Shown: positions 1 through 64,000, counted from the stretch's first letter. The stretch is 64,000 bases of DNA from Candidatus Latescibacterota bacterium (GCA_965217585.1 OZ244561.1:7232001-7296000); one strand, 5' to 3'. The notes: generated by a model not told the origin, from the sequence alone. Made by a program: numbers and translations.

Positions 1-1064
1 CCCGCAATCGGCGTCGTGCCCATGATCGGCGAGAAATCCGGGGTCATGTCGCACAACCCAGCCCACTGACGCAGCACCTTGACATCGCCCAAGCAGGGAA
101 AGAGGTCGAGCATGTGCCCGGCTAACCCCTCGGCAAAATCGAGCGTCGAGCGCATGGACGTCAGCTCGTAGGGATCCAAGGACGCGCCAGCGACCAACTC
201 GCCGCGCGAGGATTGGCTAACGTACGTGTGCAAGCTAGCCGATACGACAATCGCGTCGAGCCACGGCTTGAACGGCTCGGTGACAAACGCCTGGAGCGGA
301 TGTACCACCAGCGGCGAGCGCAGCCCGACCATCCGCTGTATCTGCGGCGTCCAGCCTGCCACCGCGCTGAGCACCTTGCGGGTCTGGATAAAACCGCGGT
401 CCGTGTGCACGCCCGCGACCCGGCCATCCTCGATTTCAATATCGGTGACACTAGTCTGCTGGTGAATTTCAACGCCTTTGCTGTCGGCCCCGCGCGCATA
501 AGCCCACGCCACTGCGTCGTGGCGGGCAATGGCCCCTGGCGGGTGATAGAGCGCGCCGACGATGGGCGGCTGGTGCCCACCGCAACTCAGGTCGATCTCG
601 GGGATGGTCTTCTTGATGAACTCCGGGCCGACGACCTCGGAGTTGATGCCGAGGTGCTTGTTGACCTCGGCGCGCCAGCGCTGGGTGCGCAGCGCGGCCG
701 GCGTATGCGCCAAGGTAAAGTGGCCGCGCTCGGAGTAGAACAGATTGTAGTCGAGCTGACGCGCCAAATCGCGGTAGAGATCCACGCTGAATTGGTAAAA
801 ACGCGCGCCTTCTTCCGTCAGGTAATTCGAGCGGATGATCGCGGTGTTGCGGCCGGTACCGCCGTGGCCGATGTAGCGCTGCTCTAGGACGGCGATGTCA
901 CTGATCCCGTGCTCTTGGGCGAGATAGTGCGCCGCGGCCAGTCCGTGGCCGCCGCCGCCGATGATGACTACCTCGTACTGGTCGCGCAACCGCTCGGGCG
1001 AGCGGAACATGCGCGGCTCGGAATAATCCTTCGCGAAGCCGTATTTGAGCAACCGGTAGGGCAT
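1..1064 (-). CDS. mgdA: N-methylglutamate dehydrogenase subunit A / sarcosine oxidase beta-like FAD oxidoreductase (partial, runs off window start)
   Basis: Translated by hand (not in ORF track): MPYRLLKYGFAKDYSEPRMF...VVIIGGGGHGLAAAHYLA...GGTGRNTAIIRSNY...RQWAGLCDMTPDFSPIMG; SoxB/MgdA motifs; lies downstream of mgsABC-gmaS. Confidence 0.85.
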   Translation of the reverse strand, partial: MPYRLLKYGFAKDYSEPRMFRSPERLRDQYEVVIIGGGGHGLAAAHYLAQEHGISDIAVLEQRYIGHGGTGRNTAIIRSNYLTEEGARFYQFSVDLYRDLARQLDYNLFYSERGHFTLAHTPAALRTQRWRAEVNKHLGINSEVVGPEFIKKTIPEIDLSCGGHQPPIVGALYHPPGAIARHDAVAWAYARGADSKGVEIHQQTSVTDIEIEDGRVAGVHTDRGFIQTRKVLSAVAGWTPQIQRMVGLRSPLVVHPLQAFVTEPFKPWLDAIVVSASLHTYVSQSSRGELVAGASLDPYELTSMRSTLDFAEGLAGHMLDLFPCLGDVKVLRQWAGLCDMTPDFSPIMGTTPIA

Positions 1065-1100
1065 GACGGGGGAGATTCTCCTCTCGTCGAACGAGAAAGA

Positions 1101-1274
1101 TCAAAGACCGAGAACTTTGAGAAGCCTTTGCAACTCACTATCGTGCTGGGCCGCCCGCTGCACATCAGATAAAGCGAAACGCTTACTCAACTGGTCCGCC
1201 GTCGGTGGCTTGCTGTACTCGGGCCAAACCTTCCTGAGCTCCGCCATCCTAGGTTCGATCGACCTGCGGCGCAT
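1101..1274 (-). pseudogene. Internally deleted RloB-like partner of the AAA ATPase (57-aa remnant)
   Basis: Hand translation MRRRSIEPRMAELRKVWPEYSKPPTADQLSKRFALSDVQRAAQHDSELQRLLKVLGL*; starts 6 nt after the ATPase stop; resembles only the extreme N- and C-termini of RloB-like proteins as I recall them. Confidence 0.55.
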
Positions 1275-1280
1275 CGCTCC

Positions 1281-2492
1281 TCAGCCGATTTTCGGGATAC
1301 CGCCGAGCACCCCCGCCCGGTACTTGGGATAGAGGCGGGTGTCGCGGCGGAGACCGCGCACATCTTGGGCACTGTACACGCGGGTCGCGCCATCGCGATC
1401 CTTCTCGACGATGAAGACCTCTTCCTTCTCCAGATTGTCGAGCAGGCCGACATTGTGAGAGGAGACGAAAAGCTGTGCACCGGAAGGATTGGTCTCTTGG
1501 GAGCGGAACCAGCCGAGCATTTCGCCGGAGATATCCACGTGAAGATCACCGTCGACCTCGTCGAGGACCGCGGGAATGCCGTCGCTGAGGGCGAGGTAGA
1601 GCTGAGGTAGCAGATGGAACAGCCGTTTCGTGCCGCTGGACTCGTAGGGCAAAGGGATCGGCCTGTCGAGCCCGCGATGGTCGAAGAACACCTCCTTCTT
1701 GTCGGCTTGCTCCAAAATACGCATGTCTTGAATCCCTAAGTCGCTGGCCTGGATGTGTCTCACGAGCCAATCTCTCACCTCGGGAGCACTCTCGTCGAAT
1801 GCGTCCACCATTGTTTGGGTCGGAAGCTGCCATTTCTCGCGGTGAATGATGTTAGAAAAAAAAGAAAAAGCGCGCATCCATTTTGCGATACGCGCCGCCA
1901 AAGGCACATTGAGCAGGGCGAGCGTGGCAATCACCGAGGCGTCCTCCCGAATCGCCTTGAGGCGATCATCCCTCGGAGTGAGCCCTAGCTCACTGGAAAC
2001 GTATATAGGCTCTCCCGGAGCACCGCGCTCGAAAAGGCGGCGGGGGCGCCCCTTGGGAAAGTAGGACAGCACTTCGCGCTGAAAGAAGGTATCCTTGACG
2101 CCGCCGTCACCGCGTTTCACGGCCAGTTCGTAGCGGAACAGGTGCCGGGCTTGGTCCGGTGCCAGCCAATCCGCTTCGATCTCCACGCAAAACCGCGTCG
2201 GTTTGTCTCTGGTTTCCGTCGAAGAGAAAGGGAGAAAGGTGAGCGGGCTGGTCTCTTCAGCAGGAGATGCGGATGAGGCGATGCGGGAGATAGCGAGCAG
2301 CGCATCCAGCAGGGTCGTCTTGCCCGATCCATTGGGTCCCATGAGCACGACGACAGAGGGGAGCCGGATATCCGACTTGGCCGTACTGCGCCGAAAGCGT
2401 GGCAGGGCGGGAGCAGTGCCTAAAATGCGGAGGTCGAGAACTACTTCCTCGCGGACCGAGTAGTAGTTGGATACGGAAAATATGTGAATCAT
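1281..2492 (-). CDS. RloA-like / AAA_21 ABC-type ATPase
   Basis: Walker A GPNGSGKT, ESSGTKRLF signature, Walker B AVLDEVD, SSHN, C-terminal YRAGVLGGIP. Confidence 0.85.
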   Translation of the reverse strand: MIHIFSVSNYYSVREEVVLDLRILGTAPALPRFRRSTAKSDIRLPSVVVLMGPNGSGKTTLLDALLAISRIASSASPAEETSPLTFLPFSSTETRDKPTRFCVEIEADWLAPDQARHLFRYELAVKRGDGGVKDTFFQREVLSYFPKGRPRRLFERGAPGEPIYVSSELGLTPRDDRLKAIREDASVIATLALLNVPLAARIAKWMRAFSFFSNIIHREKWQLPTQTMVDAFDESAPEVRDWLVRHIQASDLGIQDMRILEQADKKEVFFDHRGLDRPIPLPYESSGTKRLFHLLPQLYLALSDGIPAVLDEVDGDLHVDISGEMLGWFRSQETNPSGAQLFVSSHNVGLLDNLEKEEVFIVEKDRDGATRVYSAQDVRGLRRDTRLYPKYRAGVLGGIPKIG

Positions 2493-2568
2493 TTCTCAAT
2501 GATAACGATTTTTCGTCGTAATAGCAATATAACTTACTCAAAAAGGCAAATGTGGGCGTACATCAAAC

Positions 2569-3927
2569 TCAAACAGACGTCAAATACCGGTCGATCTCCC
2601 AACGGCTGACTTGGCTGTCGTACTCGGCCCACTCGTCGGCTTTTATCTGGAGGAATTCGTCGGCGATGGGGCCCAGTGCGCTCTGCACCACTTCGTCCTC
2701 GCCCAGCGCGTCGAGCGCTTCGGCCAGCGACTGCGGCAAAAGCTGTATCCCTGTCGCCTGGATCTCGTCGAGGGAGCGCTCGTACATGTTGCCCAGATTT
2801 GGCTCGCCCGGCTCCAAGCCGCGCTCAATGCCGTCAAGCCCGGCGACCAGATAGGCGGCCAAGGCCAAATAGGGATTGGCCGCGGCGCTGATCGTGCGAT
2901 CTTCAAAATGCCCCTCGCCGGCCGTGCGGATCATCTGCGTGCGGTTGTTGTCGCCATAGGTGATAAACGCCGGCGTCCAAGTAAAACCCGAACGGCTCGA
3001 ATAGATTCCAGCGCCGAGTTGGAGGCGCTTGTAGCAGTTCACCGTCGGGCTAGTCACCGCGCAGAGCGCGCGGGCGTGGTGCAAAATGCCGCCGAGGAAG
3101 TGGTAGGCCATCTTTGAGCAGCCCAAGCCCCGCGCGTCCCCCTCGTCCAAGAACAGATTCTCGCCCGACTGGGCGTCGGCCAGATGGTAGTGCGCGTGCA
3201 AGCCGCTGCCAGTGCGGTCGGCAAATGGCTTGGGCATGTGCGTGGCGATCGCACCGTATTTTTTGGCGATCTGCGAGGTGGCCATCTTAAAGAAAATGAT
3301 GCGGTCCGAGGTGGTCAGCGCGTCGGCGTAGTCGAAGTTGACCTCGAATTGCCCGTTGGCGTCCTCGTGGTCGCACTGATAAACCCCCCAGCCCATGTCG
3401 TTGAGCGACCGAGTCAACTCCTGCAAGTACGCCATGGCCGGCGACATGGAGCGGAAGTCGTAGCAGGGCTTGGCCAGCGAGTCCACGCCATCCGGATCCC
3501 AGGGCCGGATCGAGCCGTCGTCATCGCGCACCACGAGAAAGTGCTCCGGCTCCATGCCCACGTTGAAGACATAGCCCTGTTGCGCGGCATCGGCGAGCAC
3601 CCTCTGAAGATTGGTGCGGGAGCAATAAGGATGGGGATCCCCATCGACGAAGAGATCGCTGGCAAAGCGCACGGTGTTCGGCTGCCAAGACAGCCGCGCG
3701 TATGAATCGAGGTCGATCCGCGCCAGCATATCGTGCGAATGCGGCCCCTGCCCCAAGCCCCAAATAGATGCGCCGGCAAAACCCGCGCCTTCGTCAAGCG
3801 CGTCGTCGAGTGCCGTCACCGGCACCATCTTCACTTTGGGCGCGCCGGTCATATCGACGAACTGGACGAGTAGGAATTCAATGCCCTCTTGGGCGAGGCG
3901 TTCTTTGATCTCAGTGCGCTCAGTCAC
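2569..3927 (-). CDS. gmaS: Gamma-glutamylmethylamide synthetase (glutamine synthetase-like, GlnT type)
   Basis: GS motifs GMEPEHF, DHEDANGQFE, MPKPF, GDNNRT, FEDR, ANPYL; GTG at 3927 after AAGGAG; directly downstream of mgsC. Confidence 0.8.
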   Translation of the reverse strand: MTERTEIKERLAQEGIEFLLVQFVDMTGAPKVKMVPVTALDDALDEGAGFAGASIWGLGQGPHSHDMLARIDLDSYARLSWQPNTVRFASDLFVDGDPHPYCSRTNLQRVLADAAQQGYVFNVGMEPEHFLVVRDDDGSIRPWDPDGVDSLAKPCYDFRSMSPAMAYLQELTRSLNDMGWGVYQCDHEDANGQFEVNFDYADALTTSDRIIFFKMATSQIAKKYGAIATHMPKPFADRTGSGLHAHYHLADAQSGENLFLDEGDARGLGCSKMAYHFLGGILHHARALCAVTSPTVNCYKRLQLGAGIYSSRSGFTWTPAFITYGDNNRTQMIRTAGEGHFEDRTISAAANPYLALAAYLVAGLDGIERGLEPGEPNLGNMYERSLDEIQATGIQLLPQSLAEALDALGEDEVVQSALGPIADEFLQIKADEWAEYDSQVSRWEIDRYLTSV

Positions 3928-5269
3928 AGCATGCTCCTTTAGTTGGCGTGTTTCCAGGAATCCAATCCGTCCCGGCCAAAGGGATCTTGGCCATGGCTGC
4001 CGCCTCAATGGTCAGCGCCGCCAAGTCCTCTGGCTCTAGGTTGTGTACGTGCGATTTGCCGCAGGCGCGGGCAATGGTCTGGCACTCCATAGTCATTACC
4101 CGCAGATAATTGGCAAGCTGTCGGCCTCCGGCCTCCGGGTCGAGACGCTGGGCCAATGTGTCGTTCTGGGTCGAGATGCCGGCCGGGTCTTGGCCGTCCT
4201 GCAAGTCGTCGTAAAAGCCCGCGGCCGAGCCAATTTTGCGGTATTCGGGGTCCAAATGCGGGCTGTTGTCGCCCAGCGCGATCAGCGCGGCCGTGCCAAT
4301 CGAACAAGCGTCCGCCCCCATTGCCAGGGCTTTAGCGACATCCGCGCCGCTGCGGATGCCCCCAGACACAATGAGCTGCACCTTGCGATGCATATCCAAT
4401 TCGTCGAGCGCCTCCACGGCTTGGCGCACAGCCGGCAGGGTCGGGATCCCCACGTGCTCGATGAACACATCTTGGGTCGCGCCCGTGCCGCCCTGCATCC
4501 CGTCGAGCACCACCACGTCGGCTCCGGCCTTGATCGCCAAGAGCGTGTCGTAATAGGTCCGAGTCGCGCCGATCTTGACGTAGATCGGCACCTTCCAATC
4601 GGTGATCTCGCGCAATTCCACAATTTTGATCGCCAAGTCGTCCGGGCCGGTCCAGTCCGGATGGCGGCACGCCGAGCGCTGGTCGATGTCCTTGGGCAAG
4701 GTCCGCATTTGGGCGACGCGGTCGCTGATCTTCTGGCCCAACAGCATGCCGCCGCCGCCGGGCTTGGCCCCCTGGCCGAGCACCACCTCAATGGCATCCG
4801 CCTTGCGTAGGTCGTCGGGGTTCATGCCGTAGCGCGAGGGCAAAAGCTGATAGACCAAAATCCGCGACTGTTCGCGCTCCTCCGAGGTCATCCCGCCGTC
4901 GCCGGTCGTGGTGCTCGTGCCCACTTCACTAGCGCCGCGGCCGAGCGCTTCTTTGGCCTGGGCCGACAGCGAGCCGAAGCTCATCCCCGCGATAGTGATG
5001 GGGATGTCGAGGTGGATCGGGTTTTTGGCGTAGCGCGTGCCCAGTACCACATCGGTGTCGCAGCGCTCGCGGTAGCCTTCCAGCGGGTAGCGCGACATGC
5101 TCGCGCCCAAAAAGACCAAGTCGTCAAAATGGGGCACCCGGCGCTTGGCCCCCCAGCCGCGGATATCGTAGATCCCGGTGCGCGCAGCGCGCTGGATCTC
5201 ATAGATGACGTCGCGGCCAAAGGTAGCCGACTCGCGCAGGCCTTCTTGGCCGTGGTGTGGTTGCGTCAT
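3920..5269 (-). CDS. mgsC: N-methylglutamate synthase subunit C (FMN-binding glutamate synthase family)
   Basis: AGMSFGSLS, TTTGDGG, GQGAKPGGGG, SACRHPDW, SGGIRSGAD. Confidence 0.88.
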   Translation of the reverse strand: MTQPHHGQEGLRESATFGRDVIYEIQRAARTGIYDIRGWGAKRRVPHFDDLVFLGASMSRYPLEGYRERCDTDVVLGTRYAKNPIHLDIPITIAGMSFGSLSAQAKEALGRGASEVGTSTTTGDGGMTSEEREQSRILVYQLLPSRYGMNPDDLRKADAIEVVLGQGAKPGGGGMLLGQKISDRVAQMRTLPKDIDQRSACRHPDWTGPDDLAIKIVELREITDWKVPIYVKIGATRTYYDTLLAIKAGADVVVLDGMQGGTGATQDVFIEHVGIPTLPAVRQAVEALDELDMHRKVQLIVSGGIRSGADVAKALAMGADACSIGTAALIALGDNSPHLDPEYRKIGSAAGFYDDLQDGQDPAGISTQNDTLAQRLDPEAGGRQLANYLRVMTMECQTIARACGKSHVHNLEPEDLAALTIEAAAMAKIPLAGTDWIPGNTPTKGACCD

Positions 5270-5276
5270 AGAGCGT

Positions 5277-5969
5277 CTAGTACTCGGATGCGTTATCTAC
5301 CTTGAAGTTGTAAAGCTGGCGCGCCGAGCCGTAGCGGCGGAACTCTGCGGGTCGCACGCCGGGCAAGCCCACTCGCGCCAACAACTCGGCCAACGTGCTC
5401 AAGTGCTCGTCGCGCATGGGCTTTTCAATGCAGTCGGCCCCCAAGCCCGCGACCCGACCGCGGACGAAAATCCGCGCCTCGTACAGCGAATCGCCTAACG
5501 CCTCGTCGGCATCGCCGCAGACGACTAGGTTGCCGGCTTGCGCCATAAAGCAACTGCTGTGGCCGACCGAGCCGCCGACCACAATATCGATCCCCTTCAT
5601 CGAAATCCCGCACCGGCTCGCCGCATCGCCCTCAATGACCAGCAGGCCGCCGTGTCCGGTGGCCCCCGCGCACTGGCTGGCGTGGCCCTTCACTCTCACC
5701 AGCCCCGACATCATGTTCTCGGCAACCCCGACCCCGACCATCCCGTGGACGGTGATGCGGGCGCGCTGATTCATGCCAGCGCAATAGTAGCCAACGTGGC
5801 CTTCGATATCGATCTCCACGGGCGCATCAACCCCGGCGGCCACCGCGTGCGCGCCGCGTGGATGCAGAATCCGCCACGGCGTCTTGGCCGTCTCCTCGGT
5901 CAGATCGTGCAGGCGCTGATTGAGCTGGCGCAACGCCCCGGTCGCCAAGTCGAAAACCTCCGCGCCCAT
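5277..5969 (-). CDS. mgsB: N-methylglutamate synthase subunit B (GXGXG domain, GlxC-like)
   Basis: GHVGYYCAGMN, VAENMMSG, RCGISMKG, YGSARQLYNF; ATG at 5969 overlaps the mgsA stop. Confidence 0.85.
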   Translation of the reverse strand: MGAEVFDLATGALRQLNQRLHDLTEETAKTPWRILHPRGAHAVAAGVDAPVEIDIEGHVGYYCAGMNQRARITVHGMVGVGVAENMMSGLVRVKGHASQCAGATGHGGLLVIEGDAASRCGISMKGIDIVVGGSVGHSSCFMAQAGNLVVCGDADEALGDSLYEARIFVRGRVAGLGADCIEKPMRDEHLSTLAELLARVGLPGVRPAEFRRYGSARQLYNFKVDNASEY

Positions 5970-6871
5970 CAATTGGCTCCTCCCCAAGTGTACACCCGCG
6001 CCGGCTTGGGCTCCCAGACCTCCGCGTCGTCGATCCCCGGCAAGCCCGATAGCGCCTGGAACTCGCTGGCCATCGCCACGTACGCGTCCGTCTCGGCCAG
6101 CACCGCTGGCTTGCAGGCGATCGGGTCGCGCAAGACCGCAAAGCCATCGACCGTGCCAATGGCAAAGGTATAGAAACCATCCAGATCGTCGAGCGCCGCT
6201 TGCAGGGCCGCTTGCAAGGTATCCCCCTGCTGCATCCGCCACATCAAGTAACCAGCGGCCACTTCCGAGTCGTTTTCAGTGCGGATTTCGATCCCGCTGC
6301 GCTCCAGGCGCGTGCGCAGCCGATTGTGGTTACTCAGCGATCCGTTGTGTACTAAGCAGAGGTCCATGCCCGTGGAAAAGGGATGCGAGCCGTCGGTGGT
6401 CACCGCACTCTCAGTGGCCATGCGCGTGTGGCCGATGATGTGCGTGCCGCGCATCTTGCGCACGCCGAAGCGATCGACGATCTCAGCGGGCGCGCCGATC
6501 TCTTTGAGGATCTCGATGCTGCGGCCGATGCTCATTACCGTCAGGCCAGGATCTGAGCCAGCCAGCGCCCGCCCCAGCGCTTCGGCGTCGGCGCGCACGG
6601 CGATGACCGCGTAATTGGCGTTGACGCGCAGACTGGCCTCGCAGCCAAAGCGTGCGCCGAGTTGGTCCGCCAGCCCCGGCCAGTCGTAGTCGTCGGCCGC
6701 GTGCCGCAAGGTGACCTTGATAAAGCCTTCCGGCGGCTCATTGCCATAGAGCGCCAACCCCGCGCTGTCGGGGCCGCGATCGCTCATGCATATCAGCATC
6801 TCGGCGAACAGCGCGCCGAGTTGGTCGGCCAAGTCGCGTTTTTTTACGTATAGCCCAACAATGCCACACAT
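5969..6871 (-). CDS. mgsA: N-methylglutamate synthase subunit A (class II glutamine amidotransferase)
   Basis: MCGIVG N-terminus, RGPDSAG, GHTRMATES, VHNGSLSN. Confidence 0.88.
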   Translation of the reverse strand: MCGIVGLYVKKRDLADQLGALFAEMLICMSDRGPDSAGLALYGNEPPEGFIKVTLRHAADDYDWPGLADQLGARFGCEASLRVNANYAVIAVRADAEALGRALAGSDPGLTVMSIGRSIEILKEIGAPAEIVDRFGVRKMRGTHIIGHTRMATESAVTTDGSHPFSTGMDLCLVHNGSLSNHNRLRTRLERSGIEIRTENDSEVAAGYLMWRMQQGDTLQAALQAALDDLDGFYTFAIGTVDGFAVLRDPIACKPAVLAETDAYVAMASEFQALSGLPGIDDAEVWEPKPARVYTWGGAN

Positions 6872-7018
6872 TGCATACTAGTCATTCTAATAAGGTGCTT
6901 GTTCTACCGCTCGCAGATAGAGTAAATTACGCAATCGCTTAGCTCGCAACAAACACAGCGAGGCAAATGCGCAAACGCGTCTTGATGGCTGTATTCAAAA
7001 ACCTATAAAGGCGAATCA

Positions 7019-7714
7019 ATGGCCAAATTCCCGGCAGTACAAGCCCTCACCTTCGACCTGTTCGGCACCGTTCTCGACTTGGGCGGCAGCCTGACCCCGG
7101 CCATCGCGTCCTATCTGCGCGATAAAGGGTCTTCCGTAGCGCCCGAGCACCTGTGGAACCAATGGCGGGCACGCCAGCGCCTAGAGCAATATCAGGACAA
7201 TATCCTCCTGTTGGGCCACAGCGGCTATTTGGAGACGGTGCAGCGGGCCTTGATCTACGTTTTGGCTTTGGAGGGAATAGACGTGGCCGCAGGGGATGTC
7301 CCCCGGCTCATGGAAGCTTGGCAGAACCTCAACCCCTTCGCCGATGTGAGGGCGGCCCTCGAAAAGCTAAAGAAGCGCTATCGCCTAGTCGCTCTGTCCA
7401 ATGGCGAGGCGGACTTTTTGGCCCATCTGGCGACCAACCGCATTGGCTGGGACTTTGACTGCATTATCTCGGTTGAAGAAGTAGGTGCCTTCAAGCCGCA
7501 TCCTGGGGTGTACCGTCGGGCCGCAACCTCGCTGCACCTAGAAGTGGGACAGTGCATGATGGTTTCAGCCAATTCATTCGACGTGCTGGGGGCACGAGCC
7601 TGCGGCATGAGGGGGGCCTTCGTCAACCGCAACACCCTGCCCTACGAAGAAACGCCGTACCGGCCCGATGTGGAGGTGGGAAATTTTATCGAGCTAACCG
7701 AGGCGCTGCTGTGA
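7019..7714 (+). CDS. Haloacid dehalogenase type II (HAD superfamily)
   Basis: FDLFGT motif I, LSNG, FKPHP, VSANSFD. Confidence 0.85.
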   Translation: MAKFPAVQALTFDLFGTVLDLGGSLTPAIASYLRDKGSSVAPEHLWNQWRARQRLEQYQDNILLLGHSGYLETVQRALIYVLALEGIDVAAGDVPRLMEAWQNLNPFADVRAALEKLKKRYRLVALSNGEADFLAHLATNRIGWDFDCIISVEEVGAFKPHPGVYRRAATSLHLEVGQCMMVSANSFDVLGARACGMRGAFVNRNTLPYEETPYRPDVEVGNFIELTEALL

Positions 7715-7772
7715 AGAAACACGGAAGAAGCGGAAAAGTTGAAAGTGCGAGCCAGAAGATCGAAACCAGGAG

Positions 7773-8672
7773 GTGGATGACATGAGAGACAAAGAATCGG
7801 GAAGAATGGCAGAGCCGGTGGTTATTTCCCTTACCAGGAAGGAAACGGAATCTCGGCACCTGAGTCCCGGACGGCTCAAACAGGCGGTGGGGGCGATCAG
7901 GCGGGACGGATATGTCGTCATCGAAAACGCGGTTCCCCATGAGCCGCTCGATATTCTCCGGGAGAAGATGGATCAGGATTCCAGGGTCTTGATCGATCGG
8001 GAGCAGTGGGGCGGCGCCGGAGGTCTCAAAGGTCACCTGCAACAGGGACCGCCTCCGTTCGCCCCCTTTGTCTTTCGCGAGATTGTCGCCAATCCGTTTG
8101 TGATTCAGGTCAACACCGCCCTCCTCGGCGAGGGAATCTTCAACAGCTTTTACAACGGAAACACCAATTGTCCCGGCAGCGGCACCCAGCCGTTGCACCG
8201 AGACGGGCCTCATCTATGGCCCGGTCACGAGCCCGCCCACCCGACCGCGTGCGTGGTGGCGAATATCTCTCCGCTCGATGTGACGGAAGAGAACGGGGCA
8301 GTGGAGCTGTGGCCGGGCACGCATCTGCACACCTTCCCGGAAACGGTGATCGACAAGGAAACCGAAGAGGCGCAAAGGAAGGTTTTTTTCCCCGTAAGCG
8401 GGTGCGCGAAAAAGGGAAGCGTGCTCATCCGGGACGTACGGCTCTGGCATCGAGGGGTTCCGAATCGTTCCGATCGGCCCCGGCATATGATCGCCCTGGT
8501 CCAATGCATCTCCTGGTACAGGAATCGCGGACCGCTGATGTTCAACACCGGTTGTGAAAAGGCCTTCCCCGATAATTGCGGTCTGAATCACAATGCGGAA
8601 TTCATTGAGGATCCGATTGATTATCTGTTTCTCAATCGGCCAGGGAGCAAAAAGAAGAGGATGAAGGGGTAA
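7773..8672 (+). CDS. Phytanoyl-CoA dioxygenase (PhyH) family Fe/2OG enzyme
   Basis: QPLHRD (HxD), ENGAVELWPGTH, LWHRGVPN...R; true start could be ATG at 7782 or 7806. Confidence 0.85.
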   Translation: MDDMRDKESGRMAEPVVISLTRKETESRHLSPGRLKQAVGAIRRDGYVVIENAVPHEPLDILREKMDQDSRVLIDREQWGGAGGLKGHLQQGPPPFAPFVFREIVANPFVIQVNTALLGEGIFNSFYNGNTNCPGSGTQPLHRDGPHLWPGHEPAHPTACVVANISPLDVTEENGAVELWPGTHLHTFPETVIDKETEEAQRKVFFPVSGCAKKGSVLIRDVRLWHRGVPNRSDRPRHMIALVQCISWYRNRGPLMFNTGCEKAFPDNCGLNHNAEFIEDPIDYLFLNRPGSKKKRMKG

Positions 8673-8697
8673 GGGGTCACTGTCCCCTCTCAAATAT

Positions 8698-8738
8698 TAC
8701 ACAGGGCCGTCCAAGCTGGTATTGGACGGCCCTGTGTA
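8698..8738. terminator. Perfect hairpin between convergent genes (putative terminator)
   Basis: TACACAGGGCCGTCCAA-gctggta-TTGGACGGCCCTGTGTA, 17-bp stem; no strong U-tract. Confidence 0.65.
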
Positions 8739-8769
8739 GTTGGGCTAGTTGGGCTGCTGCCGTCCGGCT

Positions 8770-11700
8770 TCAACCGCCAAAATTATAGGAAACAGCCAGC
8801 TTCACTCGCCGACCCTTGGGGTCGTGGGTAAAGCCGTCGTACGCTTGTTCGATGTTGACCAGCGGCGGCATAGTGTCGAGCAGGTTCATCCCCGACAGCG
8901 CGATATTGACTCCCTCGGACAAGTCCCACAGCAAGCTCACATCCCAAGTGACGAACGATTCAATGGTACCGAATTCGTCTTTAATGGCCGCATTATCGGA
9001 GTTCATCGATCCCCGGTCCTCGTACGACGAAATGTAGTTCAAGAAGCTCACGAGGCGGTAGGCTTCCCAGTAATAGCCCGCCGACACCTGCCCCTTCAAC
9101 TTCGGTAGCGAGGTTGCAATGGGATTGCCAAAGTTCAGATAGCCAGCCGCGTCTGCCCCCTCTTGCAGCACCAAATCGCCGAGCATCAGGGCCTTCGTCC
9201 GGTACTCCAGCGTGTACGTAGCGTCCAAGTTGAGCGAAAATTCCCCCACTCCGGCGTCCGTGTGCCCGCCCAGATGCAAATCAATCCCCGAGGTCTTGAC
9301 CCCTGGCCAATTGATGATATCAACTTGCACCCGCTCCAGTTCGGAGGCTGCGCACGTGCCCTTGCCGATCCCGTCCGGGCAGACAATGAACTGCTTCAGG
9401 GCCTCATTATTGGCTTCATCGGCATATAAGGCGGTAATGGCCCCGTGCGGCATGGAGCCGATGACATCCTTGAAATCGTAGCTCCAGTAGTCAAACGTCG
9501 CATCAAAGCCCTCCTCGGTGACTAAGACAAAGCCCGCATTATAGGTAAAAGCCTGTTCGGGCTTGAGGTCCTTGCTGCCGATTCGGTCCACCGTTTGATA
9601 GGCACCCGTTTCATTGATCCACTCGAGCGTCGAAAGCGGGCTTTCATTCACATCGTCCAGCGATGGCGTGCGAAACGTCGTCTGTACCGAGCCGCGCAGA
9701 AACACGGATTGAGTCGGCGATTCCACTAGCTGGTAGCGCCACCCAAACTTGGGATCGAAACTGCTCGCCACATCGTGGAACTCGTAGTTGGCGGCGAGTT
9801 GGGTATCAAAGCGCGATCCCAAGCTCAGGGGAATCTCGGCAAAGACGCGATGCACCGTCTGCGATTCATCATACGGCCGATTCACATTGGTGAACGCATA
9901 GGGCCCGAACCTGTCCTCGGCTGAGCAGGTGTCATCACCCACCACCGGACAGGGGTTGATGGTCACGTCACCCTCGTCGTTGGGATCGCCGCTGGCATTG
10001 AGCAGGCGGAACTGGTAGCCGGCCGCGTAACTGGCGACGTCCTCGACCCAAGTTCCGCTCAGCGTCGCATCGGCGACCAGCAGATCCGCGGTACTCTGTA
10101 GATCGACTTCCTGATTGAGCCAGTGCCGCAACTCGGGGCTGTTGGCAAGGTTGGCGCGGTAATCGGGATTCGCTTGAGTTGCAAAATCCGCGCCATATTG
10201 ATCCGCGAACTCGATGGCATTGCCGAAGGGGTTGTAGTACTGGCAGTCGCCCTGACCCGCCACTTGGTCGTTGATTGGGCCGAGCCGCATCCCAGCAAGA
10301 GACGAAAGATCGGCATCCACGCCAACGTCGCAATCGGGTCCGCCAAAACCGCGGAAGCCGAGGAACAGCCGCTCGATGTACACCCCCGGCAGATTGTAGT
10401 TGCCCTCGGTGCGGGAATAGGACAGACCTAGATCAAAATGGGTCTCTCGATCACCGAGTGCCACAAAATCGCCATTGGCGGAAGCCGCCACGCGCCACGT
10501 GCGGGAGTCGCGGCCCAGTATGCGCCCAGGACCCGAGTTGCCAAATGGACGGCCATTGAGATACCAGTTATCGCCGCCTTGGCATTCGTTGTAGTACAGG
10601 TCGCCTTCCTCAGCGCCGTAGTCCGCACAGAATGCCTCCCGGCCTGGGTGGTTGGGCGCGACCTCCATGATGCTCGTATCTGTCAAGGGGAAGGGAGGGT
10701 ACGAAGGCGTGGTGTACCACTCGGGAATCTCAGCCTCGGCCCACAAGCCCTCAAGGTGATACTCCGTGCCATTATCCAGCGCACCGTTGATCTCGGTAAA
10801 AGCACGGATATGGCTCATGTCCTCGATCAGGTTCTCATACTGCTGATAGCGGAAGCGGCAAGTCCAAGATTCCCGAAAGCCGCCAAACTGCTCGCAACGC
10901 GGGGCGTGGATGGCAGCGGTCCAGGGGGCCGGAGCACCAACGGCGAAAGTGCCCGGGTTCCCCAAGCTCGACCATCCAAGGCGCTGCCCGCCGCCGTGCC
11001 ACGGCTGCAGCAGGTAGTCCCTCTCGGAGGCTGGCAACTTTTGCCGTCCCCTCCATTCCCCAGCAACAATCGCATGGGCACTGCCGAGTTTCCCACCCCA
11101 GATCGCGCCGGCGTTGGTATCGCCCGCACCAGCGAGATACTCGTGCGCGGCCGAGACCTCAAAACCCTCGAAGTCATCGCGCGTCAAGAAATTGGCAACA
11201 CCGGCCACTGCATCCGATCCATAGATGGCCGAGGCTCCCTCCTTGAGCACCTCGACGCGGTCAATGGCGATGGCGGGGATGGCATTTACATCGACAAAGC
11301 GCCCCCCGATCAAGCGCGCCGGGACATAGGTCTGGCGGCGGCTGTTGATCAACACCAGCGTCCGCGAGGCTCCTAGTCCGCGCAGGTTCACGTTAGCAAT
11401 GCTCTCGGAAAGAGTGGCGGCTTGGTTGGCGTTGTACCAACTGCTGCGCTCGCCGATCACCCCGTGGCTGGCGCTCAAGTTTTTGAAGAAATCAACCGCC
11501 TGCGGCGACCCTTGTTCGGCCATCTTGTCCCGGCCGGTCACCGCAACTGCGTAGGGCAAGTTGATGGGAGATTCCTTAAAGGCGGTACCGGTCACCACCA
11601 CTTCTTCCAATTCGACCGCCTTGGCCATCAGCTCCAGTTCGACGGTCGTGGTCTCTCCCGCGACGACTACGACGGTGGTGGCTGCGCTTTCGTAGCCGAT

Positions 11701-11940
11701 CAATTCGGCTGCGAGCAGATGCTCGCCAGCGGGGACATCGGCCATGGTGAAACGACCGTCCGCGTCCCATACCGCGCTCTTGTTCAACTCCGCGATATAG
11801 ACTTGGGCGAGATCCAGCATCGTCCCTTTCTCAGCATCGACGACAATGCCCATAATGGTACCCGTTGATTCGGCCTGAGCGTGGGCGGCGGGCAAGGCCA
11901 AAAGTAGGGTCAGAAAAATGCACTTGCTCCAGAGTTGCAT
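8770..11940 (-). CDS. TonB-dependent receptor with N-terminal carboxypeptidase-regulatory-like domain
   Basis: Signal peptide, GTIMGIVVDA domain, EEVVVTG, plug NLRGLGASRTLVLIN, EVLKEGASAIYGSDAVAGV, C-terminal YNF. Confidence 0.9.
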   Translation of the reverse strand: MQLWSKCIFLTLLLALPAAHAQAESTGTIMGIVVDAEKGTMLDLAQVYIAELNKSAVWDADGRFTMADVPAGEHLLAAELIGYESAATTVVVVAGETTTVELELMAKAVELEEVVVTGTAFKESPINLPYAVAVTGRDKMAEQGSPQAVDFFKNLSASHGVIGERSSWYNANQAATLSESIANVNLRGLGASRTLVLINSRRQTYVPARLIGGRFVDVNAIPAIAIDRVEVLKEGASAIYGSDAVAGVANFLTRDDFEGFEVSAAHEYLAGAGDTNAGAIWGGKLGSAHAIVAGEWRGRQKLPASERDYLLQPWHGGGQRLGWSSLGNPGTFAVGAPAPWTAAIHAPRCEQFGGFRESWTCRFRYQQYENLIEDMSHIRAFTEINGALDNGTEYHLEGLWAEAEIPEWYTTPSYPPFPLTDTSIMEVAPNHPGREAFCADYGAEEGDLYYNECQGGDNWYLNGRPFGNSGPGRILGRDSRTWRVAASANGDFVALGDRETHFDLGLSYSRTEGNYNLPGVYIERLFLGFRGFGGPDCDVGVDADLSSLAGMRLGPINDQVAGQGDCQYYNPFGNAIEFADQYGADFATQANPDYRANLANSPELRHWLNQEVDLQSTADLLVADATLSGTWVEDVASYAAGYQFRLLNASGDPNDEGDVTINPCPVVGDDTCSAEDRFGPYAFTNVNRPYDESQTVHRVFAEIPLSLGSRFDTQLAANYEFHDVASSFDPKFGWRYQLVESPTQSVFLRGSVQTTFRTPSLDDVNESPLSTLEWINETGAYQTVDRIGSKDLKPEQAFTYNAGFVLVTEEGFDATFDYWSYDFKDVIGSMPHGAITALYADEANNEALKQFIVCPDGIGKGTCAASELERVQVDIINWPGVKTSGIDLHLGGHTDAGVGEFSLNLDATYTLEYRTKALMLGDLVLQEGADAAGYLNFGNPIATSLPKLKGQVSAGYYWEAYRLVSFLNYISSYEDRGSMNSDNAAIKDEFGTIESFVTWDVSLLWDLSEGVNIALSGMNLLDTMPPLVNIEQAYDGFTHDPKGRRVKLAVSYNFGG

Positions 11941-12032
11941 AAGACCTCTCCTTTTTCTGGGTTGAGATGGGTTAAGATGTGTAAGGAACTAACGTTCAAT
12001 TTCGTGCAGATGGCTAATATCATACTACCATT

Positions 12033-12146
12033 TAGTGGCTCTGTCCAATGGCGAGGCGGGCTTTTTGGCCCATCTGGCAGCCAACCGCATTGGCTGGAAC
12101 TTCGACCGCATTGTCCCGGTTGAAGAAGTAAGTACCTTCAAGCCGC
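12033..12146 (+). repeat. Diverged 114-bp copy of an internal segment of the HAD gene (7386-7499)
   Basis: Ungapped alignment, about 11 mismatches by hand; encodes ALSNGEAGFLAHLAANRIGWNFDRIVPVEEVSTFKP. Confidence 0.9.
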
Positions 12147-12152
12147 CCCCTT

Positions 12153-12497
12153 TCACCGAGCCAATCTCTCCCGTAGCTGCTGGCCTGAGATCGTCCCGCT
12201 TAGAAACTGCAAAACACTGTAGTGAACCATCGACTCTAAGTGCAGGCCAAAAAGAACCCCTCTATGTAGAGCATCAGGAAGAAGTAGCCATGCAGATTGA
12301 TCGCCAATCCTGGGGAAGTCTATCGACTTATTTGGCCCAAAATAGCGTATCCCTAACGTGGGATGTTCCACATCATCTTCTCTCCATCCAAGAGCAACTA
12401 TTGCCCACTCCTGCTTGATGTGTTTATAGACCACAGCATAAGGACCACCAATGCGATTTCTCGGGTTCCTTACAGCCAAGACGGTCTCGTTGTCCAC
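12153..12497 (-). CDS. Hypothetical protein (114 aa)
   Basis: GTG start after GGGGGAGAG; AT-richer than the backbone; no recognised motif. Confidence 0.5.
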   Translation of the reverse strand: MDNETVLAVRNPRNRIGGPYAVVYKHIKQEWAIVALGWREDDVEHPTLGIRYFGPNKSIDFPRIGDQSAWLLLPDALHRGVLFGLHLESMVHYSVLQFLSGTISGQQLRERLAR

Positions 12498-12641
12498 GGT
12501 ACTCTCCCCCCATTGAAGGGTCGAGCGGACCTCGATAGCGGCAGCGGCGACCGCGGCCGGGACGGGTGTGAGGTCTATGTATTCCGGCCGACGGTCGCTC
12601 CCCCGAAGTCGTCCGCACGGCGCAAAAGCCGTCCATGAGCA

Positions 12642-12920
12642 TCAAACCGCCTCGGCGGCGACCTGCGCTTCTTGGATCGAGCCATACCCGTCGCCTTGAG
12701 CTATTTCCTCACCGCCGCGATAGACCGCAAACCAATAGCGCGGCTGGGGCGTCTGCCCATCGTCGCCGGCGACCAAGTGCTTGCCCTCTTCGCCATGACA
12801 GAACCAGCGCCCCGTCGCTTGTTTCCTTTTCCAGCACCCGCTCGGCTCTTGAGGGCGTGGCGCGTCTTGCATTGGCTCGCCGTCTTTTCTGTTCGATCCC
12901 GCCGTCTCAGTTCCGCTCAA
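12642..12920 (-). CDS. Small hypothetical protein
   Basis: Protein-like ORF (...RYWFAVYRGGEEIAQGDGYGSIQEAQVAAEAV); start uncertain. Confidence 0.35.
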   Translation of the reverse strand: MSGTETAGSNRKDGEPMQDAPRPQEPSGCWKRKQATGRWFCHGEEGKHLVAGDDGQTPQPRYWFAVYRGGEEIAQGDGYGSIQEAQVAAEAV

Positions 12921-13028
12921 TGTGAAGGCGCTGATTGGGGCGGCGGCTCTGGCGGAGACGATTCCACATTGAAATCATTCAAGTTGGTTGGAAACACATG
13001 ACTTATCGTTTTATATTAGCGATATATG

Positions 13029-13099
13029 AGTAACTTATAAGTAACTCTTAAGGCTTTTCTTATAACTTTTTGGTGATTTTTTGCCCAATATGGTATAAT
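13029..13099 (+). promoter_or_regulatory. AT-rich promoter with extended -10 and 11-bp-period direct repeats
   Basis: AGTAACT at 13029 and 13040; TGGTATAAT at 13091-13099. Confidence 0.5.
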
Positions 13100-13191
13100 T
13101 GACCCGGCTGGGTCTATGGTGCCTCGAATCCCGTGCCGCGTCCAGCCGGAACCTGACGACCCTGGATCCCGCATTCCGATGGAGTGATGAG

Positions 13192-15594
13192 TTGAAAAAC
13201 GACGAGCGTGACCAACAAATAGAGGCGCTGCGCAACCGCCTCTCCAAACTGAGCGAGGCCAGCCTGCGCATCAACGAGAGCCTCGATCTCGACGCGGTAT
13301 TGCAGGGGATCCTGGACAGCGCCCGGTCGCTGACCGAAGCCCGTTACGGCATGATCGCCACCCTGGACGATTCAGGACAGGTGGACGCCTTCCTGGCCTC
13401 CGGCCTGACGGCCGAGGAGAGCCAGCAGTTATGGGAGATGCCCGAAGGGCTGAAGCTCTTCGAATACCTAAGCAACCTTCCGGAACCGCTGAGAGTCCGG
13501 GACTTTGCCAAGTACACTAGATCGCGGGGCCTGCCCGAGTTCCGCCCGCCCGCTGGGATAAGCGTAAGCGCCTGCCTGGGAGCCCCGATTCGCCACCGGG
13601 GCGAAGCCGTGGGCAACATCTATCTCGCCAAGAGGGAACCCGGACAGGAGTTCACCCGCGAAGACGAAGAGACCTTGGTCATGTTCGCGTCCCAGGCGGC
13701 GCTGGTCATCTCCAACGCCCGCAGGTACCGCGACGAGCAGCGGGCCAGAGCCGACCTGGAAACGCTGATCAATACCTCACCCGTGGGCGTGGTGGTCTTC
13801 GACGCCCGGACCGGCGTGCCAGTGTCCCTCAACCGGGAGTCCAGAAGGATTATAGGAGACCTGCAGACGCCGGGATGCTCCGTGGAGGAACTCCTCGACG
13901 TACTCACTTTCCGGCGTGCGGATGGACGCGAGATCGCTCTGGACGAGTTCCCCCTCGCGCAGGCGTTGAGCACCGGCGAGATCGTCCGCGCCGAGGAGAT
14001 CGTCATCCAGGTCCCCGACGGCCGATCGGTGACCACGGTAATCAACGCCATGCCCATCCGTTCGGAAGACGGCCAGATCGAGTCGGTCGTCGTCACGCTA
14101 CAGGATATGACACCGCTGGAGGAGCTAGAGAAGTTGCGGGCCGAGTTCCTGGGGATGGTGAGCCACGAGTTGCGTGTCCCGCTGACCTCCATTAGAGGCT
14201 CCGCAGCCGCCCTGCTGGACGCCTCCTCCGACCTGGACCCCGCCGAGTTGCGCCAGTTCCTCCAGATTATCGTCGATCAGGTCAACCACATGCGCGAGCT
14301 GATCGGCGACCTGCTCGACGTGGCGCGCATCGAGACGGGCACGCTGCCGGTTAGTCCCGAACCAGCGGAGGTCGCCAGCTTGGTGGATCGGGCTAGGAAC
14401 ACCTTCCTAAGCGGCGGCGGCAGGAACAACCTCGACCTCGACCTCGCGCCGGACCTGCCCCTGGTCATGGCAGACCGACAGCGCATCGTCCAGGTCCTGG
14501 GCAACCTCCTGTCCAACGCGGCAAGGCACTCGCTGGAGTCGTCCGTCATCCGGGTGACGGCCGTGCGGGAGGACCTCCACGTAGCGGTCTCCGTCGCCGA
14601 CGAGGGCAGAGGGATCTCCGCCGAGCGGTTGCCGCACCTGTTCAGGAAGTTCTCCCGCACCGACGGCGAGGGCGGGGAACGCGCAATCGGTGGTTCGGGT
14701 CTTGGCCTTGCCATCTGCAAGGGGATCGTGGAGGCGCAGGGGGGCCGCATCTGGGCTGAGAGCGACGGGCCCGGACGGGGCGCGCGGTTCACCTTCACCA
14801 TACCGGTGGTCGCAGAGGTCGGGACCGGTCCAGCAACCCAGGCCCCTCGGCGCGCCGCCCGTTCGCAGCAGGCGGCGAGAGAGGGTGACCGCATTCTGGT
14901 GGTGGACGACGACCCGCAGGCTCTGAGGTACATCCGGGACGCGCTCGCGGAGGTGGGCTTCACGCCGATAGTGACCCCTGACCCCCAGGAGGCGCTCCTT
15001 CTCACGGAGGAGAAAAGGCCCCACCTGATCTTGCTCGACCTAGTGCTGCCCGACGCCGACGGAATCAACCTGATGAAGGACCTCCTCCGCATGGCCGACG
15101 TGCCGGTCCTCTTCGTCTCTGGGTACGGCCAGGATCAGGTCATCGCACAGGCCTTCGAGCAGGGGGCCGCCGACTACATCGTCAAGCCCTTCTCACCGAC
15201 GGAGTTGGTAGCGAGGGTCCGGGCGGCCCTGCGCCGGCAGGCGGCTCCGTACTGGGGCGAGCCGTCGGAACCCTACGTGCTAGGCGACCTGACCATTGAC
15301 TACGCCGAACGCCGCGTGACGGTTGCCGGCCGGCCGGTACCGTTGACCGCCACCGAGTACAAACTACTCTTCGAGCTTTCGGTCAACGACGGACGGGTGT
15401 TGACTCACGACCAGTTGCTGCGAAGGGTCTGGGGCCCGAAGAACTTCGGCGATGTGCGGGTGATCCGCACCCTCGTTGGGAAACTCCGCCGCAAGCTGGA
15501 CGACGACGCGAGCAGCCCCACGTACCTCTTTGCCGAGCCGCGCGTCGGCTACCGGATGCCGAAAGGACAGGAACCGGAACAAGGGACGGAGTGA
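13192..15594 (+). CDS. Hybrid sensor kinase-response regulator (GAF-PAS-HisKA-HATPase-REC-OmpR-type winged helix)
   Basis: SHELRVPL H-box, NLLSNA, DEGRG, GSGLGLAI, VVDDD, LLDL, KPFS, KdpE-like C-terminus EPRVGYRM; likely TTG start at 13192 after GGAG. Confidence 0.9.
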   Translation: MKNDERDQQIEALRNRLSKLSEASLRINESLDLDAVLQGILDSARSLTEARYGMIATLDDSGQVDAFLASGLTAEESQQLWEMPEGLKLFEYLSNLPEPLRVRDFAKYTRSRGLPEFRPPAGISVSACLGAPIRHRGEAVGNIYLAKREPGQEFTREDEETLVMFASQAALVISNARRYRDEQRARADLETLINTSPVGVVVFDARTGVPVSLNRESRRIIGDLQTPGCSVEELLDVLTFRRADGREIALDEFPLAQALSTGEIVRAEEIVIQVPDGRSVTTVINAMPIRSEDGQIESVVVTLQDMTPLEELEKLRAEFLGMVSHELRVPLTSIRGSAAALLDASSDLDPAELRQFLQIIVDQVNHMRELIGDLLDVARIETGTLPVSPEPAEVASLVDRARNTFLSGGGRNNLDLDLAPDLPLVMADRQRIVQVLGNLLSNAARHSLESSVIRVTAVREDLHVAVSVADEGRGISAERLPHLFRKFSRTDGEGGERAIGGSGLGLAICKGIVEAQGGRIWAESDGPGRGARFTFTIPVVAEVGTGPATQAPRRAARSQQAAREGDRILVVDDDPQALRYIRDALAEVGFTPIVTPDPQEALLLTEEKRPHLILLDLVLPDADGINLMKDLLRMADVPVLFVSGYGQDQVIAQAFEQGAADYIVKPFSPTELVARVRAALRRQAAPYWGEPSEPYVLGDLTIDYAERRVTVAGRPVPLTATEYKLLFELSVNDGRVLTHDQLLRRVWGPKNFGDVRVIRTLVGKLRRKLDDDASSPTYLFAEPRVGYRMPKGQEPEQGTE

Positions 15595-15766
15595 TCGCGG
15601 CGGCCTTGCGTCTTACCACCGCTCCAGTCTCCCCTTCGACATCAAGCGACCCGGTGCTGCGTCCAGTTGAAATTTCTTGGATGCCTTGTCCCTTTATCAG
15701 AGGACTGAAATTTTCAAAGTGACGCACTACCCGGCTATACTATCATTCTTTAGGGAACGAATATTG

Positions 15767-17752
15767 ATGAGGTCGATAATCGGATGTCTCATGGGGCTAA
15801 TCTTGGGTACCGGTGCCAGCGCCGAGTCGCTGGTCGAGGGACGGGTACGGCTGGCTTCGGGGCAACCGGTCGGCGGCGCGCAAGTGCGGCTGTTTGCTGC
15901 GACCGATCTGAGCCGCTCGGTCCGCACTACCACCGATGAGAACGGCTATTTCGCCCTGCCCCTAGCGGCATTGAGTACGACCGCTCTGCCGCAACAGTTT
16001 TACTTAGGACAGAATTACCCCAACCCGTTCAATCCTTCCACGCTCATTCCCTATCGACTGCCGGTCTCGACCCATGTGCGGCTGGAGGTGTTCAACATCC
16101 TAGGTCAGCGCATGGCGACGTTGGTGGATGCGGAGCAGCCAGCGGGCTTTCACACGGCGACTTGGGATGGTACGGATGCGGCAGGGCGTGGCGTCGCGGC
16201 AGGATTGTATCTCTACCGGCTAGTTGGCGATGGGGTCCGTTTAACTCGGTCGATGGTGCTGCTCGACGGGGCGGTTGGAGCCGCTGCTGAGGGACCGGTA
16301 AGAGCGGAGCCACTGGGAGCAGAGCAGATATATGGGTTGACCGTTTCGGGCCAAGCACTGATCGCCTACGCAGACCCAGCCTTCCGGGTGAGTGCTGACG
16401 GAGCGCCCGTCGAGATCGTGGTCGAAGTAATCGCGAGCGTTCCCCAGGATACGGTGGCGATGAGCAGGCTGTTGGGCGATCTCGATAACAACGGCCGCGT
16501 CGATCGGGCCGATGCGCTGCTGGTCGCCCTGTACAGCGAAGACCCCTCCATCGCTCTGCCCAATAACGGCGATATATCCTTGGGCGATGTCAGCCAAGAC
16601 GGGCAGATTGACCTAGCCGACGCCCAACTCATCGAGACCTACAGCGTCGATCCGTCCGACCCATCGCTACCTATGGAGATCGGCAAGTCGGTAGATCCTC
16701 CACCACCGCTACCACCACCCGAGGATCCACGCCTGACGCAGCTCAAGCTGCCGGAAGGGTTCCACATCCGCGTGTATGCCGAAGGAGTAACCGGTGCTCG
16801 CTCACTGAGCCTCAGCCCAGATGGCACCCTGTTCGTCGGCACCCGATCCAACGGTCGCGTGTACGCGCTGCGCGACGAAGACGGCGACCACAAGGCAGAG
16901 CGAGTCATCATCCTCGCCAGCGGTCTAAATAGACCCAACGGCGTCGCCTTCAAGGACGGCGACCTGTACGTAGCTGAAATCAGCCGCATCCTGCGCTATC
17001 GCGACATCGAAGCACACCTCGACAACCCACCGCAGCCGGAGATCGTCAACGACACTTTCCCGACAGACCGCTCCCACGGCTGGAAGTTCATCCGCTTTGG
17101 CCCGGACGGTTTGCTATACGTACCGGTCGGCGCGCCGTGCAACATCTGCGCTTCCCCCGATCCGTACGCGTCAATCGGCAGGTTGGATCCCTCCACCGGT
17201 GACTTCGAGGTCGTAGCACGGGGCGTGCGCAATTCCGTTGGCTTCGACTGGCACCCGGAAACAGGGGAAATGTGGTTCACGGAAAACGGCAGAGACTGGC
17301 TAGGCGACGACATGCCGCCAGACGAACTGAACCGAGTAACTGCCGCTGGGCAGCACTTCGGCTATCCCTACTGCCACGGCACCGACATCGCCGATCCAGA
17401 GTTCGGCGCTCAGCGCGGCTGCGACGAGTTCGTCCCGCCAGTCCAAGAACTCGGCCCGCACGTAGCAGCCCTAGGGATGCGCTTTTACAGTGGCAACATG
17501 TTTCCAGCGGAATACCGCAATCAAATCTTCATCGCCGAACACGGCTCCTGGAACCGCACCCGCAAGATCGGCTACCGCCTCACCCTAGTGCGCTTGGCTG
17601 CCGATGGGGCGGTCAGCTACGCGCCGTTCGCCGAAGGCTGGCTGCAGGGAGAGTCAAACTGGGGCCGACCAGTTGACGTTCTCGTGATGCCCGACGGTTC
17701 ACTGCTGGTCTCGGACGATCAGGCCGGTCTGATCTATCGGATTAGTTACTAA
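15767..17752 (+). CDS. Secreted multidomain protein: FlgD-like Ig, dockerin-like, Pro linker, sorbosone/PQQ sugar dehydrogenase beta-propeller
   Basis: Signal peptide, QNYPNPFNP, GDLDNNGRVD/GDVSQDGQID, PPPPLPPP, HGWKFIRFGPDG, VGAPCN, GVRNSVG, EHGSWNR, GRPVD. Confidence 0.85.
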   Translation: MRSIIGCLMGLILGTGASAESLVEGRVRLASGQPVGGAQVRLFAATDLSRSVRTTTDENGYFALPLAALSTTALPQQFYLGQNYPNPFNPSTLIPYRLPVSTHVRLEVFNILGQRMATLVDAEQPAGFHTATWDGTDAAGRGVAAGLYLYRLVGDGVRLTRSMVLLDGAVGAAAEGPVRAEPLGAEQIYGLTVSGQALIAYADPAFRVSADGAPVEIVVEVIASVPQDTVAMSRLLGDLDNNGRVDRADALLVALYSEDPSIALPNNGDISLGDVSQDGQIDLADAQLIETYSVDPSDPSLPMEIGKSVDPPPPLPPPEDPRLTQLKLPEGFHIRVYAEGVTGARSLSLSPDGTLFVGTRSNGRVYALRDEDGDHKAERVIILASGLNRPNGVAFKDGDLYVAEISRILRYRDIEAHLDNPPQPEIVNDTFPTDRSHGWKFIRFGPDGLLYVPVGAPCNICASPDPYASIGRLDPSTGDFEVVARGVRNSVGFDWHPETGEMWFTENGRDWLGDDMPPDELNRVTAAGQHFGYPYCHGTDIADPEFGAQRGCDEFVPPVQELGPHVAALGMRFYSGNMFPAEYRNQIFIAEHGSWNRTRKIGYRLTLVRLAADGAVSYAPFAEGWLQGESNWGRPVDVLVMPDGSLLVSDDQAGLIYRISY

Positions 17753-18549
17753 GACCGCGCATACAACGCCTCGAAGCGGTCTTTGGCCTCCCACCCCAAG
17801 AGATGCTTGGCCTTGTCGGGCCGGTACTTGTCGTGCGGCAGCCGCGCACAGATAAAGAAATTCTCATACGGCGACGGCATCTCGGGTGCCCGCAACCCAT
17901 ACAAAAACGCCTCCCCTGTGTCCTCCCACGAAGTCACGTAGGGATGTACGCCACTTCCCTGTTCCTCGGGCAGCACTTCCCGCGGGCGAAAATGCGTATA
18001 GACAAAGGAGATTACCTCCAAGCCCTCGCGCTCGGCAAACACGCGCGTAATGTGCCCCCCGAGATACTTGCTCAGCGCGTAGAGATCGTCGCCTGGATGC
18101 AGCGGGATGTCGGCTTCCACTTGGAAGTCGTGCCAATAGTCGGCGTTGTGGTTCAGGGAGGTGTGAAAAGGCCCGGTGTGGATCAGCCTTTTTATCCCGC
18201 AGGCCACGCAGGCTTTGGCCACGTTGTACGCGCCGACCATGTTGACTTGGAAGGCCAGCACGGGATGCGGCCGGACGACGGATACGTTGATCGCCGCGTC
18301 CATGCCCTCACAGGCGGCCAACACTTGCGCGTAGTCGGTAATATCGACGACCCGATTTTCGTGCGGCGGCCCCAACACCTCCGGGATCGGTGCCCGGGGG
18401 CTCTGCGGCGGTGCGGCCGCTACCTCCGTCATCGGCCGGAGGTCGGTCACCCGCAACGTATAGTGGTCTTTGAGCGCGGCAATCGCCGACGCTCCAACCG
18501 GGCCACCCGCCCCAAACAGCACCACCTTGCCTTCGTTCACCGTTGCCAT
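17749..18549 (-). CDS. NAD-dependent epimerase/dehydratase family
   Basis: GAGGPVG Rossmann motif, YALSK. Confidence 0.8.
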   Translation of the reverse strand: MATVNEGKVVLFGAGGPVGASAIAALKDHYTLRVTDLRPMTEVAAAPPQSPRAPIPEVLGPPHENRVVDITDYAQVLAACEGMDAAINVSVVRPHPVLAFQVNMVGAYNVAKACVACGIKRLIHTGPFHTSLNHNADYWHDFQVEADIPLHPGDDLYALSKYLGGHITRVFAEREGLEVISFVYTHFRPREVLPEEQGSGVHPYVTSWEDTGEAFLYGLRAPEMPSPYENFFICARLPHDKYRPDKAKHLLGWEAKDRFEALYARS

Positions 18550-18559
18550 AATACCTCCC

Positions 18560-19159
18560 TTAGGCGAAGCGCCCGCTCGACGCTACGTGCGCCAGCGACC
18601 AGTGGTGCCCTTCGCGCTCGGCGGCAAGGGCTTGGCGCACCGCTTCCACAGCGTCGTCGGCCGTGGTCTCCGCATCCAGCTTGCCGAGGCGTAGACAGCG
18701 CACCTCGATTTGTCCAGTGCGGGCGATCTCGCGGCCGACTAATTCGGCCATAAGCGGTGCCAGCGACTTAGCTTCCGCCTTCGGCAAGGCATTCCACTGA
18801 GGATCAACCAAATATTCTTCCGGGTAGTCACGCAGCAAATCGAGATCACTCAGCAGCACCGCTTTCTCAATGCCGACAGCACAGGCTGCCGTCAGCGCCA
18901 CGTAGGTGCCCCGCGCCGCCAAGTCGAGCACAGCCCCTTCGTCGTCGCCAATCGGATCGCCGCTCACCGCATGAACAATGGCCTCCACGCCAGCCAACGC
19001 CGGGTCCAATGCCTCGCGCTGGAGCAAATCGACCTGCCGGTAGTTGGCTAGGTCGCTGGTCTCTTCTGCACCAATCGCCACCACCTCAAAGTTCACGCCC
19101 AAGCCAGCCGCCAGCAGCGCACCCCAGGGGCGATCCGCGCCAATTACCGCCACGCGCAT
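18560..19159 (-). CDS. NAD(P)-binding epimerase-like protein (degenerate motifs)
   Basis: MRVAVIGA start after GAGGAG; Rossmann-like; YxxxK not evident. Confidence 0.65.
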   Translation of the reverse strand: MRVAVIGADRPWGALLAAGLGVNFEVVAIGAEETSDLANYRQVDLLQREALDPALAGVEAIVHAVSGDPIGDDEGAVLDLAARGTYVALTAACAVGIEKAVLLSDLDLLRDYPEEYLVDPQWNALPKAEAKSLAPLMAELVGREIARTGQIEVRCLRLGKLDAETTADDAVEAVRQALAAEREGHHWSLAHVASSGRFA

Positions 19160-19199
19160 AGTATCTCCTCTACCAAGAAAGTCATCGTGCTGTTCAGAA

Positions 19200-19478
19200 T
19201 CATGACACCATTTCAGTGATATTTCTATCATCCAAAAAAGCAACAGGCTCTTCTGCTTTACCATTTTCCCACATAAGGGAATAAAACCAAATGCCACTCT
19301 CACCAATGCAGAAATCTGCGGGAGTAAAAGTCATTTTTGAGTCCAGTGGCGGATCAGACTTTTCGGGATTGTATTCTGCCGGCCAGCCAAATGCCTCACC
19401 GACCCATACCTGTCCTTTATCATGAAGTTTTTTCGCAAACACCACGACATCGTCGATGTTTGGAATGGCGACGGGCAC
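19200..19478 (-). CDS. Hypothetical acidic protein (92 aa)
   Basis: Starts 8 nt after the nuclease stop; AT-rich. Confidence 0.6.
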   Translation of the reverse strand: MPVAIPNIDDVVVFAKKLHDKGQVWVGEAFGWPAEYNPEKSDPPLDSKMTFTPADFCIGESGIWFYSLMWENGKAEEPVAFLDDRNITEMVS

Positions 19479-19486
19479 AATGGGTA

Positions 19487-19963
19487 TCAGTGCTCGATAA
19501 CGGGAAAGCTCGTATCCCAGTCATTCCTGTATTGCGACAAGGGGTACCCATTACAGGTAATGCTGTTCGCCTCGGAACGCAACCGCAATACAAGCCTACC
19601 TCTGTTTTCGCTCCCCATGCCATCCGCCCGGTAACGCTCTAGAGCCTCTCGGTCAATAACGACAAAATTATCCCAATAATCTTGAAGCCGAATGGCAAAA
19701 ATATACGTTACATCTGGAATCATCTGCTTCTGAAGCTGCGAGAGCGGAAGATTAAACTGTGCGCTGTATCCGTACTTATGCAATTTTGCCACAGCCGTCT
19801 TCACTTGTACTCGACGTAGATCACCATTTCTATCGTGGACGACGAAAATATCGTCGCCCACATCTACCTCTGGAATGGCTGTATTCCAACCCCGAAGAAG
19901 AAGCTCTGCCATAACTGCTAAATGACCTGCTCTACCAGTGTACAGGTTGATCCTTTTAGGCAT
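19487..19963 (-). CDS. PD-(D/E)XK-superfamily nuclease
   Basis: GRAGHLAVMAELLLRGW...PEVDVGDDIFV...RVQVKT. Confidence 0.7.
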   Translation of the reverse strand: MPKRINLYTGRAGHLAVMAELLLRGWNTAIPEVDVGDDIFVVHDRNGDLRRVQVKTAVAKLHKYGYSAQFNLPLSQLQKQMIPDVTYIFAIRLQDYWDNFVVIDREALERYRADGMGSENRGRLVLRLRSEANSITCNGYPLSQYRNDWDTSFPVIEH

Positions 19964-21146
19964 ATTGTGTCGAAGGCTCAAATAAGGTATCCAGTGTCCT
20001 AGTATCTACAAATACGACTCCACCAAATTCCTGAAGTTCTGTTGCTGAATAGCCGGTTAGGATCTCTACAGTGTGTTTCCATGTTGAGCCATGAAAAAAC
20101 TCAAGGTGCCGTTCAGTCTCATATGAGACAAACACACTTGCAGGCAGCTCCCCTAAATCCTGTATTTTTAGCACTCCTCGACTCCAAGGATCTAGCGCAC
20201 ATGTATATCCATCCAGTTGTTCGGTTACATAAATCGCAACCTTGGACATCTGTCTGAATTTATGCACAATTTGTTCTTTTTCATAAGATCTTATCAACAG
20301 CTTTGATGCATCGCCAAACATCCACCGTCGATAGTAAGCCTGTTCTCCTTTTGTTTCGCGAGAGGCAATCGCATCTGCGAATGTCAATAAAACTAAGTAG
20401 TCTAAGTCATATTTTATGTTGGCCAATTTTTTATCTGATATGCTCCTAAACTTATCTTCACCTCGGCATTCTCTATCACAACATACCGCAAGAAGCGATT
20501 TAGATAGATGCCACAGGACCCAAGTGGGATCTACTTTATCAGGATTTTGAACAACGTTCTTCAATACTAACCGAATATTCTCTGGGTCATTGATCAAATT
20601 ATGACAGACCTGAACAACTTCCCTATCATTGGGATCCCTGTTTCTAATCTTTTCTATATCTTCTTCGCGAAATGGTGATTGAGAAACTGCAAGGTTCCGT
20701 AATAATTCAAGACTGCTCTTACTTTCTGTTTCTTCCTTCCAATCCTTAATTAGTGTCTCCAAATCGTCAGATTGAAATTCTGAATTTTCTTTTAACATCT
20801 TCCGCAGGTTTTCAGTTTTTTTATCATCTACGGGATCACCGTACGGACGATGATCTTCAAGCTCAACCTTGCACATCTTGGATACATGTTCACAGACCTC
20901 GATAGCATCCCTGTACTCCACAAGCCGGGGTATTGCTAGGGACCATTGATTGTGATCAGATGTGATAAGCTCACGAGCTAAAGTATCGATTAGCATGATG
21001 CGACCACCCTGTTCACATATGGTGCGAAGCGGCGCACCATCCCTTTTCATGCCGCGAATATAACTAGCGTCGATGATAATGCGTGGATTTATCACTTGTC
21101 CATTACTGTCAACCCGCTTATCAACCTGCTTGATCTCGCCTTCCAT
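19956..21146 (-). CDS. Hypothetical protein with possible PIN-like N-terminal domain
   Basis: IIIDASYI...RE...DLDY...IASRE acidic pattern; strong RBS GGAGG. Confidence 0.6.
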   Translation of the reverse strand: MEGEIKQVDKRVDSNGQVINPRIIIDASYIRGMKRDGAPLRTICEQGGRIMLIDTLARELITSDHNQWSLAIPRLVEYRDAIEVCEHVSKMCKVELEDHRPYGDPVDDKKTENLRKMLKENSEFQSDDLETLIKDWKEETESKSSLELLRNLAVSQSPFREEDIEKIRNRDPNDREVVQVCHNLINDPENIRLVLKNVVQNPDKVDPTWVLWHLSKSLLAVCCDRECRGEDKFRSISDKKLANIKYDLDYLVLLTFADAIASRETKGEQAYYRRWMFGDASKLLIRSYEKEQIVHKFRQMSKVAIYVTEQLDGYTCALDPWSRGVLKIQDLGELPASVFVSYETERHLEFFHGSTWKHTVEILTGYSATELQEFGGVVFVDTRTLDTLFEPSTQYA

Positions 21147-21250
21147 GGTTCTTACCTCCTGTCAACCTCCGTAACTTCCATTGGCCAAATTAACCATCCT
21201 CCTGTTTTGCGCTTCCTGACCTCAGCCAGACTTTACCACTGGGATACGAC

Positions 21251-21677
21251 TCACCCGTCATGACCATCAGGATGTGCTAATCTCAACTCTCTTAGGTGAT
21301 TCTTCAGTCGCTTGGCCATAGGTTTCATCATTGCCGCAGTCACGCCGGCGGAAACAAGTCCGCCAACAATTGGCACGACTTTTGACACGCTACGCGCAAA
21401 GGTGTTTTTGGTGACGTTAATTCCAATCCATTTGCCAATCTGTTTGATTAGCGGGTAGTACGCAGTCCTAGTGAGCGCCTGCCTCGGAAGACGTCGCGCA
21501 ATTTCGCTAGCAAATCGCTCAGCCACCTCGCTTATTACTTTGTTAGCCACCTGAGCACCCATCATCACTCCGATGAGCAGTGTAATCTTCGCCTTGGTCT
21601 CTTCGTCAGCCTCGTCTTCCTTCAGTAAATTATGGAGTTGAGAATAAAGAAAGCTATTGCGTTCAACTTTCGCTCCA
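21251..21677 (-). pseudogene. 5'-truncated EcsC-like protein fragment
   Basis: ALTRTAYYPLIKQIGKWIG...SKVVPIVGGLVS resembles the C-terminal half of that family; no proper start; cut at the islet boundary. Confidence 0.5.
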
Positions 21678-21678
21678 T

Positions 21679-22479
21679 CTACCAAGAAAGCTTCTCAGAC
21701 AAGTTGTGAAAAAAGTACTTATCGTCGAGGTATATCAGCCGCGCCGTATGTGCGGCTTGGCCGACGTACACCTCTTGCTCGGGGGCTAGGCTGCATATCT
21801 CGTGGCCATCGGCAATGAGCGCCACGTGACTGTCTAAGGTCTCGGAGCTGACGCACAGCCGCACCCGTTTCTCGGCCGGCAGGATCAAGGTCCGCGACGT
21901 GAAGTTGTATTCGTTGATGCCGTCGAGCAACATGCAGCGCACCTCGGGCATGACCAGCGGCGCACCCATCGACAGCAACAGTCCGGTGCTACCCGTCGGC
22001 GTGCCGACGACCACGCCGTCGCCGCGAATGGTGCGGATTTTGGCGTCGTCAACGAAGACGTCCGTAGAGAGCATTTTGTGGTGGGCCCGCAAGGTCACCT
22101 CGTTGAAGACCAGACTCTCGCCGCCGGGATAGCGGCAAGAAAGCACCAAGCGCTCGCTGACGAAGTACTGGCCATCAACTAAGAGCTGGACGATGCGCGC
22201 CAAGTCCTTGCGGTCCCCAGCGGTCAAAAAGCCAACGGTGCCGAAATTGATCGCCAGCACCGGCCACTGTGGGAAACGAGCAAAGGCGCGGAGCACCGTG
22301 CCGTCGCCCCCGAGCGCAATTACCAAGTCCAGGTCGTCCGGGTGCTCATCTTCCTCGATAAAGCGCACTACAATCCCATGCGCGGCAAAAAGGTCGCGCA
22401 CCTCGGCTACCGGATAGTCCAAATCCCGGTCGCGCGGCAGGACCCCGACCTTTTTTAGTTCGAGTGGCACCGACGCCAA
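21679..22479 (-). CDS. nadK: NAD(+) kinase
   Basis: GGDGT, GTVGFL, NE, GDG...TPTGST. Confidence 0.9.
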   Translation of the reverse strand: MASVPLELKKVGVLPRDRDLDYPVAEVRDLFAAHGIVVRFIEEDEHPDDLDLVIALGGDGTVLRAFARFPQWPVLAINFGTVGFLTAGDRKDLARIVQLLVDGQYFVSERLVLSCRYPGGESLVFNEVTLRAHHKMLSTDVFVDDAKIRTIRGDGVVVGTPTGSTGLLLSMGAPLVMPEVRCMLLDGINEYNFTSRTLILPAEKRVRLCVSSETLDSHVALIADGHEICSLAPEQEVYVGQAAHTARLIYLDDKYFFHNLSEKLSW

Positions 22480-22488
22480 CCCGGAGGG

Positions 22489-23400
22489 CTACTTGGCCCG
22501 CGCCTGTTTGCCGGCCTGGGCCTCATAGGCCTTGATCAGCGCCTGAGTCCCTTCCTCGGAGCAACCGGCGCGCTCGACGATGTTGAAGAACTGGTGCGCG
22601 ATGCTCACGGCCGGCAAGGCCAGCTTGACATCGTTGGCCGCCTGCAAGACCAACCTCAGGTCCTTTTGCTGCAAATAGACCATAAAGCCCGGATCAAAAT
22701 CGCCAGCGGCAATGCGCGGGCCTAAGTTGCTCAACTGCCAAGAGCCAGCCGCCCCACCGCTGATGGCGTCAATGACCTTCTGCACATCGAGGTCTGCCGC
22801 GGCCGCCAGCATCAGGGCCTCGGCCATAGCCATGTTGTTGACCGAAACCGCGATCTGGTTGCAGAGCTTGGTAGTCTGACCCGCGCCGTTGGAGCCGATC
22901 AGGTTGATATTCGTGCCCATCGCCTCAAAGACCGGCAGGCACTGATTAAAGACATCCTCGTCGCCGCCGACCATGATCGACAGGGTGCCGTTGATCGCGC
23001 CCACATCCCCGCCGCTGACGGGCGCGTCGAGCATGGCCACGCCCCGTTCCTGCAAGGCGGCAGCCACTTCGTGGGTGACCTTGGGCGAAACCGTGCTCAT
23101 ATCGATGACGACCGCGCCCACTTTGGCTCCGTGAATCGCGCCCTCCTCGCCCACGAGCACGGCCTCCATATCGGGCGTGTCCGTGACGATGCTGATGATG
23201 ACGTCCGCACCCGTCGCCGCCTCTTTGGGCGAGCCGACGCGCACGCCACCGGCCGCGACGACTTCGTCAACGCGCGGCCGGTCGCTGCGGTTGTACACGT
23301 TGAGCTGATAACCGGCTGCGAGCAGGTTCTTGGCCATAGGCACGCCCATGATCCCCAAGCCGATAAAGCCGATTTGCGTTTGCCCCGGTGCTGCTGACAT
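22489..23400 (-). CDS. garR: 2-hydroxy-3-oxopropionate reductase / beta-hydroxyacid dehydrogenase family
   Basis: GFIGLGIMG, DAPVSGG, KLCNQ, KDL. Confidence 0.75.
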   Translation of the reverse strand: MSAAPGQTQIGFIGLGIMGVPMAKNLLAAGYQLNVYNRSDRPRVDEVVAAGGVRVGSPKEAATGADVIISIVTDTPDMEAVLVGEEGAIHGAKVGAVVIDMSTVSPKVTHEVAAALQERGVAMLDAPVSGGDVGAINGTLSIMVGGDEDVFNQCLPVFEAMGTNINLIGSNGAGQTTKLCNQIAVSVNNMAMAEALMLAAAADLDVQKVIDAISGGAAGSWQLSNLGPRIAAGDFDPGFMVYLQQKDLRLVLQAANDVKLALPAVSIAHQFFNIVERAGCSEEGTQALIKAYEAQAGKQARAK

Positions 23401-23414
23401 GATCCCTCTCCAAT

Positions 23415-25235
23415 CTAAAACGTGAAAAAGCGATGTCTGTTGTCCTCGATCTCGGCCGTCTCGTACAGGTGCGCGAACCAGTTCTGCACAGCCTCCTGCC
23501 CGCGCTGGGCCTGAAGCTGAGCGACGACCTGCTCGCGCTGCGCGGCGAATTGCTCCTCATCTACCGGCATCTTCTCCAGCAGCCTCAGCAGGTAAGCGCC
23601 TCGCTGGCCGCCCTCGGTGACCTCGATCACTGCGCTGAGCTGACCCTCTTCCAAGCGAAAAGCTGCGCCGATCACCGCGTTGCTGCGGCCTAGATCCGCC
23701 ACCGATTCGGTGCGCGCAAAAGCCTCTGGGGTGTGCCACTCCAGCCCGGCGTTTTGGGCTGCCTGCGCCAAGGTGGCCCCGGCTTCTACTTCCCGCCGCA
23801 CGGCCTCTAACCGGGCCGCGGCGCGGGCGGCCTTTTTGCGCGCGCGCACCAACGGCTCAAGCTGGTCCTTTAGCTCGTCCAAGGGCACTACGCCCTCAGG
23901 GCGTTTGGCCACTAGATGCGCCACCCATAGCCCCAAGTCGTCCTCGATGACTTGGCTGACAGCCCCGGGCTCTTGTTCAAAAAACCAGTTGACGAGCCAA
24001 GTGGTGTTCGCGCTGATGCCCGGCACGGCTTGGCTCTTTTGCAGGAAATTCGTGGGGGTCGTCTCGATGCCAGAGGCCGTGAGCGCGGCCGCGAACCCCT
24101 CGGCCGCGGCCTGCTCTTGGAACGCCTCGGCCCGGCTGCGCAGGCTGTCCTCGGTCGTGCGCGACGGCTGGTGTCTGAGCAGGATGTGGCGGGCGTGTAC
24201 CTTCTCCTCGCCGCTTTCCTCCAAGCGTTCTTCCACCTTGATCAGATGCCAGCCATAGCGCGTCTGCACCGGCTCGGAGAGTTCGCCAGCCGCCAAGGCG
24301 AAAGCCGCTTCCTCAAAGGGCGCGACCATCCGGCCGCGAGCAAAAAAACCAAGGTCGCCGCCTTGGGCGGCTGAGCCTTCGTCGTCGGAGACCACGGCGG
24401 CCAACTCGGCGAAATCCTTACCGACCTCAATCTCTTGGCGGATTCGCTCGATCTCCTCTTTAGTCTCCAGCGAATCCGCCGCACTGGGCTCCTTGAGAAA
24501 GCGCGCGTACTCCAGCTTTACCTGGTCGGGGTGCTCGTAGTCGGCCACGTGCTCTTGGTAGTAGGCAGCCAAATCTTCGTCTGCGACCTCGATCTCGTCA
24601 TCCGGGGCGTCGCTGGGGGCGAATGCGTATTCGATGCGCACTTTTTCGTTGGCCTCGGCAAAGTGATGGCGCGCCTCGTTGGGACTCACCTGTGCAGTGC
24701 CCCGCAGCATTCGCTGTAGCCTGTAATCGAGCAATTGCCGCTCAATCGTGCTCTCGATCCACATTACTAAGGCTTGGTTGTTGGGATCGCTGAGATTGGC
24801 CGGATTGCCGATGAACTGGACGTACTTGTCCATGTCGAACGCACCGTCGGTCTGAAAGACCTCGAATTCGCGCACGGCCTGCGGGGGCTTGTTCCGCGTG
24901 TAAAAGGCGATTTCCCCGTCGGTCACCTCGAAGCCCAAGCGCTCGTACTCTTGGGTCAGGATGATCTCGCGGACATAGTAGTCCCACACTTGCCGCACGA
25001 GCAGGGCCTGATCGCCGCGCTGCTCCTGCGGCATCTGGCGCGCTACCCGCCGCAGCGCGTCTTGGAACTCCTGGAGAGAAATGGTCTCGCCATTGATCAC
25101 GCCGACCGCATCGCCGGCACTGTTGGTGCTCGGACCCGAGTAGTCGGCTCCCCATTCGACGACGATCAAGCCGATAAAGGCGAATATCACAAACCACAGG
25201 ACGAACACCGTCTTTTGGCGCAACAAAGTCATCAT
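23415..25235 (-). CDS. ppiD: PpiD-like membrane-anchored parvulin PPIase
   Basis: N-terminal TM, SurA-N region, [20 protein letters not shown]. Confidence 0.8.
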
Positions 25236-25252
25236 AAGCTATCGTTCTCCTA

Positions 25253-26281
25253 CTATCTTGCGTTTTTTTCGTTAGCCTCAGCAGCCAGCCGGTTCTTCAG
25301 CTCCGCAGGATAGCGGAGCAGACAGGCCGTGCTGTGGCCGCCACCCAGATCGACGAGGCGCGGCACGACGCGGGTGCAGATCGCTTGGCGCTCTGGGCAG
25401 CGCGGGTGAAAGGGGCATCCCGAGGGCACGGCCGCCGGATTGGGCGCGTCGCCCTCCAAGAGGACGCGCTGCCGCTTAGTCTGTGGGTCGGGCGCGGGCA
25501 CGGCCGCGAGCAGTGCCCGCGTATAGGGATGAGACGGCTGGCGGTAGAGCTGATCGCGAGCCGCCACTTCGACTACGCGACCCAAGTACATCACCGCCAC
25601 CCGATCTGAAATGTGGCGCACCACGCTCAAGTCGTGGGCAATAAACATATAGGTTAAGCCTAAATCGCGCTGTAGGTCTTGCAGCAAGTTGATGATCTGG
25701 GCTTGTACCGAAACGTCCAGCGCGGACACTGGCTCGTCGGCGACGATAAACTGCGGCTGCACCGCCAAGGCGCGGGCAATGCCAATGCGCTGGCGTTGCC
25801 CGCCGGAAAACTCGTGCGGGTAGCGCCGCACGCAATCCGCCGGCAACCCGACCATCTCCAGCAACTCCCCCACCCGCTCGGCCAACTCGGCGCGCTCGGC
25901 AAGGCCGTGGACCTTCAGGGCCTCGCCGATAATGCCGCCCACCGTCATTCGCGGATTGAGCGACGCATACGGGTCTTGGAAGATGATCTGCATGTCCCGC
26001 CGCTGCCGCCGCATGGCCTCCTTGCCCAACCCCAACAAGTCCACTCCGGCAAAGAGCACTTGCCCGGCCGTGGCCTCGATTAGCCGCAGCATGAGCCTCC
26101 CCAGCGTGGTCTTGCCGCAGCCGCTCTCGCCGACTACGCCCAAGGTCTCGCCGCGCCCAATCGCCAGATTGACCCCGTCAACGGCCTTGACGTGGGCCTG
26201 CACCCGGCTCCAAAGCCCCCGGCGCACAGGGAAGTGTTTTTTGAGTCCTTTGACCTCGACCAAAGGCACAGCTTGGCTCAT
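25253..26281 (-). CDS. oppF: Oligopeptide/dipeptide ABC ATPase (OppF type)
   Basis: [35 protein letters not shown]. Confidence 0.85.
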
Positions 26282-27258
26282 GCGTCCCCCGCCTTCCAAC
26301 AACTCGCCCAATGTCCGGCCTCAACTTCCTCTAGCGGCGGCGCTTCAGCCCGACAGTGGGCGTCGGCCAGCGGGCAGCGCGGAGCAAAGCGACACCCCTG
26401 TGGGAAGGCGCGAGCGTCGGGCACCACGCCCGGGATAATGTCCAATCGCTCCTGCTCGTCGTCCAGCCGCGGAATCGAGCGCAGCAAGCCGCGCGTATAA
26501 GGATGTTGCGGGCGGGCAAAGAGCGCTTGCGTTTCCGCGTGTTCGACGATTTGGCCGGCGTACATGACCGCCACTTGGTCGGCGGTCTCGGCGATCACCC
26601 CGAGGTCGTGGGTGATCATCACAATCGCCATTTGCAGGGATTCTTGCAGCGACTCCAACAGCGCGAGGATCTGCGCTTGGATCGTCACGTCGAGGGCCGT
26701 GGTCGGCTCGTCGGCAATCAGCACGTCTGGGTTGCACGACAGCGCCATGGCGATCATCACCCGCTGGCGCATCCCACCTGACAGTTGGTGGGGATATTCG
26801 TCGATCCGCTGTTCGGGCGCTGGGATCCTCACCAGATGCAGCATCTCGATCGCCCGGGTGCGCGCTTCCTGCATGGGGACCTGCTGGTGCAGGACCACGG
26901 CCTCGGCGATCTGGAACCCGCAGGTCAGCACCGGGTTGAGGCTCGTCATCGGCTCTTGGAAAATCATCGCGATGTCGTCGCCGCGCACTCGGCGCATCCC
27001 CTCCTCGTCCAGCGCGAGCAAGTCGCGCCCCTTGAGCAGGATCTGCCCGGCCTCAATGCGTCCCGGTGGATCGGGCACCAAGCGCATGATCGAGAAGGCG
27101 CTGACGCTCTTGCCGCAGCCGCTTTCGCCGACTAGCCCCAGCGTCTGGCCCCGCCCCACCGCAAACGACACCCCATCGACGGCACGGGCAACGCCTTCTT
27201 CCGTGTGGAAGTAGGTCCGCAAATCGCGGACCTCTAACAGGGGATCCTGCGCGATCAT
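26278..27258 (-). CDS. oppD: Oligopeptide/dipeptide ABC ATPase (OppD type)
   Basis: [24 protein letters not shown]. Confidence 0.85.
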
Positions 27259-28031
27259 GCGCTGTCCCTTTCCCAGACCGCAGCCCGGCGCATTTCGTCT
27301 GCGGCCAGCGTGCCCCAGCGCATTGTTGCGCCGAGTTGGCGTCTAAAGCCCTCGACCAAGCAATCGACCAACTCGGCCCGGTCGATTGGCCGCCCCATGC
27401 AGGACTGCAAATTTGTGCTGTGCGCTCGTACCTGCCGGGTCCACTTTTGCCGCGCGCCTTCGTCAACTCGCATAAGTTGTGGCAGGCGCTCGTGCGCCCG
27501 GCCGAGCAAGATTGACCCATGTTGCAGCAAGCGACGTCCGTAGCGCCGCTGTGCGCTGCCGACCAGCTTGCGCTGCTGGCACTTGAGCTCCCAGCGCGCC
27601 GTGCTGCCAAAACAAGGACCCGACCGCGAGACCCCAACGCAACGGCCGGCCTTTTCCAACTCCACAGGAGCCCCGAAAAGCCGCAGCCCCTCGGCCAAGC
27701 ACGCGCCGATCTGGCGGTGCGTGGCCTCTATCCCGCCGCCCGCGACCAATACCTCCGCAACGCAGGCGACGCTGTAGGTCAATTCCTCCCAGTGCAGTAC
27801 CGCGCGCCCGCCTGTGGGCCGGCGCACCAAGTCAATGCCCAGTGCGCGGCAGGCTTCTACATTGGCCTCGCGCTCGGGTTGCTGATTCCAGCCGCAGGAG
27901 ACGGCCGGCGGGTCCCAGCCGTAGAAGCGCAGCACCGGGCCTTGGGCCGCGGCGGCGAGGACCTGATCGACTCCCATGTTGTACGCGCCACAGTTCGCAC
28001 CCGTATCGACGACGCGCCAAGCAAAATTCAT
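27255..28031 (-). CDS. Lipoate-protein ligase / LipM-type octanoyltransferase
   Basis: [35 protein letters not shown]. Confidence 0.85.
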
Positions 28032-28789
28032 TAGAGCACGTCCAAACTCTCGAGGGCGTCCTTGGCCGCCATCTGTTGCGCCTCCTTCTTGCTCCGCCCC
28101 TGGCCCCAACCCATGCGCTGGCCGGTGATGCACACTTCGACGCTGAAGATCTTGTCGTGGTCAGGCCCCTCCTCTGCGTGGACCAAGTAGCGGGGGTGAC
28201 CATTGCCCATGCTCTGCGAGTATTCGAGCAACTTGCTCTTGAAGTTGACGTACGCGTCCTGGTGGACTATTTGATGAAAATCCGCGAGCACCGCGCACCG
28301 AACAAAGGAGCGGGCGGCTTCCAAGCCACCGTCGAGATAGATGGCCCCAATCAGCGACTCCAAAGCGTCGCAGAGGATCGACGGCTGCTGCCCGCCGTTG
28401 GCCTCGCGCTCGTCCGTGCTCAGCAACACAAAGGCCCCCACCCCAAGGCGGTCCGCCTGGAGCGCCAGCACCGTGCGGCTGACCAACAGCGACTTCATCT
28501 GGGTCAAATCGCCCTCGCCCTTGTCCTCAAAGCGGCGAAAGAGGTATTCGGTGACCAACAGCTCCAGTACGGCGTCGCCGAGAAATTCGAGCCGCTCGTT
28601 CGACTCGATGCGGTCGCTGCCCTCCTCAGCGTACACATACGATCGATGCTTGAGGGCTTTGACCAACAAATTCTTGTCCTTAAAGTAGTAGCCCAACCGA
28701 TTTTCAAGGGCGCGCCGCGAACCCAAGGCAAGCTTTTCTGGGTCGACCGTCGGCTTGCAGCGATTCCAAAGGGTTGAAATCCAGCTCAT
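28031..28789 (-). CDS. rnc: Ribonuclease III
   Basis: NERLEFLGDAVL signature and dsRBD. Confidence 0.95.
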   Translation of the reverse strand: MSWISTLWNRCKPTVDPEKLALGSRRALENRLGYYFKDKNLLVKALKHRSYVYAEEGSDRIESNERLEFLGDAVLELLVTEYLFRRFEDKGEGDLTQMKSLLVSRTVLALQADRLGVGAFVLLSTDEREANGGQQPSILCDALESLIGAIYLDGGLEAARSFVRCAVLADFHQIVHQDAYVNFKSKLLEYSQSMGNGHPRYLVHAEEGPDHDKIFSVEVCITGQRMGWGQGRSKKEAQQMAAKDALESLDVL

Positions 28790-28855
28790 CAGCCTAATTC
28801 CCGATTGAAAACCTCGTTTGCACGGGGAGTGCACGGGGAGTACTCGGGGAGTGCG

Positions 28856-30115
28856 TCAGCCGGTGAAGCGACCAAACACCAGCGCCACGTTGTGGCCGCC
28901 AAAGCCAAAGGAGTTGTTGAGGGCGTAGTTTACCTGCACGCGGCGCGCCTCGTTGGGCACGTAGTCGAGGTCGCATTCGGGATCGGGGTTTTCGTAGTTG
29001 ATCGTCGGCGGCAGAACCCCGCATTTGAGCGCCATGATGCAGGCGATGCTCTCGATGGCCCCGGCTGCACCCAACAAATGCCCAGTCATCGACTTGGTCG
29101 AACTTACGGCCACGCTGTCGGTGTGGCCGACGAAGACCGTCTTGAGCGCCGCGGTCTCCTGGTGGTCGCCCATGGGCGTCGAGGTGCCGTGGGCATTGAC
29201 GTACCCAATGTCGCTCGGTTCCAAGCCCCCGTCCTGCAGCGCGATGCGGATGGCCCGCGCACCGCCCTCGGCCTCTGGCGCCATCGCCGTTTGGTGATAG
29301 GCGTCGGCGGTAAAACCCAGCCCGAGAAATTCCCCGTAGATCTCGGCCCCGCGCCTCTGGGCGTGCTCCAATTCCTCCAAGATGACGGCTCCAGCCCCTT
29401 CGCCGAGCACGAAGCCATCGCGCTCAGCGTCAAAGGGTCGGCTGGCCCGCTCGGGCTCGTCGTTGCGCGTCGATAGGGCCTTGGCCGAGGAAAAGCCAGC
29501 CGTGGAGATGGGGGTGACGGCCGCTTCCGAACCGCCGGTCACCATCACGTCGGCTTCCCCGTACTGGATCTTGCGCGCCGACTCGCCGAGGGCGTGGGCG
29601 GCTGACGAACAGGCCGACACCGTGGCGTAGTTAGGCCCTTTGGCCCCCAGCTCCATGGAGATCACGCCCGGGGCCATGTCGGAAATCATCATGGGCACGT
29701 AGAACGGGCTGATGCGCTTGGGTCCTTTCTCCATCAGGATGGTGTGCTGTTGTTCGTGGGTCTGAATCCCGCCGATGCCCGAGCCCCAGATGACGCCCAC
29801 GCGCTCGGGGTCCACTGCTTCCATGTCGAGCTGAGCGCGGCCGGCCGCCTCCTTGGCCACGCAGACTGCGTAGTGCGTGAAGGCGTCGTTGCGGCGCACA
29901 TCCTTGCGGTCCATGACCGCCTCCGGGTCGAAATCCTTGACCTCGGCGGCGATCGTAGTCCGGTGTTGGGAAGCGTCGAACTTGGTGATCGGCCCGACCC
30001 CAGAGCGGCCGGCTAGGAGGGCGTCCCAGAACGTCGGCAGGTCGTTGCCATTGGGCGCTAAAACCCCCAAGCCCGTGACGACGGCTCGGCGCCTCTGCAC
30101 TGGAGTTCCGTTCAC
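28856..30115 (-). CDS. fabF: 3-oxoacyl-ACP synthase II
   Basis: [28 protein letters not shown]. Confidence 0.95.
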
Positions 30116-30351
30116 GCCTTGCTATTCTCTTCTAGATATTTAATCGCGTCGGCTACGACCGCCATCTTCTCGGCGTCCTCGTCCGGGATGTCGATCCCGA
30201 ATTCCTCCTCAAAGGCCATGACCAGCTCGACGGTATCGAGCGAGTCGGCCCCCAAGTCGTCGATGAAAGATGCTTGGGGATTTACTTGATCCTGGCTCAC
30301 GCCGAGCTGTTCGACGACCAGATCTCTCACGCGCTCTTCAATAGAAGCCAT
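30112..30351 (-). CDS. acpP: Acyl carrier protein
   Basis: [12 protein letters not shown]. Confidence 0.97.
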
Positions 30352-30461
30352 GGTGTGTTCCTCTTGGGATAGGAGTGAACTGTTTTACCGCTGAGGCGAA
30401 TAGCCTGCGGTCTTAAAATTAGGGTCTAAATATAGGTGATGAACAATTTTTTTAATAGCCA

Positions 30462-31208
30462 TCACATCGCCATGCCGCCGTCCACGGACAAAACCTGACC
30501 GGTGATATAGGAGGCTTGATCCGACGCTAGGAACGCCACGGCGTGGGCCACGTCTTCTGGCGTCCCCGCGCGGCCCAGCGGCACCGTGGCAATCATCTGC
30601 TCCTGCTGCTGGTCCGTCAACCCGTCCGTCATGCCCGTTTCCGGCACCAGCCCCGGGGCCACGGCATTGGCGGTGATCCCGCGCGAGGCCAGCTCTCGCG
30701 CCAAGCTCTTAGTCAGACCGATCAACCCGGCCTTGGACGCGGCGTAGTTGGCTTGGCCAGCGTTGCCCAGCAAACCCACGACTGAAGTAATGTTGACGAT
30801 CCGCCCGCCGCGGGCCTTGAGCATGGGGCGCACCGCCGCCCGAACGCAATTGAAGGCACCTTTGAGGTTGATCGCCAAGACCTCGTCCCAATCCTCCTCT
30901 TTCATCCGCATCAGCAAATTGTCGCGGGTGACGCCGGCGTTGTTGACCAGCACATCCAGCCGGCCCAATTCCGCGATCGTCGCCGCCACCAACTCGGCCG
31001 CCTGCTCGGCGTCGGCGACATCGGCCTGACGCACGAGGCAGCGGCGGTCCAGTGCCTCAATGGCCGTGGCTACTTCGCCAGCCGCCGCAGTGTTGCGGGC
31101 GCAGATTGCCAAGTCCGCGCCCTCTGCGGCCAAGCGCAGGGCAATGGCCCGGCCAATGCCCCGCGACCCACCCGTCACCAGCGCGACTTTTCCGTCCAAG
31201 AGACCCAT
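30462..31208 (-). CDS. fabG: 3-oxoacyl-ACP reductase
   Basis: TGGSRGIG, NNAG, YAASK, VDGGM. Confidence 0.95.
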   Translation of the reverse strand: MGLLDGKVALVTGGSRGIGRAIALRLAAEGADLAICARNTAAAGEVATAIEALDRRCLVRQADVADAEQAAELVAATIAELGRLDVLVNNAGVTRDNLLMRMKEEDWDEVLAINLKGAFNCVRAAVRPMLKARGGRIVNITSVVGLLGNAGQANYAASKAGLIGLTKSLARELASRGITANAVAPGLVPETGMTDGLTDQQQEQMIATVPLGRAGTPEDVAHAVAFLASDQASYITGQVLSVDGGMAM

Positions 31209-31209
31209 A

Positions 31210-32139
31210 TTATTCCGCTCCTTTTGCGGCGGCGACTTCTTCAACGGTACCCGCCAGTGCGACCGCGAGCTTGGGCACGGTGCGACGCACCAGCCCCCTT
31301 ATCACAGCCCCCGGCCCCACTTCAAAAGCGCGGTTGATACCCATATCGGCCAGCCGGTGCATCGTCGCGTTCCAGCGAACCGGGCCAGTGATCTGATGGA
31401 TCAGGTGCAGTCGCAGTTTTTCTGGGTCTTCTACGGGTGCAGCCGAGACATTGGTCAACACCGGCACGCGCGGCCGCGCAAAGGGCACCGCCTGTAACAG
31501 CGACTCCATCTCCACGGCCGCCGACGCCATAAGTGGCGAGTGAAAAGCTCCACTGACGGCCAATTCGACGACGCGCCGAGCGCCGGCTTGGGTGGCCAAC
31601 TCGCCCACCCGTGTCACCGCGGCCCGCTCACCCGACACCACGACTTGGCCTGGAGCGTTAAAATTGGCGGCCACTACGATCCCCACATCGGCTACCTGTT
31701 GGCACAGGGCCATGACGTGGTCATCTTCCAAACCGATCACCGCCCCCATCGTCCCCGGCCACTCTCGGCCAGCTTCCTTCATCAACCTGCCACGCGTACC
31801 CACGAGTGTCAGGGCCTCCGCAAAGGAGAACACTCCGGCCGCCACCAGCGCTGAGTATTCCCCAAGGCTGTGTCCGGCTACGGCCACAGGCTGTAATCCG
31901 GCGGCGGCGAGCAATTCGCTAACGGCGACGCTGTGGACGAAGACGGCCGGCTGCGTAACGTTGGTTTGCGCCAGTTGCTCGACCGGCCCCTCAAAGCAAA
32001 GCGTACTGAGCGCAAAACCCAGCACCTCGTCGGCCTCGGCAAAGCGCACCCGCACCGACTCGTGCTGCTCGTAGAGGTCGCGGGCCATGCCCACCGCCTG
32101 CGAACCCTGTCCCGGAAACAAAAAGGCGCGCCCGCCCAT
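31210..32139 (-). CDS. fabD: Malonyl-CoA:ACP transacylase
   Basis: FPGQGSQ, GHSLGEY, AFHS. Confidence 0.95.
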   Translation of the reverse strand: MGGRAFLFPGQGSQAVGMARDLYEQHESVRVRFAEADEVLGFALSTLCFEGPVEQLAQTNVTQPAVFVHSVAVSELLAAAGLQPVAVAGHSLGEYSALVAAGVFSFAEALTLVGTRGRLMKEAGREWPGTMGAVIGLEDDHVMALCQQVADVGIVVAANFNAPGQVVVSGERAAVTRVGELATQAGARRVVELAVSGAFHSPLMASAAVEMESLLQAVPFARPRVPVLTNVSAAPVEDPEKLRLHLIHQITGPVRWNATMHRLADMGINRAFEVGPGAVIRGLVRRTVPKLAVALAGTVEEVAAAKGAE

Positions 32140-32140
32140 C

Positions 32141-33145
32141 TCAGTACCCCCAGCGAAATAGAGCGCTGCCCCAGGTGAGACCGCCGCCGACGCCACTCAT
32201 TAGCACTAAGTCGCCGCGCTCCAACCGGCCCTGGTCAGCGGCTTCTGCCAAAGCAATCGGAATCGTCGCGGCCGTGGTGTTGGCGTAGCGGTCGATATTG
32301 ATCATCACTTTTTCCGGAGGAAGATCCATGCGCTCAGCCGCGGCGTCGATGATGCGCTTGTTGGCTTGGTGCGGCACGAAGAGCTTGAGGTCGTCGCCCG
32401 TAAGGCCATTGCGCGCCAGCAGGCTGGCCGACACTTCGGCCATCTTTTTTACGGCGAACCGGAAGACCGTGCGCCCCTGCTGGCGGATGTAGTGCAGGCC
32501 CCCATCTACGGTCTCGTACGAGGGAGGATACAGGCTGCCGCCCCCTTTGATGTGCAGGCATTCGACGTCAGAGCCGTCAGAGTATAGCTCGAAGTCGATC
32601 AGGCCGGCCCCGTCCTCGCCGCGCTCCAACAACACTCCACCAGCCCCATCGCCGAACAACACGCAGGTCGAGCGATCTTGGAAGTCGAGTATCGTACTCA
32701 TTTTGTCGGCACCGATGACCATCACCCGGCGATGGGCACCGCTTTCGATGAACTGGGCCCCCGTCGCCACGGCGAAGACAAAGCCGGAACAAGCCGCCGA
32801 CAAGTCGTAGGCCCAGGCCCGGCTAGCACCGATGGCGTGTTGCACCAAGCAGGCCGTCGCCGGAAAGATCATGTCTGGCGTAATGGTCGCGACGATGATC
32901 AGGTCGAGGTCGGCGGCGGCGATTCCACGACGCGCCAACAGCTCGTGGGCCACGGCGTTGGCCATAGTGGAGGTCGGCGCGTCCGCTGGCAGGAAGCGCC
33001 GCTCGGCAATGCCAGTGCGCGTGCGGATCCACTCGTCCGAGGTGTTTACCACCTGCTCCATATCGGCGTTGGTGACCACCTTGTCGGGCAGGAAGTGCGC
33101 TGTTGCCGTAATGGCCGCGCGAATTTTTTTCTCCCCTTCAGCCAC
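32141..33145 (-). CDS. fabH: 3-oxoacyl-ACP synthase III
   Basis: AACSGF, FGDGAG, PHQAN, ANT, GGGLTWG; likely GTG start at 33145. Confidence 0.93.
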   Translation of the reverse strand: MAEGEKKIRAAITATAHFLPDKVVTNADMEQVVNTSDEWIRTRTGIAERRFLPADAPTSTMANAVAHELLARRGIAAADLDLIIVATITPDMIFPATACLVQHAIGASRAWAYDLSAACSGFVFAVATGAQFIESGAHRRVMVIGADKMSTILDFQDRSTCVLFGDGAGGVLLERGEDGAGLIDFELYSDGSDVECLHIKGGGSLYPPSYETVDGGLHYIRQQGRTVFRFAVKKMAEVSASLLARNGLTGDDLKLFVPHQANKRIIDAAAERMDLPPEKVMINIDRYANTTAATIPIALAEAADQGRLERGDLVLMSGVGGGLTWGSALFRWGY

Positions 33146-33167
33146 GCAAGCATCCGCCCCGAGCAGC

Positions 33168-33350
33168 CTACACTTCAGGCTCGACGTATTCGCGGCCTCG
33201 ATAGAAGCCGCAGCTCGGGCAGACGCGATGGGGCAGGGCGGCTTGTCCACAGTGGGAGCAAGTACTCCTTGCCGCCGCCTTGATCTTCCAGTGAGTGCGC
33301 CGCTTGTCGCGGCGGGTGCGCGAAATTCTTCTCTTAGGTACTGCAGCCAC
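33168..33350 (-). CDS. rpmF: 50S ribosomal protein L32
   Basis: AVPKRRIS...CSHC...HRVCPSCGFY. Confidence 0.95.
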   Translation of the reverse strand: MAAVPKRRISRTRRDKRRTHWKIKAAARSTCSHCGQAALPHRVCPSCGFYRGREYVEPEV

Positions 33351-33362
33351 AGGGAACTCCTC

Positions 33363-33902
33363 TCAAGAACCTTCTTTGGGTTGCGAAAATTCGATCTGCG
33401 CGAGGGCGGCCCAACGCGGGTCGGCTCCTCTTTCCTCTTCGGCGGTGGATTCGTCGGCCCCGTCAACTCCGCAGTGCGGGCACCGCCCATCGGCGTCCGG
33501 GGTGGGTATTCGCATCGGCAAGTCCAAGATCACGGATTCGCGGATGTACGCACGCAAATCGACCTCGCGCGTCCCGGGATCGACGATCTCAATGAACCCG
33601 TCTTGTTCGGCCGACGCTAGCTCTTCAGGGCTAGCTTGGCGGCGCTGCAAGAGCAAGCGGAACCGCGCCGAGACCCCTTCTTGTACTTCCTCTAGACAGC
33701 GATAGCACTCGCCGGCGATGCGGCAGGTGATGACCCCGTCGATTCTGAAGTTGTTGAGGGCACGACGCACCTCGACGCGGACTTCAACGATGGAGGGAAA
33801 GGCAAAAAATTCGTCTTTTAGCTCCAGTTCCTCTGCACGTAGCTCAAAGGAGAGCGCATTGGGTCCCTCTGCGAGATCGTCGAGTACTAGCAAGGCGCTC
33901 AT
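33363..33902 (-). CDS. yceD: DUF177/YceD family protein
   Basis: CYRCL, CPHCG, DPRWAAL; upstream of rpmF. Confidence 0.88.
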   Translation of the reverse strand: MSALLVLDDLAEGPNALSFELRAEELELKDEFFAFPSIVEVRVEVRRALNNFRIDGVITCRIAGECYRCLEEVQEGVSARFRLLLQRRQASPEELASAEQDGFIEIVDPGTREVDLRAYIRESVILDLPMRIPTPDADGRCPHCGVDGADESTAEEERGADPRWAALAQIEFSQPKEGS

Positions 33903-33909
33903 GGCGTGT

Positions 33910-34311
33910 TCAGTCGGCGAAGAAAAACGCGATCTCAGACTCGGCGTTGGCCGCTGAGTCCGAGGCGTGGACGGCGTTGCATTGTACGTCCGTGCCGAAG
34001 TCGCCGCGAATCGTGCCGGCAGGTGCCTCCAAGCTGTTGGTCGGACCGATAAAATCGCGCAGATGTGCCACCGCGTCGGCGCGCTCTAGCACCATCGGCA
34101 CCGCCGGCCCCGAGGTCATAAATTCCACCAGTTCGCCGTAGAAGGGCCGCTCCTGATGCACGGCGTAGAAGGCACCCGCCCGCTCGGCGGATAGCTCGAC
34201 CATGCGCAGCGCGCGCACGACGAACCCCTCGCCCTCGACGCGGGCAATAATCTGGCCGATGGCGTTTTTGGCGACCGCATCGGGCTTGATGATCATCAAC
34301 GTGCGTTCCAT
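33910..34311 (-). CDS. ndk: Nucleoside diphosphate kinase
   Basis: IIKPDA, GTIRGDFG, NAVHASDS. Confidence 0.95.
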   Translation of the reverse strand: MERTLMIIKPDAVAKNAIGQIIARVEGEGFVVRALRMVELSAERAGAFYAVHQERPFYGELVEFMTSGPAVPMVLERADAVAHLRDFIGPTNSLEAPAGTIRGDFGTDVQCNAVHASDSAANAESEIAFFFAD

Positions 34312-34365
34312 AAAAAAAATATTATTTCCTCAGCAAGTGCGTCCTCTAGTCAAACAAAATTTTGA

Positions 34366-34394
34366 AAGATAGGAGCCAATCGGTTTTGTGTCAA
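34366..34394 (-). promoter_or_regulatory. Sigma70-type promoter for the ndk-fab operon
   Basis: Minus strand TTGACA-17 bp-TATCTT. Confidence 0.65.
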
Positions 34395-34458
34395 TGGACG
34401 ACCCGCGCAACAAAATGCCCTAAGTATCGCTTTCATAATGAGTTCGGCGCATATTTTC

Positions 34459-34487
34459 TTGACAGGGTAACAGGCCCTTCCTAGATT
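34459..34487 (+). promoter_or_regulatory. Sigma70-type promoter for the HD-domain gene (near-leaderless)
   Basis: TTGACA-17 bp-TAGATT, 10 nt upstream of ATG 34498. Confidence 0.65.
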
Positions 34488-34497
34488 GGCCAATGCT

Positions 34498-35841
34498 ATG
34501 GATCATCCGCTTTTAGCCGAAGAAGGCAAGGTCATCCGCGACCCGGTTTGGGGCTACATTCACTTCCCTGATCCCGTCCTCGCCCTCGTCGATACCCGGG
34601 CCTTCCAGCGCCTGCGCAACATCACCCAACTCGGCTACGTGCATCTGGTGTACCCAGGGGCGCGCCACTCCCGCTTTGAGCACTCGCTGGGCGTCTATCA
34701 CTTGGCCAAGCAGTTTTTGGCCCGTCTCCTCGACTCGGACCCGCCCCTCGTGCTGAGCGACGAGGACGTGCGCGTCTTTATCGCCGCTACCTTGCTCCAC
34801 GACATCGGCCACTACCCCTTCTCGCATACCCTCGAAGAGCTAAGGCCCTTTTTTATCCGGCACGAAGAAGGCGCGAGGCAGATCATTGAGGACCAAGACG
34901 GCGAACTCTACCAGACAATCGCCGATAAGTTCCAGATTGATCCGGTACGCGTGGCCAACGTCATCGACTACGAAAACAGCGGCCGCGTGGTTTCCCCCGA
35001 GGACCTGCTGCTGGCCAATATCCTCAGCAGCACCCTCGACCCCGACAAAATCGACTATCTCCTGCGCGATTCCATGTTCTGCGGCGTACCCTTCGGCGAG
35101 AGCGTCAACCGCGACCGCCTGATCGCCTCCATCAAGTTCGACCCTGAGCGCAAGCGGCTAGCCATCACCAGTAAGGGCGTTTCCGCGGTTGAAGCCCTAG
35201 TCTTTACCAACTATCAAATGTACCGCAACGTGTACTGGCACCACGGGGTGCGCTCGGCGTCGGCCATGTTCAAGCGCGCCGTGCAAGAGATCCTCCTCCA
35301 TCCGCACAACCGGCTCGACTTCTCCGATTTTCACCGCCTCACCGAGAGTGGGCTGATCGCTCGCCTCCAGCACGAGCAGCAGCGCCTAGGGCTGGCAACC
35401 TCCGCCCAGCTCCTCGAAGGCACGGTTCATCGCCGCCTCTACAAGGTCGGCGCCGTCATCCACCCCAGCGAGCGCACCCAGCCCCTGATGCACGGCCTCG
35501 ACTTTCTCTTCCGCCATCCCTACAAGCGCCGCGCCAAGGAAATCGAGCTGTGCCAAGTCTTCGGCCAACGGCTCGGCCGCACGCTCCAAGGCCACGAGAT
35601 CCTCATCGACATCCCCAGCTTCAACAAGACCCCCGAAGTCGATCTCAGAGTCTTCTACGGCCGCACGCTTCCCGCCGACAAGACCGACCCCCTGACCTTT
35701 GCCGATCCAGAGGTCTCCCGCCTGCGCGACTCGCTGCTGCACAACTTCGAGGACCAAGCCAAAATCTTCCGCATCTTCTGCGTTGACGACCCCGACCTGC
35801 GCGAGTTGGTGGGCAAAGAGGCCAAGCAGTATCTCAGTTGA
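34498..35841 (+). CDS. HD-domain phosphohydrolase (SAMHD1/dNTP triphosphohydrolase-like)
   Basis: RDPVWG, FQRLR..QLG, HSRFEHSLG, LLHDIGH, DPDKIDY, VYWH. Confidence 0.88.
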   Translation: MDHPLLAEEGKVIRDPVWGYIHFPDPVLALVDTRAFQRLRNITQLGYVHLVYPGARHSRFEHSLGVYHLAKQFLARLLDSDPPLVLSDEDVRVFIAATLLHDIGHYPFSHTLEELRPFFIRHEEGARQIIEDQDGELYQTIADKFQIDPVRVANVIDYENSGRVVSPEDLLLANILSSTLDPDKIDYLLRDSMFCGVPFGESVNRDRLIASIKFDPERKRLAITSKGVSAVEALVFTNYQMYRNVYWHHGVRSASAMFKRAVQEILLHPHNRLDFSDFHRLTESGLIARLQHEQQRLGLATSAQLLEGTVHRRLYKVGAVIHPSERTQPLMHGLDFLFRHPYKRRAKEIELCQVFGQRLGRTLQGHEILIDIPSFNKTPEVDLRVFYGRTLPADKTDPLTFADPEVSRLRDSLLHNFEDQAKIFRIFCVDDPDLRELVGKEAKQYLS

Positions 35842-35889
35842 CGAGCTGAATTCCCTGTCAAACGCCACATTGTTGCGAGGAGCTATCCG

Positions 35890-37975
35890 ATGATACGCTC
35901 AATTGCCAGCCGGAAAGCGATTGCCTCCATATTTACAGCGGCATGGTCGATCTTTGGAGCACAAAGCGGCTACGGCCAGCCGCCGGTTGAGGAGGGCAAG
36001 ATATACTGGACTCACCCAGAGAGCGGCATCCATCGCTCTAGTTTAGACGGCTCCAATCTCGAACCGCTCGTCATCCCAGATTTAAGGAGTCCGGACAAGA
36101 TCGCTCTGGATATAGCCGGGGGGAAAATGTACTGGACGGAAAGGGCGGTGGCTGGCATCCATCGGTCTGACCTAGACGGCTCCAACTTCGAAACGCTCGT
36201 GGAAGGACATGGCTCCCCAGGATGGAACTGGATAATAGACATTGCTCTGGACGTAGCTGGAGGCAAAATATACTGGATGGAGTTCGTCTCAGCCGGTGAC
36301 TATCACTTTGATATCCTTGCACGGGCCAATCTCGACGGTTCTAATATCGAAAGGCTCTTTGGAGGGGCTTATACAGGGGACATTGCTCTGGATTTGGTCA
36401 GAGGTAAAGTGTACTGGACGGACTCTGGTGCCATCGTGCAGACAGACCTCTCTCACTTCGACGGCGCAGACTTCAACTATGAATACATAGATGAATATTA
36501 TGTATATATTATCCTAATCAGGATCTTCTAGTATTGCTCTCGACTCGGACGGAGGCAAAATATATTGGACGGACGCGGACACAGGGATGATCTATCGAGC
36601 CGACCTCGACGGCCAAAACCGCGAAGAAGTCCTCACCGTATCCGATGGCTACCCCGAAGAAATCATCATCCTCGATGTGGACGGAGGCAAAATATACTGG
36701 ACCAATCCGGGCACGCAGACGATCCAGCGAGCCGACCTCGACGGCCAAAACCGCGAACCCTTCTTCGACTTAGGCCAACTCCATCTCATGGAATCCCTAG
36801 CAGGCGTCGCCCTTGATTTAGACGGGGGCAAGATATATTGGACGGACGAGGATCTGAAAAATAGGAACTGGGGGACAGGGACTATTCAGCGGGCCGACTT
36901 GGACGGCCAAAACCGCGAAGTGCTGTTCGATCCAATCGTGAGAAGACCACACGGCATTGCCCTAGGCATAGACAAGATGTACTGGACCGACACGGTGAAG
37001 GGGACGATTCATCAAGCCGATCTAAACGGCCAAAACCGCGAAGTGCTGGTAACCGGGTTGGATGAGCCGAGGGGCATTGCCCTGACAGCCGGGAGCAAAA
37101 TATACTGGGCCGACTCGGGAACAGGAAAAATTCAGGCGGCTGGCTTGGACGGCTCACAGATTGAGGACATCGTCATTGGGTTGGATCATCCATATACCAT
37201 CGCTTTGGATAGAGGCCAATCCAAAATTTACTGGACGGAGTCTGATAATTATCAGCGGGGTACATCCCAGCTTTTCCGCTCCGACTTGGATGGCTCGCAC
37301 ATTGAAGATCTCTCAATATCAACAGTGGCTTTCTCGAACATCGCCTTAGACGAGGATAGAGCCAAAATCTACTGGACGGGTACGGGTAGCGATGACATCT
37401 CCCGCTCGGACTTGGATGGCTCACACATCGAAAAATTCGACGTCCTTGACTGGGCACATTCGATAGGAGCCATCGCTCTGGACCTCATTGGGAACAAGAT
37501 GTATTGGACGGCCTTGTTCGTCGACCCGCCCTCCGGCGGTTCATATTTGCAAATTTACCGTTCCAACTTGGATGGCTCCAATGTCGAACACATCCTCTTC
37601 GGGGAGACAGACAGATACGGTCCCCCCACCGGCATCGCCTTGGACATCTCCCACCCGACTTTCGTTTCAACGCCCGTAACCACGCCGACAATACCGACCA
37701 CCACCAGCCTAGACCCCAACTTCCCCAACCCCTTCAACGCCAGCACCCAGATCGCCTACCGCCTCGCCACCCCCGGCTCGGTGCGGCTGGAAATCTACAA
37801 TGTCTTGGGCCAGCCCGTGCGCACGCTAGTGCACCAGTTCCAGCCCGCCGGCTTCTACCAAGTCCGCTGGGACGCCCGCGACCAGCGGGGCGCTGCGGTG
37901 GCGGCCGGCGTCTATCTCACCCGCCTGCGCCACCCCGACGGAGCGCAGACGCGGCGGTTGCTCTACCTCAAGTAG
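35890..37975 (+). pseudogene. LDL-receptor-like YWTD repeat surface protein with C-terminal FlgD-like domain, split by a frameshift near 36517
   Basis: Repeated IALD..GGKIYWT..I.RADLDG units in ORFs 35890-36531 and 36587-37975; the repeat continues in the +1 frame (SGSSSIALDSDGGKIYWT); NFPNPFN tail. Confidence 0.85.
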
Positions 37976-38072
37976 CCAGCCGGAAGCGACTACTATTTCT
38001 TGCAGATCTAACGCGGTGGGGGCAAGCCTGGTGGGCCGACTCGGACCTAGCCTCGGGATTGCACTTACTTGG

Positions 38073-39227
38073 TTATCGGGCTTGCAGGGTGTACTGCGGG
38101 ATCTTCAGCAGTTCACCGTCCTTCAGCGCCGACTCGTGAGCGACGATGCCGCTGACCGTCATGTTAAGTGCTTGGGCCACGTCGATGAGGGGCGTGCGGT
38201 CCAGCAGGATCGCCTCGACGAACTCGCACATCAGGTAGCCGTGGGAGCCGCCGTGCGCGCCGGCCTCCACCCCCGGAGGAAGAGGTGGGCGCTTGAATGT
38301 TGCCGGCACAGGGTCCTGCCCGTCATTCTGGAACGTGCCGTAGAAGGTCCCCTTCTCCGTGCGAATCCGGCCCGTCTCCCCGCCGACACCCGGCGTGTCC
38401 CAGCTAACCGCCATCCGAGCCATGCCGCCATCGCTGGTGCGAAATAGCGCGATTTCGGTGCCAAACGGGTTGCCGTAGCGGTTGTTTGCAGCCTTCAGAT
38501 GATCGACGCTGCTGGGCACGCCCATACAGGAAACCTCGGTGAAGCTCCCGCCGGTGACGCCCACGTAGTAAGCATTGGAGTGCGTGGGATACCATTGCGG
38601 GGGACACCCGGTGCGCCAGCCCTCGTGCGCGGCCAGCGGCGTCGGGAAGTAGTGCCAGTATTCACCCTCTGCATAGACGACTTTTCCCAGCGCGCCGGCT
38701 CGGTACAACTCCCGCATGTTATAGAGATCTTCGTGGAAGTACGAGGTTTCGAACATCATGTAGCTGCGATCGGCAGTCTTGGCGGCGGCGAAAAGCGCAT
38801 CCGCATCCTCCAGTGATCCCCACACGGCGGGCACGGCCGATGCAACGTGTTTGCCGGCTTTGAGCGCGGCGACGGCCAGCCGGGCATGGCTCGGGGCGTC
38901 GGTGGCAACGAAAACGGCCTCGAGCGAGTCGTCCTCGATCAAGTCTTCGCACGAGGAATAAGCGGTCGCACAGCGGCATGCTCTGGCCAGTTCGGCCCGC
39001 TTGTCGGGGTCCAGTTCGGCAACCGCGGCGACGGTCACATTCGGGTGGTCCTGGAAGTGGAAGGCCGCACCGAAATTGCACACGCCATACCCGGCGATAC
39101 CTACGCGAATCACGCGGTCGGACACGGGCTGCCAGTTCTTCGACGCCTCGTAGTCAGTAACTGTCTTCTCGAAACCCTGGATCGGGACGGCCTCCACTGT
39201 CGGTTCCGGACCACTCTTCTGGTTCAT
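38073..39227 (-). CDS. Gfo/Idh/MocA family oxidoreductase
   Basis: VGIAGYG, EAVFVATDAPSH, GKHVASAVP, YPTH, GAHGGSH. Confidence 0.85.
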   Translation of the reverse strand: MNQKSGPEPTVEAVPIQGFEKTVTDYEASKNWQPVSDRVIRVGIAGYGVCNFGAAFHFQDHPNVTVAAVAELDPDKRAELARACRCATAYSSCEDLIEDDSLEAVFVATDAPSHARLAVAALKAGKHVASAVPAVWGSLEDADALFAAAKTADRSYMMFETSYFHEDLYNMRELYRAGALGKVVYAEGEYWHYFPTPLAAHEGWRTGCPPQWYPTHSNAYYVGVTGGSFTEVSCMGVPSSVDHLKAANNRYGNPFGTEIALFRTSDGGMARMAVSWDTPGVGGETGRIRTEKGTFYGTFQNDGQDPVPATFKRPPLPPGVEAGAHGGSHGYLMCEFVEAILLDRTPLIDVAQALNMTVSGIVAHESALKDGELLKIPQYTLQAR

Positions 39228-39290
39228 TTTTTCTCCTTCAGGGTCCCAACCCTCGCTGCGGGAGCGGGGCCTCAAATCGGAGGCACCGAC

Positions 39291-40745
39291 TCAGGCGATG
39301 TCGGGCAGCCAGATGCGGTTCTCACGTGCTTCGAGGAAGCCCTGGTTGGTCGGCTTGAGCTTCCAGATCTCGATTCTGCGGATCTTGGTCGGGTCGTTGC
39401 TGCGGCCGAAGAAGGCGTATGCGCTCAGACCCCTGCCTCCGTCTCGGTAGGTCATGTGGGCAGTCAATGCCGCCTGACGGCCATTGGCGAAAACCTCGAC
39501 GAGATACTTGTCGACGAAGATGCGCAGCTCGACATCCTCCCCTGCGGGAAGATCGGCCACGGCAAACGGTACCTCGGTTTCGCCAAGGCAGATGGTGCCG
39601 GACTCGGGACGAATCAGCACCAAGAGGCCCTCGTCGGTGCCGCCGGCGAACAGCCGAAAGCCGAAGCGCCGGCGCTCGGCCGCCGCCCGGTCCATCGCGA
39701 TGCGCACCTCGAACGCGTCCGCCTCGATCTCGGCGATGTGCTGCTCTTCGGGAGGAGTCACCATCAGGTCGTCGAACGCCATCTCGTCGTAGCGGAGCGA
39801 TTCGAGCTCGCGCAACGGTTGGATGCGCAGGCTGTCGTCCTCGTCAAGGCTCAGCTCGCGCGGCAACGACTGGATCGACTTGAGTTCGATCGCCGGATCG
39901 AGGGTTCTGAGCCAAGTCCACATCACGCGGCGACCATCTGCAGTCAGCACGCTTTCCGGCGCGAAAAAGTCCTGGTACACAAGGTCTGTGAGCGACTGCC
40001 CCGGATGCCTCCAGTTCATGCGCCCGTGCGCATCGGGGACGAATTGCTCGGCCTCGGCGTCCCAGTCGCCTAAGTAGTAGCGGCAACCGATCATGTGGCT
40101 GATGCAGAGCAACATCCACTTCTTCCCGATCGGGAAGAAGTTGGCGCAGGACACGTCCTCGCCGATGGCGACGTCCGGCATGTCGCGCTGCATGAAGGGA
40201 CCGACGTACGTCCAGTTGACGAGGTCGGTTGACTTGCACAGTTGAACACCGTCGGCAGCGGAAAAGGCGTAATAGGTGTCGCCGACGCGAAAGCAGTCGG
40301 GATCCGCAAGCAGGGGAAGGTCAATTCCGCCGGGGCCCCCTCTGGGAAGGATCGGATAGGGTTTCTCCCAGTCGCTGAGCTGCCTGTCCTTAGCGACTGC
40401 GATGTAGGAGTGCGGCGGATCTGACAGGCCAGCGTAGATGGCCGCGGGCTTTCCCTCCTTAGTGATGAACCCGGTACCGCTGAAGGTCCCGTGGCCAATA
40501 AAAGAGGGCTGCAGTTTGGTGGGCTGCCACGTCCAGTGCAGCATGTCGGGGCTGGTGACGTGGACAAAGGAGTAGGAAATCCCATCCTGCCAGGGGTGTT
40601 GCAGGATGTAGTGCAGGTGGTAGATGCCGTCGAGACAGAAGGCGAGGTTGGGATCGCCCGGTGCGCTGTCTCCGCCCGGATGCATCAGGTGGTAGTTGAG
40701 TGCCATTTCGTCGGAGATAATCGTCTCCTCATCCGGTTCCATCAC
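39291..40745 (-). CDS. Glycoside hydrolase family 32-like protein
   Basis: PGDPN, FSGTG, ADP, SCANFFP, SLPREL, VEVFAN; canonical RDP/EC motifs appear altered. Confidence 0.75.
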   Translation of the reverse strand: MMEPDEETIISDEMALNYHLMHPGGDSAPGDPNLAFCLDGIYHLHYILQHPWQDGISYSFVHVTSPDMLHWTWQPTKLQPSFIGHGTFSGTGFITKEGKPAAIYAGLSDPPHSYIAVAKDRQLSDWEKPYPILPRGGPGGIDLPLLADPDCFRVGDTYYAFSAADGVQLCKSTDLVNWTYVGPFMQRDMPDVAIGEDVSCANFFPIGKKWMLLCISHMIGCRYYLGDWDAEAEQFVPDAHGRMNWRHPGQSLTDLVYQDFFAPESVLTADGRRVMWTWLRTLDPAIELKSIQSLPRELSLDEDDSLRIQPLRELESLRYDEMAFDDLMVTPPEEQHIAEIEADAFEVRIAMDRAAAERRRFGFRLFAGGTDEGLLVLIRPESGTICLGETEVPFAVADLPAGEDVELRIFVDKYLVEVFANGRQAALTAHMTYRDGGRGLSAYAFFGRSNDPTKIRRIEIWKLKPTNQGFLEARENRIWLPDIA

Positions 40746-40856
40746 TGTCTCCTACTCTAGTTCGCACGTACCTTTGTCCCGCACATAGTCCACCCACAGT
40801 AGCCCGAGTTCATTCCACGTGGCACGGATTAGGAACGATAAACCCGAATATAGGTG

Positions 40857-42440
40857 CTATCTCACACGCCCTAATGCGCAGACACTGCAGAATGTAGGAC
40901 GATCATCTATTGTGGCTTTACCGCTAGGTAATTGGAATGGTATAGCCCCACCCATGTTGACGCGGTAGCCCATATCAGCCATAGCCGCCAGATCTAATGT
41001 AGTAATAGCCAGCGGACTATTCCCGTGCGGACTCATAAGGGTATTACGTAGCAGGGGGTACTGCCAATGGCCCGCCCAATCTTCAAGTGGGACAGCACCG
41101 CTGCCTCCGCCTTCGGCATAAATTCGTTTTGTATGATACCCGATAAAACTAGCTGCTCCTTTATCGTCCATTTCTACTAATTGCTCAAGATAACCTACAG
41201 GCGGCGGTATTACGAACTGGGTGCCAAATCCGAGGACGTGTCCGATCTCGTGGGCAAAGACCATTTCCAAGTGCTCAAGGTCGTCTATACGCTCTATACG
41301 TATACAGCCAGTCGCGGTTAATCCGCTTTCACGTTCGAGTGATGGAGACGCCATAGCTTGAGTAGGAGAGTTTTCAAACTCTCTTTGCTCTACAAAGATA
41401 CGGAGGTCATCGACCGACACGGTAGAAGCTGGATAGTAACTAGAGAAGCAAGACTGCTTCCATAAGAAATATCGACCGGGGGAATAATGAGGCAGATTAT
41501 ATAGTGCATCTTCCCAATGCAACTTTGCTTTTAGCATAGCCTCTCTGTGTTTCCATTCCCAGTCATCGTTAGGATCAAAAACCAATTGTATATAAAAGCC
41601 ATCTAATGAGTCTGGTATGGATTCCCATATAGTACGATTGGGGTCTGGAATTCTAATCGGTGGGAGAGGATTAGGTTCAGTCTGTGGGGGGGCGTCTGCT
41701 TCTGTTTCATTTGCTTCTGTTTCAGGTTCATCTAACGTCGTGAAATTCTCCCCGAAGACCCAACCTGACGGCCCGTCCCTATTCTCAGCACGGACGGCCC
41801 AGCGATACTCTGTATCAGGCTCTAAGTCGTTGATGGTGTTGTATAGCTCAGTCCCCCTATGCGGCTCGTTGGTCCATCGGCCTCCCACCGCTGGCTTGTA
41901 GTTCACATCGTAGTCGGTAGCTCCATCGGAAGCGTCCCAGCGGACTGTACAAGACGTGGCGGTAGGAGCATCGAATCGCAGATTGGTTGGAGAAGCCGAC
42001 ACCTCATTCAAACTATCATCTTCGGATGATCGCGTCGTAAAATTAGAGCCATGAATCCATTCAGATGTTCCATCGCTATTCTCCGCCCTCACCGCCCAAC
42101 GATACTCCGTATTGGGCTGCAAATCGTGGATAGTGTTGGATAGCCCAATCCCCCTATGCGGCTCGTTGGTCCATCGGCCACCCACCGCTGGCTTGTAGTT
42201 GACGTCGTAGTCGGTAGCTCCATCGGAAGCGTCCCAGCGGACTGTACAGGATGAGTCAGTAGGAGTATCGAATCGCAGGTTGGTTGGCGCGGCAGGGGCG
42301 GCAAGCGCGGCTAAAGACTTGCCCGCTGGCGCAACCGGTGCCGGCCGATCTTTCGAGCAAGAGAGAAGGACGACAGACAGGCCGAGCAGGATAAAGAAAA
42401 CCGAACGAAGCACTATGAAAATCCGTGCGAGGGTGCGCAT
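40857..42440 (-). CDS. Lipoprotein with two Fn3 domains and a leishmanolysin-like zinc metalloprotease domain
   Basis: Lipobox-like LLSC, two Fn3 repeats, HEIGHVLGFG, GHW, LMSP. Confidence 0.8.
   Translation of the reverse strand: MRTLARIFIVLRSVFFILLGLSVVLLSCSKDRPAPVAPAGKSLAALAAPAAPTNLRFDTPTDSSCTVRWDASDGATDYDVNYKPAVGGRWTNEPHRGIGLSNTIHDLQPNTEYRWAVRAENSDGTSEWIHGSNFTTRSSEDDSLNEVSASPTNLRFDAPTATSCTVRWDASDGATDYDVNYKPAVGGRWTNEPHRGTELYNTINDLEPDTEYRWAVRAENRDGPSGWVFGENFTTLDEPETEANETEADAPPQTEPNPLPPIRIPDPNRTIWESIPDSLDGFYIQLVFDPNDDWEWKHREAMLKAKLHWEDALYNLPHYSPGRYFLWKQSCFSSYYPASTVSVDDLRIFVEQREFENSPTQAMASPSLERESGLTATGCIRIERIDDLEHLEMVFAHEIGHVLGFGTQFVIPPPVGYLEQLVEMDDKGAASFIGYHTKRIYAEGGGSGAVPLEDWAGHWQYPLLRNTLMSPHGNSPLAITTLDLAAMADMGYRVNMGGAIPFQLPSGKATIDDRPTFCSVCALGRVR
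41745..42285 (-). repeat. Two highly similar Fn3-encoding DNA repeats, 297-bp period
   Basis: CCCACCGCTGGCTTGTAGTT at 41884 and 42181; TCGTAGTCGGTAGCTCCATCGGAAGCGTCCCAGCGGACTGTACA in both copies. Confidence 0.9.
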
Positions 42441-42526
42441 AATAGCTAGCTCCTTATCGTCAAGGACGAACGCCCCAACGTGGCCCAATTTCGCTAGCGG
42501 CGCAAGCCTTCGACCGGCGGCTTTAA

Positions 42527-42554
42527 TTTATCGGAATCGGATACTTCCGATAAA
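42527..42554. promoter_or_regulatory. Perfect 10-bp inverted repeat (candidate operator) in a divergent promoter region
   Basis: TTTATCGGAA-8 nt-TTCCGATAAA; back-to-back TTGTCAA (42571) and TTGACAA (42587) nearby. Confidence 0.55.
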
Positions 42555-42577
42555 CCCAATTACCAATACTTTGTCAA

Positions 42578-42650
42578 TACGGCCCCTTGACAACACCTCC
42601 ATAAAGGCTTCTTAATCATTCCGATCCGTACGCGCTATTGCGGCGGAGAG
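42578..42650 (+). repeat. Promoter/leader repeat, copy 1
   Basis: TACGGCC.CTTGACAAC...TCCATAAAGGCTTCT...CCGATCCG.ACGCGCT...GCGGCGGAGAG; also at 44754-44825. Confidence 0.9.
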
Positions 42651-42662
42651 GGAGCGATAAAC

Positions 42663-43985
42663 GTGGACGCGCGACAGGAAAAACTGCTCAGAAGAACCTT
42701 CCTCGACTACCAGTCGACGGCCGAGTTCATGAACAATCCACTCATCGTGTCGCGGGCGGAAGGGCTCTACTACTGGGACACGGACGGGAAACGCTACTTC
42801 GACGGCATCAGCGGGATCTACTCAACCCTGCTCGGCCACCGTCATCCGCGCGTCGAACAGGCCATGCGGGCCCAATGGGACAAGCTCGCCTTCGCGCCGC
42901 CCATGCACGGCACGGCCGACGTGACTCTCGACTTTGTCGAAAAGCTCGGCAGCGTCACGCCCGGCGACCTCAACTACGTGAAAGCTTTCAGCGGCGGCTC
43001 GGAGTCTATGGAGGCGGCGATCAAGTTCACGCGCCAGTATTTCAAGCAGTCGGGCCGTCCGCACAAGTACAAGTTCATCAGCCGCTACCAGGCCTACCAC
43101 GGCGCCACCATGGGAGCCATGGCAGCAAGCGGTACGGGAGAGCGCAAAACCCCATTCGAGCCGGCCCCGCCGGGTTTCCTCAAAGTATTCCCCCCAACTC
43201 ACTACCGCGATCGCTTCGGCGACTGGGATGAGGCGAACCGGTTCGCGGCACAGCAGTTCGAGGATGTCATCATCAGTGAAGATCCGGCGACGGTGGCCGG
43301 CATCATCCTCGAACCGGTGTCGAACACGGGGGGTATCATCACGCCCACGGACGAGTACTTCCAGATCATCCGCGACACCTGCGATCGCCACAACGTCGTG
43401 CTCATCTACGACGAGATCATCACCGGCTTCGGTCGCACGGGAGCGATGTTTGCCGCCCACACCTTCGGGGTGACGCCTGACATCATCTGCGGCAGCAAAG
43501 GGCTGTCGAGTGGCGCCATTCCCCTCGGAGCGCTGATGGCGCGCGAGGGGATGGGGGAGCACTTCTACGAGCCCGGCGAGAACTTCGCCCACGGTCACAC
43601 TTACGCTGGCCATCCACTAGCCTGCGCGGTCGGCATCGCCGTGGTAGACGAAATCGTGGAGAGCGGCCTCGATGCCCATGCCCGCAAGATGGGCGACTAC
43701 CTCGCCGCCAAGCTCGCAGGCCTGAAAGCGCTCGGCGTCGTGCGGGAGGTGCGGGGCAAGGGGTTGCTGAGGGGGGTTGAGCTGGTGAAGGATACGTCAA
43801 ACCTCGAGCCGTTCCCGGAGCTGGGCCGGGCGCTCAAGAAGACGGCCCTGCAGAACGGAGTCATCCTGCGGGTTGATCCGAGCTGGTTCGCCGTCGTGCC
43901 CGCCCTCATCATCGACAAGCCCCAGGTTGACGAGCTCTTCGACCTCGTCGAGAAAAGCCTCAAGGACGCACTCGACCAGGTCTGA
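42663..43985 (+). CDS. Class III PLP aminotransferase
   Basis: SGGSES, YHGAT, ILEP, DEIITGFGRTG, SKGL, HGHTY. Confidence 0.9.
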   Translation: MDARQEKLLRRTFLDYQSTAEFMNNPLIVSRAEGLYYWDTDGKRYFDGISGIYSTLLGHRHPRVEQAMRAQWDKLAFAPPMHGTADVTLDFVEKLGSVTPGDLNYVKAFSGGSESMEAAIKFTRQYFKQSGRPHKYKFISRYQAYHGATMGAMAASGTGERKTPFEPAPPGFLKVFPPTHYRDRFGDWDEANRFAAQQFEDVIISEDPATVAGIILEPVSNTGGIITPTDEYFQIIRDTCDRHNVVLIYDEIITGFGRTGAMFAAHTFGVTPDIICGSKGLSSGAIPLGALMAREGMGEHFYEPGENFAHGHTYAGHPLACAVGIAVVDEIVESGLDAHARKMGDYLAAKLAGLKALGVVREVRGKGLLRGVELVKDTSNLEPFPELGRALKKTALQNGVILRVDPSWFAVVPALIIDKPQVDELFDLVEKSLKDALDQV

Positions 43986-44037
43986 TCGGCGGCTGCGTAG
44001 ATTCCTTTGAGCCACCCCTGAACAAGGAGATGCAAAC

Positions 44038-44745
44038 ATGGCGACGATACAACTTCCAGTGAGATGGTATTCCGGCTACGGCCCCGACAATCCCGACGGA
44101 AATCGTTTCGACGACCTCGACCTGCCGTTGGAGACCACTGCCTTCATGATCGTGGATTCGGATTGCGGCAAGGGGAATCCCTGCGTCGAGGAGGGGATTG
44201 CGCCCGCGCTGAAGTCCGCCCGCGCCGTCGGCATGCACGTGTTCTTCATCCACAACGACTTCTCTCTGTGTGACGAACCGGGCAGTATCAAGCGCGAGAT
44301 CCACGGCACCCGCTGGGGCAACAAAGATGCCGCCGACCGCCCAGCACCAGAGCGCAGACCGTTGCTACCGAACTACTCGCCGTCGATTCAGCCCCTCGCC
44401 CACGAGCCAGACTTTCCCAAGCGGGAGTGGTCGGGGTTTCACGAGACCCACACCGACTATCACCTGCGCTGCCACGGCATCAAGACCCTGATCGCCGTGG
44501 GATTCTCGCAGCGGTCCTGCCTCTACTTCACCTGTGCCGGCGCGGTGGAACACAACTACCGGGTGGTGATGTTGCGGGACTGCACCCATTCGGCTGAGTA
44601 CCCCGATACAGTGGACGACAGCCTGCCGGAAGGGGGATGGCTGCGCAAGATCATGCTGCGGAACTTCGAGCACGTGGTGGGCTACACCTCCACGTCGGCG
44701 GAGTTCGTCCAGGCCTGTTCCGCGCTGACGGAGGCCCAACCATGA
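44038..44745 (+). CDS. Isochorismatase-family cysteine hydrolase
   Basis: MIVD, PKREWSGF, VGFSQRSC, LRDCT. Confidence 0.8.
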   Translation: MATIQLPVRWYSGYGPDNPDGNRFDDLDLPLETTAFMIVDSDCGKGNPCVEEGIAPALKSARAVGMHVFFIHNDFSLCDEPGSIKREIHGTRWGNKDAADRPAPERRPLLPNYSPSIQPLAHEPDFPKREWSGFHETHTDYHLRCHGIKTLIAVGFSQRSCLYFTCAGAVEHNYRVVMLRDCTHSAEYPDTVDDSLPEGGWLRKIMLRNFEHVVGYTSTSAEFVQACSALTEAQP

Positions 44746-44753
44746 ACCCCAGC

Positions 44754-44825
44754 TACGGCCTCTTGACAACGCGTCCATAAAGGCTTCTCATTGTCCCGAT
44801 CCGCACGCGCTGTCGCGGCGGAGAG
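44754..44825 (+). repeat. Promoter/leader repeat, copy 2
   Basis: Diverged copy of 42578-42650 directly before the PhyH gene. Confidence 0.9.
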
Positions 44826-44847
44826 CAGCGTAATAGGAGCACGAGTG

Positions 44848-45651
44848 ATGAAACAAGCAATGACAAAGCGCGAGATCGAGACCCTCGTCCGGGAGGTCAC
44901 AGACGAGGAGGTCGCCTTCTACCACGAATACGGCTGGGTTATGATGCCGAAGCTCGTCGCTCCGGACTTCGCCGCACAACTCCTGCGCGTCGGACGGGAG
45001 TTCGCCGATCGCAACGCCCAAGAGGTTGGCCCCGGCAAGCCGGTCGCCGGCCTGGCGCGGAATCAAGAGACCGAGCCGTTTCGCTCATTCATGTTCAGCG
45101 AGCGCATGGCACAAAACGCGACGCGCCTCGTGAACAGGAAGCGATTCAAGGGCGTGGACGTTCCGCTCCGCTACCGCGTGGATCTCCTCCTAAACAAGCC
45201 CCCCGGAGCATCCGGCTCCGTCTATCACCAGGACTCGTCCGAGCATGGCTCCGACCGAGTCGGCGAGCTCCAGTTCTGGCTGGCGCTGGCAGAAGTCACA
45301 CCCGAGATGGGTGCCATGCGGTTCGTCAGCCGCTCCCATCGCGAAGGACCGCTGGGGTCGGTGTTCAACGACGACCGGGGTGACCTACTCAAGCAGTTCC
45401 CGAATCTGACGTCCGTGTTGGAACTCTCACCGCCCTTCCACTACCAGCCGGGAGACTGCACCGTGCACCACGGATACACCATCCACGGAGGCCCGGACAA
45501 CACCACCGACAAGCCGCGCTGGTCCTACCTCTTCTCGTATAGCCCTGCCGACACTCGTTACTGGAACGGCAGCGCCGGCAACTGGGGCAGTGAGCGGAAG
45601 CGCCTGAGTGACTCGGACAATCCCATGGTGTCCGCCGAGGCCGGACCATGA
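44848..45651 (+). CDS. Phytanoyl-CoA dioxygenase (PhyH) family
   Basis: YHQD, EMGAMRFVSRSH, PGDCTVH..YTIH...N...R. Confidence 0.85.
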   Translation: MKQAMTKREIETLVREVTDEEVAFYHEYGWVMMPKLVAPDFAAQLLRVGREFADRNAQEVGPGKPVAGLARNQETEPFRSFMFSERMAQNATRLVNRKRFKGVDVPLRYRVDLLLNKPPGASGSVYHQDSSEHGSDRVGELQFWLALAEVTPEMGAMRFVSRSHREGPLGSVFNDDRGDLLKQFPNLTSVLELSPPFHYQPGDCTVHHGYTIHGGPDNTTDKPRWSYLFSYSPADTRYWNGSAGNWGSERKRLSDSDNPMVSAEAGP

Positions 45652-46373
45652 ACCTCGAAGGACACGTCGCAGTCGTCACTGGAGCCAGCCGCGGCGTCGG
45701 ACGGGCAATCGCAGATGCGCTGGAGGCGCGCGGCCTTGCCGTCGCAACCGTCGCGCGCCGCTCGGCGCAATTCACCGCGGATGTCTCAAACCCGGCCGAT
45801 GTTGACCGCCTCAAAACCGCGGTCGAAGCCGAGCTCGGCCGGCCCACCGTTCTCGTCAATGCCGCCGGGGTCTTCGGCCCGATCTCCCTCGTACAGGACA
45901 GCGACCCCAAAGAATGGGTCGAAACGCTCATGATTGATGCGGTGGGGCCCTATCTCGTGTCCCGCGCGTTCCTAGACGGAATGCTGGACGCAGGATGGGG
46001 CCGGATCGTGAGCCTTTCGTCTGCGGCGTCGCTGCACACACCCGGGCGGCTGAACAGCGCCTACGGCACGGCGAAGGTCGCTCTCAACCAGTTCACCCGC
46101 CACCTTGCCGCCGAGCTGGAGGGGACGGGCGTCACGGCGAACGTCATCCATCCCGGCGACGTCAAGACTGCGATGTGGGCGGATATCCGCGACAAGATGG
46201 GCACCGTCAGCGATAGCGGCTACCACGACTGGGTGGCGTGGGTGGAGCAAACGGGTGGGGATCCGCCGGAGAAGGCGGCCCAGCTCGTGATCGACATTAT
46301 CGAGAGCAACGTCAACGGGCGCTTTCTCTGGATCGACGATCCGCTTCAGACCCCGATCCCGAGCTGGGATTAG
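45648..46373 (+). CDS. SDR family oxidoreductase
   Basis: TGASRGVG, VNAAG, YGTAK, HPG. Confidence 0.88.
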   Translation: MNLEGHVAVVTGASRGVGRAIADALEARGLAVATVARRSAQFTADVSNPADVDRLKTAVEAELGRPTVLVNAAGVFGPISLVQDSDPKEWVETLMIDAVGPYLVSRAFLDGMLDAGWGRIVSLSSAASLHTPGRLNSAYGTAKVALNQFTRHLAAELEGTGVTANVIHPGDVKTAMWADIRDKMGTVSDSGYHDWVAWVEQTGGDPPEKAAQLVIDIIESNVNGRFLWIDDPLQTPIPSWD

Positions 46374-46422
46374 GGTGCGGAGTCGGAGGAGTAAGCCGAC
46401 GAAGTGAGCAGCCCCAGTCTGT

Positions 46423-47259
46423 TCACGAGATCTCTTGGAGAAATGTGAGCGCGTTCCCTACTACATCGGCTTGAATGTCGTCGTCAGGCCCGTTCGTCAA
46501 GAAGTTTGCTACTCTTCTAGGGCCAAGTCCATCGTGCGTCGCGAAGTCCTGCCGGATGATGGCGACCGCTTTTTTGACGTGGGGATCCTCCAAAAATGGC
46601 CGAAGGCACTCCGACGCATTTCTGACACCTATTCCACTAAGCACATAGGCGAAATCGTAGGCATCCTTGTTCGCTCCGCGGTTCCTGAATGCCAAAGCCT
46701 TGAGGACGAGGAGAGCACCCGGTCCGCAGACCCATATAGCCCTTGCCGCCTCTTCGCCGGAGGGAGTGCGACCGGACACCTCAACCCTCCGGCGGTCTGC
46801 AAAGGCAAGGTGGAGACCCGGTGTGATCACGGCGGCGAAGCCCTGTTGAAGGTGGCGCAGTGTACCCCCGCGATCGCTTTCTCCGCTCGGCGGGATGAGG
46901 AAATCGATGGTTATAGGACGCCCGGACTCGAGCCGCCAACGCTGATTGGTCGCATTACCTTGATCGTTGACATCCGGGGCAAATCCGGCGTCTCGCAACC
47001 GGGCACTCAACTCCTCGTATCGCTCCTCCTCCAAAATGGACAGTGCAAGCCCCAAATCCAGATCCCTTGTTCCAAGATGTGCATCCAGTCCTATCGGCAA
47101 CTCGCTCTGGTCAATCAGCAGCGAAGGCGCGAGACCACCAACAATAACAAGGTCGTCGAGCAAGTCGCCAAGCACTGTTGCGGCGTAGAGGCAAACGGAA
47201 CGGACAAGTCCGAGGTACTCTCCGCTATACCCTTCGAGAGTCGCTGGCTTACCAAGCAT
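46423..47259 (-). CDS. AbiEii-like nucleotidyltransferase (putative type IV TA toxin)
   Basis: IVGGLA, GTRDLDL, LKALAF, KDAYD; overlaps the upstream regulator stop. Confidence 0.75.
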   Translation of the reverse strand: MLGKPATLEGYSGEYLGLVRSVCLYAATVLGDLLDDLVIVGGLAPSLLIDQSELPIGLDAHLGTRDLDLGLALSILEEERYEELSARLRDAGFAPDVNDQGNATNQRWRLESGRPITIDFLIPPSGESDRGGTLRHLQQGFAAVITPGLHLAFADRRRVEVSGRTPSGEEAARAIWVCGPGALLVLKALAFRNRGANKDAYDFAYVLSGIGVRNASECLRPFLEDPHVKKAVAIIRQDFATHDGLGPRRVANFLTNGPDDDIQADVVGNALTFLQEIS

Positions 47260-48319
47260 CGTCGCCCCGTGGCAGGAACTGGCTGCGGATCTCGTCGGCC
47301 GCTTCGTGCGCCCGTTCGGGATGGGCCTTTAAGTCGAGGTAGGCTTGAACAGGATGAACACAGCGTATGCCCTCCACCTCGTCGGCACCGTGAAAGACGC
47401 CGGCATCGTTGGGCACGACGAGCCAAGTATTGGCTCCCCTCGCCCCCTCGCGGAAACCGAGCGCTCTCGTCAGCCCCGTTGACGGCACCTCTTCAAGGTA
47501 CACGGTCGAGAGACGAAAGCTCGTGTACCGCGTCCATACCCACGCGGCGGCTAAACCCGTCACGGCGTAAGGTACGGTGCCCTCAGTCAACGTCCATGCG
47601 ATTCCGCGTGTGAGGCTGTCGCCGGATGTGGCTGCGGTGTGGCCAGGTATTAGCAGCCTGTGCCTATCAAAGCGATACTCCTCGTGCCAAGCATCGAGCA
47701 GCCTGTTCGCATCGCCGATCGCAATGCCGCCTGCTCGACGGACCACGAGTTCGCTTTCGGCCAGCTTTCTGATGACCCTGCTCACGTATCCCTCGTCTAA
47801 GCCGGTGGCAACCGCGAGGTCGCGTTGACGAGGTGCCTCGGTAGGGTGCATCAGTAGCCAGCGAGCGATCCGCGATCCCTTCGGGCCGAACGCACTTTCG
47901 ACCCGCCCAGGGCGGCGGTAGCGGTTGGCGTGCCCAAGTACCTCGACATAGAGACCGGGAGCGACGATACTCGTGTTGCCAGATAGGTCCAGCCACCCTA
48001 CACCGTATTGCTCGCAGTGCGCTCGGCCCGCCTCTCCCATATAGGGAACGGCCACCAGAGGAATCACCGAGCAGGGCAAATCGCTGGTCGCCCGCTTTAA
48101 TTGCTGGACCGCATGGGCCACTGGCCCGAGAGCACCGGAATCCTTCCATTCTAATGCAAAGAAATACCGTCCCGCTGTGACGACAGAATCGAAGAGGAAT
48201 GAACTTCCCCGGCAGTTTGCATCGTACCGTATAGAACTTTCCTTCCCCCATTTTTGGAGGATCTCGGCTAGCCTCTCCGATGCTTGGCGGATGGCCTGAT
48301 TTTGAAATTGCCGTTGCAT
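47249..48319 (-). CDS. AbiEi-like antitoxin / HTH transcriptional regulator
   Basis: WLDLSGN, HTH RQRDLAVATGLDEGYVSRVI, HPVQAYLDL...ERAHEAA. Confidence 0.75.
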   Translation of the reverse strand: MQRQFQNQAIRQASERLAEILQKWGKESSIRYDANCRGSSFLFDSVVTAGRYFFALEWKDSGALGPVAHAVQQLKRATSDLPCSVIPLVAVPYMGEAGRAHCEQYGVGWLDLSGNTSIVAPGLYVEVLGHANRYRRPGRVESAFGPKGSRIARWLLMHPTEAPRQRDLAVATGLDEGYVSRVIRKLAESELVVRRAGGIAIGDANRLLDAWHEEYRFDRHRLLIPGHTAATSGDSLTRGIAWTLTEGTVPYAVTGLAAAWVWTRYTSFRLSTVYLEEVPSTGLTRALGFREGARGANTWLVVPNDAGVFHGADEVEGIRCVHPVQAYLDLKAHPERAHEAADEIRSQFLPRGDDAW

Positions 48320-48321
48320 AC

Positions 48322-48373
48322 TTGTCTATATAACGTATATTGCTCGAATATGCAATTCCCTTTATATAGACAA
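48322..48373. promoter_or_regulatory. Perfect 12-bp inverted repeat immediately upstream of the antitoxin gene
   Basis: TTGTCTATATAA-28 nt-TTATATAGACAA. Confidence 0.7.
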
Positions 48374-48481
48374 TTCGAAAAACTCGACAAAGGGAATATG
48401 CTTGGTGGTTCTATCCTATGTATTCTCGCCACTAAGAGGGTCGCGCCAACACTCCCCCAATCGCCCTGAACGCGCAAAAAA

Positions 48482-49687
<1,206 letters not shown>

Positions 49688-49778
49688 AGCGGGACACAGC
49701 GGGGCGGCCGGGGTTTATATCGTGCACCTACACTGTCCTAGCGGCGAACAAACCCGGCGACTGCTCTTGCTCAAGTAG
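49688..49778 (+). pseudogene. 91-bp remnant of a YWTD/FlgD gene 3' end
   Basis: Ungapped match to 53600-53690 (about 15 mismatches); encodes ...GVYIVHLHCPSGEQTRRLLLLK*. Confidence 0.85.
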
Positions 49779-49896
49779 CGGCCGGGTGTACGGAAAGCAG
49801 CATGAGCGGCAGATATACATCTTGTAAACGCAGACTCGCCATGTATCTTCTGTATCTTCTCAGACACGTATAATTCGTGAACGCGGAGGGCTAAAA

Positions 49897-50127
49897 ATGA
49901 AAGATACATCTGTAGAAAAAGAAATTCTCGATGAGATCCATAAATTGGGAAAAGGTCAACAAGCGGAGGTGCTGGAATTCGTTCGTTCGTTAGCAAAGTC
50001 CGAGATGGAAGGCGCACCCGGCAAGACTCTGCTGCGCTTTGCAGGAACGATAGATAGAGAAGACTTGGACAAGATGGCTGAAGCGATCCAGGCCGATTGC
50101 GAAAGCGTAGATCCCAATGAATGGTAG
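49897..50127 (+). CDS. Putative VapB-type antitoxin
   Basis: Small acidic ORF overlapping the PIN toxin start. Confidence 0.7.
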   Translation: MKDTSVEKEILDEIHKLGKGQQAEVLEFVRSLAKSEMEGAPGKTLLRFAGTIDREDLDKMAEAIQADCESVDPNEW

Positions 50128-50515
50128 ATACCTACTGGATACCAATATCATCATCGCTCTATTTGCTCAAGAGGAACTAATTCAGGAACGCCTACTCCAA
50201 GCCGTTGAAATTTTCTTGTCCAGCATTGTCTTGGGCGAACTGTATTATGGCGCTGAGCGATCCATCCGCGTGGATGGAAACATTCAGCGCATAAATGAAT
50301 TCGCCTCTACAACGGTGGTCATTGGCTGCAATCAGGAAACAGCTCGACAGTATGGCCGGATAAAGAACGCGCTTCGGGCAAAGGGTCGTCCCATACCGGA
50401 GAATGATATTTGGATAGCTGCTCAGGCCCTGCAACATCAAGTGACTTTGGTCGCACGAGACGATCACTTTCAAGAAATTGACGCGCTTTCTCTGGAACGG
50501 TGGGAACGCAACTAA
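50117..50515 (+). CDS. vapC: VapC PIN-domain toxin
   Basis: YLLDTNII, GELYYG, ENDIWIAA, RDDHF. Confidence 0.9.
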   Translation: MNGRYLLDTNIIIALFAQEELIQERLLQAVEIFLSSIVLGELYYGAERSIRVDGNIQRINEFASTTVVIGCNQETARQYGRIKNALRAKGRPIPENDIWIAAQALQHQVTLVARDDHFQEIDALSLERWERN

Positions 50516-50645
50516 TCTGACCGTGGGACGCCCGCGTCTCTCGCCCATCTTGATGCTGCCGGGCGAAAGGCATATCCTCGCTGCAATATGTCAATCCTCT
50601 CCTTGTTTAAGTCAGTTTCCACGCTATATTTCTGACATTATACCA

Positions 50646-51248
50646 ATGGATACGACCATGCCAAGCCTATCCCAGCATATCGCCAAACGCGCCGCCGAGC
50701 TGCCCGAGGGGTCGCTATTGTGCCCAAAGGCGTTGCTCCACCTCGGCAGCAGAGCGGCAGTCGATCAAGCGCTGTCGCGCCTCGCACGTCGTGGACAATT
50801 AATGCGGATCTGTCAGGGCGTCTATGTCCGGCCTATAGAGACTCGCTTCGGTCTGCGCCCGCCCGCGGTTGAGAAGGTCATTGAAGCGCTGGCGGAACTG
50901 TGGGGGGAAACCATTGTTCCCTGTGGCGGTGCGGCGGCGAACTTCCTCGGCCTCACCACTCAAATACCGGTGCAGTCGGTGTACCTGACCTCTGGCCCCA
51001 GCCGTCGGTTGAAACTCGGCGCACTGACAGTGCATTTGCGTCATGCCCCGCGCTGGCAGTTGGTAGCACCGCACCGGCCGGCCGGCGATGCGGTTCGCGC
51101 CCTCGCTTGGTTGGGAGAGATTGAAGAGAACCTCGGCGCGGTTGCGAGCAAGCTCTCTCCTGCCGACCTCGACGAGTTCGTTGCGTTGCGCGTCCTGATG
51201 CCAGCGCGGATTGCAGAACTCGTGAGCGCACGGATCGTCAATGCCTGA
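50646..51248 (+). CDS. AbiEi-family antitoxin (DUF6088-like)
   Basis: GSRAAVDQALSRL, GVYVRP, AANFLGLTTQIP, YLTSGPSR; partial inverted repeat GTCAG...CTGAC at 50611-50636. Confidence 0.8.
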   Translation: MDTTMPSLSQHIAKRAAELPEGSLLCPKALLHLGSRAAVDQALSRLARRGQLMRICQGVYVRPIETRFGLRPPAVEKVIEALAELWGETIVPCGGAAANFLGLTTQIPVQSVYLTSGPSRRLKLGALTVHLRHAPRWQLVAPHRPAGDAVRALAWLGEIEENLGAVASKLSPADLDEFVALRVLMPARIAELVSARIVNA

Positions 51249-51497
51249 TGCGCTATTCCAGTCCCTTTCGGCCAGCTCCGAGAGAAGGACGTTGCTGGCA
51301 GTTGGATAGATTACGAAGCGGCGGTCTCGGGTGGCTTGCAACTGCTACCAGAGGGCCATGCTTATGAGGTGCTTGCCGACGACTACGAAAGAATGTTGAG
51401 CGACGGCATGCTCTTCGACGACGATGAACCTTTTGACGACTTGATTGCAAGGTGTGCAGATATAGAAGAGAGGGCGAATCGCCGCCAACCAACTTGA
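51241..51497 (+). pseudogene. AbiEii-like toxin with central deletion
   Basis: ATG overlapping the antitoxin end gives MPDALFQSLSAS; an out-of-frame C-terminal piece follows (REKDVAGSWIDYEAAVSGGLQLLP...DDYERM...PFDDLIARCADIEERAN*). Confidence 0.75.
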
Positions 51498-51573
51498 ATT
51501 CGCCCAAGTCCGCCGAATCGGGCAAAACCCGCGTCTCTCGGTCTTGAGGCTGCCGGGTGAAAGGAGCCTACCT

Positions 51574-53697
51574 ATGATCCATTCTATTGTCAGTCGAAAA
51601 ATCACTGCGTTTTTGTTCGCAATGGCGTGGTTGGCCCTCGTCGGGCACGGCACCGGCTACGGTCAGCCGCCGGGCGAGGAGGGCAAGATCTACTGGGCGA
51701 ACCCACAAAGAGGCATCCATCGGTCCAGCCTCGACGGCACCAATGTTGAACAACTCGTCAAGCCAGAATTGAGGTATCCGGCCGACATCGCGCTCGATGT
51801 ATTGGGAGGCAAGATGTACTGGACGGATAGGTGGGGAGAAGGAGGCATCTATTGGTCTGACCTAGATGGCTCAAATCTCAAACCCTTCATGGACGATGAC
51901 TATAGCTCGGAAGGGGCAACAAACATCGCGCTCGACGTGGACGGAGGCAAAATCTACTGGACGTCGGTGGTCAGCGGCGGTGATGCCTTTGATGGTTGGG
52001 TGGCGCGGGCAAATCTAGACGGCTCCAACAGCGAAGTCCTCTTTAATAGATCGGATCTATGGGATATTGCTCTGGATTCGGTCGGAGGCAAAGTATATTG
52101 GACCGACTGGTATTCTGCTCGCATCACACGAGCCGATCTCGACGGACAAAACGTCGAATATGACTATATCCGCCCAAGTTTGGCTTTTCCCAAGGGTATT
52201 GCCCTCGACGTGGACGGAGGCAAAATTTACTGGACGGAAGCGGGGACGATCCAACGGGCTGACCTCGATGGACAAAACATCGAAGAGATCCTCACCGTAT
52301 TAGATGGCTACCCTGAAGAAATCACCCTCGACATGGACCGGGGCAAGGTTTACTGGACCAATCCAGTCACGCAGACGATTCAGCGAGTTGATCTCGATGG
52401 CCAAAACGTCGAACACCTCTTCGACTTAGAGGACGACGTCCACTACATCCACTCGGGACCCCGAACAGGCATCGCCCTCGACGTGAACGGGGGCAAAATT
52501 TATTGGACGGACTCGGGGCCGGGGACGATCCAGCGCGCCGACCTCGACGGACAAAACCGCGAAGTCCTCTTCGATCCAATAGTGAGGGAACCATACGGCA
52601 TTGCCCTAGACACGGACAAGATGTACTGGACCGACGAGGTGAAGGGGACGATCCAGCAAGCCGACCTAAACGGCGAAAACATCGAAGTTCTGATCACCGG
52701 CTTAAATTGTCCCAAGGGAATTGCCTTGCTAGACGGAGACAAGATCTACTGGGCGGACGCAGGACCAGGGGAATACTGGGGGTACTCGGAAACAGGGAGA
52801 CGGGTTTGGGTGCAACCAGAAACAGGGAAAATTCAGGCGGCTAACTGGGACGGCTCCAACGTCAAAGATGTCCTCACCGGCTTGAGCTATCTTGAGGATA
52901 TTGCCCTCGACGCAATTCGGGGTAAGATCTACTGGAGAGAGAGCTTCCTAGGAGAGATATCGGAGCACGCCATTCAGCGAGCGGACTTGGACGGGTCCAA
53001 TGTCGAAGAGATCCTCATCTCGAAACTAACGGGTTCCCCTAGTGTGGGAACAATGGCTCTCGATGTACTGGCGGGCAAGATATACTGGACAGACAAATAC
53101 GGGGGGGCGATGCAGCGGGCGGACTTAGATGGCTCCAATGTCGAAGAGATCGCCACTAATGATCCTTCTTGGGATCGCTACACAGCCTTCGCTCTGGACC
53201 TAATTGGAAACAAAATATACTGGTCGAGTCTGCTTGACGTCCCTACGAGGGAGTATGAAGATCTGGTGGACTTCTTCCGGTCCAACTTAGACGGCTCCAA
53301 CGTCGAGGAGATATGGACGACAACGACCCGTACAGGTGGTCCAACGGATATCGCCTTAGACATCTCCCACCCAACCGCGATCTCGACGCCCGACACCACG
53401 CCGACGATACCAGCCACCAGCGGCCTAGACCCCAATTTCCCCAACCCCTTCAACGCCAGCACTCAGATCACCTACCACCTAGCCACCCCCGGCTCAGTGC
53501 GGCTGACGATCTACAATACCTTGGGCCAACCCGTGAGCACGCTTGTGAACCAATTCCAGCCCGCCGGCTCGTACCAAGTCCGCTGGAACGCCCGCGACCA
53601 GCGGGGCACGGCTTGGCGGCGGGGGTCTATCTCGTGCGCCTGCACTACCCCGGCGGCGAGCAGACCCGGCGACTGCTCTTGCTCAAGTAGCTGCTAG
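51574..53697 (+). CDS. Second YWTD repeat surface protein; FlgD-like tail frameshifted near 53612
   Basis: Signal peptide, many GGKIYWT/RADLDG repeats, NFPNPFN; canonical end LAAGVYLVRLHYPGGEQTRRLLLLK* lies in another frame (stop at 53690). Confidence 0.85.
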   Translation: MIHSIVSRKITAFLFAMAWLALVGHGTGYGQPPGEEGKIYWANPQRGIHRSSLDGTNVEQLVKPELRYPADIALDVLGGKMYWTDRWGEGGIYWSDLDGSNLKPFMDDDYSSEGATNIALDVDGGKIYWTSVVSGGDAFDGWVARANLDGSNSEVLFNRSDLWDIALDSVGGKVYWTDWYSARITRADLDGQNVEYDYIRPSLAFPKGIALDVDGGKIYWTEAGTIQRADLDGQNIEEILTVLDGYPEEITLDMDRGKVYWTNPVTQTIQRVDLDGQNVEHLFDLEDDVHYIHSGPRTGIALDVNGGKIYWTDSGPGTIQRADLDGQNREVLFDPIVREPYGIALDTDKMYWTDEVKGTIQQADLNGENIEVLITGLNCPKGIALLDGDKIYWADAGPGEYWGYSETGRRVWVQPETGKIQAANWDGSNVKDVLTGLSYLEDIALDAIRGKIYWRESFLGEISEHAIQRADLDGSNVEEILISKLTGSPSVGTMALDVLAGKIYWTDKYGGAMQRADLDGSNVEEIATNDPSWDRYTAFALDLIGNKIYWSSLLDVPTREYEDLVDFFRSNLDGSNVEEIWTTTTRTGGPTDIALDISHPTAISTPDTTPTIPATSGLDPNFPNPFNASTQITYHLATPGSVRLTIYNTLGQPVSTLVNQFQPAGSYQVRWNARDQRGTAWRRGSISCACTTPAASRPGDCSCSSSC

Positions 53698-53716
53698 CCC
53701 GCGTCTCTCGCCCGTC

Positions 53717-53745
53717 TTGACGCGGTCCGGCAAAACGCATACCCT
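53717..53745 (+). promoter_or_regulatory. Putative uvrC promoter inside junction repeat 4
   Basis: TTGACG-17 bp-TACCCT; equivalent TTGATG-17 bp-TATCCT at 50550-50578. Confidence 0.5.
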
Positions 53746-53774
53746 CGTTACAATATGTCAACCCACATCCCTTT

Positions 53775-55628
53775 TTGATGAATAACCTCTCCGAAGATCT
53801 GCGCCTCAAACTCGACGCCCTGCCCAACGAATCCGGCGTCTATATTATGAAAAGGCGCGACGGGCAGATCATCTACATCGGCAAGGCCAAAAGCCTGCGC
53901 GACCGGGTGCGCTCGTACTTTCGCACGTCGGGCGGCGATGGCCGGCGTCAGTTCAAAGCCTTAGTCCGCAACATCGCCGATATCGACTACATCGTAACGG
54001 GCAGCGAGCAAGAAGCCCTCATCCTCGAAGCCACCCAAATCCGCACCCACAAACCGCGCTACAACATCCTGCTCAAAGACGACAAGAAATACCCTTACAT
54101 CCGCATCACCGCCGAGCCTTTTCCCCGCATCTTCGCCACCCGCGACGTAGTCCGCGACGGCTCGCGCTACCTCGGCCCGTACAGCAACGTCCGCGCCATG
54201 CACACCACCCTCGACATGCTGCGCAAGGTCTTCCCCATCCGCGCCTGCAACGCCCAGCTACCCTCAGACAAGGTGCCGCTGTGTCTCGAATACCATATCA
54301 AGCGCTGCGAAGGCCCCTGCGAAAACCTCGTCTCGGCTGACGACTACCGCAAAACCGTCGAGCGGGCCGTGCGCTTTTTGCGCGGCCAGAACGCCGAAGT
54401 GATCCGCGAGCTGCAAAAGCGCATGGCCGAAGCCGCCGAGGACATGCGCTACGAGAAAGCAGCCCGCTTCCGCGACCAGATCCAAGCGCTAGAATCCATG
54501 CGCGCGCGCCAAAAGGTCGTCCTCGACGACCCGGTGGACCGCGACGTCCTCGGCATGGCCCGCAGCGATGACGAAGCCTGTTGCAGCGTCCTCGAAATCC
54601 GCGAGGGCCGCCTGCTCGGCAAAAAGCACCACTTCCTCGGCGGGGTCATGGAGTCCTCAGAGGGGGAAATCCTCTCGGCCTTTGCGCGGCAATTCTACCT
54701 GCAAAATGACTTTGTCCCGCCCGAGATCCACCTGCCAGACCAACTAGCAGACGCCGACGCAGTGGCCGCTTGGCTGTCGCAAAAGGCCGACGGCAAGGTC
54801 GAGTTGGCCACCCCCCAGCGCGGTGCCAAGGCGCAAATGCTGGACATGGCCGCCAAAAACGCCGCCCAGATGCTCGCCGAACGCCAGCACAAGCGCGAGA
54901 TGAAGCGCGACCGCATCCCCCAATCGGTCTATGCCCTCCAGCGCGACTTGCAGCTAGCGGCCCCGCCCCGCCGCATCGAAGGCATCGACATCTCCACCTT
55001 CCAAGGCGCGCACCCGGTCGGCTCGGTGGTCTGCTTTATCGACGGCCGGGCCAAGCGCAGCCAGTACCGCTACTTCAAAATCCGCGACCTCGCCCAACCC
55101 GACGACTACGCCTCTATCCACCAAGTGGTCTCTCGCCGCTTCCGCGGCCTGGCCGAGCGCAACGAGCCACGGCCCGACCTGCTGCTCATCGACGGCGGGC
55201 CGGGCCAACTCACCAGCGCGGTCGCTGCCCTGCGCGAGCTAGACCTAGCAGACCAACCCGTCGTCGGCCTCGCCAAACGCTTCGAGGAAGTCTTCCTGCC
55301 GGGCCAGCGCGATCCCCTGCTGCTACCCAAGACCTCGGCCAGCCTGCGCCTGTTGCAGATGCTGCGCGACGAAGCCCACCGCTTCGCGCTCAAAAATCAC
55401 CGCCAGCAACGCGCCAAAAGCGCGCTGAGCTCGACCTTGGACCACGTCCCTGGTATCGGCCCGCAAAAGCGCAGGGCACTGCTCGTTGCCTTTGGCTCGG
55501 TCAAGCGCATCGCCGCCACGCCAGCCGAGCATATCGCCGCCCTCCCCGGCTTCAGCCGCAAACAGGCCGACGCCTTGCTCGCCCATCTCAACAGCCCGGA
55601 CCATGGCCCGCCCAAAATCGACTCCTGA
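53775..55628 (+). CDS. uvrC: Excinuclease ABC subunit C
   Basis: GVY...YIGKAK GIY-YIG, DIST, LIDGGPGQ, RDEAHRFA, HhH. Confidence 0.97.
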   Translation: MMNNLSEDLRLKLDALPNESGVYIMKRRDGQIIYIGKAKSLRDRVRSYFRTSGGDGRRQFKALVRNIADIDYIVTGSEQEALILEATQIRTHKPRYNILLKDDKKYPYIRITAEPFPRIFATRDVVRDGSRYLGPYSNVRAMHTTLDMLRKVFPIRACNAQLPSDKVPLCLEYHIKRCEGPCENLVSADDYRKTVERAVRFLRGQNAEVIRELQKRMAEAAEDMRYEKAARFRDQIQALESMRARQKVVLDDPVDRDVLGMARSDDEACCSVLEIREGRLLGKKHHFLGGVMESSEGEILSAFARQFYLQNDFVPPEIHLPDQLADADAVAAWLSQKADGKVELATPQRGAKAQMLDMAAKNAAQMLAERQHKREMKRDRIPQSVYALQRDLQLAAPPRRIEGIDISTFQGAHPVGSVVCFIDGRAKRSQYRYFKIRDLAQPDDYASIHQVVSRRFRGLAERNEPRPDLLLIDGGPGQLTSAVAALRELDLADQPVVGLAKRFEEVFLPGQRDPLLLPKTSASLRLLQMLRDEAHRFALKNHRQQRAKSALSSTLDHVPGIGPQKRRALLVAFGSVKRIAATPAEHIAALPGFSRKQADALLAHLNSPDHGPPKIDS

Positions 55629-56529
55629 ACGCCCGCTGCCAGCGGCCCTAGCCATCCCCTGCGAGCGCTTCCTCAAGGCCATGGAGCGCGACAATGGGCT
55701 AGCAGCCAATACCCTCGACGCCTATCGCCGCGACCTCAACCGCTATCTGCACCACCTGTCCGCCCAAGGCGTCGAGCGCGTAGAAGCCGTCCAACACCAG
55801 CATATCGCCCAATTGCTTCATTCGCTGAGCGACGCCGGCCTGACCCCTTCTACTATGGCCCGCAACCTCACCTCGATAAAGCGCTTCCACCAGTATTTAC
55901 TGCTCCAGGGCGCAACGACGCACAACCCGGCCGAACTCCTCGACCCGCCCAAACTGGAACGCCGTCTGCCCGACGTGCTGTCGGTCGAAGAAATCGCCGC
56001 CCTCCTCGCCGCGCCCGACCCCGACGAGCCGCTGGGCCAGCGCGACCGGGCCATCCTCGCCGTGCTCTACGCCACAGGTATCCGCGTCTCCGAGCTGACC
56101 GCGCTGCAACAGACAGCCCTGCTACTGGCAAGAGGCCTCGTCCGCATCCACGGTCGGCGCGAGCGCATCGTGCCCATCGCGGCCAAAGACGCTCGCACGC
56201 TCAGACGCTACCTGCGCCAAGGCCGCCCCCATCTCGCTCGGCCCGACTCGAGCGATCACGTTTTTCTCAATGCCCAAGGTGGCCCGCTCTCGCGGATGAG
56301 TGTGTGGAAAATCATCAAAACCGCCGGCGACAAAGCTCGCATTGGCAAGGAGATCAGCCCCCACACCCTGCGCCACTCCTTTGCCACGCATCTGTTAGAA
56401 GGCGGTGCCAACCTCCGCGCCGTGCAGGAGCTGTTGGGCCACGCCGACATCTCCACCACCCAGATCTACACGCACCTCGACCTCAGCTATCTCAAAGAGG
56501 TCCACAAGACCTACCACCCCCGAGGTTAA
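55603..56529 (+). CDS. xerD: Tyrosine recombinase XerD
   Basis: RDRA..YATGIRVSEL, HTLRHSFATH, LGHADISTTQIY, HPR. Confidence 0.9.
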   Translation: MARPKSTPERPLPAALAIPCERFLKAMERDNGLAANTLDAYRRDLNRYLHHLSAQGVERVEAVQHQHIAQLLHSLSDAGLTPSTMARNLTSIKRFHQYLLLQGATTHNPAELLDPPKLERRLPDVLSVEEIAALLAAPDPDEPLGQRDRAILAVLYATGIRVSELTALQQTALLLARGLVRIHGRRERIVPIAAKDARTLRRYLRQGRPHLARPDSSDHVFLNAQGGPLSRMSVWKIIKTAGDKARIGKEISPHTLRHSFATHLLEGGANLRAVQELLGHADISTTQIYTHLDLSYLKEVHKTYHPRG

Positions 56530-57270
56530 ATGGAGCCTCAGCTAGTCGTCGCCGAGGGCCTCGCCAAGCAGTTCCCCTCCGGAGTTGAAGCCCTGCGCGA
56601 CCTCAATTTGGAAATTAGCCGCGGTCAATTCGTCTCCATCGTCGGCCCTTCCGGCTGCGGCAAATCCACCTTCCTCCGCCTCGTGGCCGGCCTCGACGCG
56701 CCCACGAGCGGCGAGTTGCACGTGGATGGCCACGACCCGCTCGGCCTCGCCTTCGTCTTCCAAGACGCCACGTTGCTACCTTGGCGGTCGGTCGCGCACA
56801 ACATCACTCTCCCCTTAGAGCTGCGCCGCGAAGACGAAGACGAGCGCATCGCCCAGACGCTCGCGCTGGTCGGCCTAACCGACTTTGCCGCTGCGTACCC
56901 GGCCCAGCTCTCCGGCGGTATGCGCATGCGGGTCTCCATTGCCCGTGCGCTGGTGACCCGTCCCCAGATCCTGCTCCTCGACGAGCCTTTTGGCGCGCTC
57001 GACGAAATCACCCGTCAGCGGCTCAACGAGGAGTTGCTGCGCCTGTGGCAGGAAGACCGCTGGACCGGCCTCTTCGTCACGCACAACGTCTCCGAAGCCG
57101 TCTTCCTCAGCCAGCGGGTCCTCGTGATGAGCGCGCGTCCCGGCCATCTCCTTGCCGACATCCCCATCCCGTTTCCCTATCCGCGCTCGCCGTACCTGCG
57201 CAGCGCCCCTGAATTCATCCGCATAGCCAACGGGATATCGCGCCAACTCGCCCACGCCGACGACCCATGA
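56530..57270 (+). CDS. ABC transporter ATP-binding protein (NitT/TauT family)
   Basis: GPSGCGKS, LSGGMRMR, DEPFGALD. Confidence 0.9.
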   Translation: MEPQLVVAEGLAKQFPSGVEALRDLNLEISRGQFVSIVGPSGCGKSTFLRLVAGLDAPTSGELHVDGHDPLGLAFVFQDATLLPWRSVAHNITLPLELRREDEDERIAQTLALVGLTDFAAAYPAQLSGGMRMRVSIARALVTRPQILLLDEPFGALDEITRQRLNEELLRLWQEDRWTGLFVTHNVSEAVFLSQRVLVMSARPGHLLADIPIPFPYPRSPYLRSAPEFIRIANGISRQLAHADDP

Positions 57271-58049
57271 GACGACTGCGCTCCCTAACCACCAATACCC
57301 TGCCCCCGCTGCTGTTTTTCGCCTTGGTCCTGTGCGTTTGGCAAGGCGCAGTCTCGCTTCTCGCGATCAAGCCTTTCCTGCTGCCCGGGCCTTTGCTCGT
57401 GGCCCGCGCCATCGCCGACAACTTGCCGCGCCTGCTGTCGGCTACCCTGCTGACGGCCTTGGGTGCCCTCTTGGGCTTCGGCCTCAGCTTTGCCTTTGGC
57501 TTCTTGGTCGCCCTGCTGTTTTCCCAGTCGCGCCTCATCGAGCGCAGCCTCTATCCATACGCGATCTTCTTGCAGACCATGCCCATCGTCGCCATCGCGC
57601 CGCTGATCATCCTGTGGATCGGCTACGGCCTCCAAGGCGTGGTGGCCGTCTCTTTCATCATCGCCCTCTTCCCGGTCATCGCCAATACCACCGACGGCCT
57701 GACTCGCGTCGATCCCCACATTCTCGACTTCTTCGCGCTCAACAAGGCCAGCCGCTGGCAGGTGCTGTTCAAGCTCCGCGTCCCCGGTGCCGTACCCCAG
57801 ATGCTGGTCGGTGCCCGCATTTCCAGCGGCCTGTCGGTCATCGGCGCGATTGTCGGCGAGTTCTTCGCCGGCTACGGCACCCAAGACTTCGGCCTCGGCT
57901 ACTTGATCATCCTCACCAACGGCCAAGCCAAGACCGACTATCTCTTCGCCTGCATTCTGTTTTGCACCTTGCTCGGCTTGGGGCTATTTACCACCGTGAG
58001 CAGCTTGAGTACTTTCTTGCTCAGACGCTGGACGGGCGCGCCCGAGTAA
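57267..58049 (+). CDS. ABC transporter permease (NitT/TauT family)
   Basis: Multiple TM segments, IGAIVGEF, GLG. Confidence 0.9.
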   Translation: MRRLRSLTTNTLPPLLFFALVLCVWQGAVSLLAIKPFLLPGPLLVARAIADNLPRLLSATLLTALGALLGFGLSFAFGFLVALLFSQSRLIERSLYPYAIFLQTMPIVAIAPLIILWIGYGLQGVVAVSFIIALFPVIANTTDGLTRVDPHILDFFALNKASRWQVLFKLRVPGAVPQMLVGARISSGLSVIGAIVGEFFAGYGTQDFGLGYLIILTNGQAKTDYLFACILFCTLLGLGLFTTVSSLSTFLLRRWTGAPE

Positions 58050-58097
58050 AACGGCGGCGCACCAGCTACCACCACCACAATCACCACGAGGATTCCC

Positions 58098-59066
58098 GTG
58101 ATGTTCAAATGCTCGCTCTTGGCAGCCCTCCTCGCGCTCGTCGCCTGCGCCACTGAAAAAGAAGGCCCCACAACCGACGTCTTGCCCAAGGTCCAACTCG
58201 CGCTCAACTGGTTCCCAGAAGCCGAACACGGCGGCTTGTACGCGGCCGTAGTCCACGGCTATTACGAGGAAAACGGCGTCGAGGTCGAAATCCTCGGCGG
58301 CGGCCCAGACGCGCCAGTAGTCCAGCGCGTGGCCACTGGTGCGGTAGCCTTTGGCATAGTCAATGCCGACGACATCCTGTACGCGCGTGCCCAACAGATT
58401 CCCGTGGTCGTGCTCATGGCTTCCTACCAGATCAGCCCGCGCTGCATCATGGTCCATGAGAGCGCGGGCATCGACTCCATTTCCCAAATCAAAAACATGA
58501 CCTTGGCCCTGTCGCAACGCCCGGCCTTCTCGCACTATCTGCGCTGGAAATACCCATTTGAAGGCGTCACGATCGTCCCCTATCCCGGCAATGTGGCCCA
58601 ATTCCTCGCGAACGAGAATTTCGCCCAGCAGGGCTACGTCTTCAGCGAGCCTTTCGTCGCCAAGACCAAAGGCGGCGATCCCAAAGCCCTGCTCGTAGCC
58701 GACACCGGCTTTAACCCCTATGCTAGCGTGCTCATCACCACCGCAGAGCGCATCGCCGCCGAGCCTGAGCTCGTCGGGGCCGTAGTCCGCGCCAGCGTCA
58801 AAGGCTGGGAGACATACCTCGCCGAGCCAGAGGCGACCAACCGCCATATCAACAGCCTCAACCCCGAGATGGGTATGGACATTCTCGCCTATGGTGCCAC
58901 CGAATCCAGCGCCATGATTCTCGATCCAGTCGCCCAACAAAACGGCCTCGGCAGCATGAGCCTAGAGCGCTGGCAGGAGCTATTGGCACAAATGGTGACC
59001 GTTGGCCTGATCAAAGACGGCGTCGTGGACGCCACCGCGGTCTTCACCAACCGCTTCTTGCCCTAG
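58098..59066 (+). CDS. NMT1/THI5-like substrate-binding lipoprotein
   Basis: Lipobox LVAC, LNWFPEAEHGG. Confidence 0.85.
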   Translation: MMFKCSLLAALLALVACATEKEGPTTDVLPKVQLALNWFPEAEHGGLYAAVVHGYYEENGVEVEILGGGPDAPVVQRVATGAVAFGIVNADDILYARAQQIPVVVLMASYQISPRCIMVHESAGIDSISQIKNMTLALSQRPAFSHYLRWKYPFEGVTIVPYPGNVAQFLANENFAQQGYVFSEPFVAKTKGGDPKALLVADTGFNPYASVLITTAERIAAEPELVGAVVRASVKGWETYLAEPEATNRHINSLNPEMGMDILAYGATESSAMILDPVAQQNGLGSMSLERWQELLAQMVTVGLIKDGVVDATAVFTNRFLP

Positions 59067-59069
59067 CCC

Positions 59070-59870
59070 TTGGCCTTTTTGCAGGACATCGCGCTCGGCC
59101 GCTACCTCGCGCTCGACTCGCCGATCCACCGCCTCGATCCGCGCACCAAGTTAGGGGCCGTTTTCGCGCTGACGCTGGCGGCCTTTGCAGCACCCAACGC
59201 GTACGCCCTGCTGATACTCGCGGCCTTCCTGCTTGTGGCCATCGCCTTGGCACGGGTGCCTTCGCGCCTCATCCTGCGCCAACTCAAAACCTTTGCTTGG
59301 CTCTTTCTGTTCACCTTTGCCCTCCACGCGCTGCTCACGCCTGGTCGGCCCGTTTTGCCCTTGCCCTTTTCCGATCACGTCCTAACCGCCGAGGGCCTGC
59401 ACTTGGGGGCCTTTTTCACCGCACGGCTGGCCGTGGCCATCGTCGCCGCCACGCTCTTGACGCTCACAACCGCGCCGATGGAGATAACCAGCGGCTTAGA
59501 GCGCCTCTTCAATCCCTTGCGCCGCTTCGGCTTTCCAGCCGGCGACATGGCGTTGATGATCTCCATTGCCCTGCGGTTTATTCCCGTGCTCCTCGACGAA
59601 GCCGAGCGCCTGCGCAAGGCCCAACTAGCGCGCGGGGCCGACTTTAGCGGCCCTTTTCTGCGCCGTATCAAAAACCTCGTGCCCCTCCTCGTGCCCCTCC
59701 TTGTCGCGGCCTGCGGTCGCGCCGACCGCCTCGCCTTGGCCATGGAGAGCCGCTGCTACGCCAGCGGGACCGAACGCACCCACTATCGCCCGCTTCGCTT
59801 TGGCCGCGCCGACGGTCTATCCGCCTTGGCCGCTCTAGGTTTGGTCGCACTCGTGTACTATCTGCGTTAG
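59070..59870 (+). CDS. ecfT: ECF transporter transmembrane component T
   Basis: DPRTK, ALRFIP, AQLARG, AMESRCY. Confidence 0.9.
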   Translation: MAFLQDIALGRYLALDSPIHRLDPRTKLGAVFALTLAAFAAPNAYALLILAAFLLVAIALARVPSRLILRQLKTFAWLFLFTFALHALLTPGRPVLPLPFSDHVLTAEGLHLGAFFTARLAVAIVAATLLTLTTAPMEITSGLERLFNPLRRFGFPAGDMALMISIALRFIPVLLDEAERLRKAQLARGADFSGPFLRRIKNLVPLLVPLLVAACGRADRLALAMESRCYASGTERTHYRPLRFGRADGLSALAALGLVALVYYLR

Positions 59871-59874
59871 GGCG

Positions 59875-60642
59875 ATGCGGACGCTGCGCTTGGTAGTCGA
59901 ATACGACGGCACCCACTTCGTCGGCTGGCAGAGCCAAAAGAGCGGCCGCACCGTGCAAGACGCGCTCGAACAAGCCCTGCACATCCTGCTCAAAGAGCCG
60001 GTCCGCCTCATTGGCGCGGGCCGCACGGACGCCGGAACTCATGCCCTCGGGCAGGTAGCTCATTTCCAGACCGAGGGCGCGCTGCCCACGGATAGGTTAC
60101 TTCGCAGCCTCAACGGCCTATTGCCCCCAGACATTGCCGTGCGTTCTGCCGACGAGGTCGCCGCGGACTTCCACGCCCGCTACAGCGCGACCCGCAAGCG
60201 CTATCGCTACCGCATTCACCAGGGCAAGGCCGCCGTCAACCGCACTCAGGTGTGGACCTATTATTCCGCTCTATCTTTGACCCCCATGGCCGCGGCCGCC
60301 CGCTCGCTCTGCGGCGAACGCTCTTTTGGAGCCTTTTGCAAACAGGATCCCATCCCCGAGCACCTGACCTGCCAAGTCTTCGACGCGGCCTGGTCCCAAC
60401 GCGGCCCCGAACTGGTCTTTGAAATCGAGGCCAACCGCTTCCTCCGCCACATGGTGCGGATCCTCGTCGGCACCATGGTCGAAATCGGCTGCGGCACGAG
60501 GCCACCATCGGCTATCGCCGACCTGCTCGCCAGCGGTGACCGCACCGCGGCCGGTGCCACAGCACCTGCGCGCGGCCTCTGCCTGCTGTGGGTGGCGTAC
60601 CCTGATAGCCTGTGCAGTGAGCGCGGAAATAGCCTAGCCTAA
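59875..60642 (+). CDS. truA: tRNA pseudouridine(38-40) synthase
   Basis: YDGT.F.GWQ, AGRTDAG.HA, FHARY, FLRHMVR. Confidence 0.95.
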   Translation: MRTLRLVVEYDGTHFVGWQSQKSGRTVQDALEQALHILLKEPVRLIGAGRTDAGTHALGQVAHFQTEGALPTDRLLRSLNGLLPPDIAVRSADEVAADFHARYSATRKRYRYRIHQGKAAVNRTQVWTYYSALSLTPMAAAARSLCGERSFGAFCKQDPIPEHLTCQVFDAAWSQRGPELVFEIEANRFLRHMVRILVGTMVEIGCGTRPPSAIADLLASGDRTAAGATAPARGLCLLWVAYPDSLCSERGNSLA

Positions 60643-60948
60643 ATGCGCAAAAAATTCCAGCGGCACATTGAAAATTTTACCTGCGGAAATTGTGGTTTCC
60701 CCGTGCAGGGCAATGGCTACACCAATCACTGCCCCGAATGCCTCTGGAGCCAACACGTCGATGTAAACCCAGGCGATCGCGCCGAGCGCTGTCGCGGCTT
60801 GATGGAGCCGGTGGGGTTTGCCATCAAACGCGGCGATTATATTCTCGTCCACCGCTGTATCAAATGCGGCATTACCAAAAAGAATAAGGCCGCCAAAAAC
60901 GACCGCTTTGATGCGATCCTGAGTCTGCGCGGCGAATTGCCGGACTAG
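60643..60948 (+). CDS. RNHCP-domain zinc-binding protein
   Basis: FTCGNCG, TNHCPECLWSQHVD..PGDR...C.GLM, HRCIKCG. Confidence 0.85.
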   Translation: MRKKFQRHIENFTCGNCGFPVQGNGYTNHCPECLWSQHVDVNPGDRAERCRGLMEPVGFAIKRGDYILVHRCIKCGITKKNKAAKNDRFDAILSLRGELPD

Positions 60949-61020
60949 CGGCACTGCGCGCCTGCCGTGCAATACTTGCAACTATGTGTATGATTATTAT
61001 ATAATTTATCTTACTTATCG

Positions 61021-62154
61021 TTGGCGAAATTCATTTTCCGAGGTACAACCTTGCACTTTATATGCTCACTCGCTCTGCTGGCATTGGTTCTAAACCATGC
61101 CGGCGCTTCCATTGGGGAGTCGCGCCGTACGGCCGTAGTGCGGGCCGTGGAGCGGGTGCAGCCCTCGGTCGTCAGCCTCCACGTGCGCTACCGCGAGCGC
61201 ATCCAGCATCTCTACAGGTATCGCGACAGATATCGCGGCGACCCTTTTTGGAACTTTTTCTCGCCTTTTTACTACGTGCCCCAAGATCAAACCGGCTCGG
61301 GACTTGTCGTCGATGACGAGGGCTACATTCTCACCAATAGCCACGTCGTCGGCGATCCGCGCCGGCTGCAAAAGATCACGGCCTCTCTGCCCGAGCCCGA
61401 CGGCCGCACCTTTGAGGCCCGCTACGTGGCCTCAGACTTCAATTCCGACCTCGCCGTCCTCAAGGTAGATGACGGCAATATGCCGGTTGCGCCCCTCGGG
61501 ACTTCGGGCGATATTCTGGTCGGCGAATGGGCCATTGCCATTGGCAACCCTTTCGATTTGGGGCCTACCGTCAGCATCGGCGTCGTCAGCGCCCTAGATC
61601 GCGACTTTTCCGAACCCCAAGGCGATTACTACTACCGAGACATGATTCAGACCGATGCGGCCATCAATCTCGGCAACAGCGGCGGCCCCTTGGTCAATGC
61701 CGATGGCGAGGTGATCGGCATCAACAGCTTTATTTATACCGGTGGTGAGTACTCTCGCGGCTCTATTGGCATTGGCTTCGCCATTCCCATCGACACGGCC
61801 GCGAGCTTCTTGGAGGAAATTCGCCAGCACGGCCAAGTGCGCCGCCCTTGGACCGGCATCCTGTCCGTCCAAGACATCACCCCGAATCTAGCGGAGTACC
61901 TAAGGCTCGCTTCCACCGACGGAGCCCTAGTCGTCAGAGTGGCCAGCGCGAGTCCGGCCGAACTGGCAGGCCTCGAAGTCGGCGATGTGATCGTCGCGAT
62001 CAACGACGAGAATATCCGCAGCGCCAACGAAGCCATTGGCGTGCTGCGCGGCTTGCGCATCGGCGAAGTCGCCGCGCTCGGCGTGGTGCGCCACAACGAA
62101 CACTACAACCTAGACCTGACCCTCGAAGAACGTCCCTACCGGACGCGGCGTTAG
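61021..62154 (+). CDS. HtrA/DegP-family serine protease with one PDZ domain
   Basis: LTNSHV, DLAVLK, QTDAAINLGNSGG, PDZ; start may be TTG at 61051. Confidence 0.92.
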   Translation: MAKFIFRGTTLHFICSLALLALVLNHAGASIGESRRTAVVRAVERVQPSVVSLHVRYRERIQHLYRYRDRYRGDPFWNFFSPFYYVPQDQTGSGLVVDDEGYILTNSHVVGDPRRLQKITASLPEPDGRTFEARYVASDFNSDLAVLKVDDGNMPVAPLGTSGDILVGEWAIAIGNPFDLGPTVSIGVVSALDRDFSEPQGDYYYRDMIQTDAAINLGNSGGPLVNADGEVIGINSFIYTGGEYSRGSIGIGFAIPIDTAASFLEEIRQHGQVRRPWTGILSVQDITPNLAEYLRLASTDGALVVRVASASPAELAGLEVGDVIVAINDENIRSANEAIGVLRGLRIGEVAALGVVRHNEHYNLDLTLEERPYRTRR

Positions 62155-62173
62155 CGGCAGGAAGGATGCAAAA

Positions 62174-62869
62174 ATGAGGCGGTTCATACCCACTGCGTTC
62201 ACCATCGGCAATCTGTTCTGTGGATTCCTCGCCTTGCACTACGCCTTTAGCGGCAACTACGTGCCAGCCGCTTGGCTCATCTTCTTGGGCGCGGTACTCG
62301 ATAAAATGGACGGCCAACTCGCCCGGGTCATGGGGCGCGACTCCCAGTTTGGGCTCCAGTTCGACTCCATCGTCGATGCCTGCACTTTTGGCATCGTGCC
62401 CGCTGCCATCATCTATCAGGCCCACCTGCCAACGGGCTGGGGGCTGGCGCTGGCCTTCGCGTACCTGCTGTGCGGTGCCCTGCGCCTTGCCCGCTTCAAC
62501 GCACTCAACTTAGAGGGTGAGCGCGGCGAATTTTACATGGGATTGGCCATTCCCACGGCTGCAGTCTGCCTCACCCAATACGTGGTCTTTGTCAAAGCCT
62601 GGCCCATCCCCCATGCCACGCCGCTGGCCGTGCTGCTGATTTTAGTGCTGTCCTTCCTGATGGTCAGTCGGCTCGACTACGACAGCGTTCCCAATTTTCG
62701 CGGCACCTCCTTAGGCGACCGCTTCAAACAGCTTTACTTTGTCACCACAGTCGGGCTGACCATCTACGACAGCAGCTTTTTCTTTCCCATGATCCTCGTG
62801 TACGTCTTCTCCGGGCCCTATCGCTGGGTCTTCCGTCTTTTGCACGGTGACGTCACGCAACACGCCTGA
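62174..62869 (+). CDS. pssA: CDP-diacylglycerol--serine O-phosphatidyltransferase (CDP-alcohol phosphotransferase)
   Basis: DKMDGQLAR...G...DSIVD, ALRLARFN. Confidence 0.85.
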   Translation: MRRFIPTAFTIGNLFCGFLALHYAFSGNYVPAAWLIFLGAVLDKMDGQLARVMGRDSQFGLQFDSIVDACTFGIVPAAIIYQAHLPTGWGLALAFAYLLCGALRLARFNALNLEGERGEFYMGLAIPTAAVCLTQYVVFVKAWPIPHATPLAVLLILVLSFLMVSRLDYDSVPNFRGTSLGDRFKQLYFVTTVGLTIYDSSFFFPMILVYVFSGPYRWVFRLLHGDVTQHA

Positions 62870-62875
62870 GTTATC

Positions 62876-63157
62876 ATGCTGCGCGACAAACCCCTCAGCC
62901 ACCTCATCCTCATCCTCTTCACCACGATGATCGGCGCCAACCTCGTCGGCGAAATGCTGCGGTTCATCCTCATCGCCCTAGTCGGCCCCGACACCATTGT
63001 CGAACTCGCCCTCTTGCGCTACGTGGAGTATTCCATCGGGCCGCATATGTTCAACCTTATCATCCTGTCCTTTTCGTTTGAGCTGTCGCTAAAGTTCAAC
63101 CTTATCACTATGTTGGGACTCTTCGTCGGCTGGTACTACTTCCGCCACAGCTATTGA
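62876..63157 (+). CDS. Small membrane protein (DUF4321-like)
   Basis: Hydrophobic 93-aa ORF within the operon. Confidence 0.6.
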   Translation: MLRDKPLSHLILILFTTMIGANLVGEMLRFILIALVGPDTIVELALLRYVEYSIGPHMFNLIILSFSFELSLKFNLITMLGLFVGWYYFRHSY

Positions 63158-63181
63158 AAACATCTTCCGGGAGATAGAGCC

Positions 63182-63418
63182 ATGTTCGGTATGGGCCACT
63201 GGGAAATACTCATCATCTTCGTCGTCATTCTGCTTATCTTCGGCGCCAAGCGCATCCCCGAGATGGCTCAGGGCTTGGGCAAGGGCATCCGCGAGTTCCG
63301 CACCGCCATGCGCGACGTGCAGGACGAAATCGAGGCCCCGAAGCAACCTACGCGGCCTACGGTCCCCCCTGCCCAGACCGAGCCTCAGTCCAACGACAAG
63401 GACCAAGCCGCCTCCTAA
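63182..63418 (+). CDS. tatA: Twin-arginine translocase TatA/E
   Basis: TM-FGAKRIP...LGKGIREF. Confidence 0.92.
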   Translation: MFGMGHWEILIIFVVILLIFGAKRIPEMAQGLGKGIREFRTAMRDVQDEIEAPKQPTRPTVPPAQTEPQSNDKDQAAS

Positions 63419-63421
63419 CTC

Positions 63422-64000
63422 ATGGCGCTCAACCAAGCCACGGCCCACGAACTCAGCGATCGGCTGCAACAAGGGGAAATCACTGCCCGCCAGCTAGTCG
63501 AGGCCGCACTCGACCGCATCGGCGAAATCGACGGCCAGATCAACGCCTTCATCAGCGTAGATCCAGAGGGTGCCCTAGCCCACGCCGACGACATCGACCA
63601 GCGGCGCGCAGCGGGCGCGGCTTTGAGGCCTTTGGCGGGCATTCCCTTGGCCCTCAAGGATGTCCTCTGCGTGCGCGGCGGGCGCACCACCTGTGGCTCA
63701 AAAATCCTCGAACACTTCATCGCCCCCTACGACGCCACGGCCGTCGAGCGGCTGCGCGCCGCCGACGCCGTCTTCATCGGCAAGACCAACATGGACGAGT
63801 TCGCCATGGGCTCGTCCTGCGAAAACTCCTATTTCGGCCCCACCTTAAACCCCTGTGATCCCGAGCGGGTGCCGGGTGGCTCCAGTGGCGGCTCGGCCGC
63901 GGCGGTAGCCGCCGACGAGACCATCCTCGCCCTCGGCTCAGACACCGGTGGCTCGGTGCGCCAACCAGCCAGCTACTGTGGAGTCGTTGGCCTCAAGCCC
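63422..64000 (+). CDS. gatA: Glutamyl-tRNA(Gln) amidotransferase subunit A (partial, runs off window end)
   Basis: Hand translation: [36 protein letters not shown]. Confidence 0.9.

Follow-up and report, generated by a model that had tools for sequence, protein, structure and literature searches.

Locus-unique direct repeats flanking integrase-free cargo at core-gene junctions of a Candidatus Latescibacterota genome

Introduction

Insertion with long target duplication was described by Furuta, Abe and Kobayashi in 2010 (PMC2853133), citing Nobusato et al. 2000. As far as the cited sections of that report go, its criteria are an insert of less than 20 kb, a target duplication of more than 30 bp, a repeat that is unique in the genome, and an empty site in a relative. 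The inserts carry restriction-modification genes and no other mobile-element gene, and the repeats often cover a start or stop codon so that the target gene is spared. These insertions are reported mainly from naturally competent species, and their mechanism is only hypothesised. Related processes appear in the consulted parts of other reports: sequential displacement in Vibrio T6SS immunity arrays is attributed to homology-facilitated illegitimate recombination (PMC5361080), and the gene sets of MGE-free HGT hotspots (PMC5635113) and minimal mobile elements (PMC1797815) are exchanged by recombination at their flanks. The question is how DNA without an integrase gains its first foothold in a conserved junction between genes.

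Genomes and searches

The window is the whole stretch of DNA that we analysed, 64,000 nt from Candidatus Latescibacterota bacterium (GCA_965217585.1 OZ244561.1:7232001-7296000). Its source genome, G000, is a MAG with an estimated contamination of 6.9%. The relatives are Ca. Latescibacterota genomes, and the genus holds many single-contig genomes with core genes ~5-12% apart. A synteny break lies ~73 kb before the window, so the relatives were aligned by local chains rather than one collinear chain, and the presence of inserts was scored locus by locus. ORFs in the window were annotated with Pfam (64 ORFs scanned), NCBIfam cut-offs, PADLOC and the Rfam gathering score.

Four sites with duplicated flanks

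The original prediction was that four sites in this window share one architecture, in which cargo lies between direct repeats unique to the locus. We found that the repeats are real and lie at separate loci, while we infer the mechanism behind them. The outer copies enclose 2.2-4.6 kb at each site, and single-copy empty sites were found in relatives at all four loci. Not all of the sites are recent or variable, however: comparison across relatives did turn up empty sites and alternative cargo, but HAD and 42578 each go back to one old event and have an unchanging cargo. The three longer repeats (HAD, 42578 and rlmI) have no copies at other loci of the genome, apart from a single 22-bp match for HAD (E 0.016), and their copies are diverged rather than identical, both as predicted. 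The target duplication exceeds 30 bp at HAD (114 bp), at 42578 (73-83 bp) and between rlmI copies 2 and 4 (68 bp), and is below 30 bp at nadK (13 bp) and rlmI copy 1 (29 bp).

At the first site, the host anchor is a HAD hydrolase gene on the plus strand (7019-7714, TIGR01428 over cut-off). The in-gene copy at 7386-7499 matches 12033-12146 over 114 bp at 90% identity, which confirms the proposed duplicated HAD fragment; the spare fragment (12033-12164, plus strand) is a remnant of the 3' half of the gene with an internal deletion. Between the copies (7806-11940), Pfam identified a PhyH-family gene on the plus strand and a TonB-dependent receptor gene on the minus strand (8770-11940). G005 lacks this cargo, and its HAD gene is followed almost at once by the 15767 region. 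The remnant is common to G000, G001, G010, G012 and G022, and in G001, G012 and G022 the last ~33 bp of HAD are also kept behind it.

The nadK repeat is much shorter, with 12-13 identical bases on the minus strand, the proximal copy being the 3' end of nadK (21679-21690, in the gene at 21679-22470) and the distal copy (19170-19181) being followed by the RBS and start of the next gene. A match this good arises in 9-15% of random searches of equal size. We count it as real, though weak, because it falls exactly on the junction of five empty-site relatives, and the predicted duplication of the nadK stop region holds to that extent. The low-GC cargo (19200-21678, minus strand, GC 0.41-0.52) begins with a 5'-truncated PDC-S30-like gene detected by PADLOC, has a PD-(D/E)XK match below cut-off only, and is missing in 5/13 relatives.

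The third site was predicted to carry both a promoter and a stop/start junction in two copies at 42578-45654, and only the first of these held up. The region before the PhyH gene at 44848 (44754-44833, plus strand), which is single copy in G007 and G004, has a ~85% copy at 42578-42660 on the same strand, ahead of a class III aminotransferase and an isochorismatase-family gene (42663-44745, plus strand, Pfam). A -35-like hexamer suggests that the two copies may act as promoters. The 42578 copy is common to relatives carrying the same cargo, and the aminotransferase cargo is identical in kind in 9/14 relatives. The 18-bp stop/start pair (44731 and 45637) is probably a chance match, and we rejected it as a duplicate because random 200x200 searches matched it in 3% of cases and because the corresponding sequence of G012 continues into a 3.4-kb block absent from the window.

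The fourth site is an array between an RlmI-like SAM methyltransferase gene (48482-49687, for which RlmI is the best NCBIfam match, below cut-off) and uvrC (53778-55628, TIGR00194); all of its features are on the plus strand. As predicted, the rlmI-end core is present in four copies, starting at 49665, 50531, 51528 and 53698, with pairwise matches of 28-80 bp at 84-90% identity. Copy 1 (49664-49692) includes the rlmI stop codon, which is intact at the left anchor, and is followed by what is left of a YWTD-FlgD gene, its 3' tail (49688-49782, 83% to 53600-53694); at this position G022 has such a gene in full. Next comes module T (49897-50515), a toxin-antitoxin-like pair composed of a small ORF with no Pfam match and a PIN/VapC-like gene (Pfam PIN, NCBIfam VapC models below cut-off). 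Copy 2 (50530-50597), comprising the rlmI end and uvrC upstream region, is 84% identical over 68 bp to 53697-53764 and heads module D (50658-51497), which holds an AbiEi-like gene (PADLOC) and the remnant of its partner. The partner in G010 is AbiEii, and module D in G000 lacks ~770 bp of it (772-774 bp extra in G010, G011 and G012). Copy 3 (51528-51564), which matches copy 2 at 85% over 40 bp, heads module Y (51574-53697), an LDL-receptor class B (YWTD) repeat protein with an FlgD-like tail by Pfam. Copy 4 (53697-53764) is the uvrC upstream region itself, recognized from sequence and from the empty sites in G007 and L100, and its -35-like hexamer lines up with the stop codon that rlmI has in the empty site.

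Across genomes there are 17 different fillings at rlmI-uvrC, and the module order is T-D-Y in G000, Y-D in G011, D-T in G002 and D-Y in G003, so T sits on opposite sides of D in G000 and G002. Variants of copy 2 are cassette-specific and common to several genomes. G000 differs from G002, G022 and others in modules T and D about half as much as in core genes (third-position difference from G002 of 0.086 for T and 0.062 for D versus 0.168 for core genes). The low module divergence is partly regional, because DUF6088 divergence over all 66 pairs (0.148) equals that of core genes (0.144) and uvrC diverges little. The window also holds two recently exchanged cassettes that have no flank copy. Stacking was predicted as a general habit; in G000 it is seen at rlmI-uvrC and not at the other three sites, nadK being stacked only in relatives such as G001.

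Genome-wide census

Self-alignment of G000 gave 151 pairs of nearby, locus-unique direct repeats, distributed over 95 loci, versus 6 inverted pairs, and only 5 pairs at a control distance of 30-40 kb, the strong excess that the original prediction required. The repeats have a median length of 51 bp and identity of 91%, with a 90th percentile identity of 1.0. The spare lies downstream of the 3' end of the gene in 36/63 gene-linked pairs. The expected enrichment at stops and promoters carries little weight: of 510 pairs, 123 lay at stops and 151 at starts versus random means of 69 and 72, but this is partly built in, as in-frame intragenic pairs were removed beforehand.

Most variable positions lack such a repeat, which is present at 9/89 clean indel breakpoints (80/89 are without one) and at 29/118 variable sites. 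Nor do the densities point to a trait of this genus alone. In a comparison run without the genome-uniqueness filter, direct and inverted loci per 100 kb were 1.75 and 0.5 in G000, 2.25 and 0 in G001, 1.25 and 0.25 in G010, and 1.0 and 0.5 in G012, and comparable densities were seen in control genomes of other genera (5.25 and 3.25 in G025, 3.0 and 2.0 in G030, 2.0 and 2.0 in G036) and at 26 uvrC loci of other bacteria (0.92 and 0.37).

Origin of the repeats

We consider it reasonably probable (about 0.6) that the repeats are scars of additive gene uptake by host recombination, without an element-encoded recombinase. In this scheme, DNA from a related lineage would bring the target stretch, a gene end or promoter, beside foreign cargo. 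The shared stretch would pair with the chromosome, leaving the incoming allele in the working place and the resident stretch as a spare behind the cargo. The join could come from a circle entering by a single crossover, or from homology-facilitated illegitimate recombination with rejoining inside the anchor. The spare would then shrink by deletion to the part that is still useful, as is seen at HAD, and where a gene end overlaps the next promoter or RBS (rlmI-uvrC and nadK) each copy would retain a part. Modules appear with their own copy in different relatives, and recombination between related species at core flanks or at out-of-register copies may have swapped, deleted and stacked them.

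One line of evidence is the way in which the copies differ. For 33 intergenic 3'-end spares, the second codon position accounts for 0.124 of the differences (95% bootstrap 0.088-0.168), compared with 0.119 for orthologs and the 0.26-0.28 that an initially identical copy should show as it decays. The differences between spare and in-gene copies resemble those of orthologs, or of alleles of two lineages, more than those of a decaying duplicate, which favors a homology arm from another lineage. Two of the sites are empty in the sister genome G001, and of the 13 bases that differ there its allele agrees with the spare at 8 and with the in-gene copy at 4. Over all 10 sites, in contrast, G001 agrees more often with the in-gene copy (23 positions) than with the spare (14; neither at 4), which counts against the scheme; in-gene versus spare is 7 vs 1 at 2728264 and 8 vs 3 at HAD, an old site.

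True target duplication is unlikely. Here a DNA break or staggered nick would be mended with the cargo and the local sequence duplicated to either side, and the copies, identical at first, would become allele-like by later recombination. Some pairs are 100% identical (for example 46, 53 and 54 bp), the original authors, in the part of their report cited here, prefer a role for double-strand breakage (PMC2853133), and ortholog-like differences could also come from allele exchange after a plain duplication. However, the younger pairs (at least 93% alike) are already ortholog-like, with a second-position share of 0.098 (a wide interval, 0-0.21, n=23), the base of the spare is found in a relative's working allele at 32/63 differing positions, and the cargo in the window is mostly not nuclease.

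It is rather doubtful that the spares are more than scars and serve as working parts of self-perpetuating, recombinase-free cassettes. A two-copy module would leave as a circle with its own homology arm and promoter and re-enter the same site in other species. In two of the sequencing runs examined, position 53694 is joined back to 50531, as expected of an excised circle of D and Y, but the joint would look no different in a strain whose modules are ordered Y-D.

Improbable, too, is the idea that the repeats are attL and attR of integrative elements, either as CIME-like remnants or through a recombinase acting in trans such as XerD. A 12-13 bp core does recur at rlmI and nadK after different cargo, with a boundary that hardly shifts, CIMEs keep att sites and accrete in tandem after losing integration genes (PMC5704250, in the part cited), and G000 has five PF00589 and two IS110 matches. 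Against this, the 95 targets are unrelated and only 4/95 lie within 10 kb of a tyrosine-recombinase (PF00589) match. We tried a shared motif or palindrome and rejected it: among the 151 repeats there were no cross-locus matches, and inverted arms were rarer than random (2.6% vs 6.7%). Repeat length at one gene also varies, from 92 bp in G000 to 359 bp in G001.

The predicted absence of a transposase, integrase or shared motif was borne out. The Pfam scan of 64 ORFs in the window yielded no transposase, the integron integrase model TIGR02249 is below cut-off in G000 and 8 congeners, no serine recombinase was found in G000, and no integrase was seen in 10 scanned ORFs of the 18-kb G004 filling, nor any site-specific integrase in the subset of ORFs and genomes examined for rlmI-uvrC fillings. 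The arrays of G001 and G013 do contain IS transposases, presumably as later passengers. The recombinase in the window, XerD (55603-56529, plus strand, outside the array), is of the housekeeping type as stated (347 bits for TIGR02225 against a cut-off of 330, and 127 for the integron-integrase model against one of 265). The window has no tRNA target, no Rfam match at the gathering score, no restriction-modification family by Pfam or PADLOC, and no dif-like site at up to 6 mismatches to a dif consensus that may not be this lineage's. For attC-like sites, judged by cross-locus matches, inverted arms and Rfam, nothing was found. ComEC and DprA domains are present in G000 and in 10-11/14 control genomes, and their presence does not show competence.

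Vertical descent by itself is quite improbable as a full account. Each site would have begun in an ancestor as one long array or tandem duplication and lost parts by deletion between the repeats, without new insertions; such trimming probably accounts for much of what later happened at two of the four. The HAD remnant and the aminotransferase cargo are widely shared, deletions at or between copies are seen (the FlgD-tail remnant and the AbiEii loss), and one Y-T-D-T-Y ancestor could in principle have yielded every order observed. This leaves unexplained the 17 fillings and the allele-like copy differences, and T and D have about half the core divergence, with D of G000 nearer to D of G002 than to that of the sister G001. 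Finally, an assembly chimera of co-occurring strains is very improbable: the genome is a contaminated MAG and the runs examined hold mixed strains, two with the 53694-50531 joint, but many relatives whose genomes were assembled separately share these module junctions, and contigs of run X19, possibly the source sample, cross 50531, 51528 and 53698 with 3, 0 and 0 differences.

Relation to known systems

Uptake by host recombination would allow defence pairs and eukaryote-like repeat proteins to be added and reshuffled without harm to core genes. With ~95 loci and many close single-contig genomes, a donor arm and a true duplication are statistically separable, and the codon-position result already favors the donor arm. 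If the spares were working cassette parts, integron-like stacking and shuffling at ~95 core-gene junctions would be run wholly by host recombination. In the literature searched, mainly the main texts of openly available papers, we found no description of the pattern in Latescibacterota. The architecture alone would be no surprise to a specialist.

The arrays look integron-like, as originally described, in their small modules and variable order, but no integron integrase over cut-off was found in G000 and 8 congeners, and no inter-locus or attC-like motif in G000. CIMEs (PMC5704250) and additive flexible genomic islands (PMC5217437) likewise have stacked integrase-less cargo with copies of gene 3' ends in between; in the parts of these reports considered, they depend on site-specific recombination at few att targets, whereas the loci in G000 have no common core and no integrase-bearing version among the fillings examined. 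MGE-free hotspots and minimal mobile elements also place alternative small gene sets between core genes, and in the sections cited (PMC5635113, PMC1797815) a duplicated flank is no requirement; they describe the majority class here, the 80/89 clean indels without a repeat. Vibrio T6SS arrays share integrase-free, anchored addition followed by spread through homologous recombination, but there, according to the part of the report used (PMC5361080), an effector is replaced and its immunity gene displaced at dedicated loci, while G000 duplicates host gene ends and promoters at ~95 unrelated loci. Homology-facilitated illegitimate recombination with a single donor anchor fits the allele-like differences; the direction test is mixed (23 vs 14, 10 sites).

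The closest system is insertion with long target duplication. The likeness, within the cited sections of PMC2853133, extends to inserts of less than 20 kb, long, variable, genome-unique repeats, no mobile-element gene, an empty site in a relative, and repeats at start and stop codons that leave the target intact. The suggestion that the flank copy comes from related genomes fits the allele-like differences but does not amount to a new process. The window differs in its cargo of toxin-antitoxin and AbiE-like pairs, repeat proteins, a transporter and metabolic genes, in copies that are more diverged and stacked with changing order, and in a nadK repeat of less than 30 bp. The architecture is of a known type, probably a scar of integrase-free uptake, here stacked and reordered among related species.

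Repeats at four sites in the window

The window lies at bases 7,232,001-7,296,000 of a 7.32-Mb single-contig genome (G000), and its UvrC is 92-98% identical to homologues mostly labelled Candidatus Latescibacterota. Forty relatives were searched, 24 of them congeners and many single-contig, and the corresponding region was compared in 16 of them, with an extra 400 kb each from the sister genome G001, G010, and G012; regions from three genomes belonging to other families served as controls.

Self-BLAST and local alignment confirmed the noted direct repeats at HAD (7386/12033; 114 bp, 90% identity), at the promoter-like pair 42578/44754 (~85% identity), and at the rlmI end, where the core occurs in four copies (49665, 50531, 51528, and 53698). 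One 22-bp match aside, these repeats are without match at other loci of the genome, in keeping with the locus-uniqueness claimed for them. At nadK the repeat has only 12-13 bases and is near chance taken alone, but in 5/13 relatives nadK adjoins the next gene with nothing between, exactly at this core. An 18-bp stop/start pair, also proposed as a duplicate, probably arose by chance. XerD is the only recombinase found in the window, as had been noted.

We give a probability of roughly 0.6 to a reading in which incoming DNA would be added through a homology anchor, displacing the resident gene end or promoter; the displaced second copy beyond the cargo (the spare) would then erode, and exchange and out-of-register recombination would afterwards stack and reorder the modules. 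The repeats, the empty sites, the variable module order, the allele-like character of the differences, and the erosion of the HAD spare were observed; we can only infer the uptake route, any dependence on RecA, and whether the donor was a circle or linear. ComEC and DprA domains, which are common in general, are present in G000; a second, weaker DprA-domain match (G000:C1:6250545-6251072) exists in addition to the main one and is also found in 3/4 congeners.

Origin of the second copy

In 36 of the 63 pairs genome-wide that have one copy in a well-supported gene, the spare follows the gene's 3' end. Under plain decay of an identical duplicate, ~26-28% of differences are expected on second codon positions. 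The observed share is 12.4% (8.8-16.8%) in 33 intergenic 3'-end spares and 15.5% over all 55 intergenic spares, and it is 11.9% between orthologs. Because the spares' share is close to that of orthologs and below that of decay, the two copies diverged mostly while both were coding, in two lineages, which agrees with the original prediction that flank copies came from related genomes. A test of direction (10 sites, 63 differing bases) was small and its outcome mixed: the spare's base occurs in a relative's working allele at 32/63 positions, and G001 sides with the spare 8 vs 4 at the two sites where it is empty but with the in-gene copy 23 vs 14 over all sites. We regard true target duplication as unlikely.

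Genome-wide census

A seed-and-extend census with 10-mer seeds, using gene calls made for this analysis, gave 510 near direct pairs once arrays and in-frame pairs were removed, and 408 on merging. Exclusion of dispersed-family (205), paralog-neighbour (38), long (7), and same-gap (7) pairs left 151 direct pairs at 95 loci, vs 6 inverted pairs, 5 pairs spaced 30-40 kb apart, and 0 pairs spaced 100-110 kb apart, so the genome-wide excess is there; protein-repeat debris still accounts for a few of the 151 (e.g. around 1,114,000). The medians are 51 bp for length, 91% for identity, and 2.5 kb for spacing. No likeness was seen between repeats of different loci among the 151 pairs, as the proposed lack of a shared motif requires.

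Decayed integrative elements, or a recombinase acting in trans, are a quite improbable source of these pairs. G000 has five PF00589 matches, with 4/95 loci within 10 kb of one, and two IS110 matches; a scan of G000 found no resolvase, and no integron integrase over the cut-off.

The sites in relatives

Empty sites occur among relatives at HAD (G005), at nadK (the 5/13 direct junctions), and between rlmI and uvrC (2 of the 19 close relatives in which both anchors could be located). The HAD spare is one old fragment common to G000, G001, G010, G012, and G022; in G001, G012, and G022 it retains the final 33 bp of HAD at its end, and therefore started as the HAD 3' half and was reduced by deletion. 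At 42578, both copies and the same aminotransferase-isochorismatase cargo are present in 9/14 relatives and G007 and G004 have just one copy, so this insertion is old and fixed where present. The nadK site has fillings in eight relatives with several different left junctions, and three copies in G001; its distal junctions look like one origin, later remodelled. Alternative cargo, as predicted, is borne out by the rlmI-uvrC fillings, but not at 42578 or HAD.

The 17 filled rlmI-uvrC sites vary in size between a 189-bp remnant and 18 kb, with three recurring modules: T (49897-50515; a small ORF and a PIN gene), D (50658-51497; an AbiEi/AbiEii-like pair that has a copy, 67 bp long, of the uvrC upstream region at its head), and Y (51574-53697; a YWTD-FlgD protein). 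Their orders include T-D-Y (G000), Y-D, D-T, D-Y, and Y-T-D, and each module retains its own version of the flank copy from genome to genome. Between G000 and either G002 or G022, the divergence of modules T and D is about half that of core genes, and module D of G000 is nearer to that of G002 than to that of G001; averaged over all pairs, DUF6088 divergence equals that of the core, and trees were judged by inspection. Deletion from one ancestral array is a very unlikely explanation of this variation.

In the empty rlmI-uvrC site, a -35-like hexamer upstream of uvrC overlaps the rlmI stop; at the nadK site, the next gene's ribosome-binding site abuts the nadK stop. From this layout, an insertion at either junction would spare both genes only with the junction duplicated.

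The 18-kb filling (G004, L064:3420-17402) is probably a defence island, with SNF2 helicase, DUF1156, DuOB, two DUF488, and HEPN-DUF499 genes, and no integrase in the 10 ORFs scanned. Other rlmI-uvrC cargo of relatives (L071, L101, L074, L084, L073) includes IS-type transposases and leucine-rich-repeat, T5orf172, and UDG-family proteins. Some relatives carry spares absent from G000: of the HD gene end (~108 bp; G012, L041/L040), the HAD end (53 bp; G009, L063), the 935-1070 flank (136 bp; G001, L033), and the start of the gene that follows nadK (70 bp; G019, L053).

A second YWTD-FlgD gene, with an apparent frameshift that splits it into two ORFs, lies behind an HD-domain gene at 35890-37975. 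The rlmI-site YWTD gene of G011 is 84% identical to this copy vs 72% to the window's rlmI-site copy, suggesting that YWTD sequence moved or was converted between the two sites. The hybrid sensor kinase (12164-15737) and the GH32 and fibronectin-III block (39291-42488) had no match in the regions of 16 relatives. At 2569-6871, a glutamine synthetase-like gene and three glutamate-synthase-like genes have a layout that we presume resembles the methylamine (N-methylglutamate) pathway, a putative label.

Assembly check

Contigs, rather than long reads, from the run X19, possibly the source sample, span three junctions (50531, 51528, and 53698) with hardly any differences; the pieces shown did not include the 49665 junction. 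Two runs contain a joint that leads from 53694 back to 50531 and represents either a Y-D arrangement or an excised circle; 46382-48487 is skipped in one run. Assembly chimera is scarcely credible, and the repeat-bounded insertions are real and biologically produced.

Share of gene gains

Against relatives we found 132 clean indels that measured 250 bp or more; 131 were scorable, on 89 breakpoints. Nine of the 89 breakpoints (5/73 outside the window) have a terminal repeat, in register, that exceeds the 99th percentile of random, and 60 are no more than 30 bp from a gene boundary, vs 9% of random positions. When copies anywhere within the variable segment were counted (331/334 segments tested), a direct flank copy was found at 29/118 sites, several of them protein repeats or tandem paralogs, and an inverted copy at 0. 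In the control genomes, direct loci are at least as numerous, and the inverted background is higher. Insertion that leaves such repeats is therefore real but a minority route, and specificity to this genus is unsupported. In the available part of a three-species study, repeats of 5 bp or longer bordered 10-18% of small variable segments, a different size class (PMC2884548).

The AbiLi-like AAA ATPase (1281-2492) and an AbiE-like pair (46423-48319) are patchy among relatives. Their regions have a third-position divergence of 0.03-0.075 vs 0.10-0.18 for core genes, and no flank copy surrounds either in G000; this is recent exchange without a scar.

Comparison with known systems

The value of these loci is as a data set on which the mechanism can be tested. 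As far as the available parts of the cited papers describe them, the repeats of "insertion with long target duplication" are long, variable, and genome-unique, and they often extend across a start or stop codon (PMC2853133). Our sites work in a similar way but lack the restriction-modification genes that define it, and are therefore a variant rather than a member. Within the same limits, MGE-free hotspots (PMC5635113) and minimal mobile elements (PMC1797815) describe the background here, CIMEs (PMC5704250) and additive islands (PMC5217437) require site-specific recombination, and the stacking parallels Vibrio arrays ascribed to homology-facilitated illegitimate recombination (PMC5361080).
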